DNA of 64,000 nucleotides, taken from the NCBI GenBank assembly GCA_963742415.1, contig CAVULX010000002.1, forward strand, positions 220,098 to 284,097, given 5' to 3'. How positions within the stretch are numbered: position 1 is the first letter of the stretch; each line of letters starts with the position of its first letter. Under the pieces are notes generated by a model that was given only the letters and a program-made list of their open reading frames with translations, ran no database searches and was not told the DNA's origin. Both the position numbers and the translations under genes were made by a program. Of the stretch, positions 1 to 64,000 are shown piece after piece. The stretch is from an uncultured Parachlamydiaceae bacterium. GTDB lineage: Bacteria > Chlamydiota > Chlamydiia > Chlamydiales > Parachlamydiaceae.

Positions 1-843
1 ATTTTTAAAAGTATTCTTGGCCGTAATAGGCAAGTTCAGCTTATCGCTTTTATTACTACCGATCAGTGGGAAGAGCTTTTAAAAATGGATAAAGCGATAG
101 GTGAAAGATTCCGCCCTATTCATTTTGCTCCAATGAACGACAGCCAAACAGAACAAGTCCTCTACGAACGTATGCGGAGGCAGGGATCCGAAATGAGCTT
201 CTCTTATCAAGCTATAATAAAAATTATTGACGAAACAAACAAAGACGAGGAGCACTGTCAGCCTAGGAAAGCTGTCAATCTTTTGGATGAGCTAATGAAT
301 CGAATTGATTATTTTGACATAAACAACTACAAAGTCCCAGAGCAATATATGGCTGAAGAAACTTTAAAGAATCTTGAAGCTCAATCTAAATGCTCCGATT
401 CCCCCTTAAGAGATCCTTCTTCAAAAGCCTGTAAAGTGCATTTAGAAAACATACAAAAAGCCAAAGAGGAAATCGAAAAAAGAAAAAAGGAAACCGAAGA
501 GGTCAAAACAAATGCCATTCAATTGAAAAAGGCTCTAGCTCAAGATAGACATTTGCAACAGATGATGAATTCATCGGCAAGGCAAATAAATAGTGAAAAA
601 CCTAAAGAAACCGAAACAGATTTATTGAAAAAACGTTTTGCCTTCGCCAATTTTTTTGGCTTGAAAAAGCTCTCAGAAGTTATTGGGGAGCTGAAGAGTG
701 GGCTGAAGGGTTATCATGATGTATTCCTTTGCATTGATGAAAGCACTGTGGATGCTATTTTAGCCAGCCGCGCCTCCTCAAATGTAACCAAAAAAACCCC
801 CTCAAACGAGAAAGGAAAAGAAAAAGAAGAAGAAAAAACTTAA
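1..843 (+). CDS. ClpA/ClpB-like AAA+ protein, C-terminal part (5' end outside window)
   Basis: Frame is open from base 1. IAFITT..KAIGERFRPIHF..QPRKAVNLLDE resembles the Clp NBD1 sensor/lid region and is followed by coiled coil. Confidence 0.55.
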   Translation: MFKSILGRNRQVQLIAFITTDQWEELLKMDKAIGERFRPIHFAPMNDSQTEQVLYERMRRQGSEMSFSYQAIIKIIDETNKDEEHCQPRKAVNLLDELMNRIDYFDINNYKVPEQYMAEETLKNLEAQSKCSDSPLRDPSSKACKVHLENIQKAKEEIEKRKKETEEVKTNAIQLKKALAQDRHLQQMMNSSARQINSEKPKETETDLLKKRFAFANFFGLKKLSEVIGELKSGLKGYHDVFLCIDESTVDAILASRASSNVTKKTPSNEKGKEKEEEKT

Positions 844-861
844 TCTCTTTTCTTGACCTAA

Positions 862-1100
862 TTTGGAGTGCGGCGGCTTGCCGTTGCTTTGACAAGCATC
901 GCCTTGGCGATGCTCTGAAATTTGGACGTTTCCAGGCCTGGTGCCTGGTTCTGAAGTTTGGATGTTTCTTAAATAAATTTCCGAAGGGAATTGCAGATTG
1001 GTAGCCCAGAGTAAGTTGTGAGGGCGAAGCCCGAAACAGCGCAACTCTGGGAACTCTAAGGATTAAGAATTGTACCCCCGAAGCGGGGTACAAGAAATTC
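862..1100. repeat. REP/MITE-like GC-rich palindromic intergenic element
   Basis: TTTGGAGTGCGGCGGCTTG (862-880) is identical to 49820-49838. Hairpins present: AGCATCGCC-TT-GGCGATGCT, GGGCGAAGCCC, TGTACCCC..GGGGTACA. Confidence 0.6.
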
Positions 1101-1331
1101 TAACCGCTATCCGGTAGATGATAAGGCAAGGCATTTATGGCCAAAATGCTACTGGATTTTATTGGGTTTTGATGGTAAAAATAACGAGTCATTGCACCTT
1201 CTCTTGAGGAAAATTAAGATAAAAAAGATGTCAATAGACGAAAAACAGTTAATTTTTATTGATTTTTAATAATTAAACAATTAAACTTAAAAAATTAATT
1301 AACTAATTTAATTTAAAAATAAAGATTTTTT

Positions 1332-2579
1332 ATGAATATATCAGGTGTTTGTAAAAGTTGTTTTAATGTTTTTAAAGAGGTTTCTAATTTTAAAAACAAT
1401 GATAATAAAATCACTGCTTTTGCGGTATTAAAAATATTTACAGCCGTGGTTCTTCTAGTGTGTGGAGCTGCGATTCTCTATGGTCGTTTTAACAAAAAAC
1501 AAAACGATTCCTCTACAGCCATGAATGTTGATAATCAAACGAAAAAAATATTCTCAATTGGCGGTGCCTCCTCTACCTCACAAGTCAATTTTCAGACTTA
1601 TTTTTCAAAATTAGAAAAAATTGAGTTATCAGAAGTTTTGGATACATATATTAGTCGGTATTTACCCCGTGCCAATCAGGAAAACTTGGAGGAGTATAGC
1701 CATTCTGAAGATTATAAACGACATGCTAAAACAGCTCGTATTTATTACAATTCAAGTCAACTCTCGAAATTAGATGCACTAAGGATTATTTTTCAACGTG
1801 AACCTACGAACATAGCTATGGGAGACTATCAGTACGTTGAAAAAAATTTAATAGAATCATTTGGTTATAGGAAAGGAGTCTATAACGATATAGACGCAAA
1901 AAAAACGGATGGATCTTCATTCAAGGAACTCCCTAATACCGCAACCGTTTATTCTGAAACTTATTTATGGGATCCGGGAAAAGAAAATAAAAAAGAAATC
2001 GCTTGTCTTTCTTTACCTGCTCCTGCTTTAGATACTACTGACCAACCACACTACAAATATTATATGAAAGAAGGCAAATTAGATGTGAAAAAGTACGAAC
2101 AAGAAATGGAATTTTTATTCAAATGTATAGAAAAAGCAGTTAGAGATAATAAGGATCGTGCCTTTCGCGGTGAAGGAATTAAAAGGATTGTTCTCTCTAA
2201 ATTTGGTCAAGGCGCCTTTTTAGAAGCTTTATCTGAAGATGATAAGAAGATAGCCCACAATGTTTACAGAGAACAAATGGGTATCTTTCTAATGAACATT
2301 AAAGATATACATTTAGAAATCGTAATGAGTGAATATTCTGATCCCGGCGATGATGGTAAATGGCATGATGAAATGATCATTGGAGATATTATAGAAACAG
2401 CTCATGAGGGTGATCTAATTATTAATGCCTGGGATCCTCACAGTGCTCCAGGAAATGGCAATGATGGGGATCGCTCTTTTGATGGAGCGATGGGAAAAGG
2501 ATCGGGTATTCTTCTAACGCAAACGAGTTGGTTAAATGAGACCTTAAGGAGTCAAGATTCATTGGTTGCTGTTAAATAA
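1332..2579 (+). CDS. Putative macrodomain/PARG-like protein with N-terminal hydrophobic segment; candidate effector
   Basis: 415 aa; motifs VLSKFGQGAF and IINAWDPHSAPGNG..GDRSFDG; hydrophobic stretch near residues 28-51. Confidence 0.45.
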   Translation: MNISGVCKSCFNVFKEVSNFKNNDNKITAFAVLKIFTAVVLLVCGAAILYGRFNKKQNDSSTAMNVDNQTKKIFSIGGASSTSQVNFQTYFSKLEKIELSEVLDTYISRYLPRANQENLEEYSHSEDYKRHAKTARIYYNSSQLSKLDALRIIFQREPTNIAMGDYQYVEKNLIESFGYRKGVYNDIDAKKTDGSSFKELPNTATVYSETYLWDPGKENKKEIACLSLPAPALDTTDQPHYKYYMKEGKLDVKKYEQEMEFLFKCIEKAVRDNKDRAFRGEGIKRIVLSKFGQGAFLEALSEDDKKIAHNVYREQMGIFLMNIKDIHLEIVMSEYSDPGDDGKWHDEMIIGDIIETAHEGDLIINAWDPHSAPGNGNDGDRSFDGAMGKGSGILLTQTSWLNETLRSQDSLVAVK

Positions 2580-2750
2580 TTCTTTAATCATTATTTTTAT
2601 TCAGACATTCTAAAAGTATCCCTCCATGGCTTGCAAATTTATTTTAGATCACCCTATTTCAATAAGAGGCTCAGAATATATTGAAAATGATATTTGGTCA
2701 TTAGCTATTTCACCGTTAAAAATCAATCAATAAGTTTAATGAGATTAAAT

Positions 2751-3593
2751 ATGTATCGCATATTTGTATTTTTTTTGTGTTCTCTGTTTTTTTCTTATCC
2801 ACTCGCCGCTGACGACTGGAGCGGTATAGATTATGCGCAAAATTCTTCTGTACAATTATCACATGCTGAACGCTTGTTGAATGGCCTTTCTTTAATCGGT
2901 CATGAAAGTATTCTTGATGTAGGCTGTGGGGATGGGAAGATTACAGCATTACTAGCTAAAAAAGTTCCACAAGGTATTGTAATAGGAATTGATCCTTCTG
3001 ATTCCATGTTGGATAAAGCTGAAATACTTCGTAGAGAAAATGGTCTTTTTAATTTGACCTTTCAAAAAGGTACAGCGGAGGAGTTTTCTTTAAACCAACG
3101 CTTCGATCATATTATTGCTATTCATGTAATGCACTGGATTAAGGAGCAAGAGAGAGCATTAGAAAATATTCAAACTCACCTTAAACCACAGGGACATGTT
3201 CATTTCATCTTTGCTCCTTCAAAAGAAGGATTGCCCTTCCACGTAGCTTTACAGAAAACATTACAAAATTGGAGTCAAGATTTTATTGATTTCATCAATC
3301 CTCAACAGGTTTTTGATATGGAAACTTACCGTAAATTAATGGTGAAATCGGGTTTTCATATTGAATCAATTCATTATCTTTACCATGAATCAATGCATGA
3401 AAATAAAGAAAGATTAAAAGATTGGATAAGGCAATGGCAACCTCATGCAAAACATCTCCCCTTAGATAATCGGACAAATTTTCTTGATGAACTTGTTAAT
3501 AATTATCTCATTGAAATGGGCTTACATCCAGAAACTTCAGTTTCAGTTAAGTGGGGAGAGTATGTGCTTATTGTTGAAGCTAAAAAAGCTTAA
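2751..3593 (+). CDS. Class I SAM-dependent methyltransferase (Tam-like) with signal peptide
   Basis: Motif I ILDVGCGDGKIT; MHWIKEQ. Start reassigned to ATG 2751 (MYRIFVFFLCSLFFSYPLAA). Confidence 0.8.
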   Translation: MYRIFVFFLCSLFFSYPLAADDWSGIDYAQNSSVQLSHAERLLNGLSLIGHESILDVGCGDGKITALLAKKVPQGIVIGIDPSDSMLDKAEILRRENGLFNLTFQKGTAEEFSLNQRFDHIIAIHVMHWIKEQERALENIQTHLKPQGHVHFIFAPSKEGLPFHVALQKTLQNWSQDFIDFINPQQVFDMETYRKLMVKSGFHIESIHYLYHESMHENKERLKDWIRQWQPHAKHLPLDNRTNFLDELVNNYLIEMGLHPETSVSVKWGEYVLIVEAKKA

Positions 3594-3637
3594 CAAGTTA
3601 TCAAGCACGTTAAGGATATGAAGTTTTGAATAATGCT

Positions 3638-4606
3638 CTACTTCTCAACAATGAATATTACAAAAGGGGGAAACGCTGTATATTCCTTGCTAAGGGTATG
3701 CTTTTGATTTTCATTATAGCTCTGTATTTCCTGCTCACTAGTAAAATAAGGGCGATATACGTTGTTTATTCGAAAACCTTCCTGAATGAGAATAGAAACG
3801 TATTCATGCTCTGAATGATAATAATTCGGCACTACCATCATTGGAATTTTTCTCCAAATTTCCACTCCAGATTTCAAATTTGTTTCGTCAAGCAATAACA
3901 CCCAATTGTCCTGTTTTTTTGCGAAAGTAGCTCGGTAGACGTTATCTAATCCTTCAATAGTTTTTGGGAAAGAGTCTTGATGACTAATGAGCAGTTGATT
4001 GATAGAATTAACAACTTCTTCATTTGATCTTTTCCCATCCGTAAATACTGTTCCAAATGAAGTGGGCGCTGTGATAATAGCTACCCCGCCTGTTTTTAAA
4101 ACTCTGCTTAACTCTTGAAAGTGGGGCTTTAAATTGGGCAAGTTACAACCGACGTTAACACTTATAGCCCTGTCGAAAAAATGATCAGGATAAGGCAGGT
4201 GGCCAACATCTCCCACTACAAAGCTTGCAATATTTTCAACAGATTCTTCACGAGCAGCTTGTTTTGCTTTTTCAATCATACCTTCTTGAATATCTATCCC
4301 GTAAACAACAGCACCATTTTTTGCAGCAAAGATGCTCCATGGCCCAGCTCCACAACCGGCATCCAAAATGACTTGACCCTCTAGATTTAATAAATAGGGT
4401 AAAAAATAAGGGTCGAGAAATAGGGTGCCATCTGGACCATGTTTCATTTTAATGTAGGTACTCACACCCTGATTTCCATACTTAGTACCATTTTTTGTAT
4501 GTTCGTGTGCCGATGCTACCTCATGAACGAAGTGAGTGGCGATGAAAAGAACAGCGAAGGCCAAAGAAACTCGAGCCCATCGAGAATTGAAACAATGCCA
4601 GTTCAT
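3638..4606 (-). CDS. Class I SAM-dependent methyltransferase with signal peptide
   Basis: ILDAGCGAG, LPYPDHFFD, RVLKTGG; N-terminal signal ending VASA. Confidence 0.8.
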   Translation of the reverse strand: MNWHCFNSRWARVSLAFAVLFIATHFVHEVASAHEHTKNGTKYGNQGVSTYIKMKHGPDGTLFLDPYFLPYLLNLEGQVILDAGCGAGPWSIFAAKNGAVVYGIDIQEGMIEKAKQAAREESVENIASFVVGDVGHLPYPDHFFDRAISVNVGCNLPNLKPHFQELSRVLKTGGVAIITAPTSFGTVFTDGKRSNEEVVNSINQLLISHQDSFPKTIEGLDNVYRATFAKKQDNWVLLLDETNLKSGVEIWRKIPMMVVPNYYHSEHEYVSILIQEGFRINNVYRPYFTSEQEIQSYNENQKHTLSKEYTAFPPFVIFIVEK

Positions 4607-4672
4607 ATAAACCTATTTTTTGAATAGTTACCTGAAGTGATATAGTTTTTAAAAAATTTATGATATAGTTTT

Positions 4673-5866
4673 TTAACGATCTTTAACAAATTTGAATGTA
4701 CCTCCATCTAAAAGACACTCAAGGGCTGGGGAGATCCCCAAAGCCTGCTTCATCTCCAGATAGCGGCTTCTGGCTTTTTCTTGGGCTGTTTTGGAGGCTC
4801 CACGCACAGCGCGGATCAGAAGATTTTTTGGAGTGTGCTCCGAATCGATAAATTCGATCACTTGGGTCGAATACCCATGCATGGTCAAGATGTCAGCCCT
4901 TGCAGCATCTGTAGCTAACGCGGCAAAGCGCTCCCGTAAAATCCCATGCTGGAGAAGAGAATCCAAAGCTGTACTTTTGACCTGATGATATAGCTCGTGC
5001 TGGCAGCATGGAGCCGCTAAGATGACAGACGCTCTCCAGCGTACAGCCTGCGCTAAAGCTTCATCTGTAGCTGTGTTGCAAGCATGGAGCGACACCACCA
5101 TATCGATGGAATCATCCGGCTTATATTGGGCTATTTTTCCACAGGAGAAATGTAATTGCTCGTAATGCAACCTTTTAGCCGCATCCTGGCAAAAAGCGAT
5201 GAGATCTTGCTTTAGATCAAGTCCATGTAACGAAACGTCCATCCCTTTTTGCTGTTTTAAAAAGTCATACAAAGCAAAAGTCAAGTATGCCTTTCCACAT
5301 CCAAAATCGACTATTGTCAGCTTCTTATTCTTTGGCAAATGTGTAATGACATCCTGGACCAGCTCGAGAAACCGGTTGATTTGCTTCAACTTATCACTTT
5401 TTTGCGGCAGCACTTTTCCTTCAGCACTCACAAGACCCAGCTCATGAAGGTAGGTAGGAAAGTCACTCTTATTTAAAATGTGTTTTTTTGGCCGATTATG
5501 AACCAACTCAACATGAGCTTTGGAAGAGGGTCTCCGCAATAAGGAAATATCCCCCTTCTTATTGGTTAAGATTTGAAAATCAGTTTCTCTCGTAAATAGG
5601 ACTGCTTGTTTGTAAAAAGGGATAAGCTCTTTGAAGATAAAGGCAAAACATTCCTCACCTGAAACATTGGAGTGGAAGGCCTTTTGAGCTTTAAACCTGC
5701 TGATTTGGTAGACCCATTGGCCTTTGAGCTGAATAGCTCTGATGGTTACTTTGAGAGTTAATTGCTCATTTTTCTCTTTTGGAGAACTGAAAACAGCTTC
5801 AATCCACTGCTTAGATTCGATGCTATCCTGAACGATTTTTTTTAATTCTGACAAATCTATGCGCAT
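4673..5866 (-). CDS. SAM-dependent methyltransferase (Methyltransf_32 type)
   Basis: KLKQINRFLE, IVDFGCGKAYLTF, SLHACNTATD, APCCQH, HTPKN. Confidence 0.85.
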   Translation of the reverse strand: MRIDLSELKKIVQDSIESKQWIEAVFSSPKEKNEQLTLKVTIRAIQLKGQWVYQISRFKAQKAFHSNVSGEECFAFIFKELIPFYKQAVLFTRETDFQILTNKKGDISLLRRPSSKAHVELVHNRPKKHILNKSDFPTYLHELGLVSAEGKVLPQKSDKLKQINRFLELVQDVITHLPKNKKLTIVDFGCGKAYLTFALYDFLKQQKGMDVSLHGLDLKQDLIAFCQDAAKRLHYEQLHFSCGKIAQYKPDDSIDMVVSLHACNTATDEALAQAVRWRASVILAAPCCQHELYHQVKSTALDSLLQHGILRERFAALATDAARADILTMHGYSTQVIEFIDSEHTPKNLLIRAVRGASKTAQEKARSRYLEMKQALGISPALECLLDGGTFKFVKDR

Positions 5867-5984
5867 TTCTAAACCGCATTTGACTCTTGCACGATTTTAA
5901 TAAATAGGGCATTGTTTCCAACAGATTTCTTTCGAAACTAATCTACTATAACATACTTTAAAACATAAATTCCAAGGAAAACAC

Positions 5985-7886
5985 ATGCACAACAAGAATG
6001 AACGACCTGCAGTACAGACAGTGCCTTATGGATTATGGACCTCTCCTATCACTGCAGCCATGACCACCCGCGTGGAAAAGTCGAATCGCAACTGCGACAT
6101 TTTTTTAGAGGGTGAAACCCTTTATTGGACAGAAGTCCGTCCAAATGAGAAAAGCCGCGTTGTGATCGTTAAGCGGGAACCAAGTGGTGCAACATCTACA
6201 ATAATACCTCAAGGGTACGATGTTAGATCGAAAGTTCACGAATATGGAGGATTAGCTTTTACGGTGATCGATCAAGTGGTCTACTTTGTGAATGCCAAAG
6301 ACCAACGCCTTTATGCAATGCACCCTTCACAGGAACCCACCCCCTTGACAGCCACAGGAATCAGATATGCTGATTTACTCCCCTCTCCTGAAGGAATCAT
6401 TGCTGTAGCTGAAGAACGGCATCAAGATAAAGTGTCCAATTTTCTCGTATTGATCGATATAAAAACAGGATCTCACACAATTCTCGACGAAGGGCACGAC
6501 TTTTATGCCTCCCCTGCCTTAGGAAAAGATGGCCGATCGTTAGCATGGCTCACGTGGGATCATCCCAGCATGCCTTGGGATGGCACCGAACTCTGGACGG
6601 CGGAACTTAGCCAAGGGCAACTTATCCATAAAATGAAAAAAGCCGGAGGAGCCTCAGAGTCTATTTTTCAACCCCAATGGTCGCCTCAAGGGAATTTATT
6701 TTTTGTATCCGACTGCACCGGCTGGTGGAACCTTTACAAGCATGACGGAAAAAATTCTGTCAACGTATGTCCCATGTCCGCTGAGTTTGGGCTCCCCTTA
6801 TGGCGATTAGGGATTTCAACATGGAGATTTACGGGTAAGGGTGAAGAGATAGTCTGTGCATTTCAACAAAATGGGGAAGGGAAGCTGGCTTTTTTAAATC
6901 CTCAAGAGAGTCAGCTCAGGCCTATTTCCCTGCCTTTTACCGATTTTTCTCAAGTTGTTGCAGGAAAAAACAAGATCTTTTGTTTAATGGGTACACCCAC
7001 AGAAGCCAGAAGATTGATCCTGTTGGATACAACATCTCTGAAGTGGCAGGAAATTGATCGATCGGAAAAACTCGAAATAAATGAGGGATACTTGGCGGCG
7101 CCGGAAACTATTGTCTACCCTTCAGCTCAAAACCGAACGGCTTATGGGTATTTTTACCCCCCAAAAAATAAAGATTACACCCCTCCCGCTGACACCCTTC
7201 CTCCGTTGATCATTGTCATTCATGGGGGGCCTACGGCAACAGCCGATCCCATTTTCAATTTACGCATTCAGTATTGGACTAGCCGCGGTTTTGCTGTCTT
7301 TGATGTCAATTACGCCGGAAGCACAGGCTATGGCCGCAAATATAGGGACAGCTTGAAGGGATTGTGGGGAGTAGCCGATGTGGAAGACTGCATTGCCGGA
7401 GCCCGCTATTTGGCTGAGATGAAAAAAGTGGACCCTAAAAAGATCTTCATCCGTGGGGGAAGTGCCGGAGGATTTACTTCGTTGGCAGCTTTAGCCCACT
7501 CAGACATATTTGCGGCAGGAGCCAGCTATTATGGTGTAGCCGATCTTGAACTGCTGCAAAAGGATACCCATAAGTTTGAGGCTCATTATCTTGATTCGCT
7601 CATTGGACCTTACCCGGAAAAAAAAGCCCTCTACAAAGAGAGGTCCCCCTTATTTAATGCCGAATCGATTTCGTCCCCTGTGATATTCTTTCAAGGAGGG
7701 GAGGATCCAGTAGTCCCAAAAAATCAAACGGAAGCAATGTTTGAGGCGCTCCAGAAAAGAAAAATTATCTCCGCTTTCATTCTCTATGAAAAAGAGGAAC
7801 ATGGTTTTCGGCAACCGGAAAACGTCCAAGATTCTCTTGAAAAAGAGCTGCAGTTTTATCTGGCAACGACTTTGCCGCATAATTAA
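5985..7886 (+). CDS. S9 family prolyl oligopeptidase / acylaminoacyl peptidase
   Basis: HGGP, GSTGYG, nucleophile GGSAGG, Asp in GEDPVV, His in EEHGF. Confidence 0.92.
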   Translation: MHNKNERPAVQTVPYGLWTSPITAAMTTRVEKSNRNCDIFLEGETLYWTEVRPNEKSRVVIVKREPSGATSTIIPQGYDVRSKVHEYGGLAFTVIDQVVYFVNAKDQRLYAMHPSQEPTPLTATGIRYADLLPSPEGIIAVAEERHQDKVSNFLVLIDIKTGSHTILDEGHDFYASPALGKDGRSLAWLTWDHPSMPWDGTELWTAELSQGQLIHKMKKAGGASESIFQPQWSPQGNLFFVSDCTGWWNLYKHDGKNSVNVCPMSAEFGLPLWRLGISTWRFTGKGEEIVCAFQQNGEGKLAFLNPQESQLRPISLPFTDFSQVVAGKNKIFCLMGTPTEARRLILLDTTSLKWQEIDRSEKLEINEGYLAAPETIVYPSAQNRTAYGYFYPPKNKDYTPPADTLPPLIIVIHGGPTATADPIFNLRIQYWTSRGFAVFDVNYAGSTGYGRKYRDSLKGLWGVADVEDCIAGARYLAEMKKVDPKKIFIRGGSAGGFTSLAALAHSDIFAAGASYYGVADLELLQKDTHKFEAHYLDSLIGPYPEKKALYKERSPLFNAESISSPVIFFQGGEDPVVPKNQTEAMFEALQKRKIISAFILYEKEEHGFRQPENVQDSLEKELQFYLATTLPHN

Positions 7887-8028
7887 TTCACCACAAAACC
7901 GCTGAGATCATTGAGGGGGTTATTCGCGCAGCAACTCCCTCTTTAGGCTCTGAAGCTATTTTTGCAACAAAAATTATTTGATCTAAAATTTGTTTTGCTT
8001 TAGGTTGTTGCATTGCTGGAGATATCTC

Positions 8029-8844
8029 ATGAATAAGTTTGTGTCGATACTGATATTGATAGGATATTTGTTTACAACCTCCCACGCCGTTGGAGTTGAA
8101 CTTTGCCATAGATTCGTTGTCATCACACCTGAAAAAACAGGCACCCATCTTCTTACAAAAGCGATTAGCCAGCTCACAGGGTTAAAGACAATCAATTGCT
8201 GGGATCATAATAGAACTAGCGAGTTTTTGATCAACCTGCTGGAACAAGCCAAAAACGAAGATGCCTTTCTACATATGCACGCTTTTCCACATGAACATAT
8301 CATTAATACATTCAGACAACGCGGACATAAAGTGATCTTTTTGATGCGAGATCCACGCGACCAAGCCATTTCTCTCCTTTTTTACCTACAACAAGGGTGG
8401 CAATATGGGCCAATAACTCAAGAACACCCCTTTCGAAAGCTATCTTTTGATGAACAATTGCTCGAAATCATCACCGGAGAAAGGTTTGGTTTACCCATGA
8501 CCAAAAACATCATCGGAGAAAGAATCCCGTGGATGCGTTTAAAGTCCTTTTTTGTTTGCACAGTCAAATTTGAAAATTTGGTCGGGCATGAGGGAGGAGG
8601 CAGTGATAAAGCTCAACAAAAAGAGCTTAAGAAAATCTGTAAACACATTGGCCTCAAATTAAGCAAAACACAAATCAAAGAAAGATCGGCAGGATTATTT
8701 GGCAAACCCGGTGAAAAAACATTTAGGTCAGGTCAAATAGGAGAATGGAAAAAGTATTTTAAGGATGAACATATTAACGCTTTTAAGAATCATGCAGGAG
8801 AAATTCTGATCCTCACAGGTTACGAAAAAAATTTAAATTGGTAA
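8029..8844 (+). CDS. Sulfotransferase family protein with signal peptide
   Basis: PAPS-binding motifs TPEKTGTHLL and MRDPRDQAIS; C-terminal FRSGQIGEWK. GGAG RBS before ATG 8029. Confidence 0.8.
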   Translation: MNKFVSILILIGYLFTTSHAVGVELCHRFVVITPEKTGTHLLTKAISQLTGLKTINCWDHNRTSEFLINLLEQAKNEDAFLHMHAFPHEHIINTFRQRGHKVIFLMRDPRDQAISLLFYLQQGWQYGPITQEHPFRKLSFDEQLLEIITGERFGLPMTKNIIGERIPWMRLKSFFVCTVKFENLVGHEGGGSDKAQQKELKKICKHIGLKLSKTQIKERSAGLFGKPGEKTFRSGQIGEWKKYFKDEHINAFKNHAGEILILTGYEKNLNW

Positions 8845-8912
8845 ACTGAGCTTTGTTTGTATTTTAAAATTCAGAGCAATGCTATGGAAACTTTTATTTT
8901 CTTCAGGAGCTT

Positions 8913-9650
8913 ATGAACGTAAGAATAATGGTGCTATACTTCGGTATCTTTTATTTGTTCTCTTTTTCATTCGTCTCTGCGGAGTGTGAAGCTCAAAATT
9001 TTTTCGACCCTATAGCTAAAGAACTTATCGGCAAACAGTATTTTCGTACACTTTTGATCATAGGATGCGCACGCAGCGGCACGACGTATATGACACAAGT
9101 ACTTAGAGCTAACGGCCTTGATGTAAAACATGAAGGGGATGGGTCCTTTGGCATTGTCTCTTGGCCCATGGTTGCAGAGAGTGAGACATCTCCTTGGGGG
9201 CCCGGAGCGAAAAAATTTTTTTTCTCCCATATTTTTCATCAAGTGAGGGATCCTTTGAAAACAATTGCTTCGGCTAGTAAAGAACCGATGAGTTCCTGGG
9301 TATATATTTGTAGGCATTGTCCAGAAATAAAATTGGATGATACGCCTCTCGTAAAAGCTGCAAAGTACTGGTATTACTGGAATTTGTTAGCTGAAAAAAA
9401 AGCTGAATGGACCTATCGCGTTGAAGATATCGAAGCTGTGATGGATAAGATGGGTCGACGATTAAAAATAAAGTTGGACAAAGGGGTGCTTGTTTCTATC
9501 CCAAAAAATACAAACTCGAGAAACTACAGAGTTTCCTATACCTGGCCGGATATCAAAGCAGCGGTCTCTCCGGATCTCTACAAAAAAATCGTTAAATTGG
9601 CTAAACATTATGGTTATAAAGTTAACGAATATCCAAAAGGTAGAGAATAG
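8913..9650 (+). CDS. Sulfotransferase family protein with signal peptide
   Basis: IIGCARSGTTY, HQVRDPLKTIAS; signal peptide ending FVSA. Confidence 0.75.
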   Translation: MNVRIMVLYFGIFYLFSFSFVSAECEAQNFFDPIAKELIGKQYFRTLLIIGCARSGTTYMTQVLRANGLDVKHEGDGSFGIVSWPMVAESETSPWGPGAKKFFFSHIFHQVRDPLKTIASASKEPMSSWVYICRHCPEIKLDDTPLVKAAKYWYYWNLLAEKKAEWTYRVEDIEAVMDKMGRRLKIKLDKGVLVSIPKNTNSRNYRVSYTWPDIKAAVSPDLYKKIVKLAKHYGYKVNEYPKGRE

Positions 9651-9668
9651 AGAAAAGAACAAGATATT

Positions 9669-9751
9669 CATCGTGATTGAAGACTCTTAAAAGATACATT
9701 CGACTAGCTACAGGCTTCGAAGAAAATAATGCAGCCTTAGTGGGATTATAA
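9669..9751 (+). pseudogene. C-terminal remnant of a Cre-like tyrosine recombinase
   Basis: Manual translation HRD/KTLKRYIRLATGFEENNAALVGL*; similar to the remnant at 24693-24860. Confidence 0.45.
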
Positions 9752-9826
9752 GAGGAAGCAACAATGCAAAGCGACAATATCACTACAGTAATGTATTACA
9801 ATGGTGCAATAATACTGTAACACAGA

Positions 9827-10132
9827 TTAGGCAATAGCTTGAAGCCCTTTTTTGGCTATAAGATTAAGCATTTTAAGAGCAATACCACGGGGGTGTTTTT
9901 CACCTCGCTCCCATTGTTGCACAGTAGAGACACTTGTATTTAGATATAATGCAAAGACGCCTTGACTCACTTTTTCGCGCAGACGAAGACTTTTTATTTC
10001 TCGAGGAGACAAACTTTCAATAGGCGTAAGACACATCGCATTAAATTCGTGCATAGTTGTTGCATCAACAAGTCCTGCATCATACAGACCTTCTACGGAT
10101 TCGTGAACTACTTCTAAAATTGATTTTTTCAT
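9827..10132 (-). CDS. higA: HigA-type XRE-HTH antitoxin
   Basis: EIKSLRLREKVSQGVFALYLNTSVSTVQQWERGEKHP; lies downstream of a RelE-like toxin. Confidence 0.85.
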   Translation of the reverse strand: MKKSILEVVHESVEGLYDAGLVDATTMHEFNAMCLTPIESLSPREIKSLRLREKVSQGVFALYLNTSVSTVQQWERGEKHPRGIALKMLNLIAKKGLQAIA

Positions 10133-10133
10133 A

Positions 10134-10396
10134 CTAATTTACCTCAACCAATTCACCTACATGTATAGCTTGAGCAAGTTGCCCATCACTAAAGCTAAAA
10201 TATATTTTAGCTAATTTTTTAAGAGCGATTTCTTCTTTTTCAGATATAGTTGAGCGAACATTTTTTGCATAGCCATAGACAAAAAATACGTGTTTATCAG
10301 TTCTAAAAGCTACTATAGTGCGTGCTCCAGCACTTTTCCCTCGGCCATCCAGTGCGACGCGCTTCTTAAAAAGATTCCCTATATTTGTAAAGTTTA
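10134..10396 (-). pseudogene. higB: 5'-truncated RelE/HigB toxin
   Basis: LFKKRVALDGRGKSAGARTIVAF..FFVYGYAKN is HigB-like. The family N-terminus is missing; the ORF-track N-terminus is an alternate frame of rsmB. Confidence 0.7.
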
Positions 10397-11629
10397 TTAT
10401 TTCGACAATAAGCAGGAGTACCCTCCATCCCATCCTTGAGCATTGGGAAGGATGGTGTGCTGAACCTTGCTGCTTAAGTTTAGATGCTCTTGCGCCCATG
10501 CGCTCATTTTTTCATTTTCCCTTTTAAGAATACTGCAGGTCATGTACCCGATTTCCCCATGAGGGGAAAGAAGAGAGGCTGCATGTTGCAGCAATTTCTT
10601 TTGGAGCTCCTCCAGTTGAATTAAATTTTCAGGCCTCAGCCTCCAACGCGCTTCCGCCCTTTTGTTCAAAACCCCTGTATTGCTGCAGGGTACATCCAGA
10701 ATGATCAGGTCAAATTGTCTCTTTTTTGGATAATCCTCCCCCTTATGGCAAGTCACATTCACCTTCAGGCCATATTTTTGACAGTTTTCATCTATCTTTC
10801 TAACTTTTTCATCTGTCACATCATTCGCATACAAAGAAGCTTCCGGGAAAGCATCGTGAAGAGCCAATAATTTTCCTCCGGGGGCTGCGCAAAGGTCTAA
10901 AATGTTGCGATAAGATTTTTTATTGCAGCGAAATAATTCTTCAAGCAAATATACCGGCGTAACATTCTGAACATAATATTGTGGAGATTTTGCGATGTCT
11001 GTCAGTTGGGAAGGATCTTTAAGGATAGCCACAGGTGGGTTGTCCAAAATAAGTTCGCCGGCATCCATTCTTTTTATCTCTTTTGTCCGGATTCTAAACA
11101 TTGTCAAGCTTGGTCGATTTCCCATTTCAAGCAACACTTTGGCTGTATCAAGTCCATAATCTTGAGCCAGCTGTTCAATGTAAAAAGAGGGATACGAATA
11201 CCGAAGGCTCATCGCTTCGAATGCGTCCCCTTGAGGTAATGGAGGGGGATCTATAGGGGCATTTCTCAAAAGGGCATTCAGAAAATTTCCAAACGTTTTA
11301 TGGATCCTTTTTTTTGCTATTTCGACAGTCTCGTCCACGATAGCATAATTGGGAAGACGGGACATAAAATAGAGTTGATAAATAGCTATACGCAAAAGAG
11401 CTTTTTCTCTGACACTTAATGAAAGACGTGGCCGCTTAGCGATTTGGGCTGCGAAATAATCCAAAGTCAAGGCCATGCGAATTGACCCGAAGGCTATTTC
11501 TTGGGCCAGCCTAAAATCTTCAGATTGAGGTTCTGTTTCCTCTTGCCATGCTTGCAACGTAGCTGAAGCAAATGATTCTTGCCTAAAAGAACTGAGAACG
11601 GCCACATAAGCGGCTTCACGTGCACGCAT
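10397..11629 (-). CDS. rsmB: 16S rRNA m5C methyltransferase RsmB/Sun family
   Basis: NusB-like N-terminus; LDLCAAPGGK, DVPCSNTG, YMTCS. Confidence 0.85.
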   Translation of the reverse strand: MRAREAAYVAVLSSFRQESFASATLQAWQEETEPQSEDFRLAQEIAFGSIRMALTLDYFAAQIAKRPRLSLSVREKALLRIAIYQLYFMSRLPNYAIVDETVEIAKKRIHKTFGNFLNALLRNAPIDPPPLPQGDAFEAMSLRYSYPSFYIEQLAQDYGLDTAKVLLEMGNRPSLTMFRIRTKEIKRMDAGELILDNPPVAILKDPSQLTDIAKSPQYYVQNVTPVYLLEELFRCNKKSYRNILDLCAAPGGKLLALHDAFPEASLYANDVTDEKVRKIDENCQKYGLKVNVTCHKGEDYPKKRQFDLIILDVPCSNTGVLNKRAEARWRLRPENLIQLEELQKKLLQHAASLLSPHGEIGYMTCSILKRENEKMSAWAQEHLNLSSKVQHTILPNAQGWDGGYSCLLSK

Positions 11630-11632
11630 GAA

Positions 11633-12523
11633 CTAGATATTTACCTTTTCAAGGGTAAGCCACCGCATAACAATCCAATCCCGAAACCAATCTTGCAAAC
11701 GATTGGCTGCTTCTTCAGAAAACGGATCTTGTTGCGTTTCCACCCATTGACAAAGATTATCGATAGTGCCCCCCCTTTGGAAAAACCCAAGCAAACGGTA
11801 TTCTGTTTCTGTAACATCTTCCCAAGTGATTTCGTTGTTCTTGTTGCGATAAAGGATGGTATAATATTTTTTATCCTTTTTTAAGGGGGGAAAATCATTT
11901 TCAAACCAATATTCCACATCTTGTTTTAAAAATTCCAATCGAAACCGGCACAAGTCATAGCGCATTTCAAACAATTTGACATGCTTTTGCAAATAGAGAA
12001 AATGTTCAAATAAGCTTGAAGGATCCCCCTCTTTAGGGAGGTTGGAGGAAAGAATAGGAGGATATTGGGGAGCTATGAAACTCTCATTGTAGGCGCAATC
12101 CAGCCTGGCTGCATTTAAAACTAATTCTTTATCATCAGCATTATAATCTTCCTCGACCCATTGAGGTAGGCGATCTCCTAAAACTGCAAGGGACCAGCTA
12201 TGAGGGGGAAATTTGACGAGATAGGGAATGGCAATCGATCTATTGAAATCATGATATCCAAACAACCGCGTCACTAGAGGAAAAGAATCTTGCAAAGCAC
12301 TTAACAACCGCCACCAATATTGCTGATTGTATATTTGTATCCTTTGCGCTGGGTGCAAGGTGGGGCTAGGAAGAATAAATTGACCTGCTTCGTTTTCTAT
12401 CAATTCCCCTGAAGGGGCTACAGGGACGACTTTATCTTCTTCGGTTAAGGGGCGGCCTATGATGCTGCCAAACCATTGCTGAATGGATTTAAGTTTGCGG
12501 GGAACTTTTGTATCGAAAGTCAT
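11633..12523 (-). CDS. DUF2063-family MNIO partner protein
   Basis: RIQIYNQQYWWRLLSALQDSFPLV; overlaps the DUF692 stop codon. Confidence 0.8.
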   Translation of the reverse strand: MTFDTKVPRKLKSIQQWFGSIIGRPLTEEDKVVPVAPSGELIENEAGQFILPSPTLHPAQRIQIYNQQYWWRLLSALQDSFPLVTRLFGYHDFNRSIAIPYLVKFPPHSWSLAVLGDRLPQWVEEDYNADDKELVLNAARLDCAYNESFIAPQYPPILSSNLPKEGDPSSLFEHFLYLQKHVKLFEMRYDLCRFRLEFLKQDVEYWFENDFPPLKKDKKYYTILYRNKNNEITWEDVTETEYRLLGFFQRGGTIDNLCQWVETQQDPFSEEAANRLQDWFRDWIVMRWLTLEKVNI

Positions 12524-13404
12524 CGGACTGCCTCAACGGGAACCTTTTCTTTCCTCTGTTTTTCAGATTTTTTTATAATATCCTTTTGGAATTGTTTGGC
12601 TTTCAGCGCCTCTTCCCAGGTCTTTTGGAAACTAATAAAATTATCATCCCACTCCAAAAGGGTGGAAACTCCACTCGTATGGGGGTACACTTCGGCATAG
12701 ATGGACCATACTTCATCTCTAACATAATTATCATGGGTATCAAGAACATAATCTCCGTGATCGCTATGCCCTGCTAAATGTATCTGCAAAACCCGTTCCA
12801 AGGGGATATTCTGATAATAATCCTTGGGGGCAAACCCATGGTTCCGGCTTGAAACGTAAATATTGTTGACATCCAGCATCATGAAAATATCCGCCTTTTC
12901 CACGATGGCGGAATAGAAATCCCATTCCGGCATTTCATCACTTTGGTAAGCGACATAGGAAGAGAGATTTTCTAAAGCGAAAGGGATTTCCAGATAATCT
13001 TGAACAATTTTAGCACGCTCCACAACATAATTGATGACTTCTTTGGTATATGGGAGTGGAAGTAAATCATGATAATGGGCGCCAGGCAAACGACCCCAAC
13101 AAAGGTGATCGGAAATCCAAGGTGTTTTGGTTTTTTTTGCTAACGCTTTCAATTTTTTTAAATAGTCAAAATCCAAGGGATCGGGGCTCCCAATGGCTAG
13201 GGAAACACCGTGTTGTACGACGGGATACCGATCCATGATTTTTTCAAGATTTTCGATCGGTTTTCCCCCGTCCACCATGAAATTTTCGCTGATGATCTCA
13301 AACCAATCGATGGCAGGGCTATCCCGAAAAATGTCCTCGTAGTGGGGAATCCTCAGACCGATTCCGATGCCTAGGTTAGGGAGGTTTTTTGCCTTTTGCG
13401 CCAT
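12520..13404 (-). CDS. DUF692 multinuclear non-heme iron oxidative enzyme (MNIO)
   Basis: GIGLRIPHY, EIISENF, HGVSLAIG, SDHLCW, ALEN, LDVNNIYV, IHLAGH, LDTH, LLEWD. Confidence 0.92.
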   Translation of the reverse strand: MAQKAKNLPNLGIGIGLRIPHYEDIFRDSPAIDWFEIISENFMVDGGKPIENLEKIMDRYPVVQHGVSLAIGSPDPLDFDYLKKLKALAKKTKTPWISDHLCWGRLPGAHYHDLLPLPYTKEVINYVVERAKIVQDYLEIPFALENLSSYVAYQSDEMPEWDFYSAIVEKADIFMMLDVNNIYVSSRNHGFAPKDYYQNIPLERVLQIHLAGHSDHGDYVLDTHDNYVRDEVWSIYAEVYPHTSGVSTLLEWDDNFISFQKTWEEALKAKQFQKDIIKKSEKQRKEKVPVEAVR

Positions 13405-13427
13405 AGTTCGTTTGATCCGTGAAGTTT

Positions 13428-14618
13428 TTATTTAAGCCCTTTTTTTATCCCATTGGAAAGTGAATCGGCAACTCTTAAAACATCCTCTTTTGTAAGATCA
13501 TAATATAGAGGAAGAGACAACGCTTGTGAATAGTAAGCCTCTGTTTCAGGAAAATATTCTGCGATCGACCCGCATATTTTTTCGATGCAGGGGTGGCGAT
13601 ACAGAGGAATATAATGCACTTGGGTCCCGATACCTTGGCCCTTTAATTCTTTCATGAATTCCGACTTGGTCATAGTGAGTGCGTCAAAATCGATTTGGGC
13701 TACGCAAAGATGGAAAGCTGTATGCGGATCGTATTCGGGTGTGAATAAGCGTAGATTGGGAACATCTTTGAGAGCTTCTCTATAGACGATCATCAGTTCC
13801 CGTCTTTTAGCCACAAAAGATTCTAGACGTTTTAGCTGGCTTCTTCCTAAGGCAGCTTGAAAATCAGTGAAGTTATAGTTGTTTGAAAGCCCAACCACTT
13901 CATAATACCATGGGCCCGGCAGGGGTTTAGTCAAATATATAGGATCCCTTTCCATACAATTATTTCGATACAGGCGTAGGCGGCGTAAAAAAGTGTCATC
14001 ATTGGTTGTGACCATCCCCCCTTCCCCTGTGGTCATGGTCTTTGCGGGATGAAAACTGAAAACTGTCATATGGCTCCAGGCGCAAGACCCTATATGAGGT
14101 CCATCTACAGAATACCGGGAACCTATCGCATGGGCTGCATCTTCGATGATCACCACGTCGGGAGTGGAGAGCATCTGGTTTAATTTTTGCATATCTACGG
14201 GAATTCCTGAAAAATGGACAGGCACCAGGATCGCTTTTCCTCTAGAAAAACGTTGATTTACGGTCAGAGCCCATTGCGTGATATCCCCATTTCCTGTGTT
14301 GCGATCGATATCGACAAAGACGGGTATGGCTCCTTGCTGAATGGCTGTTCCCACGGTCGAAATGAAAGAATTGGAAGTTGTCACAACACGGTCGTGTGGG
14401 CCTGTTTCTGCGGCATAAAAAGCGGCAGCCAAAGCGGCGCTGGCACTGCTAAACGCAACGCCATAACGGGCGCCACAGTATGCAGCCAATTCAGACTCAA
14501 AGGCTTCTACTTGAGGCCCTCGCGTAATCCATTCCCCTTGCAATGCAAGGGAAACTGCCTCTAAGTCAGCCTGGTCAATAGACTGATGTGCATAAGGAAG
14601 AAATGGCTCTTGTGTCAT
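13428..14618 (-). CDS. pseC: DegT/DnrJ PLP aminotransferase, PseC-like
   Basis: LPYAHQSI, WITRGPQVEAFE, IEDAAHAIG, FSFHPAKTMTTGEGG, VHYIPLY. Confidence 0.75.
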   Translation of the reverse strand: MTQEPFLPYAHQSIDQADLEAVSLALQGEWITRGPQVEAFESELAAYCGARYGVAFSSASAALAAAFYAAETGPHDRVVTTSNSFISTVGTAIQQGAIPVFVDIDRNTGNGDITQWALTVNQRFSRGKAILVPVHFSGIPVDMQKLNQMLSTPDVVIIEDAAHAIGSRYSVDGPHIGSCAWSHMTVFSFHPAKTMTTGEGGMVTTNDDTFLRRLRLYRNNCMERDPIYLTKPLPGPWYYEVVGLSNNYNFTDFQAALGRSQLKRLESFVAKRRELMIVYREALKDVPNLRLFTPEYDPHTAFHLCVAQIDFDALTMTKSEFMKELKGQGIGTQVHYIPLYRHPCIEKICGSIAEYFPETEAYYSQALSLPLYYDLTKEDVLRVADSLSNGIKKGLK

Positions 14619-14802
14619 ACACGAGAAAGATAATCAATTCCCTGAGTAAATGCAAACAAAAATTTACATAAGCAACCATATAAATAACTAAAATAACTAA
14701 AAAAAATAACCCCAAGCCTATTCTTTTTTCCTTTTCGATTTTTTCGTTTTGCTATAAAACTGAGAGATAGTAATGAATTTGTTGAACATTTTATGCATTT
14801 AG

Positions 14803-16797
14803 TTGCCGTTGATGAAGCACGAAAAAATTGAATCTTATATCAAAGCCATCCCCATTTTAGCTGCTCAGGTCTATACAGGCATGCGCCCCCCTGCGGACCT
14901 TCTTCAGTTCATTGATACAACTAAAAATGCAATAGCTCGGCATGCTGCTTGCAATGATTTCTTTTCCGGCGAGGAAGCGTTTTACCAACAATTCTATGAG
15001 AAAGCACTGAAGCATTATCTTAAAGCTACATCTATTCCCCATTTCCACTTCTTCTGCTACCGTACTTCCGCCTATCTTTTTGACGATGCAGGCAATAAGG
15101 ATAAAGCCCTTGGTTTTGCTCGGAAGGCTTTGAAAATCTATCCCGATGACTTCCCGACACTGCTTTTACTTGACAAACTTTTAAAAGGTAGCGAACAAAT
15201 AGAAGAGGTCTTTGAGATACGACAAAAAATTAAGTTGCTGGAGAAAGAAGCATTTTCCAAGCTTTCCTCCGAAAAATTTGAAGAAAAAGAACCTGAAAAA
15301 ATAGAATTTGCTGAAATTGCAACTCAAACTTCGACTGGTGCAAAAAATTCTGAATTTTTTCAAAATAATCCTTTCAACCCCATGGAGTTGCCCATGAATA
15401 CAGAATCGGATATTTTCTCTTCACCCCGCAGTGAAGATCCTAGCCAAATTCAAGCTTTGACTAAACGGCTCTATTCCCCCTATAACAGGGCAGAGAGCCA
15501 TGACCCTTACCTTCCCAAAGAAGAGACCCCTCCTGATTTAACTGCTTATGAAGAGCTCAAACGTTTGGCAAGTTCATCGCAAAATTTAGAATCTACAAAA
15601 AATTATATTGCCAATGAGATGGGGTTGGATTTGAAAGCTTTGCAGGCTCTAGAGCATCAGATTAAATCTTTTCAACTTTCTCAAACAGAAGCCATCCACA
15701 ATTACCTTGAATTGGCCAAATCCCGCCCGAAACAACATGATTTTTCATTCCATTATTTAAATGGGTGGCCGTATTCACCTGTTCCCCCTACACCGTATAA
15801 TCAGCAAATTCTTTTGACCGAAACCTCTAGAAGAGCAACGGGGGGGCTTTTTATCCGATGGAACGGCAAAGGGATTGCCATCAATCCAGGACCCTCTTTT
15901 TTACACCATTTCCATCAGCAAGGATTACATATCCGTGATATCAATTTTATCGTTGTGACAGGAGACCAAAGGGATTGTTATGCCGATGTGAAAGAGATCT
16001 ATGATCTGAATTATCAATTAAACAAGGCTTCCCCTGAACTTCAAATTATTCACTATTATTTCAATCAAAAAGCATTTCAAGACCTTTCCCATTATCTTAA
16101 ACCCCATTTCAAGCAAGAACGAAACACCCTTCATTGTTTAGAACTATTTGTCGACTCGCCCGATGTAGAAAAGATCGACTTGGCTGAGGGGATCACCCTA
16201 CACTACTTTTCAACCTCATCACGGGATGCATATATTCATCAAGAGTCCAAGGAAGAGCGGTCAGGAAGGCTCTTTACAAACTTTGGCATTCGCCTGGACT
16301 TGAAAGCCTCATCACAAGCATCGTCGGAAAGAAATTCTGTCAAAATAGGATATCTGGCCCATACTGCATGGAACCCTTTATTGGCGCATCATCTAGGTCA
16401 TTGCGATCTTCTCATTACAGCCTTCGGCAATACAAATCCGAATGATTATAATAAAATTTCCTACAATCAAGATAGTTTGGGGTATTATGGGATCTATACA
16501 TTAATGGAAGAAGTTTTGCCCCGCTTACTCCTTTGCGGCGAATTTGAAGGAAGGGAAGGTGACATTCGAGTCGAAGCTGCCCAAAAACTGCGCATCGAAT
16601 ACTCTAAGTCGTCCGCTTTAATTAAAAATGCTCCTGCAGTATTGCCAGCGGATATCGGATTGCTTATCGATCTGCTGACTTTTCATATTCAATGTTCCGT
16701 CAGCGACGAATGGGTAGACCCATCCCAAGTTAAAGTCGTCAAGACAGCCCGCGCTTTTGGGCAATTGGAGTACTTGTCCCCCTCTTGTTGTTATTAG
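14803..16797 (+). CDS. TPR-containing protein with degenerate metallo-beta-lactamase-like C-terminal domain
   Basis: TPR-like N-terminus. GGLFIRWNGKGIAINPG..DINFIVVTGDQRDCYAD looks like an MBL fold lacking HxHxDH. Confidence 0.55.
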   Translation: MPLMKHEKIESYIKAIPILAAQVYTGMRPPADLLQFIDTTKNAIARHAACNDFFSGEEAFYQQFYEKALKHYLKATSIPHFHFFCYRTSAYLFDDAGNKDKALGFARKALKIYPDDFPTLLLLDKLLKGSEQIEEVFEIRQKIKLLEKEAFSKLSSEKFEEKEPEKIEFAEIATQTSTGAKNSEFFQNNPFNPMELPMNTESDIFSSPRSEDPSQIQALTKRLYSPYNRAESHDPYLPKEETPPDLTAYEELKRLASSSQNLESTKNYIANEMGLDLKALQALEHQIKSFQLSQTEAIHNYLELAKSRPKQHDFSFHYLNGWPYSPVPPTPYNQQILLTETSRRATGGLFIRWNGKGIAINPGPSFLHHFHQQGLHIRDINFIVVTGDQRDCYADVKEIYDLNYQLNKASPELQIIHYYFNQKAFQDLSHYLKPHFKQERNTLHCLELFVDSPDVEKIDLAEGITLHYFSTSSRDAYIHQESKEERSGRLFTNFGIRLDLKASSQASSERNSVKIGYLAHTAWNPLLAHHLGHCDLLITAFGNTNPNDYNKISYNQDSLGYYGIYTLMEEVLPRLLLCGEFEGREGDIRVEAAQKLRIEYSKSSALIKNAPAVLPADIGLLIDLLTFHIQCSVSDEWVDPSQVKVVKTARAFGQLEYLSPSCCY

Positions 16798-16805
16798 AAA
16801 CAAAG

Positions 16806-16955
16806 ATTCAACGCAAAGGTGCAAAGGCGCAAAGAACGCAAAGAAAAATAAGAAATATAGTATTTCAGGAGATTAGCGACTTCTAATTTTCTTATTTTTC
16901 TTTGCGCTCTTTGCGCCTTTGCATTGAATTCTATTCTCTGGGTCTCTGTGGTTGA
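16806..16955. repeat. Short tandem plus inverted repeat (GCAAAG units) and a CTCTGTGGTT unit
   Basis: ACGCAAAGGTGCAAAGGCGCAAAGAACGCAAAG ... CTTTGCGCTCTTTGCGCCTTTGCATTGAA. Confidence 0.7.
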
Positions 16956-17139
16956 AAATTGCATTAAAAGCAAGAATATGAAAGACTTCCCAAAAAAAGT
17001 GAGTTGCAAACAATTTAGATCCACTTATTTAGCACAAATTTAATCGGCAAAATTTTCATTGTTAATAGCTTATAAAAATTGCCAGAAGTTGACTCCGCAA
17101 ACTGCATTTTTTGCACCGCTGATTTTGAGTATCAGCAAG

Positions 17140-17239
17140 TTATCGACAAAAGAAAACAGAGATAGACAAATTTCTTGCAGCCTAAGTTGACACATGTTAG
17201 ATTTTCCGGCGAAACAGCTCCAGACTAAGCTGTGGAAAC
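17140..17239 (+). promoter_or_regulatory. Putative dnaA promoter with DnaA-box-like sites
   Basis: TTGCAG(17175)-17 bp-TAGATT(17198). TTATCGACA at 17140 (1 mismatch to TTATCCACA); TGTGGAAAC at 17231. Confidence 0.4.
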
Positions 17240-17269
17240 GTTGTTCATAACTTTTAAAGGATCAAAACT

Positions 17270-18616
17270 ATGCTGGCTTGTGATACATGTGACGCCTGGA
17301 CTCAATTTTTGGAATTCGTGAAAACTCGTTGCTCTGCTACAGCATTCGGCAATTGGCTTATGCCGATTAAAGTTTTGGAATTAACTTCGGAAAAAATTGA
17401 CCTTGAAATTCCTAATATTTTCGTTAAAGAATATCTTTTGTCAAATTATAAAGCGGAATTATGTGCTTTTTTACCTGTCACTGCCGAAGGGGAGCCTTCA
17501 ATTACATTTGTTGTAGCAGCTCCAACAAAGAAAACAAGCCCACCTGTGACTCTTCCTCGAACAGAGAAAAGTTCAACGCAACAAGACTTTATTCAACACA
17601 TTAAATTAAATCAGAACTATCGGTTTGATACTTTTATCGAAGGTCCTGCTAATCAATTTGTTAAATCTGCCGCCTTGGGTGTAGCCAATCGACCGGGGAA
17701 GTCTTATAACCCTCTCTTTATCCATGGGGGTGTGGGATTAGGCAAAACCCATATTTTACACAGCATTGGACATTACATGCTGGAAAACCATAAGAAGCTG
17801 CGTATCCAATGCATTACCACAGAAGCGTTTATTAATGATTTGGTAGACCACTTGCGCAACAAATCTGTCGATAAGCTGAAAAGGTTTTATCGGTCAGATA
17901 TCGATGTTTTGCTTGTCGATGACATCCAATTTCTTCAAAACCGACTCAATTTTGAAGAAGAATTTTGTAATATGTTCGAAACTCTGATTAATCAGAAAAA
18001 GCAAATCGTCATCACAAGCGATAAACCCCCTTCTCAATTAAAATTATCAGAAAGAATCATGGCGCGGATGGAATGGGGGCTAGTTGCCCATCTAGGAGTC
18101 CCTGAGCTTGAAACTCGCGTTGCCATCTTACAGCATAAAGCTCAGCAAAAAGGGTTGCACATTCCTAATAAGATCGCTTTCTATATTGCTGAACATATTT
18201 ATCACAACGTGCGGCAGCTTGAAGGGGCTGTCAATCGACTTTGCGCCCAATGCCGCCTGCTGGATTTAAATATTACTGAAGAAGTCGTAGAAAAAAGCTT
18301 GAGAGAAATGTTGCAGCATGCCCCTCAACAAAAAATCTCGGTAGAACAAATTTTGAAAAGTGTGGCCACGATCTTCGAGGTAAGAGTCAGCGACCTGAAA
18401 GGGACCGGTAGAACTAAAGAAATTGCTTTACCTAGACAAGTAGCCATGTATCTCGCTTTAAAGTTAATAAAACAATCCCTTCAATCTTTGGGTCTCTATT
18501 TTGGAAGGACCCATTCGACACTTTTGCATGCGTGCAAAAATATTGAAAAACGGTTAGAAAATGATGAATTGCTTCGGCGTCAAATCAACATGGTTGAACG
18601 CAATATCCATGCCTAG
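17270..18616 (+). CDS. dnaA: Chromosomal replication initiator DnaA (chlamydial DnaA2-type)
   Basis: [50 protein letters not shown]. Confidence 0.97.
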
Positions 18617-18643
18617 AAAATATCTCAACATCATCTCAAGGCC

Positions 18644-19705
18644 ATGTCAAAAATTTTAAAAAAGCGTTCAAAAAAAGCAGGGTTGCCCCCGGGGACCCTC
18701 ATCCATATCGGCAATTTCAGTGAACAGCAAATTTCTATTTCCATTTTGGATTACGATGCAAACCACGTCACAGAAAAAGCCGAAGCTACTCTTGAAGATT
18801 GTCTCATTTACTTAGATACCCCATCGACGACCTGGATAAACATCAGAGGAATTAATGACATTGCCATGATTGAAGCCATTGGCCGCCACTTTGGTTTGCA
18901 TCCCCTTCTTTTAGAGGACATTGTCAATAGCGGACAGCGATCCAAGCTCGATAACTATAAAGATACCATTTACATTGTCGCGAGGTTATTAAAATATGAC
19001 AAACTAAAAGAAGAGGTTGAGGATGAGCAAGTCAGCCTTGTCCTTGGAAAAAATTATGTCATTTCTTTTGTCGAATCACGAAGTGAAATCTTTAAAGCTG
19101 TCGCTGACAGAATCAAAAAGAGAAATAACAAAATTACTACACGCGGTTCCGATTATTTATGTTATGCCCTTATTGATTGCATTGTGGATAATTATTTTTA
19201 TATCCTTGAGCAAGTTGATGATAAGCTTGAAATTTTAGAAGATGCGTTGATCCATAAGTCCGAACCGATCATCCTGAAGAATATCCAAAAAACTAAACGG
19301 GAGATCGCTCTCCTGCGAAAAAGCGTCTGGCCTATGCGAGAGGTCATTAACCAATTTAAACGTTTGGATACCCCTCTTATTAAAGAGCCGACAAAACTCT
19401 ATATGCAAGATGTTTACGATCACACGATACAGGCCATTGATACCATTGAAAGCTTCCGTGACATTTCTTCGGGTCTTTTGGATATTTATCTCTCTAATAT
19501 CAACCTGCGCATGAATGAGATCATGAAAGTGCTTACCGTTGTCGCGACGATTTTCGTCCCGCTGACTTTTATCACCAGCTTTTATGGGATGAATTTCAAT
19601 ATGCCCGAATATAACTGGTGGCTCGGATATCCTTTGGCTATAGGCTTAATGATAATTGCTTTGTTGGGCATGCTCTATTTCTTCCGTCTCAAAAAATGGG
19701 TTTAA
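18644..19705 (+). CDS. corA: Mg/Co transporter CorA
   Basis: KAGLPPGTL, LHPLLLEDI, YGMNF signature, two C-terminal TM helices. Confidence 0.95.
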   Translation: MSKILKKRSKKAGLPPGTLIHIGNFSEQQISISILDYDANHVTEKAEATLEDCLIYLDTPSTTWINIRGINDIAMIEAIGRHFGLHPLLLEDIVNSGQRSKLDNYKDTIYIVARLLKYDKLKEEVEDEQVSLVLGKNYVISFVESRSEIFKAVADRIKKRNNKITTRGSDYLCYALIDCIVDNYFYILEQVDDKLEILEDALIHKSEPIILKNIQKTKREIALLRKSVWPMREVINQFKRLDTPLIKEPTKLYMQDVYDHTIQAIDTIESFRDISSGLLDIYLSNINLRMNEIMKVLTVVATIFVPLTFITSFYGMNFNMPEYNWWLGYPLAIGLMIIALLGMLYFFRLKKWV

Positions 19706-20745
19706 TTAGAGCTGCTGATAAATTCTTGAGCCCGCCGCAGATTCTCTTGCCCCTCATCGACAGAAGTTTCCATTTGTCCATATTCCACTTGATCCACCGT
19801 TTCTAAAATTTTCTGAAGATCCCGCTGCATTTCGGGGGAAAACTCGGCACGTTTGGCAATGACCGACAAAAATTCCTCCGTCGTTTCGGTGGATATCTTG
19901 ATCCCAAAATAGTCCTCTATATAGTTTTGAAGATGGTGCTTCAAACTCAAATAAAAATCGTGGATCCTCCCCTCCTGCAATAATTCCTTACTTTCTTTTA
20001 AGGCTTGGAGGACCTGCTCTCTTGTGATTCTTGGCTGTCTTTTTGCCAAAGGGGGCTGCTTCTTTTTGAATAAAAAAACAAAAGCGAAAGCCATCCCTAA
20101 AGCCAGGATCCCTAACCAAGGGATCGATTTTGCTGCGAAGAGGGCGGCATTCTTTTGATGTTCGTCCCTCTCCATTAAACTTAAATTATCATCTTCCAAA
20201 TCAATGGGAAATTCTGTTGAAAATGTCATTAAACGAGCAGGAACAGGTTTTTCGGTGATCTCCGCCGCAGGTGCAGCAACCGTGATATAAAAAATATCTG
20301 AAATCAGTTCGATTGGTTTACCCTTAGGATCTTCAGGTTCAAAAGAGATATTTAAAAATGTTAAAGGAAATTCCCCAATCATTTGTGGAGAGAGTGTAAA
20401 AATGAGATGAAGCGAGGTCAAGTCATTATTTCCTTTTTCTGATGGCACCGTTTGAGATTCCACAATGAAAGGAGCTTCTGAAAAAGAGGAATGAAAGAGT
20501 AAATGGGTGCGCAAAGAAGAGGGATTGACACGGTAACCATGGGGATAAGTCAGATCAACGTAGACTAATATTTTATCAAGCAGAGAAACATCCGTTTCAG
20601 GGATTCTGATGCTTGCAGAAAATCCTCCCGGAGCCTGATCATGCCACTGAATTTCCCCGGCGTTCCCATTCCACGGACAAAAACACACGATTGAAAACGA
20701 TGAAAACACCAATAAAAAGCCTAATAACCTTGCTAATTTCCTCAT
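19702..20745 (-). CDS. BatD-like exported/membrane protein of the MoxR operon
   Basis: Signal peptide, one TM, TTEEFL motif; overlaps the DUF58 gene. Confidence 0.55.
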   Translation of the reverse strand: MRKLARLLGFLLVFSSFSIVCFCPWNGNAGEIQWHDQAPGGFSASIRIPETDVSLLDKILVYVDLTYPHGYRVNPSSLRTHLLFHSSFSEAPFIVESQTVPSEKGNNDLTSLHLIFTLSPQMIGEFPLTFLNISFEPEDPKGKPIELISDIFYITVAAPAAEITEKPVPARLMTFSTEFPIDLEDDNLSLMERDEHQKNAALFAAKSIPWLGILALGMAFAFVFLFKKKQPPLAKRQPRITREQVLQALKESKELLQEGRIHDFYLSLKHHLQNYIEDYFGIKISTETTEEFLSVIAKRAEFSPEMQRDLQKILETVDQVEYGQMETSVDEGQENLRRAQEFISSSN

Positions 20746-21617
20746 TTCGGATGTTGACTCCTTTGTTTGAGGAAATTTTGTATCACCGACAAATAAGGGG
20801 CATCCGTGCGTAAATCAATAAAGCCTGCCCCTATGTTCTGGAATAGTTTTTTACAAGCAGCGATCCTTTTTTCCGCAGCTTGAGTGGCAAATTGCTGCGA
20901 CTCACTGCTTGCTGAATCTAGCACAAGGTGTCGATTCGATTCGAAATCTTCCAATTCCACAAGCGATACATTGGGCAAGACAACCTCGAAAGGATCGGTG
21001 ATGCTTATCCCTATCAAATCGTGTTTAATCGAAATCAATTCAGCTTGCCGGCTAAAATCTCCACACTGGAAATCTGATATTAGAAAACAGATGCATGGCT
21101 TAGCTTGAACTTTTCCAAGGAAATTCAACGCTTCTGAGACGTCTGTTCCAGTGTCTTGAGGATGGAAAATAACAAGTTCTCTGATGACCCTTATAATATG
21201 CCTTAGGCTCTTTCTTGGTGGTATATATTTCTCTATCCGGTCTGAAAAAAGGATCAACCCGACGTTATCATTGTTTTTTACTGCAGAAAAGGCAAGCAAC
21301 GCCCCAATTTCGACGATTAAGTCTTTTTTGCCTTTATGCTTACTTCCAAAGCGTGTAGAAGCCGAAATATCCACCATCAGCATCACGGTTAATTCCCGCT
21401 CTTCCCTAAACACTTTCACATAAGGATGGTTCATACGCGCAGTCACTTTCCAATCGATACTGCGCAAATCATCCCCCGATTGGTATTCCCGGGCTTCTTC
21501 GAATTCCATCCCCTTTCCTTTGAAAGCCGACCGATAAAATCCAGACAAAAGATTCTGTGCTAATTTCGCTGTGAGAATTTGAATTCTATGGATAAGATGG
21601 AAGACTTCCGGCGACAT
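20742..21617 (-). CDS. DUF58 (vWA) protein
   Basis: GKGMEFEEAREYQSGDDLRSIDWKVTAR; DISAS; LISDF. Confidence 0.9.
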   Translation of the reverse strand: MSPEVFHLIHRIQILTAKLAQNLLSGFYRSAFKGKGMEFEEAREYQSGDDLRSIDWKVTARMNHPYVKVFREERELTVMLMVDISASTRFGSKHKGKKDLIVEIGALLAFSAVKNNDNVGLILFSDRIEKYIPPRKSLRHIIRVIRELVIFHPQDTGTDVSEALNFLGKVQAKPCICFLISDFQCGDFSRQAELISIKHDLIGISITDPFEVVLPNVSLVELEDFESNRHLVLDSASSESQQFATQAAEKRIAACKKLFQNIGAGFIDLRTDAPYLSVIQNFLKQRSQHPK

Positions 21618-21634
21618 GGATCATCCTCTAAGCT

Positions 21635-22621
21635 CTACGGGATCGGAATTGTTTCCAAAATTTTATCGATAATGACATCGGGAGAGATGTTTTCCGCCTC
21701 AGCTTCGTAGGTTCTGCGTAACCGATGCCGCAGAATATCATGCGCAATCTGTTTGATGTCTAAAGGGGTCGCATAACCCCGTCCGGCTAAAAAGGCATGA
21801 GCTTTTGCACAAATCTTGAGGCTGAGGCTGGCTCGTGGAGAGGCCCCAAACATGAGTAAACCCTCAATGGGAACCCCATATTTCTGCGGAGTCCGTGTAG
21901 CTGAGACAATGTCTAAAATATAGGAGTTCACATTTTCATCGATATAGATCTCATTGACGACCTGCCTTGTCTTTAAAATGTCATCCCCAGAAAGCACAGG
22001 GTTTGGCTCCGGCTTCTTGCTCAGCGTTCCCATCCGTTTCATAATTTCTTTTTCCTCTTCCCTAGTTGGATAATCGATTTTAACCTTCATCATGAAACGA
22101 TCAGTTTGCGCCTCTGGCAATACGTATGTCCCTTCTTGTTCAATAGGATTTTGCGTAGCCAAAACAAGATAAGGAGACCCTGCCGCAAACGATTGCCCCG
22201 CGATGGTCACCTGCCTCTCTTGCATCACTTCCAATAAAGCCGATTGTACCTTTGCAGGTGCGCGATTGATTTCATCAGCCAAAAGGATATTTGTAAAAAT
22301 CGGTCCTTTGCTCACACTAAAGGTCCCTTCTTTAGGATTATAAATAGAGGTCCCAATAAGATCCGCCGGTAAAAGATCGGGGGTGAATTGAATTCTTTTG
22401 TAATCGCAATTAACAGTTTTAGCTAAGGTTGTTACGGCAAGTGTTTTGGCTAGCCCCGGCATCCCTTCCAGAAGGATATGTCCGTCAGCCAGCAAGCCCA
22501 TTAGAAGGCGATCGACCATGTCAGTCTGCCCTACAATCACTTTCCCGATCTCTTCTTTGGCCTTTAAAAACTTTTCTCTGCTTTGTTGAACCTTTTGTGT
22601 AACTTCTGCCATCTCTACCAT
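21635..22621 (-). CDS. moxR: MoxR family AAA+ ATPase
   Basis: LLEGMPGLAKT, RIQFTPDLLPAD, LADEINRAPAKVQSALLE, ATQNPIEQEGTY. Confidence 0.93.
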   Translation of the reverse strand: MVEMAEVTQKVQQSREKFLKAKEEIGKVIVGQTDMVDRLLMGLLADGHILLEGMPGLAKTLAVTTLAKTVNCDYKRIQFTPDLLPADLIGTSIYNPKEGTFSVSKGPIFTNILLADEINRAPAKVQSALLEVMQERQVTIAGQSFAAGSPYLVLATQNPIEQEGTYVLPEAQTDRFMMKVKIDYPTREEEKEIMKRMGTLSKKPEPNPVLSGDDILKTRQVVNEIYIDENVNSYILDIVSATRTPQKYGVPIEGLLMFGASPRASLSLKICAKAHAFLAGRGYATPLDIKQIAHDILRHRLRRTYEAEAENISPDVIIDKILETIPIP

Positions 22622-22762
22622 AGATTCATTGACCTTTCTCTTATAAATTGTTAAAACGCTACATTTTCATGATTCTCAATAAATTTCTATCTCTATTTTT
22701 ATGGAGCTCTTAAAGGATATGCTGTATGATAAAATTATAAATATTAGTTTACAAAAAGAGGT

Positions 22763-24211
22763 GTGTCTAAGTTTCTCGTATTTTTTAATAAATTAATAAC
22801 TCCCTTGAGGTTCATCATGTTAGGAGTTCAAGCCTGTTTTTATCTATACGAAGCCAAGCCATTTGTAAAGCCCCTGCCGCCTCACCTGTCTTTTGAGAAT
22901 CAAACTTGGGAAACTTATGAAAATCTCACAGAGAACTTAACTTCGGAAGAATTGAGAGATTTAGAAAAAAAATTGGATTTAATCAGGATCTTTACAGCTC
23001 AGATAGACGAAGCTGTTGAAGCCATCACTAAGGGAAATGTGGAAAATCCGATCTTTTCCAATCATCATTTTCCTTTATTCGCTTTGCTAGCACTTAAAGA
23101 ACAGAGGATCAACGGTTTAGAATTCACTACGAGTCAGTTATTCTTTAATGCCCTTAAGGGGCTTCCGCATGAGAATGTGGAAGTTATTCACCTATTCGAG
23201 GGAAAAAACATCAATCCAAGAGCCAAGGCATGCATCGAGCAAACAGCAAAACTCTTTCTTGATTTACAAGAAATCAAAGGGATTTCTATACAAAAACTAA
23301 GCTTAATGGATGAATCCCAGCTGCAACTTTTCTTTCAATTAACGGGAGAGCTCTCTGACCTTGAACGAATATTTTTGCTCGTTCCAGATCCCAATCCTGT
23401 GCATTTGCATTTGCCCCATGATTATAAAAATACAATCTCAACAAAAATTCTTTTAAATTATTTTAATTTGTTTGGCCGCCTTGTGGATTCAAAAAAGTTT
23501 TTCAGAATGATCCCATCCAAAGGGATGGTGTTAAGCTATTTAAAGGCGACATCCAGGGATCACCCGATCACCTTGAAGACCTATTTCAAATTAAATTCGT
23601 TTTTAAAAATAAAAGATAATGTTTCCCATAATGAATGGCCTTTATGCTTAAATTTTTCATTTCTAGAGCCGATTCAGCTGGCGGATGGCAAAACCTGTGA
23701 TACCAAACTCAATGAACTCGAATGGCATGATATTTATCATAGCAATGCGTTTAATTATATTCCTTTGCTCGATCGTAAAAAGTTTTGTGTTTGCGGAGAT
23801 ATTTTTAATGGTTTTCAAGATTCTGAAGGGATAGGAAAAAAAATCGCACAGTCGATTTATAATATGGAGCATGTTGATTATCAAATATTCGATTTTCAAA
23901 AACTCCCTATCCTTCATAAAGATCAGATCTTTTGGGTTGCCCTGGCAAGATGCATCTTTAGAAAATTAACCAGCAAACGGAAGGCAAATTATAAACAAGA
24001 GGATAACCCTCTCGTCGAACAATTTATCAAGACAATCATGGATAACGCTGAATTCTACAAAAAAAACTATAATCTCTCATTAGATTATCTTTTCCCCTTC
24101 CGCATAGTTGAGGGCTACTTTACGATTCGGCAAGTGCTCCAGTTATCGATCGCAGCGAAAAAAATAAAAAACAAGAGGAAGATTGATAAAAAACAATCAA
24201 TTTATTTTTGA
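22763..24211 (+). CDS. Hypothetical protein (lineage-specific, ADG..HDIYH motif)
   Basis: 482-aa ORF; its 3' end is duplicated at ~48098-48413. Confidence 0.65.
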   Translation: MSKFLVFFNKLITPLRFIMLGVQACFYLYEAKPFVKPLPPHLSFENQTWETYENLTENLTSEELRDLEKKLDLIRIFTAQIDEAVEAITKGNVENPIFSNHHFPLFALLALKEQRINGLEFTTSQLFFNALKGLPHENVEVIHLFEGKNINPRAKACIEQTAKLFLDLQEIKGISIQKLSLMDESQLQLFFQLTGELSDLERIFLLVPDPNPVHLHLPHDYKNTISTKILLNYFNLFGRLVDSKKFFRMIPSKGMVLSYLKATSRDHPITLKTYFKLNSFLKIKDNVSHNEWPLCLNFSFLEPIQLADGKTCDTKLNELEWHDIYHSNAFNYIPLLDRKKFCVCGDIFNGFQDSEGIGKKIAQSIYNMEHVDYQIFDFQKLPILHKDQIFWVALARCIFRKLTSKRKANYKQEDNPLVEQFIKTIMDNAEFYKKNYNLSLDYLFPFRIVEGYFTIRQVLQLSIAAKKIKNKRKIDKKQSIYF

Positions 24212-24662
24212 ATAATAAAAGAAATATTGATAAAAGCTAAATTTATGTTCGACTAAATAGGAGGTTCCTATGGCCCAACCCATGACAGCTGCTAGAATGC
24301 CAGAATTTGATAGCCTTTCAAGTGCGCTAATGACAACACTAACAGTAGCAAGAAACAGAAATGGGCGCCCGGGAATAATTTTTGCTGAAGGGGGCTATCC
24401 CCTCATCTCTCTCGTAGCTGGCGTTGAAGTATTAGCATCAGCCATTTTTTGCGGCATTGCCATACCGCTTTATCCCGTATGTCCTGCCCCCCTCAAGTTT
24501 TTTGCTAAAGAGTTGAAATCCAGCGCTTTTTGCATTCCGTGGGCTGTTGCAGACACGTTTGCAAATCCTTTTCTTCATCCCTTAATCGCTGATGAAAAAA
24601 GTGTTCGACAAATGGCTTTAAACTGTGATTTTGTCCGTGTTCCCCATGGATCATTATATTAA
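23926..24662 (+). repeat. Left copy of a ~0.73 kb diverged direct repeat (partner 48098-48828)
   Basis: Near-identical from GATCTTT.GGGTTGCCCTGGCAAGATGC to AAATAGGAGGTT, followed by paralogous small ORFs. Confidence 0.9.
24270..24662 (+). CDS. Hypothetical membrane protein, paralog of 48442-48828
   Basis: AGGAGG RBS; shared FDSLSS, LKSSAF, ANPF, ADE..RQM motifs. Confidence 0.75.
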   Translation: MAQPMTAARMPEFDSLSSALMTTLTVARNRNGRPGIIFAEGGYPLISLVAGVEVLASAIFCGIAIPLYPVCPAPLKFFAKELKSSAFCIPWAVADTFANPFLHPLIADEKSVRQMALNCDFVRVPHGSLY

Positions 24663-24692
24663 CTTGAAACAGAAAATAATTGAGGCAAGCGC

Positions 24693-24860
24693 TCAGGACA
24701 TATCTTAGGAATTGGTTTTGTAACTACAGCTATTCAAAATGGCGTTCCAGAGCATCTCATTATGAATTAGTCAGGTCACAAAAAAAGCGATACAATTAAG
24801 AAATACATCCGCCTCACGAACAAGTGGAAAGACAACGCGACTTCAAGGATAGGCTTATGA
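24693..24860 (+). pseudogene. C-terminal remnant of a Cre-like tyrosine recombinase
   Basis: Manual translation SGHILGIGFVTTAIQNGVPEHLIMN*SGHKKSDTIKKYIRLTNKWKDNATSRIGL* (degenerate HxLR box, GH, catalytic Y in KYIR, internal stop). Confidence 0.7.
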
Positions 24861-25918
24861 ATAGTGTTAATCATATTGAGAAAGATAGCCATCCTTCGAT
24901 CAAAATCGGAAATGTCTCTCTTTTCATCCCCAATGAAATCCTATTGCAAATTTTTAAAGATATGGATTGGTCCAAGCGACTGAATGTTTCCCTTGCCTGC
25001 AAACTGTGGCGAATCCTGGCGTTAGATCTATGCAAAAGCCCCATACGAAAATTTTATGGGCGCTTACCGCCTTATATCGGCTCCTCTTCTCATCAGACGA
25101 AACAAACAGAAGAAGTTTTCAATTATTTTAAAGATTTATTCAAACTCAATCATTCTCTATTAGAATTAATGCCTCTTCCTAAAAAATGTCGGGATGTAGT
25201 GGTGAAATCATCTGGTCAAATCTCTGCTGCAGCCTACAACAAAAACGAAGAAGAGGGATACTTGAGAATTCGTAAAGTTTTAAATGATAATAGTATAAAA
25301 ACAAGTAAACATCCCTTACATGGAATTTTTACTGGACAATTGGTAATTACGGATCGTAAGGTTTGCTGCAGTATTACAAAGAGTAAATCATTTTTTAAAC
25401 CCTTTGAGCATGGAATTTTTTATTATGAGGTGGAGACAAAATTTTGCTATAAATTAGCAGGCCGCTGGAAAAATACGGCGAAGAATAAGCGAACCATTAG
25501 TATTCTTACTGCGGGAAAAGGAACACTGATTTCTAGTCGGGGCGATGGAAGAATTCTGATCTATAAAGATTTAAACAGCGGCGGGTTCGCTCGTCCCTTC
25601 ATCATTTCATCAAATTTTAAACGCGTTGATTTGATTTCTTCCAGCGGCAGTTACTTAGCTGTGGCCCGATCAAGCAAGTTATCCCGATCAAGCAAGTTAT
25701 ATAGAACTGAATCTAAAACAAAATTGCTAAGAAAAAGGATCGTGGAAATTTGGAATATTGAAAAAAAATCCCTCGTTTATTCATCCCCATTAAAAATAAA
25801 ACCGCAGGCACTTTATTTGAAAATAATGAAAGAAGAAGCTATTTTTGCTGTGTCTTTAAAAAAGAATCGCACCTTCTTTCTCAGTTCTTCTGAAGAGACC
25901 AATTCTAATCAATGCTAA
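24857..25918 (+). CDS. F-box domain protein with beta-rich C-terminus; candidate eukaryote-like effector
   Basis: IPNEILLQIFKDMDWSKRLNVSLACKLWRILA fits the F-box consensus. The ATG overlaps the recombinase-remnant stop (ATGA). Confidence 0.75.
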   Translation: MNSVNHIEKDSHPSIKIGNVSLFIPNEILLQIFKDMDWSKRLNVSLACKLWRILALDLCKSPIRKFYGRLPPYIGSSSHQTKQTEEVFNYFKDLFKLNHSLLELMPLPKKCRDVVVKSSGQISAAAYNKNEEEGYLRIRKVLNDNSIKTSKHPLHGIFTGQLVITDRKVCCSITKSKSFFKPFEHGIFYYEVETKFCYKLAGRWKNTAKNKRTISILTAGKGTLISSRGDGRILIYKDLNSGGFARPFIISSNFKRVDLISSSGSYLAVARSSKLSRSSKLYRTESKTKLLRKRIVEIWNIEKKSLVYSSPLKIKPQALYLKIMKEEAIFAVSLKKNRTFFLSSSEETNSNQC

Positions 25919-25945
25919 TAAAATCGCATTATTTCATGTCATTCT

Positions 25946-25981
25946 CCGGAGTCGAACCGACGACCTTCGCATTACGAATGC
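25946..25981 (-). repeat. att core, left: fragment of tRNA-Thr(CGT) 3' half
   Basis: CCGGAGTCGAACCGACGACCTTCGCATTACGAATGC, identical to 44285-44320. Reverse complement shows the anticodon arm GCA-TTCGTAA-TGC and T-loop GGTTCGACTCC. Confidence 0.9.
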
Positions 25982-26097
25982 GGCTCCTCCGGGCAATGTC
26001 AAGTCATCTCACAGTAGCTGACACGAGAGCAGGATAACTCATCTTTTCTTTAGAGTCTATCGTCATTTGATGTGATTTCGATTGGTTTATCGCCCCT

Positions 26098-26121
26098 ATT
26101 TGGTCCACCATTGGTCCGCGG
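26098..26121 (+). promoter_or_regulatory. Putative integrase arm-type sites (tandem TTGGTCC)
   Basis: ATTTGGTCCACCATTGGTCCGCGG matches 44171-44194 at 22/24 positions. Confidence 0.65.
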
Positions 26122-26269
26122 ATTATGCAATACCCTTTTTCATAAAATATGCCTATTTAGGTATATCAAAGACAAAGTTACTCAACTAACCAGTTGTAAG
26201 CCCCGGAAGTGTACTATGTATGTAGTCGGAGTAAAGATGAATGGAGATGCGTTTTAGCAAATGAGTTTG

Positions 26270-29200
26270 TTAGAAAGATACCCTTGGCCAAGGCTGTTCG
26301 GACGCAATATCTGGATGGCGTGGCTCATTGGTAATGCGTCCATGCTCATCTCGCAATTTCTCAATCTTATTCAGGCATGCCTCTGCTAGAACAGCTTGTG
26401 GTCCTTCTGCTGTCGATATTGCAAACAATTTTTTACGAAATTCCACCAACGGGACGCTAAACTGCTCAAACGCGCCGGGCCAATCAAGCGAAGGCCGTTG
26501 GCCTATTGCCAGCTTTTCGATCGCCCTACTAAGCCGCTCATCGTAAGGCTGGTTAGCAACGGCAAGGCTGTGGATAAGTGCTAAAACGGAAGGCATATCG
26601 GCTATGTCTATAAGAGCATTCTCAAGAATTCTCTTCGGCCCTCCGTTAGCCATCTTTTCATAGCGCTGAAATATTTTATCACGTAGCGCCGGAAATTTTA
26701 GTGTTAGGTTAGCGAGTTGTTCCGACAACAACCAACTCTCTTTTCTACCGCGCTCACCCTGCACTTTATCTTCAAAAATCAAATCAAAAACGGTCCAGGC
26801 CGCTTCTTCCGTTTCCAGACTTATCATAGCATCAAGCCAATCACGCTCTTGCATCATTTCCGGATTACGCTCTGCTAATGCTTTAAGCACCTGTAATGCT
26901 TCGGCATGCGGGCTATGTCCCAGCGCTATTAGCAATCGACGGAAATGGTAGGAATAGCAGTATTTATTCGGCAATAAATCGAGCAGCTCAAGAACTGCTA
27001 AAGGACGATTGGAGAAGGCAAATAATTCTATCCATCCCATTACTTCACCTTGCCTATCTTCAAGTCGCCACGGCTCCTTTTTTCCCAGCTCTAATAACTC
27101 ATGGAATCCGGCAAGCAGCATATCGACTGAGAGAACTTCACCCGCTATTGCCACAGTAGTGAATAGCTCCAGCTTAACGCTGTATGGTTGCGGCAATTTA
27201 AACAGCTCGGCTATTTCTTGATTTTTGCTTCCAAAGGGCATGCTTAAGCCGATTTTCGCCAACTTAAGAGCATGTTGTTGCAAAGCCGATGCGCTATCAG
27301 GCTTACATAAGGTTCTCACCACTTCAAAGATGGTCTCGGAAAATTCGCATGTCGGTAGAGCGTTGCGCATATCTTCAAGGGAGAGGCGGCGAGTTTTCAC
27401 ATTGGAAAAATCATGCCATCCGAAGAATCGCTTATCTTTGCTGGATGGGTGATTGCGATTCCAAATTTCCAGAAGAACACATGCCGCATCTATGCCAAAG
27501 GGTATATCTGGCAAATATTCTTTCATCAATAATACCACGCTATCATCGCCGATAGCAGCAAATGCTCTGCTATATAGAAGCGTATAGCATATGTGTGCAC
27601 GAGAATCGCTGCGCCTGTTTGTTGTCTTTATTTCCTCAAGTTCTCGAGAACGTCCTGTAAAGTCGGCCTCCAATAATCTGTGCAAATCGGAAACAAATTG
27701 AGATTGTCCTAGGCGTCCTATGGCTTGGGCAACATCGACAAATTGATGTCGGTTTGTATCAGGCGCTGTAAGCATGATTTGCACCCAGTGCTTTATCACA
27801 ACAACGAATTGTTTTTTGACATCGGTACTTACTGTAAATGGCTTCTTTTCTTGTTCCCTACCATAACATACTACAAGTTCGGCCATCATTTTAATACGAT
27901 GCGGCTTGTCGGTGTTCGCTCGTTCAAGCAATGCGATAAAGAAGCTGGTTTGACGTGAACAGGCAATCGCATTCTTCAAACGATGATATTCTTGTCGCGC
28001 AGGTTCGGATAATTGCTTACCCTTTACCAGATACTCGTCAGTGAGTGTAAAAAGAGTATCCATCATTTTGCCAACCGTTATTGGACCTACAATGCTATAA
28101 GCAGCGCTTGCTATATTTTCAGGGGTTGCTTTATTAAGCGCTGCGTCAGCGATAGGTCCATCATCTAGAGAAGCCGTATTTTTCAGCCACTCATGGGCTC
28201 TCAATGGTAGCTCTAAACCACTGGCAATTCTGTGGATTATGCCCGCTGTTACAGCTTCTGGATAAACCTTAAAAGCATTGTTAATGGCTACACGCTCGTG
28301 ATTGCCTTTAATTGGAAAATCCGGAGATTGAATCAGCTGCGTAATATGCTCAGCAGCATTCATTTCCACTAGCTGACCTTCCGTTAAATACCGAATAATC
28401 TTTATTACATCGGTTTCGCGGGTTATTAATGTCTGTCGCATAGCCTTAAGATGGGCATTTAGCACCGGATCAAGTATCTTTTCAGGATAACCTTTTCGAG
28501 CTATGCATTCCCATACTTCATCCGAAGCGGTTCGTAAAATATCAGCAACATGACGATCTGCTCGACGGAATTGGAGTGATTGCAAAATTTTTACAATGAC
28601 AGTCGGACTCTTATCGTTCTTCGCGACACCAGCAGCAAGTTCCATTCCATCAAAACCACTGCGATATCCAATTTCTGCGACGACATCCCCACGTATTTCT
28701 TCTGGTAATGTTGCCAGTTGTTTTGCCACATCTGGTCCTAGCACGGAAGGCCGAAAGCGTTGCGCCGCTTGGAGGGCTCTTAAATAGACTTGGTTATCAG
28801 GACACGAAATTAGCGGCCATACAAATTCAGCAAACTCAGGGCGGCCTGTTGAAATCATAAACTGCACGGCACGATCTACCTTGTCCAATACATGCCAACG
28901 TTTCGCAAAATTTACGACCTTTTCACTTATATGTGACCATACTTCTGGCTTGGAGCGATAAATCATTTTAGCCGCAAGCATCGGATCAATGCTAAGTGTA
29001 TCGAGAACTGCCACCGCAACCGCTTTTGCTCCCTCGACATTTTTAGATAAACGTTCACAGGCAAATAAGGCTGATTCTTCCCAAGCCGACCAATTAAGCA
29101 CATCAGTATTAAGCATTCTTCGAGCTTCGGTGTTTCCTTGTGCAGCATCTGTCATCAAACGCTCAACTTCAAAAGACGCATACCACTCCTGAAATTGTTG

Positions 29201-30664
29201 GTGTTGGAATGAGACACTATCAGCGCCCCGAACAAGGGAATGTGTATTAACTAGAACATCTAAAACGATAGGGGGCTGGAAGGGCGTAAGAATTTGCTTA
29301 TGCGCTTGAAGGGTGATACATACATCACTTATTGCCCGCCATGCATTTTCTTCCGAAAGTGTAGTAGTCGCGGCCCGGTTTGCCTCGACTGCTAAACCGA
29401 TAAGTATTTGCTTATGACAACCTAAAAGCTCAGTACGGAGAATCTCGGCCTTTTCTGGTGCACTCTCATGCTGGGTAACGAAATTACTCAACAATGCTTC
29501 CTTGGTTTTGGGAGAGGTAGCTCCGGGTATGGTTGCAAGCATTGCAGTAAGATAGAGCGGGATGGAAACTAACTCGCGCACACCTGGCGTTCGCCAAGCT
29601 TGATCTACAAGCGCTTCGCCCTCCTTACCACGAATTTTGCGGGCAAGTTCTAATTGCTGTTCATCAGAAAGCGGTTCAATTTCGATGATAGCGCCGGGGA
29701 TAGGTATTGCCTGTCGCCGCGTGCCGATAACAATGCCTAATTGTGTAAATTCCCGCCTTAGTGTTTTCAGGTCATTCAACGCGCGTTTTCTAGCATCGGG
29801 ATTTAATTCATTCCAGCCATCGAGCAATAGTACTAAACGACCATGGTAAGCTACTTGCATAAAGTGCTGAGGCTGGAAAGTGTTAAAGGCGTTGCGACGG
29901 GCAAGAAACTCAAAAAAACTTTCCTGCCGATCAGACCATTCACCGAGTGGCACGAATGTGGCGATTTGATCACCATTAATAATGCTACTAGCCAGTTGTA
30001 TAAGCGTAGTAGTTTTACCCGTTCCTGGAGGTGATATAAAGCAAACTCCCTCGGCCGCACTGACTGCTTTTGCTACACCATCAAGCGTAACATTGATTTT
30101 TTGGGCATTGGTTAAAAGCTTGATATCTAACGAAATAACATGCGAAGGCCATTCCCGGGCATTCTGAAATGCAGAAATATCATTGGCTGCTGCTTTCTGC
30201 ATACGTGCTACAATGCTTTCGATATCGTCTTCCACTGGCAATCTAAGATTGCTTAAAAATTCCTTGTCAGCTTCATCAAGCTGCATCACAGTGACATGAC
30301 GTGCCGCGTTAGAAGTTGCCATCGCTTTGAATGCACGTGCCACAGCATCCTGTTTCCATGTATTAAGCAGCTCAACCGGAAACCTACTTTCATCTTTATC
30401 GATTTTATCTGCACAAATGGCGCAAAGCCAGATACCGTTTGAGATGTTTTTCCGAGTTTCTGAAGCAAGACTGGGGTCGTAACGTGGCCCTCCTGGGGCA
30501 GCTGCTGTAATATGCGCTGCCTTACCAATATTAACAGCTTTTTCCTCGTCTAATGATGGGCCAGAAGTCGAAAGCATGCAGTCAGGATTTGAGCAAAGAT
30601 GCCCTGCGCGACTTTCAAGAATTCGTTTTATCTTTGCTGTAAAATTATCACGATTGTCACGCAT
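26270..30664 (-). CDS. HNH-like nuclease fused to NACHT/STAND NTPase with long helical C-terminus
   Basis: RAGHLCSNPDC..GKAAHITAAAPGGPRYD..NGIWLCAICADKID; Walker A SPPGTGKTT; Walker B LLLDGWNE; IPLYL; FQHQQFQEWYA. Confidence 0.85.
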   Translation of the reverse strand: MRDNRDNFTAKIKRILESRAGHLCSNPDCMLSTSGPSLDEEKAVNIGKAAHITAAAPGGPRYDPSLASETRKNISNGIWLCAICADKIDKDESRFPVELLNTWKQDAVARAFKAMATSNAARHVTVMQLDEADKEFLSNLRLPVEDDIESIVARMQKAAANDISAFQNAREWPSHVISLDIKLLTNAQKINVTLDGVAKAVSAAEGVCFISPPGTGKTTTLIQLASSIINGDQIATFVPLGEWSDRQESFFEFLARRNAFNTFQPQHFMQVAYHGRLVLLLDGWNELNPDARKRALNDLKTLRREFTQLGIVIGTRRQAIPIPGAIIEIEPLSDEQQLELARKIRGKEGEALVDQAWRTPGVRELVSIPLYLTAMLATIPGATSPKTKEALLSNFVTQHESAPEKAEILRTELLGCHKQILIGLAVEANRAATTTLSEENAWRAISDVCITLQAHKQILTPFQPPIVLDVLVNTHSLVRGADSVSFQHQQFQEWYASFEVERLMTDAAQGNTEARRMLNTDVLNWSAWEESALFACERLSKNVEGAKAVAVAVLDTLSIDPMLAAKMIYRSKPEVWSHISEKVVNFAKRWHVLDKVDRAVQFMISTGRPEFAEFVWPLISCPDNQVYLRALQAAQRFRPSVLGPDVAKQLATLPEEIRGDVVAEIGYRSGFDGMELAAGVAKNDKSPTVIVKILQSLQFRRADRHVADILRTASDEVWECIARKGYPEKILDPVLNAHLKAMRQTLITRETDVIKIIRYLTEGQLVEMNAAEHITQLIQSPDFPIKGNHERVAINNAFKVYPEAVTAGIIHRIASGLELPLRAHEWLKNTASLDDGPIADAALNKATPENIASAAYSIVGPITVGKMMDTLFTLTDEYLVKGKQLSEPARQEYHRLKNAIACSRQTSFFIALLERANTDKPHRIKMMAELVVCYGREQEKKPFTVSTDVKKQFVVVIKHWVQIMLTAPDTNRHQFVDVAQAIGRLGQSQFVSDLHRLLEADFTGRSRELEEIKTTNRRSDSRAHICYTLLYSRAFAAIGDDSVVLLMKEYLPDIPFGIDAACVLLEIWNRNHPSSKDKRFFGWHDFSNVKTRRLSLEDMRNALPTCEFSETIFEVVRTLCKPDSASALQQHALKLAKIGLSMPFGSKNQEIAELFKLPQPYSVKLELFTTVAIAGEVLSVDMLLAGFHELLELGKKEPWRLEDRQGEVMGWIELFAFSNRPLAVLELLDLLPNKYCYSYHFRRLLIALGHSPHAEALQVLKALAERNPEMMQERDWLDAMISLETEEAAWTVFDLIFEDKVQGERGRKESWLLSEQLANLTLKFPALRDKIFQRYEKMANGGPKRILENALIDIADMPSVLALIHSLAVANQPYDERLSRAIEKLAIGQRPSLDWPGAFEQFSVPLVEFRKKLFAISTAEGPQAVLAEACLNKIEKLRDEHGRITNEPRHPDIASEQPWPRVSF

Positions 30665-30930
30665 AAGGTATTTCTAGCCGATTATATAGTTTATTATCGA
30701 AGTAACAGTATTCTAAGACAAAAGAAAGTTGTCTCGCCGATTTGATTCAAACCGCGACATCATAACCACGATGTACTTGATCTGGGCAACTTCATGTCAT
30801 TTTAGAGTGATTGACACGAAAATAGGATACCCCATTTTTTCTTTAGAGTCTACCGTGGGTTGATGGCATTTCGATCAGTTTGGTATCTTTATTGAGCCGG
30901 ACATCAATTTTATTGTTAGAGTTTTTCCTG

Positions 30931-30959
30931 TTGCATAAATATGCTCATTTAGGCATAAT
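30931..30959 (+). promoter_or_regulatory. higBA promoter with overlapping palindromic operator
   Basis: TTGCAT-17 bp-CATAAT; inverted repeat TATGC-N8-GCATA at 30940-30957. Confidence 0.55.
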
Positions 30960-30985
30960 AAGATTAGAAAGATAGAGGACATCTA

Positions 30986-31342
30986 ATGAAACGACTTTTC
31001 TGGATTGGATCGAGCCGCGAAGACCTCAAGTTATTTCCTGATGAAGTTCAAGATGAAATGGGACATGGCTTATATCTTGCGCAAATGGGTGATCGGCATA
31101 ACCATGCGAAGACTCTTAGTGGGTTAGGCAATGCCAAAGTGATTGAGCTTCGAGAAAACGACAGATCGGGAACTTATCGAGTGATTTATACAGTTGAAAT
31201 GACGGAATTCATTTTTGTACTGCATGCCTTTCAGAAAAAATCGAAGAGCGGCATCGCAACGCCTAAGCAAGAGATCGATTTGGTTAAGCGTCGTTTAAAA
31301 GAAGCTGACGCCCTTTATAAAGAATTAAAAGGAGAAAAGTAG
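30986..31342 (+). CDS. higB: RelE/HigB-family toxin (Gp49-like)
   Basis: WIGSSREDLKLFP, TYRVIY, VLHAFQKKS. Confidence 0.9.
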   Translation: MKRLFWIGSSREDLKLFPDEVQDEMGHGLYLAQMGDRHNHAKTLSGLGNAKVIELRENDRSGTYRVIYTVEMTEFIFVLHAFQKKSKSGIATPKQEIDLVKRRLKEADALYKELKGEK

Positions 31343-31344
31343 TT

Positions 31345-31707
31345 ATGAAAAAAAAGATCGTATACGAAGAAAGCTCCGGAAATGTATTTGCTGATTTAGG
31401 TATTGAAAATCCTGAAGAAGCTTTAGCAAAATCCGAGCTAGCTCGCCAAATTGCTAAGCTTATTAAGAAGAAAAAACTCACTCAAAAACGAGCTGCTGAA
31501 ATTTTAGGTATTGATCAACCAAAAATTTCTGCTTTGATTCGAGGAAGATTAAGAAGTTTTTCTTTAGAGCGCCTTATTCGTTTTCTAAATGAATTAGGTC
31601 AAGATGTTAGCATCATGATTAGCCCTGCAAAATCACAGTCAGAGCGGGGTAGCACATGGATTGGAGAATCCCATTCAAATACACGAATAGCTGCTTTGGG
31701 AAGATAA
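31345..31707 (+). CDS. higA: HigA-family XRE antitoxin
   Basis: SSGNVFADLG, LTQKRAAEILGIDQPKISAL, FSLERL. Confidence 0.9.
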   Translation: MKKKIVYEESSGNVFADLGIENPEEALAKSELARQIAKLIKKKKLTQKRAAEILGIDQPKISALIRGRLRSFSLERLIRFLNELGQDVSIMISPAKSQSERGSTWIGESHSNTRIAALGR

Positions 31708-31719
31708 TAAGGAAATAAA

Positions 31720-32178
31720 ATGACATCGGAAGTTTTGGAAAAAGAGTTAACCGATAAAGTTAAGTATGTTAAAACAGCCTACGCAAAAAGTTTTGTTGGT
31801 AGCTTTGTTGTTGTAATGAGTGGGGGATTCATCTCGACAATGGTTAATGAGTACTATCCATTAACTGCGACTACTATCGATCTACTACAAGCGTTTAGCG
31901 TTGTTCCAGGATCGGTAGCTTTGTTCGGAGTGCAGGGCTGGAATATTCAAACATGGTGTGGAACGACCCCAGCTGAAATATTAAATATAAAATTATTTCG
32001 CTTTTTTTCAATCATTGGTTTGCTTTTTGCTGTTGTAGCATTTTCGCTACATTCAGCGGTAAAGGAGTTTCCTGAAACTAACCAAGACATCATTTCTTAT
32101 CGCATAGAATCTGAAAACATTCAAAAAAGTCATAATGCTTTCAGAGAAAAATTGAATTCAATGACGTTATTCCAATGA
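31720..32178 (+). CDS. Hypothetical membrane protein
   Basis: About three hydrophobic segments; AAGGA RBS; 12 bp after higA. Confidence 0.6.
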   Translation: MTSEVLEKELTDKVKYVKTAYAKSFVGSFVVVMSGGFISTMVNEYYPLTATTIDLLQAFSVVPGSVALFGVQGWNIQTWCGTTPAEILNIKLFRFFSIIGLLFAVVAFSLHSAVKEFPETNQDIISYRIESENIQKSHNAFREKLNSMTLFQ

Positions 32179-32265
32179 CAACCCAGGGATTTTAGAATTT
32201 TTATTAACAAATATTGCGTGGGCATATTATTAATAGGATTTTGAGACATCACTGATTTGATATTT

Positions 32266-33126
32266 TCATTTTTGTGGGCTATCTTCAAAATCTCTTCTCA
32301 TAATCTCATGCAGTGTTTTACCTTCATCATTCTTCCAGTCTATCCATCCATTTGCTCTACGTCCTAGAACAACTCCAGCAGCCTGCGAAGGCGATGGAAA
32401 TAGATAGTCGGTCAGAAATATGAGTTGATCACCTTGTTGCTCAAGAATCCCCATGGCTTTTAGTTGTTCTCTGGCACTTTTTAAGGTAGATCCCGCACTG
32501 TCAGTGGTTGTTATACAAGCATGAGACCCTTTAAATACAACGAATCCATCCGCAACCTTCTCTCCTTTAGCATTAGCTTTCCCACTTTTACAACATACAT
32601 GACGTTGCTTCAATTCAGTTGTAAGCCTTTCAAAAATAGGAAAATCAAGCGTTGATAATAGCAGAGAGATTGTTTCAAACATCTCTAAGAGATCGGCTCT
32701 AACGGACTCGGAAACGAACGGCTCTGAAGGACTCAATCGATTTGTAAGACGTCCCTGACCTATTTGCTCGATCTCATTACAACAAAACCATTCCAAAAAC
32801 CGAATTTGACACTTAGTCAATTCATCTGTTTTGGATACTATCACAATCGCCGTATTCCATTCCTTGTCGCTGTTATGATGCTGTTTTAAACGATCCAAGC
32901 AATCCTCTGATTCTCCAACATAGACTGGGGTTCTGGCATCATCAGAATCACCAAAAAGAAAATAAATACCTGAACGCGAGAGTTCTGGACGCGTATACGC
33001 CTCCTTTAGATCTGAACGAGGGACATATATGGCAATAGGAATGCGAGAAGTAACCTGAGCAATCTTTAGTCCTCGAGGTTTGCCTGTAGGGAGAAAGAGC
33101 TGAATAGTTTTAGGTGTAGGCTTCAT
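32266..33126 (-). CDS. GIY-YIG nuclease with DUF4357-like C-terminal domain
   Basis: SGIYFLFG..VYVGESE..RLKQH; FPSPSQAAGVVLGRRANGWIDWK. Confidence 0.85.
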   Translation of the reverse strand: MKPTPKTIQLFLPTGKPRGLKIAQVTSRIPIAIYVPRSDLKEAYTRPELSRSGIYFLFGDSDDARTPVYVGESEDCLDRLKQHHNSDKEWNTAIVIVSKTDELTKCQIRFLEWFCCNEIEQIGQGRLTNRLSPSEPFVSESVRADLLEMFETISLLLSTLDFPIFERLTTELKQRHVCCKSGKANAKGEKVADGFVVFKGSHACITTTDSAGSTLKSAREQLKAMGILEQQGDQLIFLTDYLFPSPSQAAGVVLGRRANGWIDWKNDEGKTLHEIMRRDFEDSPQK

Positions 33127-33850
33127 GTGCTCCTTTTTTGGACAAAACCAGCTCTATGAAGTTCTCCGTTAAAGAGCAGTTCTTACAGGTTGGAAATTGA
33201 TCTGGTGGGATGGAAGACCGATTAATTCGATCTGCCTTTTTCAGCAATTTTTGAATGAGTTGATCGTCGCGCTCTACCACAACAATTTTCGGATTAAAAC
33301 GCAACTCCAAGCCATCGCAATGGCAGTAGTGATGCATACCTAAAGATGATTCTGTAAGAGGTTCCATGTAAATAAGTGCTAATTTTGAAACCTGTCCAAG
33401 GCCTAGATGTTCCGCAATGAGAGCATAACTATTGAGTTGCGCTTGATAGATCGGAACCATGTTATCCTGATTGTCTGTCCATTTGGCTGTTTTATAGTCA
33501 ACAATAGCAAGTGAGCCATCAATAAATTCAAAGATGCCATCAGCTTCGCCTGTTAATAAAATTCCTGTTATTGGATCTTGGAATTGAAATCGTGAGTGGT
33601 GAGGTGGAGAAATATAATGTCTTATTGCTCCAAGACAGTTAAGAAATGCAGGTGCTTGAGAGTTTATGTCCATAAATGCATGAACAGAACGTTTCGTAAA
33701 AGAGTCAATCGATGCAAAAATGCCTGGAAAAATTGAGTAAGGAAAACGATTTCCCATTTTCATCTTAATCCAAAAACACCTTTCGCAACATTCTGGAAGT
33801 GCCAATTCTCCGAGTGTTTTTCCTGATATTCTCATATAATAATTATTCAC
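33110..33850 (-). CDS. PD-(D/E)XK RecB/Cas4-like nuclease
   Basis: LTGEADG..IVDYKT, QLNSYA; CERC and CKNC cysteine pairs. Confidence 0.8.
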   Translation of the reverse strand: MNNYYMRISGKTLGELALPECCERCFWIKMKMGNRFPYSIFPGIFASIDSFTKRSVHAFMDINSQAPAFLNCLGAIRHYISPPHHSRFQFQDPITGILLTGEADGIFEFIDGSLAIVDYKTAKWTDNQDNMVPIYQAQLNSYALIAEHLGLGQVSKLALIYMEPLTESSLGMHHYCHCDGLELRFNPKIVVVERDDQLIQKLLKKADRINRSSIPPDQFPTCKNCSLTENFIELVLSKKGAHEAYT

Positions 33851-33987
33851 TTCAGATATTAAAATATATAATTAACATTACAAATTATTTCAAATAATTG
33901 TTCTATTTGCAATAAACGCATAATTATACTACCATTGTTCTGTTTTAATCAACGTTTCTTGTTGATTTGCAAAGACATGGATGTCGA

Positions 33988-36648
33988 ATGAATATTTGTA
34001 AGACCGAAGAAAATATTAGGAAATTAGCAGATAATTTTAATGAAACAACTTTTATCTATGATCTGCTCTTAGCCTACGGAAAACCAAAAGCCGCAATAAC
34101 GCGCTTGCAAAAATCTTACAATTTATCGAAAAGAAATAATGAAGTTATTTGGAAAAAAAATCTTTGTTTTAGAAGAGTTAGCGAAAACGATCTATATAGT
34201 GAAATCGATAATTTAAATAACGATTCGAATATTCTAAAACACTCTCCGCGTTTTATTATTGTCACTGATTATAAAAAAATTCTTGCTACCGATACAAAAA
34301 CAAAAGATACTTTAGACATCTTCTTCAACGAACTCGGTGATAATTTTGATTTTTTTCTCCCTTGGGCCGGCTTCGAGAAAACAAGATCCAAGAGTGAAAG
34401 CTTAGCTGATATTAGGGCCGCAGAACAAATGGCCAAATTATATGATGAGATTAAAAAAGATAATCCATGGGCTGAGAAAAAAGCGCTTCATTCCCTAAAC
34501 GTTTTTCTTTCTCGTCTATTATTTTGCTTCTTCGCAGAAGATACAACCATTTTTGAGAAAGGATTATTTAGTAGCTCAATCGCTTCTCATACTCTAGAAG
34601 ATGGCAGTGATCTTAATAGTTATCTTGACAGGTTATTTGAGGCTTTAAATTCCGAAAACAAATCTCGATTCCCTAAGTATCTTCAAATATTTCCATATGT
34701 TAATGGAGGTTTATTTGCAGAAAAACACCCAGTGCCCAGATTTACTCGCCGTTCGCGCAAAATTCTTCTTGAATGTGGGGGGCTGAATTGGTCATCGATT
34801 AATCCCGACATTTTTGGTTCCATGATTCAGGCCGTTGTTGATTCAAATCAACGTGGGGAAATGGGAATGCACTATACCTCAGTTCCAAATATCATGAAAG
34901 TCATAGAACCACTGTTTTTAGGTGAACTTTATGACGAATTTGAAAAATCGAAAGGCAACCAAAAAAAATTAGAAAAAATATTGGTCCGATTATCTCAGAT
35001 AAAAATTTTCGACCCCGCTTGCGGTTCAGGGAACTTTCTAATTGTCGCCTACAAGGAATTACGAAGCCTCGAAATGAAAATTATCAAGCACCTTCAAGGA
35101 TTTACCACTCGTCTTCCACTTTCGAATATTAAACTTTCTCAATTCTATGGAATCGAAATTGACGACTTTGCTCATGAGGTGGCCATGCTTTCATTATGGC
35201 TGATTGACCACCAAATGAACCAATCATTTAAAATTGCTTTTGATCGAACAAGGCCTTCTTTGCCACTCAAACAAGGCGGCCATATTATTTGCGGAAACGC
35301 CACTCGATTAAATTGGGACGAAGTTTGTCCTAAAGACCATACTTCGGAAGTATATCTAATCGGAAATCCTCCTTATAGGGGGTCATCTCTCCAATCTGAA
35401 GAACAGAAAGATGATATGGCTTTAGCATGTTCTGGCATCAAGAATTATAAAAATCTTGATTACATTACATGCTGGTTCTTTAAGGGAGCAAAATATCTAG
35501 ATAAATGTCCTAAATCAAAATTGGCTTTTGTGACAACGAGTTCGATTTGCCAAGGAGAACAAGTGGCTCTCTTATGGCCTCCCATTTTTAGTAACCACTT
35601 AGAAATTGGATTTGCGCATCAGCCTTTTAAATGGCTTAACAACGCAAGAAGAAACGCTGGTGTAATTTGTTCTATAATAGGAATTAGACATTACTCAAAT
35701 CAAACTAAACTAATCTATAAGAATGATCTCGTTCAAATTGTTGACAATATAAACCCGTACCTGATGCCTGGGAATAATACGATAATTAAAAAAAGAAATA
35801 ATCCAATTTCTTCATTACCGCAAATGAGCTACGGAAATAAAGCTGTTGATAACGGTAGTCTTATTCTTTCAGAATCTGAAAGAATTGATCTTGTCACCAG
35901 AAATCCTACTTCAAAAAAAATTATAAAGAAGCTAGCCGGGTCGGCCGAGTTTATTAGAGGAACAGATAGATGGTGTTTGTGGATTACCGATGACGACCTC
36001 TCTATTGCCTGTGGAATTCCTGAGATAAAAAGACGACTCGCAAACGTGAGAGATTTTCGTCTCAAAAGCCGCAAAAAAGCAACCATCGAAATATCAAATA
36101 CACCACATCAATTCGGCGAAATTCGGTATAATGGTTCAAGCTCTATTATCATTCCAAGAGTTTCCTCCGATCGCCGAGAATTTATTCCTATTGGGTTCCT
36201 AGATAAGAACACTATTATTTCAGACTCTGCTCAGGCAATATATAATGCCGAACCATATGTTTTTGGAGTAATTTCTTCCAAAATTCATCTTGCTTGGGTT
36301 AAAGCTACGGCAGGAAAATTAAAAAATGATTATAGATATTCGTCAGCATTAAGTTACAACACTTTCCCATTACCACCTCTCTCTGAAAAGCAAAAAGAAA
36401 TTATTAACATTCACGTTTTCAATATTCTTTCTGAAAGAGAAAAACATCCCGAAAAAACAATCGCCCAACTCTATGACCCAGCTAAAATGCCTAAAGGGCT
36501 AAAGGAAGCACACCGAGGCCTCGATATAGCCATTGAACGGTGTTATAGATCAAAACCATTTGAGAGCGATGGAGAACGATTAGAACATCTTTTTAAACTC
36601 TATGAAGAAATGACTCAAAACGAAAAAAAGAGGAAAAATCATGCCTAA
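33988..36648 (+). CDS. MmeI/YeeA(DnmA)-like N6-adenine DNA methyltransferase
   Basis: FLSRLLFCFFAED, YVNGGLF, GMHYTS, FDPACGSGNF, GNPPY, LYDPAKMP..L.EAH. Confidence 0.9.
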   Translation: MNICKTEENIRKLADNFNETTFIYDLLLAYGKPKAAITRLQKSYNLSKRNNEVIWKKNLCFRRVSENDLYSEIDNLNNDSNILKHSPRFIIVTDYKKILATDTKTKDTLDIFFNELGDNFDFFLPWAGFEKTRSKSESLADIRAAEQMAKLYDEIKKDNPWAEKKALHSLNVFLSRLLFCFFAEDTTIFEKGLFSSSIASHTLEDGSDLNSYLDRLFEALNSENKSRFPKYLQIFPYVNGGLFAEKHPVPRFTRRSRKILLECGGLNWSSINPDIFGSMIQAVVDSNQRGEMGMHYTSVPNIMKVIEPLFLGELYDEFEKSKGNQKKLEKILVRLSQIKIFDPACGSGNFLIVAYKELRSLEMKIIKHLQGFTTRLPLSNIKLSQFYGIEIDDFAHEVAMLSLWLIDHQMNQSFKIAFDRTRPSLPLKQGGHIICGNATRLNWDEVCPKDHTSEVYLIGNPPYRGSSLQSEEQKDDMALACSGIKNYKNLDYITCWFFKGAKYLDKCPKSKLAFVTTSSICQGEQVALLWPPIFSNHLEIGFAHQPFKWLNNARRNAGVICSIIGIRHYSNQTKLIYKNDLVQIVDNINPYLMPGNNTIIKKRNNPISSLPQMSYGNKAVDNGSLILSESERIDLVTRNPTSKKIIKKLAGSAEFIRGTDRWCLWITDDDLSIACGIPEIKRRLANVRDFRLKSRKKATIEISNTPHQFGEIRYNGSSSIIIPRVSSDRREFIPIGFLDKNTIISDSAQAIYNAEPYVFGVISSKIHLAWVKATAGKLKNDYRYSSALSYNTFPLPPLSEKQKEIINIHVFNILSEREKHPEKTIAQLYDPAKMPKGLKEAHRGLDIAIERCYRSKPFESDGERLEHLFKLYEEMTQNEKKRKNHA

Positions 36649-38571
36649 TATTGTCGATGTTTCTTATGCCCAAACAGGACAAAGCACAAAAACAAATTCG
36701 ATGGGCATGCGAGAAATGCAAGAAAGAGCGTATTTAGCCCGAGATGCTCAATATCTTCTCCTTAAATCCCCTCCAGCATCTGGAAAATCCCGCGCGCTCA
36801 TGTACATTGCACTCGACAAACTCCATCGTCAAGGACTCAAAAAGGTTATAGTTGCCGTTCCTGAGAAAGCAATCGGCGCTTCTTTTAGTAACACCGACTT
36901 AATATCTCAAGGCTTCTTTGCTAATTGGGAAACAAATCCTGAATATAACCTATGCATTCCTGGTGGTGAAGGGAATAAGGTACAAGCTTTTCTCAGGTTT
37001 TTAAATAACAATGAACGTACTCTTATCTGCACCCATGCTACTTTACGTTTTGCTTTTGAAGCATCCACTACAGAGAATTTTGACAATACTATTCTTGCAA
37101 TTGATGAATTTCACCATGTTTCAGCTGATGGAGATAGCCGTTTAGGTGAGCTCTTAAGAGCAATCATGGAAAAATCAAATGCTCATATTATCGCCATGAC
37201 CGGTTCATATTTCCGCGGAGATACAACTCCCATTCTTTCGCCAGAAGATGAAGCAAAGTTCGCAAAAGTGACCTATAACTATTATGAACAGTTAAATGGC
37301 TATACTCATTTAAAATCTTTAGGTATTGGATATCATTTCTATCAAGGGCGCTACACTTCCGCAATTGATGAAATTCTTGGACACCGACAAAAAAACAATC
37401 CTTCATATTCCTAATGTACAGTCCGGAGAATCCACAAAAGATAAGCATAATGAAGTGGACACTATTTTAGACAAAATAGGAACCGTTATACATCAAGATC
37501 AGGAAACTGGGGTCATCCATGTTACTCGTCACAACGATGGTAAAACGATTTTAAAAGTAGCCGATCTTGTTGATGACCGACCTCGTCGAGCGAAATAGAA
37601 TTGTCAACTTATCTACGGCAAATTAAGAGTCCTGATGATCTGGATATTATTATTGCTTTAGGTATGGCAAAAGAAGGTTTTGATTGGCCTTTCTGCGAAC
37701 ATTCATTAACAGTTGGCTATCGAGGATCTCTTACAGAAATTATTCAGATAATTGGTCGCTGCACTAGGGATAGCAGTAATAAAACTCATGCTCAATTTAC
37801 AAATCTTATTGCTCAGCCTGATGCAGCTGATGATCAAGTAAAGTTATCTGTCAACAATATGCTAAAAGCAATTACTTGTTCTCTTTTAATGGAACAGGTA
37901 TTGGCGCCTAACTTCAAATTTAAAACTAAACAATCAGAAGAAGATCAAGCGCAACCTGGTGAAATCAAAATTCGGGGATTTAAAGAACCAAGTTCAAAAC
38001 GCGTGAAGGATATTATTGAATCCGATTTGAATGATCTCAAAGCCAACATTTTACAGAGATGACACAATGATTAAAGCTCTACCAGGAAATCTCGATCCAG
38101 AGGTAATAAATAAAGTATTGATTCCTAAAATCATTAAGATAAAATACCCTGAGCTTACTGATCACGAAATTGAAGAAGTTCGTCAACATATTGTTGTTGA
38201 CTCTGTCGTTAAAAACGGAGAAATTGAAGTCACTGGGGACAAGCGATTTATTCGGATGGCTGGCCAATTTGTAAATATTGATGACTTGCATATTGATCTT
38301 ATTGACAGAATCAATCCTTTCCAAAAAGCCTTTGAAATTTTATCAAAATCAGTCACTTCGCAGGTCTTAAAAGCCATCCAAGAAACAATTGAAGCTAATC
38401 GTATCCAAATGACAGAAGAGGAAGCATTTCTTCTTTTGCCCAAAAATCAATCTATTTGTCAGGACCAATAATGGTCGAGAACCTAACTTAAATTCTCTAG
38501 ATGCTTTAGAACGCCGAATGGCAGAGGCTTTAGCCTACTTGCGACATCAACATCGTTCTCAAGGATTATAA
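36641..38571 (+). pseudogene. YeeB-like SF2 helicase, about four frameshifts (or sequencing errors)
   Basis: PPASGKS, DEFHH, MTGSYFRGD, MAKEGFDWP, QIIGR across ORFs 36641, 37326, 37601 and 38031; ends RMAEALAYLR..GL*. Confidence 0.8.
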
Positions 38572-38572
38572 T

Positions 38573-39730
38573 ATGAATCAAGAGGAACTACTAAAATTGA
38601 TTCTAGAGGATGAATTTGGGCTGCTTAAAGTTAAACAAAAAACTACAAAAAACATAAATGCGAATGAGCGCCTTCATTTAAATTTTCAAGAAATTAATGA
38701 TTTTTTTCGCGAACATGGCCATTCCCCACAGCCAAATTCCCAAGATATGTCGGAATTCAAGCTGTACGAACGGTTAGCAACAATAAATTCAAACCCTGAT
38801 CATATCCAACAGTTAAAGGAGTATGACGACTTCAAGCTTTTAGAAAATGCTCATTCAATTAACTCAATTGAAGACATAATCTTAGCAGATGACTTTGGTC
38901 TGTTGAAAGAAGACCCTGAGAGCATTTTTCAACTTCGCCATGTTCCGAAAGAATTAACCACACCCGATTACATAGCGCAACGCGTGCCTTGCCTAGATTT
39001 CGATAAATTTGAACTGTTGTTCTGTCAATGTCAAGCTGACTTAGCTTCTGGAAAAAGAAAATTGCTCTCCTTTGCCATGGAACAGCAAATTAGTACTGGT
39101 GATTTCTATGTTCTTAGAGGAGTGCTTACATATGTCGCCAAAATAGGCGAGAATGAAAATATAAGTGGTAGGCCTAATCCTCGATTGCGTTGTATATTTG
39201 AAAATGGAACAGAGTCTGACATGCTTTTACGTTCTCTAGCGCGGGCGTTGTACAAAGATGGACGCCGAATTACTGAACACGCAGACAGGCTTCTTGATGG
39301 GTTGAGTAATAATAAGACCACTGACGATAAAGAGACTGGATATATATACGTTTTGAAATCACTAAGTAGTAACCCTGAGATTAAAAGTCTTATCAACCTT
39401 TATAAGATTGGTTTTTCACGAATTCGCGTTGAAGAACGCATTAAGAATGCGAAAAATGATCCCACCTACCTTCTTGCACCTGTGCAAAGAATTGCCGTAT
39501 ACGAATGTTATAATTTAAATCCTCAAAAATTTGAGCTCTTGCTTCATACTTTTTTTGGTCAAGTTTGTCTTAACTTAGATGTACATGACAGCAATGGACA
39601 TAGATATGTGCCAAGAGAGTGGTTTACAGCGCCTTTTGAAGTGATTGAACAAGCAATATCTCTCTTGCTAACCAAAGAAATTGTCAAATACAAATATGAT
39701 CCACTTTTACAGATGATTGTAAAAAAATAA
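38573..39730 (+). CDS. YeeC-like GIY-YIG (T5orf172) nuclease
   Basis: TGYIYVLKS..LYKIGFS..VEERI, FENGTES, PREWF. Confidence 0.85.
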   Translation: MNQEELLKLILEDEFGLLKVKQKTTKNINANERLHLNFQEINDFFREHGHSPQPNSQDMSEFKLYERLATINSNPDHIQQLKEYDDFKLLENAHSINSIEDIILADDFGLLKEDPESIFQLRHVPKELTTPDYIAQRVPCLDFDKFELLFCQCQADLASGKRKLLSFAMEQQISTGDFYVLRGVLTYVAKIGENENISGRPNPRLRCIFENGTESDMLLRSLARALYKDGRRITEHADRLLDGLSNNKTTDDKETGYIYVLKSLSSNPEIKSLINLYKIGFSRIRVEERIKNAKNDPTYLLAPVQRIAVYECYNLNPQKFELLLHTFFGQVCLNLDVHDSNGHRYVPREWFTAPFEVIEQAISLLLTKEIVKYKYDPLLQMIVKK

Positions 39731-39784
39731 AGTCCGAGGATCAACAATTCAGAAGATTTTAGCTATGGTAATTCCGGTAAAATT

Positions 39785-40243
39785 TCAGTAAACAAATGGT
39801 AAAGTTTTCTCTTTCAAAACATTCATTTTGAGACTTTCATCAATATCGTATTCCTTCGTGTGAAATTTAAGATTCCCAACCTCTGATTGAATTTTTTGAT
39901 TCATTTGGAAAACAATATTGACCAGATCCTTAACACTGATCTCATCAAAGGATCTTTCTTTCAGTTCTTCTAGAGCTTTGCTTAAGATGATAGAAAAAGA
40001 CTCAAGGCGATTACGTTTAGATAAGCTGTATTCGGCGATGATTGATTCAAATTCAAAGTATCTAAGATTGGCTATCTCATTTTTTAGCTCATCGTTCCAT
40101 TTGATCAAGGTGGGTTTAGAAATTTCCAGCTCTTTAGATATTTTATCATAAGAAAGACCCTTGGCTCGCAATTCAATAAATCGCTTCTTTTCGTTTTGAG
40201 TTTTCATATCTTTCTCCGCGAATGCATTTGTTTCACGTTTCAT
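39785..40243 (-). CDS. Small N-terminal HTH DNA-binding protein
   Basis: FIELRAKGLSYDKISKELEISKPTLIKW. Confidence 0.65.
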   Translation of the reverse strand: MKRETNAFAEKDMKTQNEKKRFIELRAKGLSYDKISKELEISKPTLIKWNDELKNEIANLRYFEFESIIAEYSLSKRNRLESFSIILSKALEELKERSFDEISVKDLVNIVFQMNQKIQSEVGNLKFHTKEYDIDESLKMNVLKEKTLPFVY

Positions 40244-40273
40244 TTGCTACAGGGGTGAAACATGAAACACTTT

Positions 40274-41983
40274 CTATTGTCTTAGTTTTCGAGTAACGGT
40301 CGATTTGGATACACCAAATTCCTCTCCGATTTCTTCATGCGTTTTTCCCTGGCTCTTTAGTCTTTTTATTTCTGCAATAAGCATTTCATTATTCTTATTG
40401 CTTTCAAAAATTGACCATTCCCAAGTTTGTTTTCCATCGGGCAAATCAACAAGTTTAACATGTATGCTTTCAACATCATTTCCAAGCCAGGAACGATGTT
40501 TCTCAAAAGAAAGTACAAAACAAGCGCCATCCTCAGCTTTATAGTTTGGAGGCCTATCCAACTTGATTACATAGTCTAGAGCATCCTCTCTACGGCTGCT
40601 TCCTCGAGGTCCATTATTTTTATTTGCATGATGAATAAAAACCACTGCTTTGCCTTGACGTCGTTGTTTAAGAGCCCAAGCTAAGACAGGCAACCAGCTT
40701 TCCCCTTCATTTTCAACTCCACTTGTTACCCAACAAGATAAATTATCTACGATAATCACGTCCACATCCTCAATAAGAGAATCTAGCATCTTCTGTTCTT
40801 TCAAAGAACCAAGGTCTGGAAGTGTCTGCTCCTGTAAAAATGAGTTCACCAATTTAAAATGATTTTCTAAGGGTTTGATTTCCTGACTGTAATAAATTTT
40901 CTTCATCCGCTCTTTCATAGTAAAGATAGACATTTCTCCATCTAAATAAAGAACCTTGCATGGTTTAGGAGCTCGGAATTTCAAAAAACTTGTGCCAGAT
41001 GATAAGGCGTATGCAATACTCAACGCAAAATATGTTTTTCCAATACCTCTAGGAGCATAAATCATGCCCAATGATGATTTTGTAATGAAAGGCTCTAAAA
41101 AACATTCTGGAAGCTCTATTTCCATCTTCAAAAGATTTTCTATAGAAACTGCTTTGATAATATTGTTTAAAATTTTTCCTTCAGCTACTTTGAAAGGCTC
41201 TATAATTACCACAGCTTCTTCTATGACCTTTTTAAGATCTATAGAGGTGTGTCCTTCTTTTAACCAATCGGTAATATCTTTTCCATTCTTGGGAACAACT
41301 TCATATCCTGGAAGATTAACAAGTCTTAAGCTTTTTACGCAGTCTTTCAATTGATTAATAATATTTTCACGATGATCTACTCCTGTATTATCATAATCAA
41401 AGAAAAGAATCACATCGGCATCTCTAAGCACTTCTGAATGCATTTTCTGCCATTTAGTTTTTCCACCGCCAGTATCGTTTGTGGTAGCCACATACCCAAG
41501 TTTTCGTAGAGTTTCCACATCTTTTTCTCCCTCCACAATCGCAACTTGGCCTCCTTCTTGTATAGCAACAATTACTTCAGGCAGGTTGTAGATTACCCTC
41601 GGCGAATCTTTTACACCCTTAAGCCATTTTCCATTCTCAAATTTTTCAAAGAAAAATTCTTTTGAAGATGTTCTTACCTTTCGATAGAGGACTTTACCAT
41701 CTCTATCATGATAATAATAATGCTGGTTTGGGAACGAAGTGTGCAAATAGTTATTGAAAAGCTGGCTGGGCTTTATGCCCAGCTCTTGACATATTGTTTC
41801 AAAAGTACAGCCAGCATGACAATTGAATAAAATCTTTCCATTATCTCCCTCTGCAACAGATAAACTTGGCTTCTTGTCTTTATGTTGACTACATGGACAT
41901 CTAGCAGAATATCCCCTGCCACTTGCTTTAGGCTTATGTCCAGTTTTTGCTTCAAGGATGGAAAGAATTTCTTCTAATATCAT
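40274..41983 (-). CDS. Primase-helicase replicase (Zn finger + TOPRIM + RepA/AAA_25 helicase + HTH)
   Basis: CPCSQHKD..PSL..CHAGC; IVEGEKD..DYD; APRGIGKT; IIVDNL; FIHH..RGSS. Confidence 0.88.
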   Translation of the reverse strand: MILEEILSILEAKTGHKPKASGRGYSARCPCSQHKDKKPSLSVAEGDNGKILFNCHAGCTFETICQELGIKPSQLFNNYLHTSFPNQHYYYHDRDGKVLYRKVRTSSKEFFFEKFENGKWLKGVKDSPRVIYNLPEVIVAIQEGGQVAIVEGEKDVETLRKLGYVATTNDTGGGKTKWQKMHSEVLRDADVILFFDYDNTGVDHRENIINQLKDCVKSLRLVNLPGYEVVPKNGKDITDWLKEGHTSIDLKKVIEEAVVIIEPFKVAEGKILNNIIKAVSIENLLKMEIELPECFLEPFITKSSLGMIYAPRGIGKTYFALSIAYALSSGTSFLKFRAPKPCKVLYLDGEMSIFTMKERMKKIYYSQEIKPLENHFKLVNSFLQEQTLPDLGSLKEQKMLDSLIEDVDVIIVDNLSCWVTSGVENEGESWLPVLAWALKQRRQGKAVVFIHHANKNNGPRGSSRREDALDYVIKLDRPPNYKAEDGACFVLSFEKHRSWLGNDVESIHVKLVDLPDGKQTWEWSIFESNKNNEMLIAEIKRLKSQGKTHEEIGEEFGVSKSTVTRKLRQ

Positions 41984-42189
41984 TTTTTACAAGCCTCTTG
42001 TGATTTGGCCCATTCCATGAAAGCCCTCTCATCAATGAGAACTCGTCCATTTGCTTTGACAACAACTCCTTCAAAATTTTTTCTTTTTGCGTTTGCTACC
42101 AGATGCCTTAAACCTCCTATCGTCGGCCAAATATGAAAATCATTCCATTTGGTTAGGGGAATAAGTTCGGATTTCAGTTTATCGTTCAT
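41980..42189 (-). CDS. Small excisionase/AlpA-like DNA-binding protein
   Basis: 69 aa; GRVLIDERAFMEW; AAGGAG RBS; overlaps the primase start. Confidence 0.6.
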   Translation of the reverse strand: MNDKLKSELIPLTKWNDFHIWPTIGGLRHLVANAKRKNFEGVVVKANGRVLIDERAFMEWAKSQEACKK

Positions 42190-42347
42190 AACAGCTCCTT
42201 ATGTTGCGTTAATGTTAATTCACGCACATAATTAGAGCTGGACCGCATATTATTTAGTTACACTCCAGTCAAAAAAAAATGTAGCTTCCAACAATAAGAC
42301 CATTTCTACCTTCTTCAAGCATATGTGGAGTTCTTTTAACCCGAAGA

Positions 42348-42971
42348 TCATTGCAACAGGGGCGCAAGTTTTTGTTTTATTACAAGTTTTTCTTCGTCAG
42401 TCGTCTTCTTGTTATATAGGGAAATATCTGGCTTTAACCATTTTCTTAGAGTGCGTTCACCTGGTAGATCGTCAGCAATACCTGATTCCTGGGCTATTTC
42501 TATAACAATCTCCAGACAAGCACGAGGGCAGATAAATAATATGGCTTTTGCTAAAGTACGAAATTGATCGATCCTGATTTTCTCTTCTTCTTTTCTATAG
42601 GATTCTTTAGATCTTTTTTTACTGACTTTGGCAATTAATTCTACCAAATCAGGATCCAATTGAATGAGAGGATAATTATTGGCCCATTCCATCCACTCCT
42701 GACAAGATAATCTATCAGGTCCTCCATCCATCACGAGTTTTAGAGAACGAGTTATTATTGCATTTGCTACCAGTTGAGAAACGTAACTACCAAATCGAGT
42801 AGATGTGATCTGATCAAACGATCTGTAATCATCAGCAACACTGGGAGCATACTTCAAAAATACGCAAGTTGCTTCTGAAGAAGTCCACCATCCTTTTTCA
42901 ATCCAAATCCGATATAGTTGTATACGTGTCTTGAAAGGGATGCTAAAATTGATTTCGCAGTTATCTTTCAT
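42348..42971 (-). CDS. Hypothetical protein, possible C-terminal HTH
   Basis: Start reassigned to MKDNCEI, overlapping the integrase stop; PGERTLRKW. Confidence 0.55.
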   Translation of the reverse strand: MKDNCEINFSIPFKTRIQLYRIWIEKGWWTSSEATCVFLKYAPSVADDYRSFDQITSTRFGSYVSQLVANAIITRSLKLVMDGGPDRLSCQEWMEWANNYPLIQLDPDLVELIAKVSKKRSKESYRKEEEKIRIDQFRTLAKAILFICPRACLEIVIEIAQESGIADDLPGERTLRKWLKPDISLYNKKTTDEEKLVIKQKLAPLLQ

Positions 42972-44080
42972 AATTTTCTCCGAAAAGTTCTTGATCAAGT
43001 TTTTCGACCATTTTTGATTTGTATTCTGTTGAAATATGAGCATATCGCGCTGTGCTCCTAGCATCTTTATGACCAAGAAGAGCTCCAATATCATGCAAAC
43101 CTATTCCATTCATGCGATGGTAGGATGCCGTTGTATGCCTCAAATCATGCCGACGAAAATTTTTTATATTAGCTCTTTTTAAAGCAGCACGCCAAGCAGA
43201 ACGAGTATCATAAGGTTTTTGAGGATCATCAGGAGATGGAAAAAGCAAGGCAGTTAGGATTGCTATTTTCGGACAGATGCTCTATCAATAAATTGTAGGC
43301 ATAGCCTTTTAATGGAATAAACCGGGGTTCTCCATTTTTAGAACTTACGAAGAATGATTAGTTGCTGGTCGCGCTTGATATCACCAATTTTCAATCCCAT
43401 GATTTCACCGTCTCTCATACCTGTAGATAAGGCGAGCACTGTGATCGTCAGCAATATAGGGCATTTACTGTTCTTTGTTTCTTTAAGAAGTCGACTTAGC
43501 TCAGCTTGAGATAAGTAACGTTGTCGAGCATTTGAAACTGAGGGTTTGGAAATTTTTTTAATCGGGATTTTCAGAGATCCATTCCCATTCTTTCCAAGCA
43601 ATCGAAAAAAGATGAGATAATGAAGCCAGATATCTTACAACAGTTGCAGGAGCTAACTTACTTGCCTTCTTTTGCTTTCTCTTTTTCTAAAGCTAATAAG
43701 GCTTCTTTAATGTCAGAAGATCGAATAGAGGAGAATTTGATTTTCCCAAGTTGTTTTTCAAACCAATCAAGATGATATTCTCGATTTCTGGCATCATGCG
43801 CCTTTTTTGGGTAGCTCTTCTTCTTTGTATCTTTTGATTGCATCTGAAAAAGTTTTCTTATTATTCTTGATTATATTGGGATGCAATTCATCCAAAAAAG
43901 CATTTCGATCTTGTTCCAGCTAACCATTGTTTAGCTGACTTAAGATCTGAGGTTGTTTTGAAAACTTCTTTATGTCCCTTTTTTCTGAATCTGAGCTCGG
44001 AACTTCACAACATTTTTACTTGTAATTCGAATATCAATGCCTGGAGGCAGACTCTTTTTGAGAGCTTCAAGATCTTTCAT
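42961..44080 (-). pseudogene. int: Tyrosine integrase, several frameshifts (or sequencing errors)
   Basis: Fragments carry ALSTGMRDGEI, RHDLRHT, LLGH and TARYAH; N-terminal arm-binding-like region (KFRAQI). Confidence 0.85.
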
Positions 44081-44170
44081 TGTAACGACCCTATTTTTAA
44101 TGGTAAAAATTGGGTCAGCTACTGAACTGTTAACGAGACTTGCTGTAGGTTGCTGCTGCTTGCTGTCCTC

Positions 44171-44217
44171 ATTTGGTCCACCCTTGGTCCACGGCAGTGG
44201 CTTAGCCGATTGGTCCA
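44171..44217 (+). promoter_or_regulatory. Putative integrase arm-type sites (three TTGGTCCA)
   Basis: TTGGTCCA at 44173, 44184 and 44210. Confidence 0.65.
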
Positions 44218-44275
44218 AAAATGGAGGGCCAAATGAATCGCTTTCTGGCATACCTCTCAACAATTAAAAATGAAT

Positions 44276-44320
44276 TGCCCAAAGCCGGAGTCGAACCGAC
44301 GACCTTCGCATTACGAATGC
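44276..44320 (-). repeat. att core, right: 3' half of tRNA-Thr(CGT), not a complete tRNA
   Basis: Reverse complement GCATTCGTAATGCGAAGGTCGTCGGTTCGACTCCGGCTTTGGGCA; no D-arm or 5' acceptor strand upstream. Confidence 0.88.
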
Positions 44321-44576
44321 CATTCATCCTCTAAACTGACAGCAAAGGGCAATATTTAACAATATGATCCTTTGCAAGTTGCAGTCCTAACAATGCTGCT
44401 GCTTTTTGTCCATTACAGAATATTTTTGAGCGTTGCTGTGACAAAAGTGTGAAAATTCACAATGACAAGTAATTATCTAAATGTCTGTCTTGCATTGAAT
44501 TTCAGTCCAAATGACTCGCTATAGAGGAGCAAATTGAATGTTTAATTGAGGGTCTCACTTAGAAGCTACGGATAAA

Positions 44577-45299
44577 TTAAGTGAATTCGCATAGTGAAAT
44601 TAATTTGTCCCAAAATCTATTAAAGCTGGGAACTTTATTTGCCCTATATACGCTCTCAATCTGAGAATCTGTGATACCAGACACAAAAGACATAACTTCA
44701 TGAAATGATTTTGGATCTTTTTTACCAGAACTATGCGCTATTTGTTTTAAAAGGTTACTTGGAGCTTTAATTTCTTCTAGATTTATATTAGAAAATTGTT
44801 TTAAGATATTATCTTCTGGAGTCTTAGACCATTTTGAAATAGCCTTTGTAAAGGCAAGCATCCAAGCCTCGATTGTCATAACAGCAAAGAAAAGCTCAAT
44901 TCTTTCTGATTTATTACATCCACTTATCTGCAAAGCTTCTTTAAATTTTTGAATAACCCGATTAATACGTTTTATATTAGTGGGTAATTCATTGAAGTCT
45001 TGGGCTGAAAGATCTCTCAGCCCTATGATTTCGAAACCATTTTTCTGTTGGATATTTGCTCTACTTGCAATAGCTGATGTTAGAGAGCCAACCCCGTCTA
45101 CATCAATTATAAGAAATAATATTGCAGTTTCATCATCTGTAATAAAATCTTGAATTTTGCATACTTGGTCTTGATTTGATTGAAGCTTAATGTTAAGAAT
45201 ATTTACTCCGTTATAATTCCAATGAGCTAAAATTAAACGGTTGATAAAAACCTGGTCTGTCTGCCCCTCAACATAAATTGCAATTTTTTTTCTATGCAT
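44577..45299 (-). CDS. TOPRIM-like (DUF4276-type) protein, partner of ABC ATPase
   Basis: IAIYVEGQTD, GLRD, TIEAWML. Confidence 0.65.
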   Translation of the reverse strand: MHRKKIAIYVEGQTDQVFINRLILAHWNYNGVNILNIKLQSNQDQVCKIQDFITDDETAILFLIIDVDGVGSLTSAIASRANIQQKNGFEIIGLRDLSAQDFNELPTNIKRINRVIQKFKEALQISGCNKSERIELFFAVMTIEAWMLAFTKAISKWSKTPEDNILKQFSNINLEEIKAPSNLLKQIAHSSGKKDPKSFHEVMSFVSGITDSQIESVYRANKVPSFNRFWDKLISLCEFT

Positions 45300-45315
45300 G
45301 TTTTTGATGATTTAA

Positions 45316-46401
45316 CTATTGGCTTAAAAGAAAGTTCGAAGAAAAGAGATCAAAATTATTCAAACCGAGTTGTTGCCATTCTTCAAACTTTTCTGAAGAA
45401 TTAGAGTAATTTAAACATTTAACTTTGTGAGTAGTTCTATAAAGAATCGTTAAGTCCGTTAAAGGGACTGCATTCATCAAAAAAGAATCATTAGAAGTAG
45501 CAATAAATTGTATTTTTGATCCTATTTTGCTTCCAAATATAATTTCGGCTAGTTTTTTAGTCCGCTCAAAATCAAGTCCTTCACCAAGATCATCAATTAA
45601 AATAGATCCGATACTGCCATTGGATTTGAGAAATTCAATAATAATGAGTAAAGAAAAAGCTCGAAACATTCCTTGAGAGATTTCAAACTGGTTTAGAGGA
45701 TAAGCTATCCCTTGTTCCTTAAGAAGAACCATTTTTAAATTGGGTGGTAAACCTTCAATAAGACTGGTGGAAGCGCTCTCTAAAATATACCCAACAGTTT
45801 CTAGTTGTTTCAGAACTTTTTTGAGTTGAGAAATTGATATGTTATCAAGAGCTGATGGTACAGCATTCAAGCTGGTGAGATTAAAGGGATTTCCTGGGAT
45901 TTCAATCAAATTAGGAGAAGTGTTTGCAAATCCAAAACCCCTTACTCCATTAGCCCAAGAAACGATATCCTCAAGAAATGGAAATTCATTTTTGTCTCTT
46001 CTAACGTGAAGTATCAGTCGATCATTTGGAGGTGAGATGTCTTGCCAATCTAAAATAGTTTCAGAGTATATCTTGGATGCAGATTCTGTACGGATAAGCT
46101 TCTCTATTCCATCTATTGAAAGTGTTTCTTTTATGACTTTGCCATCTCTCAATTCTATAATAAGTTTTAATTCTTGATTTAGATCATTGATGAAGCAGGT
46201 AGACCATTCTCCATTGAAAACCAGTTGAGGGTATTGGATTAAACGGGCTAGGTTGTGAATAACGTTTATGATGCGGGTTTTCCCGGTAGCGTTTTTACCA
46301 ACAATAAGATTATATTCACTCAGTGGTAGGGATTCAAGTTCCCAAGGATTTATCCCATTTTTATATGGTTTTTGTGTATAAGCTAGTGTTTTCAATCTCA
46401 T
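45316..46401 (-). CDS. Soluble ABC/AAA_21-type ATPase
   Basis: Walker A GKNATGKT, signature ISQGM, Walker B ILIDDLGEGLD. Confidence 0.85.
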   Translation of the reverse strand: MRLKTLAYTQKPYKNGINPWELESLPLSEYNLIVGKNATGKTRIINVIHNLARLIQYPQLVFNGEWSTCFINDLNQELKLIIELRDGKVIKETLSIDGIEKLIRTESASKIYSETILDWQDISPPNDRLILHVRRDKNEFPFLEDIVSWANGVRGFGFANTSPNLIEIPGNPFNLTSLNAVPSALDNISISQLKKVLKQLETVGYILESASTSLIEGLPPNLKMVLLKEQGIAYPLNQFEISQGMFRAFSLLIIIEFLKSNGSIGSILIDDLGEGLDFERTKKLAEIIFGSKIGSKIQFIATSNDSFLMNAVPLTDLTILYRTTHKVKCLNYSNSSEKFEEWQQLGLNNFDLFSSNFLLSQ

Positions 46402-46503
46402 AATTTTTCCATTAGCTAATTTCTGAGGTTATACTAACAGAATATTAGCACAAAGATCAATTCAACATTCCCTTACTCTGGAAAAAATCGTCCAGGATGG
46501 CAT

Positions 46504-46689
46504 TCAAGATGCTTTTGCAATGGAGACAATATTTTCTAGAGAAATATTTCGTTCTCCTCTTTCCGCAGATTCAACATATGTGGGATGTAAATCAGCTCTT
46601 TCCGCCAGCTCTTCTTGAGTGATTCCCATTTCAAATCTCCGTATACGCACTTTTAGGCCAAATGCTTTTCGTATAGGTGTTTTCTTTAT
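46504..46689 (-). pseudogene. XRE-family HTH regulator remnant (not in ORF track)
   Basis: Manual translation IKKTPIRKAFGLKVRIRRFEMGITQEELAERADLHPTYVESAERGERNISLENIVSIAKAS*; ATA where an ATG is expected, early stop. Confidence 0.7.
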
Positions 46690-46849
46690 GTTGTGTGCTT
46701 CTTTGCCAATGTGTACCTTTAAATACCCTTAGGCTAAGAGTTCTCATGGTCTTAATATACAGGCTAGGGTCCTAAAAAAAGATTATGAATGCACAAAAAT
46801 AATATTAAATTATATAATTTCTGGTTATTAAGTTAAACAAAAAACAAGG

Positions 46850-47122
46850 ATGTTTATGAAAACATTAATTATAATTACAATATTATTTTTTATTACTATC
46901 AATAATGCAAATGCTTACACCGTAAAACAACCTAACACTGCTGGCGCTATGGGTTCTTCGATGGGGCAAGCATTTACACAATCATTCACGGAATCATTTC
47001 AGAGAGAATATCAACACCAACGCAATTTGCAATATCAACGTGATATGATGGAACTTATGCGAGAGCAAATATTGTGGGAAATGGAATTGCAAGAAACCAT
47101 GCAGGAGAGAAGATTAAGGTAA
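46850..47122 (+). CDS. Small exported hypothetical protein
   Basis: Signal peptide ending NANA; Q/M/E-rich helical tail. Confidence 0.55.
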   Translation: MFMKTLIIITILFFITINNANAYTVKQPNTAGAMGSSMGQAFTQSFTESFQREYQHQRNLQYQRDMMELMREQILWEMELQETMQERRLR

Positions 47123-47151
47123 CAATATCCCAATAGTTTCTGAAATTATAA

Positions 47152-47672
47152 TTAAAAATACCCCTGAGGTAGAGAACCTCCATATAATGGATGTCTAGGC
47201 TCGTTGAATGAGGCTATTGCTTCTTGAAAATCTCTTGCATCATCTTCTTTAGTTCGAGCTTTTTTAAGAGATATTGCCAGGTAGCGGAAGGCATCGGCTC
47301 CATTCGAAAAATGGTCTGCCTTGGATGGTCTCGCCATGTTCCTAAATTATCATTCCATTCTTTGCGGTAGTTTTCTAATGCCCTTATTCCCTTTTCGCAT
47401 TTTACTTCATCAAACCAGCAACGGTTTAGCAAATTTCGTACAGCATCAATTCCTTCTTGAATGGAAAGTCTAGGTAAAACTGTAAATTCAACCCCGAGTT
47501 TTTGATACCACCAGATAGCCATTGCGTCATTAAAGCCTAGATCCATTGCAACAAAAACAGGCAAGTTTTCATCATGCGGAACATTTCCTATACGTCTCCC
47601 CACACGAGCTTTTGTTATGTATTTTGTATAGTAATGACCTTCAATATTAGCTTGAAAAGCTTCTTCTCCCAC
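47152..47672 (-). pseudogene. terL: Phage terminase large subunit, C-terminal nuclease-domain remnant
   Basis: VAMDLGFNDAMAIWWYQ..EGIDAVR..CWFDEVKCEKGIRALENYRKEWN..P/DHFSNGADAFRYLA; frameshift and apparent internal deletion. Confidence 0.8.
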
Positions 47673-47754
47673 GAATCACAATCATACTAGCTGATTTTTT
47701 CTTTAAGAGAAGCTCTAATGATTCTAGTTCTTTTTTGCGTCCAATAAATTTCAT
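47660..47754 (-). pseudogene. N-terminal fragment of an ATPase_2/STAND-like ATPase
   Basis: MKFIGRKKELESLELLLKKKSASMIVIRGRR, broken within Walker A. Confidence 0.65.
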
Positions 47755-48097
47755 GTCATTCTTATGAGGTAAAATTAAGAGCTTATGTTACCTCACAAGA
47801 ACAACAAATGTCAATCTTATGAGATCGTTTTAAATGTTTTTCACTGGTAAATGCTATGCATTTGATGGTAAATATTTTAACAGAAATGATCCCTTGATAG
47901 CTGATGTGTTAGCGGGTATCTGAAAGGGACATTTGAAAAGAGAAAGACTCCGATCCTGATTGAAGTACATTCGGACATTTAATAATCAACGTTATAGACA
48001 AACCTTCAGAGAGCGACAATTTCAGCTGTTTGTGGAGATGATTGAATACACTTTCTTTCTAAACGGCTAGCTAGTTTGCTTAATCCGCTTGGATCGC

Positions 48098-48828
48098 GAT
48101 CTTTCGGGTTGCCCTGGCAAGATGCATCTTTAGAAAATTAACCAGCAAACGGAAGGAAAATTATAAACAAGAGAATGACCCTCTCATCGACCAGTTTATC
48201 AAGACAATCATGGATAACGGTGAATTCTATAAAAAAAACTTTAATCTCACATTAGATTACCTTTTCCCCCTCCGCATAGTTAAGGGCTACTTTACGATTC
48301 GACAAGTGCTCCAGTTATCGATCGCAGCGAAAAAAATAAAAAGCAAGAGGAAGATTGATAAAAAAACAATTAATTTATTTTTGAATTATAAAAGGAATAT
48401 TGATAAAAACTAAATTTATGTTCGACTAAATAGGAGGTTTTATGACAACACCTTTGACTTCTGATAACATTCCCAATTTTGATAGCCTTTCAAGTCAAAC
48501 AATGACGGCAATAACTATGGTTAGAAACCGGCACCCGGTAGGCATACGTGCAGAAGTATGCTATGCCGTCGTTCCTGCCATAGCCACTGTTGAAATAATA
48601 ATTTCAGGCACGTTGACTGTGGCTAGTCTTCCTCTCTATCGTGCATGCCCCGACCTCCTAGATCATTCTTACAGATGGTTAAAATCCAGCGCTTTTAGCT
48701 TCACATGGGCCTTTGCCGATCTCGCTGCAAATCCTTTCTCGGAACGTTTAGTCGCCGATGAAGAAAGTGCTCGACAAATGATTTTAAACCTTAATTTTAC
48801 CTATTTTCCACCGGGATCGAAATATTAA
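48098..48828 (+). repeat. Right copy of the ~0.73 kb diverged direct repeat; includes a 5'-truncated copy of the 22763-24211 gene
   Basis: Collinear with 23926-24662. Confidence 0.9.
48442..48828 (+). CDS. Hypothetical membrane protein, paralog of 24270-24662
   Basis: AGGAGG RBS; shared motifs with the paralog. Confidence 0.75.
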   Translation: MTTPLTSDNIPNFDSLSSQTMTAITMVRNRHPVGIRAEVCYAVVPAIATVEIIISGTLTVASLPLYRACPDLLDHSYRWLKSSAFSFTWAFADLAANPFSERLVADEESARQMILNLNFTYFPPGSKY

Positions 48829-48835
48829 ACTGTAT

Positions 48836-49777
48836 TTATTTACGGGCCGCTTTGGAGAGACGCTCCGAAATGGTTGCCCATAAACCTGTAGAAGGGATAT
48901 CCATATCAACGAAAACTTTTTTAATCCCTGCGGCATCTAATTGTCTCAAAACTGAATACAAGTTTTTCCCCACCTTTTCAGGACTATCTATAGGTCCTAT
49001 TTCTATAACATGAGACCCTTTTGGATAGCTTCGACCGCTATATCCTAAAATAGTTCCTGAAGGATGTTCAACGATCTGTTTGCATAAAATCAAAGCGGCT
49101 TGAGGGGCATAGTGTCGATAAAGCTGACCTGGGCACAAGGGGGTTTTATCTTTTACTGCCGAAGCCACCAAAGGGATATACCCTAAAATAGGCTGCAAAT
49201 CTTTCCCTGTAAGCATCCCTTGTCTAATGATTTGCCATTGACCGTCCTGATAAACGACAACGGTGGATTCCATTCCTTGATTGCATGTGTGATCTCCTCC
49301 ATCCATAACAGGAAAATCTTTTCCGAAATCGCTTTCCACATGTTCCGGCAATGTCGCTGAAGGCCTTCCTGAAATATTGGCTGAAGGCATAACAAGAGGA
49401 CCTGTCTTCTTCAGCAAATGTAATGCTGCAGGATGAGAAGGAACCCGAAAGGCGGCTGTGGGTAGGTCTGAACGAACTAGGGAAGGAACTTTTTCAGGTA
49501 GGATCGGAACCACAATTGTGAGCGGGCCCGGCCAAAAAGCCTTTGTTAGGGCATCAAAGGCTGGAGGTAACTCTGTAATAAAGGAAAAAATCTGTTTTTT
49601 TTCTGAAAGGTGGGTGATCAAAGGGTTTTTTGCAGGACGCCCCTTAAGAACAAAGATCTTTTCTATGGCGGGAAGATGGAATAAAGAAGCCGCCAAACCA
49701 TAAACGGTTTCGGTGGGAACAGCCACAACGTCCCCTTGAATCAATAAATCGGAAGCTTCTTCTAATGAAATACGCAT
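48836..49777 (-). CDS. tsaC: L-threonylcarbamoyladenylate synthase (Sua5 type)
   Basis: VPTETVYGL, KGRPAKNPLI, FWPGPLT, PSANISG, CPGQLYRHYAP. Confidence 0.93.
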   Translation of the reverse strand: MRISLEEASDLLIQGDVVAVPTETVYGLAASLFHLPAIEKIFVLKGRPAKNPLITHLSEKKQIFSFITELPPAFDALTKAFWPGPLTIVVPILPEKVPSLVRSDLPTAAFRVPSHPAALHLLKKTGPLVMPSANISGRPSATLPEHVESDFGKDFPVMDGGDHTCNQGMESTVVVYQDGQWQIIRQGMLTGKDLQPILGYIPLVASAVKDKTPLCPGQLYRHYAPQAALILCKQIVEHPSGTILGYSGRSYPKGSHVIEIGPIDSPEKVGKNLYSVLRQLDAAGIKKVFVDMDIPSTGLWATISERLSKAARK

Positions 49778-49812
49778 ATTAATATTTACATTTGGACGAC
49801 AATAGACCTACG

Positions 49813-49876
49813 AGCCTTCTTTGGAGTGCGGCGGCTTGATGCGTATGCATCAAGCCGCCGCACTCCAAAAAAGGCT
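49813..49876. repeat. REP-like 23-bp perfect hairpin downstream of sufS; likely terminator or mRNA stabiliser
   Basis: TTTGGAGTGCGGCGGCTTGATGC-GTAT-GCATCAAGCCGCCGCACTCCAAA. Confidence 0.75.
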
Positions 49877-49889
49877 TCTTTTTGCCATT

Positions 49890-51122
49890 TTACGCTTTCA
49901 ACATTTTAATACATTCTTTGAGAGCGGCAATAAACTGGTCGATCTCCTCTTTGTTATTGTAAAGGCCAAAAGAAGCTCTCGCAGTTCCTTGCAAGGTAAA
50001 ATGGCGCATAGCCGGCTGAGCGCAGTGATGCCCCGTGCGCACAGCTATCCCTTTTAAGTCCAAGAGGGTGCCGAGATCCAAGGGATGGGTTCCATCTACT
50101 ACGAAACTAATAATCGCCCCTTTCTCTTTCGCTGTCCCGATGATCCTTAAATCGGCAACTTCGACAATCCTTTTTGTAGCATATTCTAGAAGGTCATGCT
50201 CCCACTTGTGGATAGCATCTAATCCAATCTCGGTCAAATAATCCAGAGCTGTACCCAAGGCAACCACTTCGGCAAACATGGGGGTTCCGGCTTCAAACTT
50301 CAAGGGCAATACGTTGTAAGTGGTCTTTGGGAAAGTGACTGTTTCGATCATATCCCCTCCCCCTTGATAAGGGGGCATCTGATTGAGAAGCTCAGCTTTG
50401 CCATAAAGCACCCCGACACCCGTCGGACCATAAACTTTATGCCCTGAAAATACCAAAAAATCGGCATCCAGATCTTGAACGTCCAAAGGCATATGGGGAG
50501 CGCTTTGCGCAGCATCGATAAGGACTTTCGCTCCCGCATCGTGCGCCATGCTGATGATTTGTTTGATCGGATTGAGGGTCCCTAAAGCATTTGAGATATG
50601 GGTGACAGCCACAAGTTTTGTTTTATCTGTAAGCAATTTGGCATATTCTTCGAGGAGAAGCTCTCCATGCTGATTACAAGGGATCACTTTAAGTTTGCAG
50701 CCCCGGTCTTCGCAGACGATCTGCCACGGAACAATATTGGAATGGTGTTCGATTTCGGAGATGATGACTTCGTCATTCGGTTTTAGAAACGCTTTGCCAA
50801 ACGAGTAAGCGATCAGGTTAATAGACTCTGTTGTTCCCCGGGTAAAGATGATCTCCTCCTCTTTAGCGGCGTTGAGGAATGCTCGCGCCTTCTTTCGGGT
50901 TGCCTGATAAGCATGTGTGGAATGGACAGCCAGCTCATAGATAGCTCGATGGACAGTTCCATATTGGTTTTGATAGAAGTTGGTTAAAGCGTCAATGACA
51001 CGCTGCGGCTTTTGAGCCGTGGCTGCAGAATCAAAATAAATCAGAGGCTTTCCATGCATGGTTTTCTTCAGCATCGGAAAATCTTCCCTGAGCTTATAGA
51101 AATCGGGGGCTGCCTGGGTCAT
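49890..51122 (-). CDS. sufS: Cysteine desulfurase SufS
   Basis: YFDSAATAQKP, EHHSNIVPW, FSGHK, RTGHHCAQP. Confidence 0.95.
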   Translation of the reverse strand: MTQAAPDFYKLREDFPMLKKTMHGKPLIYFDSAATAQKPQRVIDALTNFYQNQYGTVHRAIYELAVHSTHAYQATRKKARAFLNAAKEEEIIFTRGTTESINLIAYSFGKAFLKPNDEVIISEIEHHSNIVPWQIVCEDRGCKLKVIPCNQHGELLLEEYAKLLTDKTKLVAVTHISNALGTLNPIKQIISMAHDAGAKVLIDAAQSAPHMPLDVQDLDADFLVFSGHKVYGPTGVGVLYGKAELLNQMPPYQGGGDMIETVTFPKTTYNVLPLKFEAGTPMFAEVVALGTALDYLTEIGLDAIHKWEHDLLEYATKRIVEVADLRIIGTAKEKGAIISFVVDGTHPLDLGTLLDLKGIAVRTGHHCAQPAMRHFTLQGTARASFGLYNNKEEIDQFIAALKECIKMLKA

Positions 51123-51124
51123 AC

Positions 51125-52447
51125 TCAACCTCTTGGATATAAAAAGCTTTCCGCTTGGCGGCAAACCTCTTGATGTAAAGATGAAAGGGTAATTTTATCG
51201 ATCACTTCCCGGCAGAAGCCATTAACCAAAATATTTTGGGCCTGCTGCAAGGGGAAACCGCGCGTTTTCATATAAAAGAGCTGCTCTTCATCCAGCTTTC
51301 CAACCGTAGCGCCATGGGAAGCTTTCACATCATCGGCAAATATCTCTAAATTGGGTTTGCTGTCGGCCGATGCCCGGTCGCTTAAAAGGAGATTATTATT
51401 AAGCTGGAACGCTTCTGTTTTTTGCGCCTCCTGTTTGACGAGGATTTTTCCTTCAAAGCTGGAGTGGCCAAAGTCGTTTAAAACCCCTTTATATAATTGC
51501 ATCGAACGGCAAGAAGGAGCTTGATGGTCGACAATGACATGCACATGCGCTTCCCGTTTTTCCTTGAGCATCCAGACTCCGTTCAGCAAAGCTTCCCCAT
51601 TTTCTCCACCTAAGATAATCCGGTAGTCATTGCGGACGGTCAATCCCCCCTCTGTGGAACTCACTGTTTTCAAAGTGCTATTTTTTCTTAAAAAAGCGCG
51701 AAGGGCATCGAAATGCCAACCGTTTGGAGGCTCATTGGAGGAGGTCTGTGTGTAATATATATGGGCCCCCTCTTCGAGAGCAAAGTCAGCGGCCATATTT
51801 ACAAAATAGTCATCTCCGGATAGAACAGCTTGGGTAGAGTGGATTTCTATTTCTGTTTGGGAACCGGCAAACAATTGAATCCGCGGAGAAATCAACAGAG
51901 GGAACTCTGAAGCGGCATCAATCACATGCAAAATTTGTACTGGAGTTTCCAAAACCATTTTAGGGGGCAAATAAATAAAGAGGCCATCGTTGTGAAGGGC
52001 CCCATTTAAAGCTGCAAAAGGATCATTCTCATCTTTCAACGATTTTGTCCATTGGTTATTGAGAAAGGTTCCATATGTCTTCACAGCTTCGTTTAAGGAA
52101 GAAACTACCATCCGTTTAGGAAGAGCCTCCATCCGTGAAAGATGGGGGGTATAATAGCCGTTGACGAAGACCAGAACAGACCCCGCACACTCAGGGAAGA
52201 TATGGGGTTGTATTGTTGTAAAATCTAGCTCGGTCTTGTCTGAAAGGATAAACTGCTTCTCAAAGAGATTGCGCCATCGGATGTAACGGAAAGCTTCCGA
52301 TTTTTTGGAGGGCAACCCTAGCTCAAGAAAGCGGTTCCATGCTTTTGCCCTCATTTTTTGCAAAGGATCAGCACCGTCAAACTGCTCATAATGCTGCATC
52401 AAAGACATTTGGAAACTTGATAAATCGGAAAAAGGCGGCGCCATCAT
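51125..52447 (-). CDS. sufD: Fe-S assembly protein SufD
   Basis: KPNLEIFADDVKASHGATVG; position in suf operon. Confidence 0.93.
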   Translation of the reverse strand: MMAPPFSDLSSFQMSLMQHYEQFDGADPLQKMRAKAWNRFLELGLPSKKSEAFRYIRWRNLFEKQFILSDKTELDFTTIQPHIFPECAGSVLVFVNGYYTPHLSRMEALPKRMVVSSLNEAVKTYGTFLNNQWTKSLKDENDPFAALNGALHNDGLFIYLPPKMVLETPVQILHVIDAASEFPLLISPRIQLFAGSQTEIEIHSTQAVLSGDDYFVNMAADFALEEGAHIYYTQTSSNEPPNGWHFDALRAFLRKNSTLKTVSSTEGGLTVRNDYRIILGGENGEALLNGVWMLKEKREAHVHVIVDHQAPSCRSMQLYKGVLNDFGHSSFEGKILVKQEAQKTEAFQLNNNLLLSDRASADSKPNLEIFADDVKASHGATVGKLDEEQLFYMKTRGFPLQQAQNILVNGFCREVIDKITLSSLHQEVCRQAESFLYPRG

Positions 52448-53208
52448 GCAATTGATTCCTCTTCGGGCGATTTTGTCAACCAATCATATCCCCTTTCTTC
52501 CAACTCGAGAGCTAATTCCGGTCCCCCAGATTGCACAATTTTTCCATCGAGCATGACATGCACGAAATGGGGCTTAATATAGTCTAGCAAGCGTTGATAA
52601 TGGGTAATTAAGATTAAACCAACGCGGGGATTCATAAAATGGTTCACGCCCCTTGCCACGACACGCATCGCATCGATATCCAAACCTGAATCGGTTTCAT
52701 CCAAAATAGCTAGCTCAGGCTCGAGGACAGCCATTTGCAAGATCTCGTTCCGCTTTTTTTCACCGCCTGAAAAACCTTCATTTAAGTTGCGCTCTTTAAA
52801 CTCTTGCTTAATTTCCATCAGGGCCATTTTCTCTTCTAGGAGCTTTTCGAAATCGGCTGGAGAAATTTCAGGCATCCCTTTGGCTTTGTAATTGGCGTTT
52901 AACGCAGCCCGCAAAAATTGGACATTGCTCACCCCCGGAATTTCGACAGGATATTGAAAGCTCATGAAAAGCCCTAAATGAGCGCGCTCTTCCGGATCGA
53001 GTTCTAAGAGATTTTGCCCCTTGAATAAAACTTCCCCCGCAGTGATCTCATAAGAAGGGTGTCCAGCCAACACTTTAGCCAAGGTCGATTTACCCGCTCC
53101 ATTGGGGCCCATAATCGCATGAATTTCCCCCGCTTTTACGGTGAGGTTAAAACCTTTTATAATGGTTTTCCCTTCGGTAGCAACATATAAGTTTTTGATT
53201 TCAATCAT
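52444..53208 (-). CDS. sufC: Fe-S assembly ATPase SufC
   Basis: GPNGAGKST, FSGGEKKRNEILQ, LDETDSGLDID. Confidence 0.96.
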   Translation of the reverse strand: MIEIKNLYVATEGKTIIKGFNLTVKAGEIHAIMGPNGAGKSTLAKVLAGHPSYEITAGEVLFKGQNLLELDPEERAHLGLFMSFQYPVEIPGVSNVQFLRAALNANYKAKGMPEISPADFEKLLEEKMALMEIKQEFKERNLNEGFSGGEKKRNEILQMAVLEPELAILDETDSGLDIDAMRVVARGVNHFMNPRVGLILITHYQRLLDYIKPHFVHVMLDGKIVQSGGPELALELEERGYDWLTKSPEEESIA

Positions 53209-53228
53209 GTAAAGTATTCCTGATAACG

Positions 53229-54668
53229 TTATCCAACAGAATTTTCTAGTTTTAGCGTCAACAATTTTTGAGCTTCGGTTGCAAATTCAAGGGGAAGCTC
53301 ACGAATGACCTCTTTGCAGAAGCCATTGACGATCATGTTGATTGCATCTTCCATCGAAATTCCGCGGGATTGAAAATAAAAAAGCTGTTCTTCATTCAAT
53401 TTTGAGGTTGATGCTTCGTGCTCAACTTGACTATTGGCATTTCCCACTTCAATGTAGGGGAATGTATTGGCGGAACAGTTGCTTCCCACAAGCATCGAAT
53501 CGCATTGCGTGTAATTGCGAGCCCCTTGGGCTTTTGGAATGACTTTGACAAGTCCCCGGTAGCTATTGTGGGAAAAGTCGGCAGCAATCCCTTTGGAAAT
53601 AATTGTTGAGCGGGTATTTTTACCTAAATGGATCATTTTTGTTCCCGTATCGGCTTGCATATGGCCGTTTGTCAAAGCCACGGAGTAAAATTCCCCGACC
53701 GAGTTATCCCCTTGCAAAATGCAGCTCGGATATTTCCAAGTGATCGCAGCGCCCACTTCCACTTGGGTCCAAGAAATTTTGGAGTTGATCCCTGCACATC
53801 TGCCCCGCTTCGTCACAAAATTATAGACCCCCCCTTCCCCTGTTTTAGGATTGCCGGAATACCAATTTTGAACGGTGGCGTATTTAATCTCGGCATTGTC
53901 TAAGGCGACGAGTTCGACCACTGCAGCGTGAAGTTGATTATTATCATAGGCAGGGGCTGTACAGCCTTCAAGGTAGCTGACAAAAGAGCCCTCTTCAGCA
54001 ATGATTAAAGTGCGTTCAAATTGACCTGATTCTTTGTCGTTGATCCGGAAGTAGGTGGATAATTCCATGGGGCAGTGGACCCCTTTGGGAATATAAACGA
54101 ATGAACCATCGGTAAAGACTGCGGAATTAAGGGTGGCAAAGAAGTTATCGCCGATGGGAACGACAGAGGCTAAATATTTTTGGATGATTTCCGGGTAGAT
54201 TTGTATCGCTTCCGAAATGGAGCATAAAACGACCCCTGCTTCGTCAAGTTTTTTCTTGAATGTTGTCCCGATAGAAACAGAATCAAAAACCATGTCGACT
54301 GCGACATTGGTCAATCGTTTTTGCTCATCTAAAGGGATTCCCAACCTTTCGAACGTTTTTAATACTTCGGGGTCGACTTCATCTAAGTTGTTGTGGATCG
54401 GTTTTTTCTTGGGGGCGGAATAATAGGTGATGTTTTGATAGTCGATTGCGGGATAGGTGGCATTTACCCAGTGGGGTTCCTCCATTTCAAGCCATTTTTT
54501 GTAAGCTTTCAGGCGAAATTCGAGCATAAAGTCGGGCTCTTCTTTCTTTCCCCAAATCGCGCGAATGGTATCTTCATTAAGCCCTTTGGGAAGAGCATCT
54601 GTTTCTACTTCAGTAATAAAGCCGTATTTATAATCGGACCCATTCCGAAAAAAGGAATCGGCTGACAT
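53229..54668 (-). CDS. sufB: Fe-S assembly protein SufB
   Basis: [39 protein letters not shown]. Confidence 0.96.
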
Positions 54669-54893
54669 GAAACTCCTAAAGTTTAAGTCTCTCTACATCA
54701 ATAATTATAACTCAATGGGGATATCTTCGTCTTCAAGTTTGCGTGATGAGTTTTGGAACATTAAGATATCAATAATTGCAGTTAATTGTCAAATAATTTC
54801 GTACCACTCTTATCCCTTTTTTAGGCTAAAATTATAAAAAGATAATAAATAATGTAAGTTGAAAATTACTGAGTGTAATCAAGTTTAAAAAAC

Positions 54894-54961
54894 CTCTGTG
54901 TTCCCTGTGATCTCTGTGGTTTATTAAAATTCAACCACAGAGATCACAGAGAATACAGAGA
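54894..54961. repeat. Inverted 9-bp-unit repeat (CTCTGTG / CACAGAG)
   Basis: CTCTGTGTTCCCTGTGATCTCTGTGGTT ... AACCACAGAGATCACAGAGAATACAGAG. Confidence 0.75.
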
Positions 54962-55118
54962 GACAATAAATTTTTTTATTTGCAACTTACGTCAAATACT
55001 GAAATTAAATGTATTCAATCACCAATCCCTTCACTCTAGGGGGAAGAGCCCCTTGGATCACTTCCAAAGTGTCAATTGAAAAGACAGCTTCATCACCTCC
55101 ATTTGAATTGAGGTAATT

Positions 55119-56870
55119 TTAAGGCTCGTCACCAAACGTAAAAGCATACATAGAAACGCCTTTTGGAGTTTGTAAAGTCAGTTTATGACGTCCATACTTA
55201 TCTCTAAGATTTATTATATCATATTTCCGTGGTTCTTTGACTAAAATTTGCCCTTTGTCATTCATGTCTTCAGTATAGTATTGTTTTTCCAGTGGTTTAT
55301 CATCCAAATATACAGTGACAAATTGTGATTTGTCGGAATCCATGACCAGATAGATGCGGGTGGCGAGAAAGTTTAAATCCAAATAACTGAAGTCTTCCAT
55401 TGAAGTGATTTTTTGAGAGGTGACTAACCAACTCCCTTTCAAGCCAATTTGATCGTCTTTCAAATGTTCATTGTAATTATAATAAACATTTACATCGGAT
55501 TTAATACTATTACCCGACACGTATCTATCCGCCTTCTCGGAACCTAAATAAGTTTCAGGGGTGATGGGGCGATGAGATACAACGATTTCTTCTTTTATTT
55601 CTAGAGGAGGCAAGCCTAAAAGGCTGCGAATATCATTTTCGGTTTCCTTATAAGCTCCCTCACCGAAATGAAAGCTTCGAACAATACCCATTTGATCGAC
55701 AAGGTAATGAGCAGGCCAAAAGCGGTTATTAAAATTTTGCCAAGTTTTGAAATCGCTATCTATAGCAATAGGATACTCTAGTCCAAACCGTTGTACAGCA
55801 TCTTTAACATTATTAATGTTTTTTTCGAATTCGAATTCTGGAGTATGAACTCCGACAATCACAAATCCCTTATCTTTATACTTTGCATACCAATCTTTGA
55901 GGTATGGAAATGTGCGAATGCAATTGATACAGCTGTAAGTCCAAAAATCGATTAAAATTACTTTACCGCGTAATTGCTGCAAGGTAAATGGGTCTGTATT
56001 TACCCAGCCTGTGATACCTATAAGCTCTGGTACTACAGCGATTTTAGGTAGAGCAGCTCGCTCTTTTGAAAACGATTCTTCAGTGGGTAAGATAAATTTT
56101 TTGTTTGAGATAGAAGAATTTGCATCCCTCAATTTTTCGAGTTCTTTTTTAACTATTGAGTTGTTTTCAATATTAATAAGAGGAACATATTGTATGGCAA
56201 TCTGCTGAAATTTGACATCATAGTGGAAAGCAATTGCAAGCGCCCCTAAAATCATAAGAAGCCCGAAGCCTTTGCGTATCCATTCTGCATATTTGGAAAG
56301 GCTTTTAGACGAGCTGATAATTTTTTTGCCTCCATAAATAATCAAGAACATGGGTATGGCTGCCCCGAGGCTATAAGCTAATGTAATCAAAAGTGTAGAC
56401 CACGTCACGGCGCTGGTCGCAACCAAAGTAGTGATTGCCGCAAGAATAGGTCCTGCACAAGGAGTCCAGACTAGACCCAAAGCAATTCCCAAAATAAAAC
56501 CGCTCCAGAACCCAGAACCCAACAATTTGGACTTTTCCTGAACGGATTGTCCAAGATTAGCTACACCGGAAGTTGCTTCGGCGAATTTTTCACCAAGAGC
56601 TGGAAAAATCATCAGCAAACCAAATACTGCTATCAATGCAATAGCGATATAACGGAGGAAATCAGGTGAGATTCCTGTTAGGTGAACGATTGCTGTAAGT
56701 GTAAGGGTGAAGAATGTAAAGCTGAAAATCAAACCGCAGATGATACCTACTGGACGCAAATGTCCTTTTCCTCCCCCTGCAGATAAAAGCGCAGGAAGTA
56801 CAGGTAGTACACATGGGGACAGTACCGTAACAATCCCTGCCAGAAAAGCAAAAAAGATGAGAATGAGCAT
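55119..56870 (-). CDS. dipZ: DipZ (CcdA/DsbD membrane domain + thioredoxin-like domain)
   Basis: LSPCVLP, WTPCAGP, FWTYSCINC, TPETYLG, YAFTFG. Confidence 0.9.
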   Translation of the reverse strand: MLILIFFAFLAGIVTVLSPCVLPVLPALLSAGGGKGHLRPVGIICGLIFSFTFFTLTLTAIVHLTGISPDFLRYIAIALIAVFGLLMIFPALGEKFAEATSGVANLGQSVQEKSKLLGSGFWSGFILGIALGLVWTPCAGPILAAITTLVATSAVTWSTLLITLAYSLGAAIPMFLIIYGGKKIISSSKSLSKYAEWIRKGFGLLMILGALAIAFHYDVKFQQIAIQYVPLINIENNSIVKKELEKLRDANSSISNKKFILPTEESFSKERAALPKIAVVPELIGITGWVNTDPFTLQQLRGKVILIDFWTYSCINCIRTFPYLKDWYAKYKDKGFVIVGVHTPEFEFEKNINNVKDAVQRFGLEYPIAIDSDFKTWQNFNNRFWPAHYLVDQMGIVRSFHFGEGAYKETENDIRSLLGLPPLEIKEEIVVSHRPITPETYLGSEKADRYVSGNSIKSDVNVYYNYNEHLKDDQIGLKGSWLVTSQKITSMEDFSYLDLNFLATRIYLVMDSDKSQFVTVYLDDKPLEKQYYTEDMNDKGQILVKEPRKYDIINLRDKYGRHKLTLQTPKGVSMYAFTFGDEP

Positions 56871-57183
56871 AAATTCACCAAATAAAAATTTTTAAAGTAA
56901 TCGATTTCACGTAATGGTATAAAAACATGTTTTGCATTCTTTAAGCATGATGCAAAATCAACGATTTTTGTTATTCCATCAGAAAACAATAGTCTTATTT
57001 ATAATCTTTACATATTCATCCTGCTTGATTCTCATAGTTTAAGCCAATGGTCAATTCTCGAGTTTGGACATTTGTAATAACCTTTCACGGAGATCTAACG
57101 CCGCTATTGCGGCTTTCTATTTATTGTACAGTTTCCCCGCGTGAAACAAGCGAAGCGAGTGGAACGTGGGGAAATAGCAAAGG

Positions 57184-58635
57184 TTAATCGGGTGGGGGAT
57201 CATTGCGGGGATCGGTCATTTCGTCGGCGATGGAGATCCAACCGCCGCCCATGGATTGGTAGATATTGACGAGAGAGCTAAAAAGCTGGGATTGGGTTTG
57301 CGCCCAGGCAAGCTGGGCGGGAAAATATTGCTCCTGAGCTTGAATCACCATAAAATAGGGGGCGTAGCCCCCCTTATATTGCAGTAACGCCAACCTTTGG
57401 TACTCTCCGGCGGCCTCGACTAACCGTACCTCCGCCTCAAGCTGCACAGCCAGCATTGTATGTGCGATTAGAGCATCTTCGACGTCAGCAAAAGCATTTT
57501 GGATAGTTTTCTCATAATTGATCAAGGCCGCCTCTTGTTCGGCTTCGGCTTGAACAACCTGGCCATAAACAGCCCCGGCTGTAAATATGGGACCTGCGAC
57601 AGTGCCTAAGAAGTTCCAAGTCTTAGAGGGTCCTGTAAACAGTTGACTCAATTCCTGGCTTGCACCTCCATAAAAACCCGTCAAAGATATAGAAGGAAAA
57701 TATAAAGCTTCGGCTGCCCCAATTTGGGCGTTAGCTGCAATCAAATTCTGCTCAGCTTCCATGATATCGGGACGCTGATGGAGCAGCTCGGAAGGAAGAT
57801 CGGCCGGCACGGGGGGAAGTTTAAGATCATAGATAGACTTTCCCCTCGGGATCGGTTTTGGATTGCTTCCAAGGAGGATGCAAATAGTATTTTCCAATTG
57901 GGCAATTTGCAGCTTGATTTGGGGAACTTTTGAAGCTGCTGTTTCATATTGCGTCTTGGCTTGAGCCACAGCCATTTGAGATTCTTGGCCATACTTAAAT
58001 TGAGCTTCAAAATATTTGACAGCGTCGCCATAAGAATCCATGGTCCGGATTGAAATGTTAAGCTGTTCATCCAGTCCCCTAAGTTGAATATAGCTATCCG
58101 CCACAGATGCCACTAAAGACAAGATCACCCCTTGCCGCACTTCATATGTAGCATAAGCACTCGCTTCGGCCGACTCGACCAAACGGCGGGTGCGCCCCCA
58201 CAAGTCAATGTTCCAGCTTCCATTTAGGATAGCTTGCCACATATTTTGAGGATTTGGAATCACGATAGATATGGGCGCAGGAAAAACGAAAGAGGTGGCC
58301 AGGGTTTCGCTTGTGCGCAAACGGGAATAAGATCCGCTGTAGCCTAATTGAGGAAACAAGGGAGCTCGTGTTTGGATGACAACTCCGATAGCATTTTTGA
58401 TATTTGCCGCGGCTATTTGGACATCCTTATTATTGATTAACGCTTCGGCAATCAAGCTTTCAAGCACAGAATCATCAAATTGCTTCCACCATTGAAGATC
58501 TAGGGAATCTTGGGCCTCTTCCACTTCATAATGAAACGAAGGTGGGATATCAAGGCAGGGAGGATAATAGTCGGGTCCGACCATGCACCCTGATAATACA
58601 GATAAGAGGAGTAAAAGGGTCCACTTATGCATCAT
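57184..58635 (-). CDS. RND outer-membrane factor lipoprotein (NodT/OprM family)
   Basis: Lipobox LSGC-MVGPDY; WWKQFDD; RPDIMEAE; MGGGW. Confidence 0.92.
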   Translation of the reverse strand: MMHKWTLLLLLSVLSGCMVGPDYYPPCLDIPPSFHYEVEEAQDSLDLQWWKQFDDSVLESLIAEALINNKDVQIAAANIKNAIGVVIQTRAPLFPQLGYSGSYSRLRTSETLATSFVFPAPISIVIPNPQNMWQAILNGSWNIDLWGRTRRLVESAEASAYATYEVRQGVILSLVASVADSYIQLRGLDEQLNISIRTMDSYGDAVKYFEAQFKYGQESQMAVAQAKTQYETAASKVPQIKLQIAQLENTICILLGSNPKPIPRGKSIYDLKLPPVPADLPSELLHQRPDIMEAEQNLIAANAQIGAAEALYFPSISLTGFYGGASQELSQLFTGPSKTWNFLGTVAGPIFTAGAVYGQVVQAEAEQEAALINYEKTIQNAFADVEDALIAHTMLAVQLEAEVRLVEAAGEYQRLALLQYKGGYAPYFMVIQAQEQYFPAQLAWAQTQSQLFSSLVNIYQSMGGGWISIADEMTDPRNDPPPD

Positions 58636-61600
58636 GATCCCCTTTTTTTTTCTTAAATTTTTCGGAAAGCCGTTCGAAAATATAGAAAAAAAGGGGAACA
58701 TACATGAGGGCCAGCGAGGATGCCCCAATCATCCCCCCAATGATCCCTGTCCCGATGGAGTGGCGCGCATTAGCCCCTGCTCCCATCGCCAAGAATAAGG
58801 GTAAAACGCCAAAGATAAAAGCAAGGGATGTCATTAAAATAGGACGCAAGCGCATCTCTCCGGCCTCAATAGCCGACTCCAAGGCTGGTTTTCCTTGGTG
58901 GGTCAAGCCGACAGCAAATTCAACGATGAGGATGGCATTTTTGGCTGCAAGGCCTACAAGCACAAGAAGGCCAATTTGGAAATAGACATCATTTTCCAGA
59001 CCCCGCAGCAAAGTCGCTATGAGGGCTCCGATCACACCGAAAGGCACCGCTGTTAAAACACAAATAGGCAGAGACCAAGATTCATATTGGGCTGCGAGGA
59101 TCAAAAAGACGATCAACAGACCGAACACGAAGGCGATTGATGAGCTTCCACCGGAGGCTTTTTCCTGCAAGGCCATCCCCGACCAAGCAAAATTATATCC
59201 TTGAGGCAAAACCTCTCGGGCGACTTTTTCCATGGCTTGGATAGCATCTCCGGAGCTGTATCCTGCAGCGGCATTTCCGGTAATTTGAGCCGCAGGAAAT
59301 CCATTGAAATGGGGCACTAGGGAAGGGCCTATCTTATAACTTGTCGTGACCATTGTCGACAAAGGGATCATCTGGTTGTTATTGGAGCGGGTATAAAGGC
59401 GTGTAATATCGCTTGGCTGCTGACGATATTGGGAGTCTGATTGAAGGATGACATTCCAGATGCGGCTATATTGTTCATATTGACTGACTTGAATGGATCC
59501 AAACTGCGCTTGCAAGGCACTGTACACATCTTCTATGGGAACGCCGAGGAGAATCGACATATCCCGATCCACATTGGCGCTGAGTTGCAGTGAGGAGGCT
59601 CGGAAAGTGCTGTTCAGACCTGTAAGTTCCGGTTGTTCCCTAGCTTTAGTCAGAAAAGCTTGGGTCATTTCATATAGCTGGGTTGGTTCCCCTGAGCCTA
59701 AATCTTGAATCCAGAACTCAAATCCGGAAGAAGTTCCTATGCCAGGAATTGCAGGGGGTGCGATGGGGATAATTAAACCCGTTTCGATGCCGCGCGTTTG
59801 AGCATAGACTGTTTGAAGGATCGCTTTGGCGTTCTCCTTGGCAGCCGTTTTAAGGGAAGCATATCGCTCTTTGAAGTCTTTCAAAGTAACGAATAGTGTC
59901 GCCATATTAGGCTGATATTGGCTGTCGATGAAACTGTAACCATTGACAATGGTCCGGTTTACGACGGCCGGATTATCGGCAAAAATTTGATCAACCCTTT
60001 CAGAAGTTTTTACAGTCCTTTCCAGGCTGGCGGAATCGGGCATGATGATTTGTGCCAATAGATACCCTTGATCTTCATTGGGAACAAAGCTGGCGGGAAT
60101 GATTTTAAAAAGATAAATGATAGCGATGGCCATGACTACGCACACTGCTAGGGCCATAACCATCCGTTTTATGATTAACTCTAAAGAACGGCCATAGGCC
60201 TTTGTCATTTTTAGAAAAGATCTGTTAAACCAAGCAAAGAACCCTTTTTCTGCCTGCTTGGAGTGTTTAAGCATCACCCCGCACATCGCCGGTGTTAAAG
60301 TCAGAGCCACAAAACCTGAAATCACCACTGATATGACAATCGTGATGGCAAATTGTTTATAGAGCTGACCGGTAGTTCCGGGAAGAAACGCCGCGGGAAT
60401 GAATACAGCCCCAAGGGCTAAAACCACCGCAATCACAGGGCCCGAGACCTCCCTCATCGCTTTGATCGAAGCTTCTTTAGGGGAAAGACCTTCAGCCATA
60501 TTCCTCTCTACATTTTCAACAACGACAATGGCATCATCCACGACCATACCGATCGCAAGGACGATGCCGAAAAGGGTTAAGAGGTTGATCGAAAAATCGA
60601 GCGCTAGCATCCCCGTAAAAGTCCCGATCAAAGAGACAAAAATGGCCACGGTGCAGATAAGAGTCGCGCGGATGTTTTGCAAAAATAAATAAACGACAAG
60701 CACCACCAAAATCACAGCTTCAAACAATGTATGAACGACTTCTTCAATGGATAAACGCACGAAGTCGGTGGTATCCAATGCAATAACATATTCTATCCCA
60801 TCCGGCATCGTCTTTTTCATCTCTTCCATCGTCTTGCGCACGGCATTGGAAACTTCCAAACCATTAGCACCAGGTTGTTGGTAAACGATGATCGGGGTAG
60901 CCGGCGCTCCATTAAAAATGTTATCGTCGATATATTGCTTTCTGCCAACTTCTGCACGTGCCACATCTCCTACACGGACAACAGCACTTCCGGGCTGAAT
61001 GGCCCTCAAAATGATGCTTTCATATTGTTTGGGATTGACGAAAGGCTCTTGAGTCACAACAGGAAAAGTCAACTGAGTTGTAGGTGCAGAGGGCTGCTGG
61101 CCAATTTGCCCAGCTCCAAAAAGCGCATTTTGGTTGGCAATAGCTTGATGAATATCTGTTGTAGTGATTCCCAAAGACGCCATCCTGTCAGGATTCATCC
61201 AAATCCGCATAGCCTGATCAGGAACTCCAAAGATCTGCGCCCGTCCAGCGCCATTAACCCTTTTGATAGCATCCAAGACGTAGACATTCGTATAAGTGGT
61301 CACATAATCCCGGCTATAACGTCCATCTTTGTTATAGATAGCAATGATCATCAAAGTGCTTGAAGACTGTTTTTGGACAGTAATCCCAAACTTTTGAACA
61401 GCTGACGGAAGTTGGGGAACCGCCAAGTTGACGCGATTTTGAACCAAGACTTGAGCAATATCGGGGTCAGTATCCAATGAAAAGTAGACCGTGATCATCA
61501 TCTGCCCGGTATTGGAGCTTGTCGATGTCATGTAAAGCATATTTTCCACCCCATTGATCTGTGCTTCAATAGGGGCTGCCACCGAATCACCTACAGTCTT

Positions 61601-61765
61601 GGCATCAGCTCCTGGATATGTTGTCAAGACTTGAATCTGAACCGGAGTGATGGTGGGGTACTGGGATACAGGCAGAGCAAACATCGAAACCAACCCCGCT
61701 ATAACAATGATCAAAGAAATAACCGTTGTAAAGATGGGCCTTTCGATAAAAAATTGAGAAAACAT
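58625..61765 (-). CDS. RND efflux permease (AcrB/HAE1 family)
   Basis: FFIERPIF, GMVVDDAIVVVENVER, AKNAILIVEFA, RLRPILMTS. Confidence 0.95.
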   Translation of the reverse strand: MFSQFFIERPIFTTVISLIIVIAGLVSMFALPVSQYPTITPVQIQVLTTYPGADAKTVGDSVAAPIEAQINGVENMLYMTSTSSNTGQMMITVYFSLDTDPDIAQVLVQNRVNLAVPQLPSAVQKFGITVQKQSSSTLMIIAIYNKDGRYSRDYVTTYTNVYVLDAIKRVNGAGRAQIFGVPDQAMRIWMNPDRMASLGITTTDIHQAIANQNALFGAGQIGQQPSAPTTQLTFPVVTQEPFVNPKQYESIILRAIQPGSAVVRVGDVARAEVGRKQYIDDNIFNGAPATPIIVYQQPGANGLEVSNAVRKTMEEMKKTMPDGIEYVIALDTTDFVRLSIEEVVHTLFEAVILVVLVVYLFLQNIRATLICTVAIFVSLIGTFTGMLALDFSINLLTLFGIVLAIGMVVDDAIVVVENVERNMAEGLSPKEASIKAMREVSGPVIAVVLALGAVFIPAAFLPGTTGQLYKQFAITIVISVVISGFVALTLTPAMCGVMLKHSKQAEKGFFAWFNRSFLKMTKAYGRSLELIIKRMVMALAVCVVMAIAIIYLFKIIPASFVPNEDQGYLLAQIIMPDSASLERTVKTSERVDQIFADNPAVVNRTIVNGYSFIDSQYQPNMATLFVTLKDFKERYASLKTAAKENAKAILQTVYAQTRGIETGLIIPIAPPAIPGIGTSSGFEFWIQDLGSGEPTQLYEMTQAFLTKAREQPELTGLNSTFRASSLQLSANVDRDMSILLGVPIEDVYSALQAQFGSIQVSQYEQYSRIWNVILQSDSQYRQQPSDITRLYTRSNNNQMIPLSTMVTTSYKIGPSLVPHFNGFPAAQITGNAAAGYSSGDAIQAMEKVAREVLPQGYNFAWSGMALQEKASGGSSSIAFVFGLLIVFLILAAQYESWSLPICVLTAVPFGVIGALIATLLRGLENDVYFQIGLLVLVGLAAKNAILIVEFAVGLTHQGKPALESAIEAGEMRLRPILMTSLAFIFGVLPLFLAMGAGANARHSIGTGIIGGMIGASSLALMYVPLFFYIFERLSEKFKKKKGDHDA

Positions 61766-61777
61766 CGTTTGAGCTTC

Positions 61778-62929
61778 CTAAGGATGACTCTGCGCTTTAA
61801 TTTCTTCCGCGTTTTGTTTCGGTTGCTTGACGTTGACAAGATCTCCGGCATGCAAAGATTGCCCTCCATCAATGACGACTTGATCTCCCGAGGCAAGCCC
61901 TTCGGTAATGATCCAATTATCCCCTTGCCAATCCCCCACAGTCACAGGTCGAAAATCGGCTTTGTCTTCTTTATTAACCACCCAAACAAATTGCCCTTTC
62001 GCTGATTGAAGGACAGCCCTTTGAGGAATAAGGATGGCATTAGGACGAATAGCACCTTCAATACGTGCTCTAACATATTGGTTTGGCCGAAGAATTCCTT
62101 TTGGATTATCCACACTTGCGCGGATGAGAAACGTCCCGGTTTGGGCATTAAAATAAGGTTCTGTGAAAGTGATCTTCCCCGTATGAGGGAAAATTTCCCC
62201 ATTGACTTGGATCACCTTGACAATATATTCACCATTTTTTGGGGGGAGAAGCTGCTTTTTTTTAACCTGATCTTGATAGGATTGGGTTTGATTTTCCGAA
62301 AGGCTGAAATTCACCCAGATAGGCGATAATGCGGAAACAGTGGTCAGTTGGCTTTCAGCTAGATTCAGATAGGTTCCATCCTGCTGTAATGCCGCACTAG
62401 TGATCCCATCGAGCGGAGATGTAATCGTGCAATACGAAAGATTCAATAATGCTGTTTCCAGTTGGGCTTGAGCTTGTTCTACGGAGGCACTGCTAGTTAA
62501 ATAAGATCCCATCGCATCATCGAGGTCTTTCTGTGAAAGGGCTTTTAATTCAGCAAGAGGTTTGACCCGAGCTAAGTTTAACCGTGCCGTTTCAGCGGCG
62601 GCCTTTTGCCTTTCAAGCGCTGCTTTTGCCGCATCCACTTGTGTTTGGAATGGCTTTTTGTCCATTAGGAAGAGCACTTGTCCTTCCTTAACCATCTCCC
62701 CTTCCGTATAGACACGTTTATCAAGAAAACCGCTCACCCTCGCTTGGATGTTGACCATGTGCGAGCTTTGCGTTTGAGCCACATATTCGAAAGTCACCGG
62801 CACATCCCCGGCTTCAACAATGATCGTTGCCACCTCATGCACTTTTTGTGTCATAGAGCCGTTGTCTTGCTTTTCTCCGCATCCAAGCAAAAGTAAAGAA
62901 AGAAAAAAAATGACTTGCTTTGCCTTCAT
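61778..62929 (-). CDS. RND membrane fusion protein (AcrA family)
   Basis: Lipobox LLGC; IQARVSGFL; ITSPLDG; LIPQRAV. Confidence 0.92.
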   Translation of the reverse strand: MKAKQVIFFLSLLLLGCGEKQDNGSMTQKVHEVATIIVEAGDVPVTFEYVAQTQSSHMVNIQARVSGFLDKRVYTEGEMVKEGQVLFLMDKKPFQTQVDAAKAALERQKAAAETARLNLARVKPLAELKALSQKDLDDAMGSYLTSSASVEQAQAQLETALLNLSYCTITSPLDGITSAALQQDGTYLNLAESQLTTVSALSPIWVNFSLSENQTQSYQDQVKKKQLLPPKNGEYIVKVIQVNGEIFPHTGKITFTEPYFNAQTGTFLIRASVDNPKGILRPNQYVRARIEGAIRPNAILIPQRAVLQSAKGQFVWVVNKEDKADFRPVTVGDWQGDNWIITEGLASGDQVVIDGGQSLHAGDLVNVKQPKQNAEEIKAQSHP

Positions 62930-63375
62930 TATAATTCCGATAAATGCTTTTCTATTGTCGTAATATTGCAATGTGTTAACTCCTTGGCCAATTCTGCGAC
63001 AATCGTTTTCTGTGTTTCTTGATTGATATGCTGGCGAAGCAAGCCTAGAAAGGAGGGTTCAGCCATGACATAAAGACGCTGAAATTCCCCTTTTTGCTTA
63101 GCTGTGGAAAGAAAATTCGCAAGATGTACGGCAAATCTGACAGCTTCCATATGTTTTGGATCAGTCTCTTGTTGATAGGCATGTCTTGTGCTTCCCCCAC
63201 TTTGAAAACCACGTCCCGGTTTTGTGGAGATTAAATCTTGATTATGTAACCGGCTTTCAGGGTGTTCAAGGAAGGAGATTTCTTCAATTTTAGGGAATTT
63301 CAATAACCGGTAGACCTTCGCTTGGCAGTTATCAGCAACAACAATCCATGTCAATGGATGGTTTTTGTTTGGCAT
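62929..63375 (-). CDS. Host-attachment (baeRF1-like) family protein
   Basis: TWIVVAD..A; PGRGF; RLYVMAEPSFLGLLR. Confidence 0.8.
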   Translation of the reverse strand: MPNKNHPLTWIVVADNCQAKVYRLLKFPKIEEISFLEHPESRLHNQDLISTKPGRGFQSGGSTRHAYQQETDPKHMEAVRFAVHLANFLSTAKQKGEFQRLYVMAEPSFLGLLRQHINQETQKTIVAELAKELTHCNITTIEKHLSEL

Positions 63376-63387
63376 ATAATTCTCCTT

Positions 63388-63974
63388 TTAACTTGTCTTT
63401 GAAGAAGCTTGAGCCAATTCATCTAAGGCTATGTTAAGCATCAGCACATTAACACGAGATTCCCCTATGAATCGCAAGCTTGCTTTTAATGTCATCTTAT
63501 CAATGAGATTTTTAACTTGCTCTTTTTTTATTCCTCTTGCTTTAAAGCAATTCGCTCGCTTTGAAAATAAGCCGTTGAAGGGGTAATGTGGGGGTCGAGT
63601 CCACTTCCTGAAGCAAATAAAAGTTCAGCCGGGGCTGTGCCTTGGTTCCCGTTAGCATTTAGAATTTTTTTCTTTCTCTTCTTCCTCTCTACCCTCTTTT
63701 TCAATTCGGTACTTATAAATCCTAAGTTGCTTCCTCCTGAAGGAAGCGGGTTGTAATCATTGGCCGAAGGGCGGGGCCAAAAATACCGTTCACTTTCGAA
63801 TTTTTGAGCAATGAGGACAGCTCCCACTTTTTTTCCTTTAAGCGAAATAAAATCTCCATCAGCTTTTTGCTTCATTGTCAATTGAGCAATACCGGTGATC
63901 AACAAGGGATACAACAAGCCTGTAAGCAAAATCATCCAAATAAACATCTGAATATTGTGAATCATTTGTTTCAT
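63388..63974 (-). CDS. kdpC: K+-transporting ATPase subunit C, frameshift near 63540
   Basis: YFWPRPSA, SGGSNLG, SGSGLDPHI; alternate frame continues ARGI..GESRVNVLMLNIALD to a stop at 63388. Confidence 0.88.
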
Positions 63975-64000
63975 GGATTCGATTCCTCTGTACCGTATAA

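Follow-up and report, generated by a model that had tools for sequence, protein, structure and literature searches.

A probable fossil tRNA-targeting island with exchangeable defence cargo, from a family widespread in Chlamydiota

What kind of element left 18,375 bp of mostly defence genes between two pieces of a tRNA gene in a chlamydial chromosome, and can it still move? The window analysed here, a stretch of 64,000 nt, had been described in a first-pass annotation as holding a phage satellite bounded by perfect 36-bp repeats derived from tRNA-Thr(CGT). A repeat search and reading of the sequence found these repeats (family D3) at window positions 25946-25981 and 44285-44320, identical over all 36 bp, where chance would be expected to yield about 4e-13 such identities (about 2e9 position pairs/4^36). 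Comparison with the genome's sole tRNA-Thr(CGT) gene (contig C2, 143452-143524) showed that both are pieces of that tRNA (Table 1). The 5′ half of the tRNA was not found upstream of the proximal fragment when the junction was read, and neither ARAGORN nor Rfam detected a tRNA gene in the 64-kb window, so that neither repeat is part of one. Both ends of the island are conserved, as judged by tblastx, with those of related elements in two other genomes, G095 and G229. The TTGGTCC pair inside the distal end, which lies at an equal offset from that end in G095, G229 and a third genome, G304, represents candidate integrase arm sites.

Table 1. Features of the island and its right-hand neighbour (window coordinates)
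Feature	Position	Strand	Basis
Distal att, partial tRNA-Thr(CGT), tRNA positions 28-64, without last 9 nt	25946..25982	-	37 bp, 100%; repeat D3
TTGGTCC arm-type motif pair, 11 bp apart, inside distal end	26098..26121	+	Repeat D5; motif positions
HNH-nuclease/NACHT NTPase/NCAB2 protein, 1464 aa, intact	26270..30664	-	Pfam NCAB2 8e-25, NACHT 2e-4
Toxin-antitoxin pair: Gp49/HigB-like toxin, 118 aa; HTH_37 antitoxin, 120 aa	30986..31707	+	Pfam Gp49 5e-22, HTH_37 1.4e-28
152-aa ORF with hydrophobic stretches	31720..32178	+	No Pfam, PADLOC or PHROG match
GIY-YIG/DUF4357 protein, 286 aa, candidate defence gene PDC-S14	32266..33126	-	PADLOC PDC-S14 2.3e-96; Pfam DUF4357 1e-21
PD-(D/E)XK (Cas4-like) nuclease, 246 aa	33110..33850	-	Pfam PDDEXK_1 8e-10; weak Cas4 models (PADLOC)
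MmeI-family Type IIG restriction-modification enzyme, 893 aa, intact	33967..36648	+	Pfam, PADLOC
DEAD/DEAH helicase pseudogene	36641..38568	+	Split ORFs with DEAD/ResIII and Helicase_C matches
T5orf172/MUG113-domain (GIY-YIG-like) protein, 385 aa	38573..39730	+	Pfam MUG113 8e-13, T5orf172 6e-9
HTH_23 protein, 152 aa, directly 3′ of primase-helicase	39785..40243	-	Pfam HTH_23; AF2 model
Primase-helicase, 569 aa, intact	40274..41983	-	Pfam AAA_25 9e-23, Toprim, Zn_ribbon_DnaG, HTH_23
Excisionase (Xis/RDF)-like winged-helix protein, 69 aa	41980..42189	-	AF2 model; no Pfam match
Hypothetical backbone gene, 248 aa	42348..43094	-	No Pfam or PHROG match
Tyrosine integrase pseudogene	42979..44263	-	Phage_integrase N- and C-parts in separate ORFs (Pfam); three frames
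Three TTGGTCC arm-type motifs, inside tRNA-proximal end	44171..44216	+	Repeat D5; motif positions
Proximal att, partial tRNA-Thr(CGT), tRNA positions 29-73 plus 1	44275..44320	-	46 bp, 100%
Neighbouring remnant island, variant copy of I2 (I2′), outside the island	44321..48097	-	Pfam, PADLOC

The backbone reported earlier, running on the minus strand from the right repeat as integrase, hypothetical gene, Xis-like gene, primase-helicase and HTH gene, was correct in order and strand, but the integrase proved to be a pseudogene. Colinear with intact relatives of 431 aa and 84% identical to the G095 gene in a nucleotide alignment, it carries seven single-base insertions between approximately codons 90 and 334. 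All seven are +1 insertions and none lies in a homopolymer, an unusual pattern for natural decay, and the frameshifts may come from a local assembly error. However, such an error would leave unexplained that 13 kb of adjoining ORFs are intact. The breaks in the island are local: the 4.4-kb NACHT, 2.7-kb MmeI and 1.7-kb primase ORFs are all open, and a nearby core gene has the same open-frame length as in relatives. The genome contains no other close integrase, the best being 36% identical and located at the true tRNA-Thr. Since seven frameshifts destroy the integrase, the island is fixed.

The remaining backbone genes are open. The hypothetical 248-aa ORF is 41% identical (4e-45) to an ORF in the same slot of the element in genome G319. 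The 69-aa ORF overlaps the start of the primase gene, and the AF2 model of its product (pLDDT 83) has a beta-alpha-alpha-beta-beta-alpha order; the best VIA-align matches were the putative excisionase 2kvv (Z 6.1), Tn916 Xis (Z 5.3) and GIsul2 Xis (Z 5.2), with just 6 of 48,161 chains reaching a Z of at least 5. This fold agrees with the earlier xis/AlpA-like call and suggests an Xis function. The primase-helicase combines a CHC2 zinc ribbon, Toprim, an AAA_25 RecA-type helicase and a C-terminal HTH and matches PHROG 239, 'DNA primase/helicase' (1.6e-28), a domain content from which it would be predicted to replicate the excised circle. As noted at first pass, capsid, tail, relaxase and T4SS families had no match (Pfam on 20 island ORFs, PHROGs on 10).

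The other 14 kb or so had been described as nuclease, NTPase, MTase and toxin-antitoxin cargo, and Pfam and PADLOC bore this out, identifying HNH-NACHT, HigBA-type toxin-antitoxin, PDC-S14, PD-(D/E)XK, MmeI-type IIG restriction-modification and T5orf172 genes. The 1464-aa protein matches PADLOC PDC-M68A (1e-26) and, over residues 4-165, HNH 'Effector' models, and its domains suggest a bacterial NLR-like defence protein. The 893-aa enzyme contains five MmeI domains (1.6e-104 to 3.6e-23, Pfam) and matches PADLOC REase_MTase_IIG with E=0 over profile positions 22-911 of 912. Compared with intact homologues of 640 aa, the helicase linked to it changes frame four times, its pieces lying in frames 2, 0, 2, 0 and 1; one of these homologues (P0150) is 96% identical to it. 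The NACHT-HNH, MmeI-type, PDC-S14 and toxin-antitoxin reading frames are still open, and the island would now act solely as a chromosomal defence locus. Thus the repeats, gene order and cargo of the first-pass annotation stood, whereas the broken integrase and helicase and the lack of a tRNA gene in the window had been missed.

The true tRNA-Thr(CGT) is found some 100 kb away from the island, in the opposite orientation, and has an island array of its own, consisting of I1, whose 350-aa integrase is intact, and a remnant, I2, each terminating in a tRNA fragment. Immediately outside the right repeat of our island, window positions 44328-44455 are 98.4% identical to C2:160145-160272 (the end of I2) and positions 46900-47350 are 96.7% identical to C2:157727-158179 (its interior), both inverted; this neighbouring remnant carries a HEC-01-like AAA_21 plus DUF4276 pair (Pfam, PADLOC). 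Because the outside DNA is a near-copy of I2, which had also been missed at first pass, the right repeat is probably an internal att site of a detached tandem array. A similar arrangement is seen in G319, where two partial tRNA-Thr fragments flank an intact element and a second integrase comes after it.

A search of Chlamydiota for the same backbone at tRNA-Thr(CGT) with different cargo, proposed at first pass, showed that it recurs there and also at tRNA-Met. Primase-helicase matches were found in 41 of 400 genomes (35 of 212 genera), with near-full-length proteins at 27 places in 25 genomes, indicating that the island family is widespread in Chlamydiota and common in environmental chlamydiae. 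Of the regions of ten relatives, five adjoin an intact tRNA, which is tRNA-Thr(CGT) for G095 and G229 and tRNA-Met for G304, G392 and G306; three more (G319, G388 and G132a) are at partial copies of a tRNA, and two were placed in neither class. Delimited copies measure 11-22 kb. Of seven islands inspected for GGACCAA, four (G095, G229, G304 and ours) have the motif at each end, and most copies share no backbone genes other than those for the integrase, the Xis-like protein and the primase. The cargo differs: a TOTE primase-helicase conflict system with GNAT and an APH-like kinase in G095, Type I restriction-modification with an AbiU2-like protein in G229, and Type I restriction-modification with IS insertions in G319.

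Taken together, we consider it likely that the region is a fossil of a tRNA-targeting, probably self-replicating island with exchangeable anti-phage and anti-MGE cargo. For an intact member we infer from its parts that the tyrosine integrase would recombine the tRNA gene with an attP that contains the tRNA segment from the anticodon stem to the 3′ end, GGACCAA motifs at each end serving as its arm sites; the small winged-helix protein would direct excision, and the T7-gp4-type primase-helicase would replicate the circle. The downstream cargo module would be exchanged between copies, and repeated integration at one tRNA would build tandem stacks. Our copy would be a former distal member of a stack at tRNA-Thr(CGT), a piece of which (remnant island, att, this island, truncated att) would now sit, inverted, about 100 kb away.

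The first-pass interpretation of an integrase/Xis-like/primase-helicase island with defence cargo, recurring in Chlamydiota, is retained here, but it had also invoked a PICI-type satellite and an uncharacterised dsDNA helper. On that account, which we regard as unlikely, the region is or recently was a true PICI-like satellite of an unknown tailed helper, whose infection of environmental chlamydiae triggers excision and replication by the primase-helicase, and the small HTH protein is a small terminase used for packaging. The layout fits (integrase, Xis-like gene, primase, small HTH gene, then cargo, with no structural genes), and phage terminase and tail genes have been reported from some chlamydial plasmids (PMC7846284). 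In all five annotated copies, the gene after the primase encodes a small HTH protein: HTH_23 in this island, G095 and G319, HTH_Tnp_1_2 in G304 and DUF5681 in G229, the protein of this island clustering with that of G095 only. The AF2 model of the 152-aa HTH protein (pLDDT 85.6) has a TerS-like layout, with an HTH, a long helical hairpin and two strands; Foldseek returned weak rows that included the Sf6, G20C and PaP3 small terminases, about 10 of the best 50 BFVD rows were named 'Terminase small subunit', PHROG 4102 (TerS) and Pfam Terminase_5 matched 17 and 5 of the 43 family members, respectively, and the ESM-Atlas neighbours were partly viral. By contrast, no fold match was significant (best E 0.67 against PDB and 9.6e-3 against BFVD), the same lists were rich in TetR-type and other HTH regulators, VIA-align recovered generic helical hairpins alone, and relatives were found neither in 50,697 phage records, queried with three different members, nor in IMG/VR, queried with the family alignment. 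The TerS assignment is weak: the modelled protein may be a regulator, or it may resemble TerS weakly, and its repeated weak TerS-like signals would favour a satellite. The proposed helper found no backing, since HK97 capsid and TerL_ATPase had no match in the host genome (84% complete) and TerL_ATPase occurred in 2 of 400 Chlamydiota genomes, none of them among the 41 with the element. Of the five core components that PMC10085698 lists for PICIs, the one for capsid morphogenesis is missing here and TerS is no more than weakly suggested; the PICI label is not supported. That paper calls int, AlpA and primase alone 'Type C', ambiguous and set aside, and an island with int, Xis and pri alone would fall there. 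Because its integrase is a pseudogene and it lies away from the tRNA gene, this copy cannot be an active satellite, and nothing shows that the island rides on a phage.

It is more doubtful still that the region is an integrative mobilisable element lacking its own relaxase, which would use, through an unrecognised oriT, an F-like or plasmid T4SS such as some Parachlamydiaceae and Simkaniaceae are known to have. Environmental chlamydiae do carry conjugative T4SS islands and plasmids (PMC548262, PMC7846284), relaxase-less islands with only an oriT are common elsewhere (bioRxiv 10.64898/2026.01.13.699239), and 40 of 400 Chlamydiota genomes have a T4CP (PF02534). Against this, the ORFs scanned in this island, G095, G229, G319 and I1 had no relaxase, T4CP or T4SS match, and the outcome that the first-pass annotation named as speaking against its reading, homologous backbones always accompanied by conjugation or relaxase genes, was thus not seen; the host genome had no PF02534 or TraC_F_IV match, T4CP occurred in 3 of 40 other element-bearing genomes, which is at the level of chance (about 4 expected), and mobilisation does not need a dedicated primase-helicase. 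Neither a helper phage nor a conjugative system is indicated. A binning or assembly chimera, in which the island is foreign to the chlamydial chromosome or misplaced in it, is very improbable. The assembly comprises 4 contigs at 84% completeness, and I2 and I2′, on one contig, share near-identical stretches (128 bp and 453 bp) that could mislead an assembler, so that misassembly across them is possible. Yet the island lies inside a 284-kb contig with chlamydial genes on either side, its GC (0.36-0.45) brackets that of the genome (0.41-0.42), its nearest backbone relatives (primase identities of 85%, 66% and 63%) are from Chlamydiota of the same family or order and at the same tRNA, and the source names of its homologues are Chlamydiales and Parachlamydiales.

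For the preferred reading, a fossil tRNA-targeting island, several known systems offer likenesses. P4-like satellites and P4-type islands resemble it in combining a tyrosine integrase that targets tRNA genes with a primase-helicase and a small protein of the AlpA/Xis type, and I1 encodes a Toprim plus DUF3987 pair that we take to be of the P4 type; unlike P4, our island yielded no Psu, Delta, Sid or Epsilon homologue in Pfam and PHROG scans, and no P2-like helper is known in Chlamydiota. By layout, the closest analogue is an integrative-replicative island of the tycheposon or PICI kind, in this case fossilised.

PICIs, as defined in PMC10085698, likewise run from an integrase through a small Xis/AlpA-type protein to a primase-replicase, lack genes for tail and lysis, have their accessory and defence genes after the core and are of similar size, and more than 99.9% of them were found in Proteobacteria and Firmicutes. 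Our island differs in having no capsid-morphogenesis gene found, TerS at most weak, and a primase-helicase that is a T7-gp4-type Toprim/AAA_25 fusion; helper, induction and packaging belong to PICIs, whereas the island is known from sequence alone. The account of Prochlorococcus tycheposons (Hackl et al., bioRxiv 10.1101/2020.12.28.424599) describes a tRNA-targeting tyrosine recombinase, partial-tRNA repeats, excisionase and primase/helicase hallmarks (compared here by layout, not by gene family), sizes of 10-20 kb, a swappable cargo module and no conjugation machinery. There, too, older copies are displaced distally as new ones integrate, giving tandem arrays with fragmented integrases and stray partial tRNAs, and some tycheposons are PICI-like in that they have terS or MCP. 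The hosts differ, a marine cyanobacterium as against obligate intracellular Chlamydiota, as does the cargo, nutrient-uptake operons as against defence genes, and vesicle or capsid transfer was shown for tycheposons, whereas the island is known here from its genes. Nearer in host is Pam100G of Protochlamydia amoebophila, also an amoeba-associated chlamydia, which has direct repeats at its ends; according to PMC548262, it is about 100 kb long with an F-like tra system, whereas our island is 18 kb without transfer genes but with a replication module and defence cargo.

The two repeats that bound the island on contig C2 (CAVULX010000002.1) are perfect 36-bp copies of each other, as the first-pass annotation had proposed, and the calculated chance expectation for such a pair in 64 kb is about 4e-13. 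ARAGORN found a single tRNA-Thr(CGT) gene in the whole genome, on the plus strand at C2:143452-143524; the window lies at C2:220098-284097, and neither ARAGORN nor Rfam detected a tRNA anywhere in its 64 kb. The island therefore has a tRNA fragment, and not a tRNA gene, on each side. In a BLAST comparison of tRNA-Thr(CGT) with the genome, the left repeat corresponded to tRNA positions 28-64 (37 bp, 100%) and the right repeat to positions 29-73 plus one base (46 bp, 100%), both oriented opposite to the tRNA gene. Two more fragments were located at C2:157004-157050 and C2:160279-160324, and contig C2 holds five tRNA-Thr fragments in all. The right repeat could have been the residue of a decayed tRNA gene, but this was rejected, because the match begins at position 29, like the att fragments of other islands (28-33), and because what follows is not a tRNA 5′ half but a duplicate of the end of another island remnant (I2, described below).

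Open reading frames and domain scans confirmed the backbone that had been read inward from the right repeat, namely integrase, hypothetical gene, xis/AlpA-like gene, primase-helicase and HTH gene, all on the minus strand (see table). The primase-helicase also matched PHROG 239 (DNA primase/helicase; 1.6e-28), and the 248-aa gene is kept in G319, a complete chlamydial genome with a related primase-helicase (41% identity, 4e-45). The 69-aa protein had no Pfam match at E≤0.01 and 0 matches at E≤10 in a profile search of PDB sequences, and its AlphaFold model (pLDDT 83; β-α-α-β-β-α) gave nothing significant by Foldseek against the PDB. The model most resembles excisionases and MerR-type winged helices, with 6 of 48,161 chains at Z≥5; the nearest excisionases were 2kvv (Z 6.1), Tn916 Xis (Z 5.3) and GIsul2 Xis (Z 5.2), all below 8, and Pukovnik Xis (Z 4.7) and RdfS (Z 4.5) were also close. 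Among the cargo genes, the R-M-linked helicase has 640-aa homologues with 74-80% identity in very distant bacteria, whose source names include Legionella, Fluoribacter, Micavibrio, Bdellovibrionales, Flavobacterium and Pseudomonas. Such high identity across distant bacteria indicates that this helicase is probably a highly mobile, conserved partner of MmeI-type enzymes.

Features of the island and its surroundings (window coordinates)
Feature	Position	Strand	Assignment
482-aa flanking gene	22763-24211
743-bp direct repeats	23926-24662 and 48098-48828		3′ end of the 482-aa gene + ~130-aa ORF
Segment bracketed by the direct repeats	24663-48097
364-aa ORF abutting the left repeat	24824-25918
Left (distal) att repeat	25946-25981
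1464-aa protein			HNH-NACHT-NCAB2
Toxin-antitoxin pair			Gp49/HigB-like toxin + HTH_37 antitoxin
GIY-YIG/DUF4357 protein			PADLOC PDC-S14, 2e-96
Nuclease			PD-(D/E)XK
893-aa Type IIG enzyme			MmeI family, PADLOC E=0
Helicase			DEAD/DEAH, R-M-linked
T5orf172 protein
152-aa protein, fifth from the right repeat, after the primase-helicase		-	HTH_23 (Pfam)
569-aa primase-helicase		-	CHC2 zinc ribbon, Toprim, AAA_25, C-terminal HTH (Pfam)
69-aa ORF, third from the right repeat		-	excisionase-like model
248-aa ORF, after the integrase from the right repeat		-	no family match
Integrase fragments	42979-44263	-	Phage_integrase homologue
Right (proximal) att repeat	44285-44320
Copy of the I2 end	44328-44455
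AAA_21 ATPase + DUF4276 protein	44577-46401
Copy of an inner part of I2	46900-47350

To place this copy within a wider family, we searched 400 Chlamydiota genomes with the primase-helicase. At a cut-off of E≤1e-10, matches were found in 41 genomes belonging to 35 of 212 genera, the source genome included, and near-full-length copies occupied 27 places in 25 genomes. Ten regions of relatives were fetched for their tRNA context. In five, the integrase end adjoins an intact tRNA, which is Thr(CGT) in genomes G095 and G229 and Met(CAT) in G304, G392 and G306; three (G319, G388 and G132a) had partial tRNA copies, and two gave no tRNA assignment. The earlier expectation that the same backbone would recur with different cargo at tRNA-Thr(CGT) in other Chlamydiota thus held in G095 and G229, and the backbone also occurs at tRNA-Met. 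In seven islands the att segment runs from about tRNA position 28-33 to the 3′ end, and islands delimited by att repeats measure 11-22 kb. The part common to most copies is limited to the integrase, Xis-like and primase-helicase genes, and the cargo varies: a TOTE primase-helicase conflict system, a GNAT protein, an APH-like kinase and a Bro-N protein in G095; a Type I R-M system, YgjP and an AbiU2-like HEPN protein in G229; and a Type I R-M system interrupted by IS elements in G319. The 152-aa HTH protein of the window island is shared with G095 only, and the small HTH protein after the primase differs from copy to copy (HTH_23, HTH_Tnp_1_2 or DUF5681). In the G095 island, that of the closest relative, the TOTE protein (L049:2019-4850; TOTE, 1e-96) has 943 aa with AEP-TOTE primase, ResIII helicase and DUF559 parts, and kinase-like genes adjoin it.

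Both ends of the window island are conserved with G095 and G229. The motif GGACCAA was found at matching offsets from both ends in four of the seven islands examined (the window island, G095, G229 and G304) and was absent from the ends in G392, G306 and I1, the island that occupies the true tRNA-Thr(CGT) gene of the source genome. Its count over the whole window was not above chance (8 vs 6.4 expected), and the case for the motifs as candidate integrase arm sites is built on their clustering and conservation.

At the true tRNA-Thr(CGT) gene lie the 13.5-kb island I1, with an intact 350-aa integrase, an Xis-like homologue, Toprim and DUF3987 proteins and Schlafen/AlbA_2-type cargo, and then the 3.3-kb remnant I2. 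I2 carries a homologue of the DarG macrodomain antitoxin (PADLOC 2.6e-124) at C2:158387-160056 of the source genome, G000 (L145:15387-17056), and the adjoining 212-aa ORF could be DarT. The 128 bp directly outside the right repeat of the window island reproduce the final 128 bp of I2 at 98.4% identity, and a stretch farther out matches an inner part of I2 at 96.7%; both copies are inverted. Since I2-like DNA immediately follows it, the right repeat marks an att within a tandem array, and the arrangement of I2-like remnant, att, island and truncated att would represent a piece of such an array that now lies about 100 kb from the tRNA gene. Between the two I2-like stretches is different cargo, a HEC-01-like pair of AAA_21 and DUF4276 genes. 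The ATPase (weak AbiLi/AriA/HEC-01A matches) and the DUF4276 protein (HEC-01B) form a candidate defence pair, and among 46 other genomes of the family only 3 had a match to the ATPase. In G095 and G229, tRNA-Thr is preceded by a flank that is found here, inverted, at C2:194578-203355, and this displacement and inversion indicate that the region has been rearranged. Direct repeats of 78.6% identity, which are part of a paralogue family with 11 members, enclose a 23.4-kb segment with the island, the remnant next to it and an F-box-like gene; the F-box-like gene is the 364-aa ORF, whose N-terminal stretch we take, by eye, to be of this type.

Aligned with the intact 431-aa gene of G095 (84% nucleotide identity), the integrase of the window copy is colinear but has gained seven net single-base insertions, from about codon 90 to codon 334, that spread its pieces over three frames. 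The integrase is intact in G095, G229, G304 and G319. The helicase is similarly broken, its pieces being 92-97% identical to an intact 640-aa homologue (P0150) and lying in frames 2, 0, 2, 0 and 1. Sequencing error across the genome was rejected as the main cause: 11 frame changes fall in the roughly 3.2 kb of integrase and helicase, whereas the adjoining island ORFs, about 13 kb in all, have none. Because these neighbours, including ORFs of 4.4, 2.7 and 1.7 kb, are open and a flanking core gene is intact, with an open frame as long as in 19 relatives, the frame breaks are local and do not bear the mark of a genome-wide error. An error confined to the local assembly may nevertheless lie behind them. 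The pattern of the integrase changes is odd, as all seven (window 43256-43994) are +1 insertions and none is in a homopolymer. Three of the four helicase changes are also +1, and this one-sided indel spectrum is unusual. The genome has one further related integrase, which is 36% identical and belongs to an island without the arm motif. The best-supported reading is that the island copy in the window is a fossil, fixed in place by the loss of its integrase.

The first-pass annotation had read the island as phage-satellite-like (PICI-type) and inferred a helper-dependent satellite with an uncharacterized dsDNA helper. The PICI core, as defined for SatelliteFinder in PMC10085698, consists of an integrase, a regulator (alpA/merR/stl), a primase-replicase, a capsid morphogenesis gene and a small terminase (TerS). 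The window island has the integrase, as a pseudogene, and the primase-replicase (a 569-aa Zn-ribbon/Toprim/AAA_25 protein), and its 69-aa protein, with the excisionase- and MerR-like model, is a candidate for the regulator. Searches of 20 ORFs with Pfam and 10 with PHROGs found no head, capsid, tail, relaxase or T4SS family, in agreement with the earlier reading, and no large-terminase (TerL) gene. According to the same paper, a capsid morphogenesis gene is also missing from some bona fide PICIs (SaPIs), and the authors of SatelliteFinder judged three-component "Type C" elements ambiguous. With no capsid gene, an uncertain TerS and only integrase, Xis-like protein and primase, which would amount to the ambiguous "Type C", the PICI label is not supported. 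The candidate TerS is the 152-aa protein, whose model recalls small terminases in that it combines an HTH with a long helical hairpin and two strands. It matched PHROG 4102 (TerS) at E 0.0059; 17 of 43 family members matched the same PHROG, and five of the 43 matched Terminase_5. Foldseek found no match at E≤0.001 in the PDB or BFVD; the rows included the TerS of Sf6, G20C and PaP3, and about 10 of the best 50 BFVD rows were named TerS, all below significance. A wide VIA-align search returned helical hairpins only, regulators scored about as well as TerS, and ESM-Atlas neighbours were partly viral. The family had no tblastn match in 50,697 phage records (queried with the window protein and two divergent members), and its alignment had no relative in IMG/VR. 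A TerS identity for this protein is therefore uncertain, as the matches lend it weak, non-significant support.

Nor was a helper apparent. The genome (84% complete) had no match to HK97 capsid/MCP (PF05065) or TerL_ATPase (PF03354), and TerL_ATPase, one TerL family, occurred in two of the 400 Chlamydiota genomes, neither of which carries the element. The primase-helicase as a single sequence had no relative in IMG/VR; as an alignment it retrieved 545 distant relatives (≤33% identity), generic phage primase-helicases that are uninformative about a helper. To our knowledge, the only characterized phages of Chlamydiota are small ssDNA microviruses. Phage terminase and tail genes are reported on some chlamydial plasmids by Köstlbacher et al. 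(PMC7846284), so a tailed phage of chlamydiae may exist. If the chlamydial int-Xis-primase islands were genuine satellites, with the post-primase HTH protein a divergent TerS that diverts the packaging of undiscovered tailed dsDNA phages, the fossil copy would be the footprint of a hidden virosphere in environmental, amoeba-dwelling chlamydiae; we regard this as quite unlikely. As regards conjugation, the island has no ICE/IME relaxase, coupling protein (T4CP) or mating-pair Pfam family, and the genome has no match to T4CP (PF02534) or TraC (PF11130). T4CP is found in 40 of the 400 genomes and in 3 of 40 other element genomes, close to the chance expectation of about 4.

We consider the element best explained as an integrative cargo island that replicates itself. 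Its integrase, acting with the arm sites, and the Xis-like protein would mediate insertion into the tRNA gene and excision from it, the primase-helicase, of T7-gp4 type, would copy the excised circle, and the cargo downstream of the primase would supply defence. Transfer between cells could rely on a phage, of which the island would be a satellite, or on vesicles; our own suggestion is that co-resident chlamydiae could take up free circles. The closest described system in behaviour appears to be the tycheposon of Prochlorococcus, by likeness of layout. Tycheposons, as described in the preprint (bioRxiv 10.1101/2020.12.28.424599), combine tRNA targets, a tyrosine recombinase, Xis, a primase/helicase and cargo; their tandem stacks hold fragmented integrases and partial tRNAs, and a PICI-like subset carries terS or MCP. 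As in the tycheposons so described, the chlamydial island has a tyrosine recombinase directed to a tRNA gene, direct repeats of partial tRNA, its own primase/helicase (a Toprim and DUF3987 pair in I1) and an excisionase-like protein. The likeness extends to stacking and decay, with five tRNA-Thr fragments, an I2-like remnant abutting the island, a fragmented integrase, and tandem arrays in G319 and G306. G319 carries its island, whose 431-aa integrase is intact, between two partial copies of tRNA-Thr, and a second integrase comes after it.

How Chlamydiota, which live as obligate intracellular bacteria, exchange genes is poorly understood. The primase-helicase of the island has matches in about a tenth of the sampled genomes, and the copies examined in detail target tRNA genes, share a backbone, stack in tandem and shuttle NLR-like, R-M, DarTG, TOTE and other defence systems, so that the family provides environmental chlamydiae with a concrete vehicle for their accessory "defensome". 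A literature search, covering open-access literature only, found no paper on such a family in chlamydiae. The window copy is a dead end that mainly illustrates how arrays decay and are scattered by rearrangement, and intact relatives such as those in G319 and G229 offer material for testing excision, replication and transfer. A metagenome scan with the primase recovered only three loci (64%, 42% and 24% identity) and missed a 24.4-kb contig bearing helicase and HTH proteins that are 96-97% identical. The 482-aa protein encoded beside the island is one of 11 paralogues in the genome, some in tandem, at sites that include C3:898002-905046 and C4:1331509-1335039. Of 46 other genomes of the family, 4 gave matches, all of them weak (24-33% identity), and its distribution suggests a lineage-specific expansion.

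Follow-up and report, generated by a model that had tools for sequence, protein, structure and literature searches.

The question raised by this locus is whether one chlamydial gene encodes a complete immune machine in a single polypeptide, and whether its long C-terminal region represents a new kind of sensor. The window, i.e. the whole stretch of 64,000 nucleotides analysed here, comes from an uncultured Parachlamydiaceae bacterium. To the first part, a positive answer is probable: the gene seems to encode an NLR-like immune nuclease of the bacterial NACHT/STAND kind, contained in one polypeptide, and to form the end cargo of an integrative island, now decayed, that targets tRNA-Thr(CGT). 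The combination of HNH, NACHT and a long C-terminus proposed in the first-pass annotation is supported, and the gene has a defence-island setting. To the second part the answer is negative, as the protein is a member of a widespread, already catalogued family and not a new kind of system. The features of the gene are as follows.

26270..30664, minus strand: whole gene of the HNH-NACHT-solenoid-NCAB2 protein (P0001), 1464 aa, ATG to stop, stop codon included
30305..30664, minus strand: HNH (His-Me finger) nuclease domain, aa 1-120 (profile, PDB sequence and fold matches)
30080..30304, minus strand: helical linker, aa 121-195 (helices 131-139 and 148-167 in the model)
29120..30079, minus strand: NACHT module (NBD-HD-WHD), aa 196-515 (invariant columns, Foldseek, VIA)
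26525..29119, minus strand: all-helical HEAT/ARM-like solenoid, aa 516-1380 (AF2 pLDDT 89.8, pTM 0.72)
26273..26524, minus strand: NCAB2 (NACHT C-terminal alpha/beta 2) domain (PF22726; beta hairpin and two helices in the model)
30693..30721, minus strand: promoter-like site, 29-57 nt 5' of the ATG (consensus scan, 9/12 matches)

The translation contains no internal stops, in agreement with the earlier description of an uninterrupted frame, which had left the strand unstated, and the motifs listed at that time (CSNPDC, AAHI, GGPRYD, NGIWLC..C, the Walker A GTGKT and EPRHPD..PWP) are all present. The gene is single copy in the genome. Conservation among 67 relatives reaches 90% or more in 194 alignment columns, and the protein agrees with them in 191. 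The linker shows the lowest conservation within the N-terminal half (entropy 2.17), and the promoter-like site is weak evidence, because the scan returned 5 sites against 9.8 expected.

The HNH domain and the NACHT module

First, aa 6-118 form an HNH domain of the Cap5/SPARHA type, with a VIA Z of 14.5 to PsCap5 (8fmf; rmsd 3.1, 110 residues aligned, 29% identity). The CBASS effector type suggested earlier is thus confirmed by fold and also by sequence, with matches to PDC-M68A (1.1e-26) and the CBASS endonuclease effector (1.5e-16) in PADLOC and to 9om4 and 8fm1 in the PDB. H51, the putative general base, aligns with PsCap5 His56, N76 is the structural Asn, the Zn ligands are C24, C29, C81 and C84, and H51, N76, D89, R61, R71, W103 and K104 are invariant in all 68 sequences. 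PsCap5 uses His56 as general base and holds its Mg through His91 and Asp95 (PMC12141522). Only one of these two ligands has an equivalent here: D89, corresponding to Asp95, is kept in 68/68, whereas the His91 position is occupied by A85 (A 45, G 15, S 6 and H 2 across n=68). Since the His91 equivalent is missing in 66/68, the nuclease chemistry may be altered or weak. Position 48, corresponding to the 'bridge' Glu53 of Cap5 and E50 of MllaSPARHA, is not conserved either (V 28, K 11, E 9; n=68).

Both substitutions would fit an HNH domain that is not a degradative DNase and acts as a nickase, a DNA-binding module or an unusual-metal enzyme, with an output other than bulk DNA degradation, and an unusual, Mn-only requirement is already known from the SPARHA HNH (PMC12738770). 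However, we consider this improbable. The seven invariant residues would be odd for a dead domain, and water could stand in for the missing His, because Cap5 Mg is coordinated by two protein ligands only, together with three waters and a phosphate (PMC12141522). Moreover, ORF2 of phage P2-EC46 maintains the same small-residue variant at the His91 position.

Second, the NACHT module, previously described as intact, is indeed so at both the Walker A and the WHD histidine. The Walker A PPGTGKTT conforms to GxxxxGK[ST], with G214, G216 and K217 invariant in 68/68, and the WHD motif reads F486-Q-H488-Q-Q-F-Q-E-W494, with H488 conserved in at least 90% of the 68 sequences. The Walker B D282-G-W-N285-E286 is likewise invariant in 68/68; four of its five positions fit the NACHT signature D[GAS]hDE (Kibby et al. 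preprint 10.1101/2022.07.19.500537, section 6), the first acidic residue being Asn family-wide, and NTP hydrolysis may therefore differ. In fold, aa 146-540 are closest to animal NACHT NLRs, with NLRC4 matched at a VIA Z of 18.1 (rmsd 5.2, 357 aligned) and a Foldseek E of 6.7e-12; apart from Cap5, all VIA rows through rank 41 are NACHT NLRs, and the values for Avs4 and plant NLRs are 10.3 and ~10.5, respectively. The Pfam NACHT profile PF05729 scores 21.5 bits, under its cut-off of 26.7, gives no match in a six-frame search of the genome, and passes its cut-off in 2 of 15 relatives scanned (P0151, 26.8 bits; P0264, 29.1 bits). This profile lies at the edge of the family, and the NACHT assignment therefore rests on fold and motifs.

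The C-terminal region and its family

Third, the region once described as an unrecognised sensor of ~900 aa consists of two parts. The solenoid of ~860 aa, presumed to be a sensor or scaffold, indeed matched no Pfam family and gave generic solenoid matches only, without a specific structural relative. However, the C-terminal ~80 aa, which contain EPRHPD..PWP, form a recognisable NCAB2 domain, matched by PF22726 at aa 1382-1460 (E 8.2e-25, 87.5 bits vs a cut-off of 27, profile positions 2-80 of 80), the only such match in the genome. Its tail reads E1447-P-R-H1450-P1451-D ... W1459-P1460, with H1450 and P1451 invariant.

The suggestion that this sensor may define a new subfamily is not sustained. 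The full architecture recurs collinearly in 1740 proteins, and the sensor region as sole query retrieved 1041 representative clusters (50% identity) from many phyla, 357 of them with E<=1e-30; among the 150 clusters listed of these 1041, 147 either follow the query collinearly or represent N-terminal truncations of its architecture. Relatives already bear the NCBI/UniRef names 'NACHT domain-containing NTPase' and 'NACHT C-terminal Alpha/Beta 2', and HNH and NCAB are both among the catalogued bacterial NACHT domain types (Kibby et al. preprint 10.1101/2022.07.19.500537, section 6). For the HNH-NACHT-NCAB2 clade, the literature search found catalogues or mentions and no experimental test. What is new here is the Parachlamydiaceae host, the tRNA-Thr island setting and the finding that Mg-ligand loss and DGWNE are family-wide.

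The conservation of the sensor region bears on how infection might be perceived. The gap fraction of the solenoid is 0.00-0.01 in 68 sequences, conservation over its first 200 aa equals that of the NACHT module (entropy 1.52 vs 1.55-1.60), and the C-terminal 944 aa share 28-67% identity from Acidobacteriota to Chlamydiota. If anything, such even conservation in the alignment would argue against a direct receptor of the arms-race type. Given the even conservation and near absence of indels, unlike the clade 14 SNaCT sensors, which diversify rapidly (PMC11702601), activation may not depend on recognising a phage protein directly. It is possible, albeit tentatively so, that the same machine operates by indirect (guard-type) sensing, in which the solenoid and NCAB2 bind a conserved cell component or a universal infection by-product and perturbation frees the NACHT module. 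The invariant H1450 and P1451 are consistent with such sensing, as are the proposal that small C-terminal domains after repeat modules 'may tether' to an endogenous component (Kibby preprint 10.1101/2022.07.19.500537, supplementary discussion) and the phage sensing of bNACHT25 via host DnaJ (PMC12169576). However, the more variable stretches at aa 721-960 and 1281-1400 (entropy 2.2-2.7) could still form a direct-recognition surface, and because the gene moves among very different phyla, any guarded component must be near-universal. At a similarly tentative level, we hypothesize that HNH-NACHT-solenoid-NCAB2 proteins might be a distinct NLR branch, in which the large, unusually conserved sensor, including EPRHPD, would guard a near-universal cell component or detect a universal by-product of infection and would not read a variable phage protein, and the His-to-Ala change and DGWNE would be tuned. 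Such a guardee or by-product would explain how the gene works after transfer among Acidobacteriota, Nitrospirota, Pseudomonadota and an obligate intracellular chlamydia.

Proposed mechanism and comparison with known systems

By analogy with characterised bacterial NACHT proteins, the protein is most likely an oligomerisation-activated abortive-infection DNase; from these proteins we infer the trigger, oligomerisation, DNase activity and abortive outcome. At rest, it would be a nucleotide-bound monomer, with the closed form held by the WHD histidine H488. An infection cue would be perceived by the HEAT-like solenoid and the NCAB2 end domain, and NTP binding at Walker A (K217) would then allow the NACHT modules to oligomerise. 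In the oligomer, the N-terminal HNH domains of the Cap5/SPARHA type may cluster as dimer-of-dimer active sites and cut DNA without sequence specificity, so that the phage or mobile element would be stopped and the cell lost.

The closest parallels are bNACHT25 and bNACHT32 of clade 6 (10.1101/2022.07.19.500537, PMC12169576), in which a DNase effector at the N-terminus is likewise followed, within one polypeptide, by a NACHT module and a helical C-terminus, and which share the WHD histidine equivalent to H443 of NLRC4; a nuclease-dependent abortive outcome is expected in both. In bNACHT25, whose DNase is of the PD-(D/E)XK type, the nuclease is required for defence, and mutants at the H443 equivalent are toxic in a nuclease-dependent manner (10.1101/2022.07.19.500537; PMC12169576). 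These proteins differ from the present one in their PD-(D/E)XK/Mrr effector as opposed to HNH and in an NCH1 C-terminus in place of the ~860-aa solenoid and NCAB2, and the Walker B here is DGWNE. Membership of clade 6, which is defined by PD-(D/E)XK and NCH1 (PMC12169576), was considered and rejected: the effector is HNH, and NCH1 does not occur among the Pfam matches at E<=1.

The HNH domain is of the same subtype as those of CBASS Cap5 (SAVED-HNH; 8FMF, 9DIF) and SPARHA HNH-APAZ (9OM4), sharing the general base His, the Asn, the Asp95 equivalent and the Zn cysteines, whereas the His91 equivalent is Ala and the bridge Glu is not conserved. Control of the nuclease would also differ, by a fused NACHT sensor here, by SAVED and a cyclic nucleotide in Cap5 and by Argonaute in SPARHA. 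An N-terminal helix, through which SPARHA dimerises, is present here as well, and the SPARHA report describes HNH domains of the same clade fused to NACHT STANDs and predicts oligomerisation (PMC12738770). In clade 14 (bNACHT01/02/11; PMC11702601), the NACHT core is shared and defence is Walker A-dependent, with oligomerisation upon activator and ATP binding, as reported for bNACHT11; however, these proteins have short hypervariable SNaCT C-termini and no recognisable effector, unlike the long conserved solenoid and HNH effector here.

Avs/AVAST proteins (e.g. Avs4, 8DGF) similarly join an effector, a STAND NTPase and a C-terminal sensor in one gene within defence islands, although the NTPase studied here is nearer to animal NACHT NLRs. 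Among the 14 PADLOC matches at E<=1, no model is named for NLR, bNACHT or Avs. The Avs sensors are of the TPR type and bind terminase or portal, unlike the conserved HEAT-like solenoid. Animal NLRC4/NAIP, NOD2 and NLRP3 are the best structural matches to aa 146-540 and have a common tripartite layout, but their sensors are LRRs, their effectors CARD/PYD adaptors, and the sequence identity is 14-19%.

The tRNA-Thr island and its meaning

The genomic setting is defined by the following features.

25946..25982, minus strand: att-like fragment, 37 nt identical to tRNA-Thr(CGT) positions 28-64 (blastn and aragorn on the genome)
25988..26088, plus strand: 101-nt direct repeat, copy 1, 76% identical to copy 2, with homology reaching ~250 nt
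30781..30881, plus strand: 101-nt direct repeat, copy 2, 5' of the gene, representing an older att flank that has degenerated
43030..43517, minus strand: tyrosine recombinase with a broken frame, split into 43030-43248 and 43350-43517 (PF00589 six-frame, E 1.1e-11 and 6.9e-6)
44276..44320, minus strand: att-like fragment, last 45 nt of tRNA-Thr(CGT)

Positions 25946-25981 recur exactly and in direct orientation within the right att fragment, and this 36-nt repeat delimits an island of 18,375 bp, in which the HNH-NACHT gene, flanked by the 101-nt repeat pair, is the distal cargo. The recombinase remnant sits just inside the right att fragment, the helicase gene of the island is in pieces, and nearby defence genes include PDC-S14, a type IIG RM enzyme, HEC-01 and a HigBA-like pair. 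The gene is, as had been noticed, more GC-rich than its neighbours (45.3% vs 38.3% for the 22.7-48.8 kb island), but it is not anomalous genome-wide, falling at the 91st percentile of 5347 equal-sized windows (genome GC 41.7% +/- 3.5). The absence of a partner gene, also claimed earlier, is borne out in the window, with a convergent and a divergent arrangement of the genes on either side, and in the loci of 71 relatives, which have no common neighbour (the commonest occurs in 13/71). Relatives adjoin integrases in 7/71 loci, full-length relatives are present on 8 plasmids, and the same HNH subtype is found in a P2 'lysogenic conversion' ORF.

This setting suggests a further reading, in which the gene would serve the mobile island in inter-element conflict or as an addiction-like module, or would be a recent passenger without a working trigger in an obligate intracellular host. 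Its place as distal cargo of an island with att boundaries, a broken integrase and a fragmented helicase gene is in keeping with this, as is the absence of a full-length copy from 72 other Parachlamydiaceae genomes and 400 sampled phylum genomes, and in the tree it groups most closely with a Rickettsiales MAG and with metagenome proteins (SH-like support 100). Nevertheless, we regard this reading as unlikely, as the frame is intact amid decayed island genes, the conserved columns are nearly all kept, and the end branch (0.29) is no longer than the tree median (0.3).

Bacterial NLR-related proteins connect bacterial and animal innate immunity, and few of their clades have been tested so far. 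The HNH-NACHT-NCAB2 clade, with more than 1000 clusters at 50% identity, is encoded by a single gene, yields a high-confidence structural model and joins two well-understood modules, a Cap5-type HNH and NACHT, to its sensor; this makes it both tractable and informative in the search for new trigger logic. Moreover, the occurrence of the gene in a chlamydia associated with amoebae, on an island that targets tRNA-Thr, and its closest named relative in a Rickettsiales MAG provide a concrete example of defence genes moving between intracellular bacteria.

Domain architecture and predicted structure

Homology gives good support to the reading of P0001 as a one-gene NLR-like HNH nuclease. The protein is encoded in a single ATG-to-stop open reading frame of 1464 aa (window 26270..30664, minus strand), and all of the HNH, NACHT and C-terminal motifs quoted in the first-pass annotation were present in its translation. 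From the N-terminus, it comprises HNH (aa 1-120), a linker (121-195), NACHT (196-515), a solenoid (516-1380) and NCAB2 (1382-1460). Pfam detected NCAB2 (PF22726, E 8.2e-25, aa 1382-1460), together with a sub-threshold NACHT match at aa 212-344 (21.5 bits vs a cut-off of 26.7). PADLOC matched the N-terminal domain only (PDC-M68A, 1.1e-26; CBASS "endonuclease effector", 1.5e-16; and SAVED-HNH models), and no significant match was obtained with the NCBIfam profiles. The proposed comparison with Avs and bNACHT models brought no assignment, as none of the 14 PADLOC matches to P0001 came from a model named for NLR, bNACHT or Avs systems.

Two AlphaFold2 models, covering aa 1-540 (pLDDT 91.3, pTM 0.87) and aa 521-1464 (pLDDT 89.8, pTM 0.72), were built on a 68-row alignment. 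It comprised P0001 together with 45 homologues from the 120 listed and 22 sequences from the 80 relatives' loci, two loci with frame breaks (L050 and L011) being left out. The per-domain structural comparison suggested in the first-pass annotation resolved the N-terminal half into a Cap5-type HNH and an NLRC4-like NACHT. Residues 6-118 were aligned with the PsCap5 HNH (Z 14.5, rmsd 3.1, 110 residues, 29% identity), and residues 146-540 were best matched, in a second-look structural alignment, by NLRC4 (Z 18.1, rmsd 5.2, 357 residues, 17% identity), followed by NLRP3, NOD2 and NAIP5; Foldseek matched the N-terminal half to NLRC4 at E 6.7e-12. Avs4 (Z 10.3) and plant NLRs (about Z 10.5) matched this region more distantly. 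The predicted NACHT (aa 146-540) lies closer to NLRC4 in activated assemblies (rmsd 5.1-5.3) than to the autoinhibited form (4KXF; rmsd 7.6).

The C-terminal half is modelled as entirely helical until a terminal domain of a beta-hairpin and two helices. A specific fold was sought for the solenoid, and Foldseek and VIA returned generic HEAT/ARM proteins only (CAND1, RRP12, SF3B1, importins and INTS4; Foldseek TM 0.14-0.30); the best VIA score in a wide search, Z 12.4, lies under the value of about 13 that the tool states as its noise level for helical repeats. In the ESM Atlas, the top solenoid score was 0.90, to an unnamed cluster, and a score of 0.88 to HEAT and NCC-H proteins is a lead only. 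NCAB2 reached scores of 0.81 or less, which is chance level.

Conserved residues and spread of the family

Conserved residues were compared across the 68 aligned sequences. First, the HNH domain is invariant at G47, H51, R61, R71, N76, C81, D89, W103 and K104; cysteine is retained at C24 and C29 in 63 of the sequences, the others having gaps there, and position 84 is occupied by C (42) or H (26). Second, in the NACHT domain, the Walker A residues G214, G216 and K217 and the Walker B residues D282-G-W-N-E286 are invariant, and every residue of the WHD motif F486-Q-H488-QQ-F-Q-E-W494 is either invariant or conserved to at least 90%. Third, in NCAB2, A1427, L1431, H1450 and P1451 are invariant, and conservation reaches at least 90% at R1438, D1439, G1442, E1447, P1448, R1449, W1459 and P1460. 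Of the 194 columns with at least 90% conservation among the other 67 sequences, the window copy matches the consensus in 191, the three mismatches being I/L, T/P and M/L.

Two departures from known motifs are shared by the whole family. In PsCap5, the general base is His56, and the catalytic Mg is bound by two residues of helix alpha-4, His91 and Asp95, with three waters and the phosphate (PMC12141522). A gap-free phmmer alignment equates H51 with His56, D89 with Asp95 and A85 with His91. Among the 68 sequences, the His91 equivalent is most often A (45), followed by G (15), S (6) and H (2). At the corresponding site, the AcaSPARHA N71A/H80A double mutant is inactive (PMC12738770). Likewise, the Walker B sequence of the HNH-NACHT-NCAB2 family is DGWNE, as against the NACHT signature D[GAS]hDE given in the relevant section of the preprint of Kibby et al. 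(10.1101/2022.07.19.500537). Neither departure proves inactivity, but both leave the catalytic chemistry putative. The N-terminal region of about 105 aa in P2-like "lysogenic conversion" proteins (P2-EC46 ORF2, L172:488-1594; a Yersinia phage protein, L173:2693-3631) is 46-50% identical to the HNH domain, and that of P2-EC46 ORF2 carries the same small residue at the His91 equivalent.

The first-pass annotation also considered that the sensor may define a new subfamily, and this is not supported by the sequence searches. A word-indexed search with P0001 found 1740 proteins at E<=1e-3 among 8000 candidates scored. Among the 120 matches listed, identity was 43-70%, mostly over 97-100% of the query, PF22726 was present in nearly all, and the names, where given, were "NACHT domain-containing NTPase" or "NACHT C-terminal Alpha/Beta 2". 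In species-representative genomes, a relative was encoded in 121 of 136 candidate stretches, from Pseudomonadota, Acidobacteriota, Nitrospirota, Verrucomicrobiota, Thermodesulfobacteriota, Myxococcota, Gemmatimonadota, Bdellovibrionota and other phyla. The sensor half alone (aa 521-1464), searched against 1.84 billion representatives, matched 1041 clusters at E<=1e-3, 704 at 1e-10 and 357 at 1e-30. Among the 150 sensor matches listed, the alignment begins at or before query residue 12 in 70 and within the HNH domain in 26, and a further 51 are collinear but truncated at the N-terminus; only three proteins (P0177, P0242 and P0253) have an unaligned N-terminal stretch longer than 30 residues. 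Exchange of the effector on a common chassis was considered. Of 18 shorter relatives scanned with PADLOC, 15 of which were scanned with Pfam as well, most lacked an HNH match, but BLAST showed these to be collinear N-terminal truncations. The alignment starts of the listed matches and the wide spread thus indicate that the architecture is fixed and collinear across many phyla, that the effector is hardly ever swapped and that the sensor is not peculiar to the window.

Searches of 72 other family genomes gave two HNH-only matches and one weak NACHT match, but no full-length relative. A sample of 400 other genomes of the phylum (45 of them overlapping the family set) likewise gave none, with one HNH-only match. 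In a FastTree phylogeny of 42 rows (the query, 31 loci and 10 top matches, without L043, which has a frame break), the window copy falls in a group (SH-like support 100) with unnamed metagenome proteins and a Rickettsiales MAG. The group branching next outside it contains a Pseudobdellovibrionaceae and a Legionella MAG, and the tree as a whole does not follow taxonomy. Full-length copies were found in eight plasmid records and in no phage record.

Genomic setting on a tRNA-Thr island

The gene is single-copy in the source genome (2.69 Mb, 4 contigs, 84% complete). The DnaA encoded nearby shares 86% identity with its counterpart in a Parachlamydiaceae MAG; among the 80 DnaA loci returned, the closest are titled Parachlamydiaceae, Parachlamydia or Chlamydiae, the rest mostly Chlamydiota, and a few Verrucomicrobia/Verrucomicrobiae, Aerophobetes or "uncultured bacterium". 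On this DnaA evidence Legionella, a host suggested by the F-box-like gene, was rejected. The gene had been described as more GC-rich than the neighbouring cargo. This holds against its neighbours (45.3% G+C vs 38.3% for the surrounding island, 22.7-48.8 kb), but the gene is no outlier in the genome (41.7% +/- 3.5), where it falls at the 91st percentile of 5347 equal-sized windows.

By blastn and aragorn, two stretches of the window, both on the minus strand, match the genome's tRNA-Thr(CGT) exactly: 25946-25982 corresponds to its positions 28-64, and 44276-44320 to its last 45 nt. The tRNA gene itself (G000:C2:143452-143524, on the same genome's contig C2) adjoins an open frame of 354 aa with an integrase match, the two together (G000:C2:143452-144878) lying about 76 kb before the window. 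The exact 36-nt repeat that the two stretches share bounds a segment of 18,375 bp (window 25946-44320, 39.3% G+C). The NACHT gene and a tyrosine recombinase with a broken frame lie at its opposite ends, and we read this segment as a decayed integrative island. Further copies of the tRNA fragment at C2:157004-157040 and C2:160279-160312 suggest a second element or an array at tRNA-Thr(CGT) itself. In addition, a repeat search found a direct repeat of 101 nt, 76% identical, on both sides of the NACHT gene (25988-26088 and 30781-30881), and alignment lengthens this homology to about 250 nt. This degenerate inner repeat suggests that the NACHT module may have come as a separate tandem insertion. 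A simple insertion between conserved flanks was also considered and rejected, MoxR and Sua5 being 35-162 kb apart in the five relatives with both on one contig. Rfam gave no match at E<=1 on either flank.

Features around the HNH-NACHT gene (window coordinates)
24824-25918, plus strand: F-box-like protein (PF12937, E 2e-6), just outside the left att repeat
30986-31707, plus strand: Gp49/HigB-like toxin and HTH_37/HigA-like antitoxin, divergent from the NACHT gene
32266-33850, minus strand: PDC-S14/DUF4357 gene (PADLOC 2.3e-96), overlapping the start of a Cas4-like PD-(D/E)XK gene
33967-36648: MmeI-family type IIG RM enzyme (E 0)
36641-38471, plus strand: DEAD/ResIII-Helicase_C helicase in three ORFs (257, 153 and 146 aa), downstream of the type IIG RM gene
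43030-43248 and 43350-43517: tyrosine recombinase, frame-broken
44577-46401, minus strand: DUF4276 (HEC-01B-like) and AAA_21 ATPase (AriA/AbiLi/HEC-01A-like), just outside the right att repeat

The PDC-S14/DUF4357 and Cas4-like genes form a candidate two-gene defence pair, and the helicase is probably a broken gene. T5orf172 and a Toprim/AAA_25 primase-like gene are also found around the NACHT gene, and with the PDC-S14/DUF4357, Cas4-like, type IIG RM, helicase and HEC-01A/B-like genes they make up its defence-gene surroundings. The F-box-like protein is likely a eukaryote-directed effector of an amoeba symbiont; its gene is preceded by ORFs of 482 and 130 aa without a family match.

The absence of a partner gene, as initially annotated, was borne out. 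In the window, the NACHT gene is convergent with the F-box-like gene and divergent from the HigB/HigA pair. Among 71 of the 80 relatives' loci (9 partial matches left out), crude ORF calls within 4 kb, clustered by BLAST, gave no general neighbour. The commonest, seen in 13 of the 71, lies directly upstream on the same strand; it encodes a protein of about 1320 aa that matches Cap4-nuclease and AAA_16 weakly, and it may form a paired STAND arrangement with the HNH-NACHT gene. These loci (L027:2983-7993 and 12 others) are a distant subclade, about 33-35% identical to the query. An AbiEii-family gene occurs in 7 of the 71 loci, and in L027 it immediately precedes the 1320-aa gene; an integrase likewise occurs in 7. 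The closest named relatives (L001:3204-7730 and L003:1530-6119) have alongside them a divergent ORF of 1508-1529 aa without a Pfam match. A search of the window's genome (84% complete) turned up neither the 1320-aa Cap4/AAA_16 protein nor the 1508-aa ORF.

Proposed mechanism and significance

Beyond domain identity and conservation, we propose a mechanism for P0001 by analogy. The protein would rest as a monomer until an infection cue, upon which the NACHT domain would oligomerise in an NTP-dependent manner; the HNH domains would thereby be clustered, and the clustered domains might cleave DNA non-specifically, leading to abortive infection. Several reports provide the precedents. In the portions of the bNACHT25 work that bear on this, the nuclease is required, and WHD-His mutants are toxic in a nuclease-dependent manner (10.1101/2022.07.19.500537; PMC12169576). 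bNACHT11 oligomerises with its activator and ATP (PMC11702601). The sections on HNH assembly in the Cap5 and SPARHA studies describe tetramerisation that forms the active site (PMC12738770, PMC12141522), and the SPARHA authors explicitly predict the same for HNH-NACHT fusions (PMC12738770).

The sensor is evenly conserved, with a gap fraction of 0.00-0.01 throughout the C-terminal half.

Mean column entropy by region of the alignment
HNH: 1.70
Linker: 2.17
NBD: 1.60
HD/WHD: 1.55
aa 516-720: 1.52
aa 721-960: 2.37
aa 961-1200: 2.02
aa 1201-1380: 2.24
NCAB2: 1.75

In contrast, the SNaCT sensors of clade 14 bNACHT proteins are described as "highly variable" and "rapidly evolving" (PMC11702601). 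The supplementary discussion of the Kibby et al. preprint, in the portion on small domains behind repeat modules, proposes that these "may tether" the protein to an endogenous component. Taken together, the even conservation of the sensor and this tether proposal make an indirect, guard-type trigger a serious alternative to direct sensing. The sensing of bNACHT25 via DnaJ (PMC12169576) is a precedent for such a trigger.

Among the domain types on bacterial NACHT proteins, the pertinent list in the Kibby et al. preprint includes HNH and NCAB, and the legend of its tested-protein figure names only LRR, HEAT, REase, TIR, TM, NNH1 and NCH1. Our literature search, in which subscription journals were largely out of scope, found no experimental study of the HNH-NACHT-solenoid-NCAB2 architecture. 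The HNH-NACHT kind has already been catalogued computationally, and the window copy is a new member of it. The gene is modestly interesting for its altered Mg site and Walker B motif, for its unusually conserved sensor and as a singular case of such a gene carried by an environmental chlamydia on a tRNA-Thr island.
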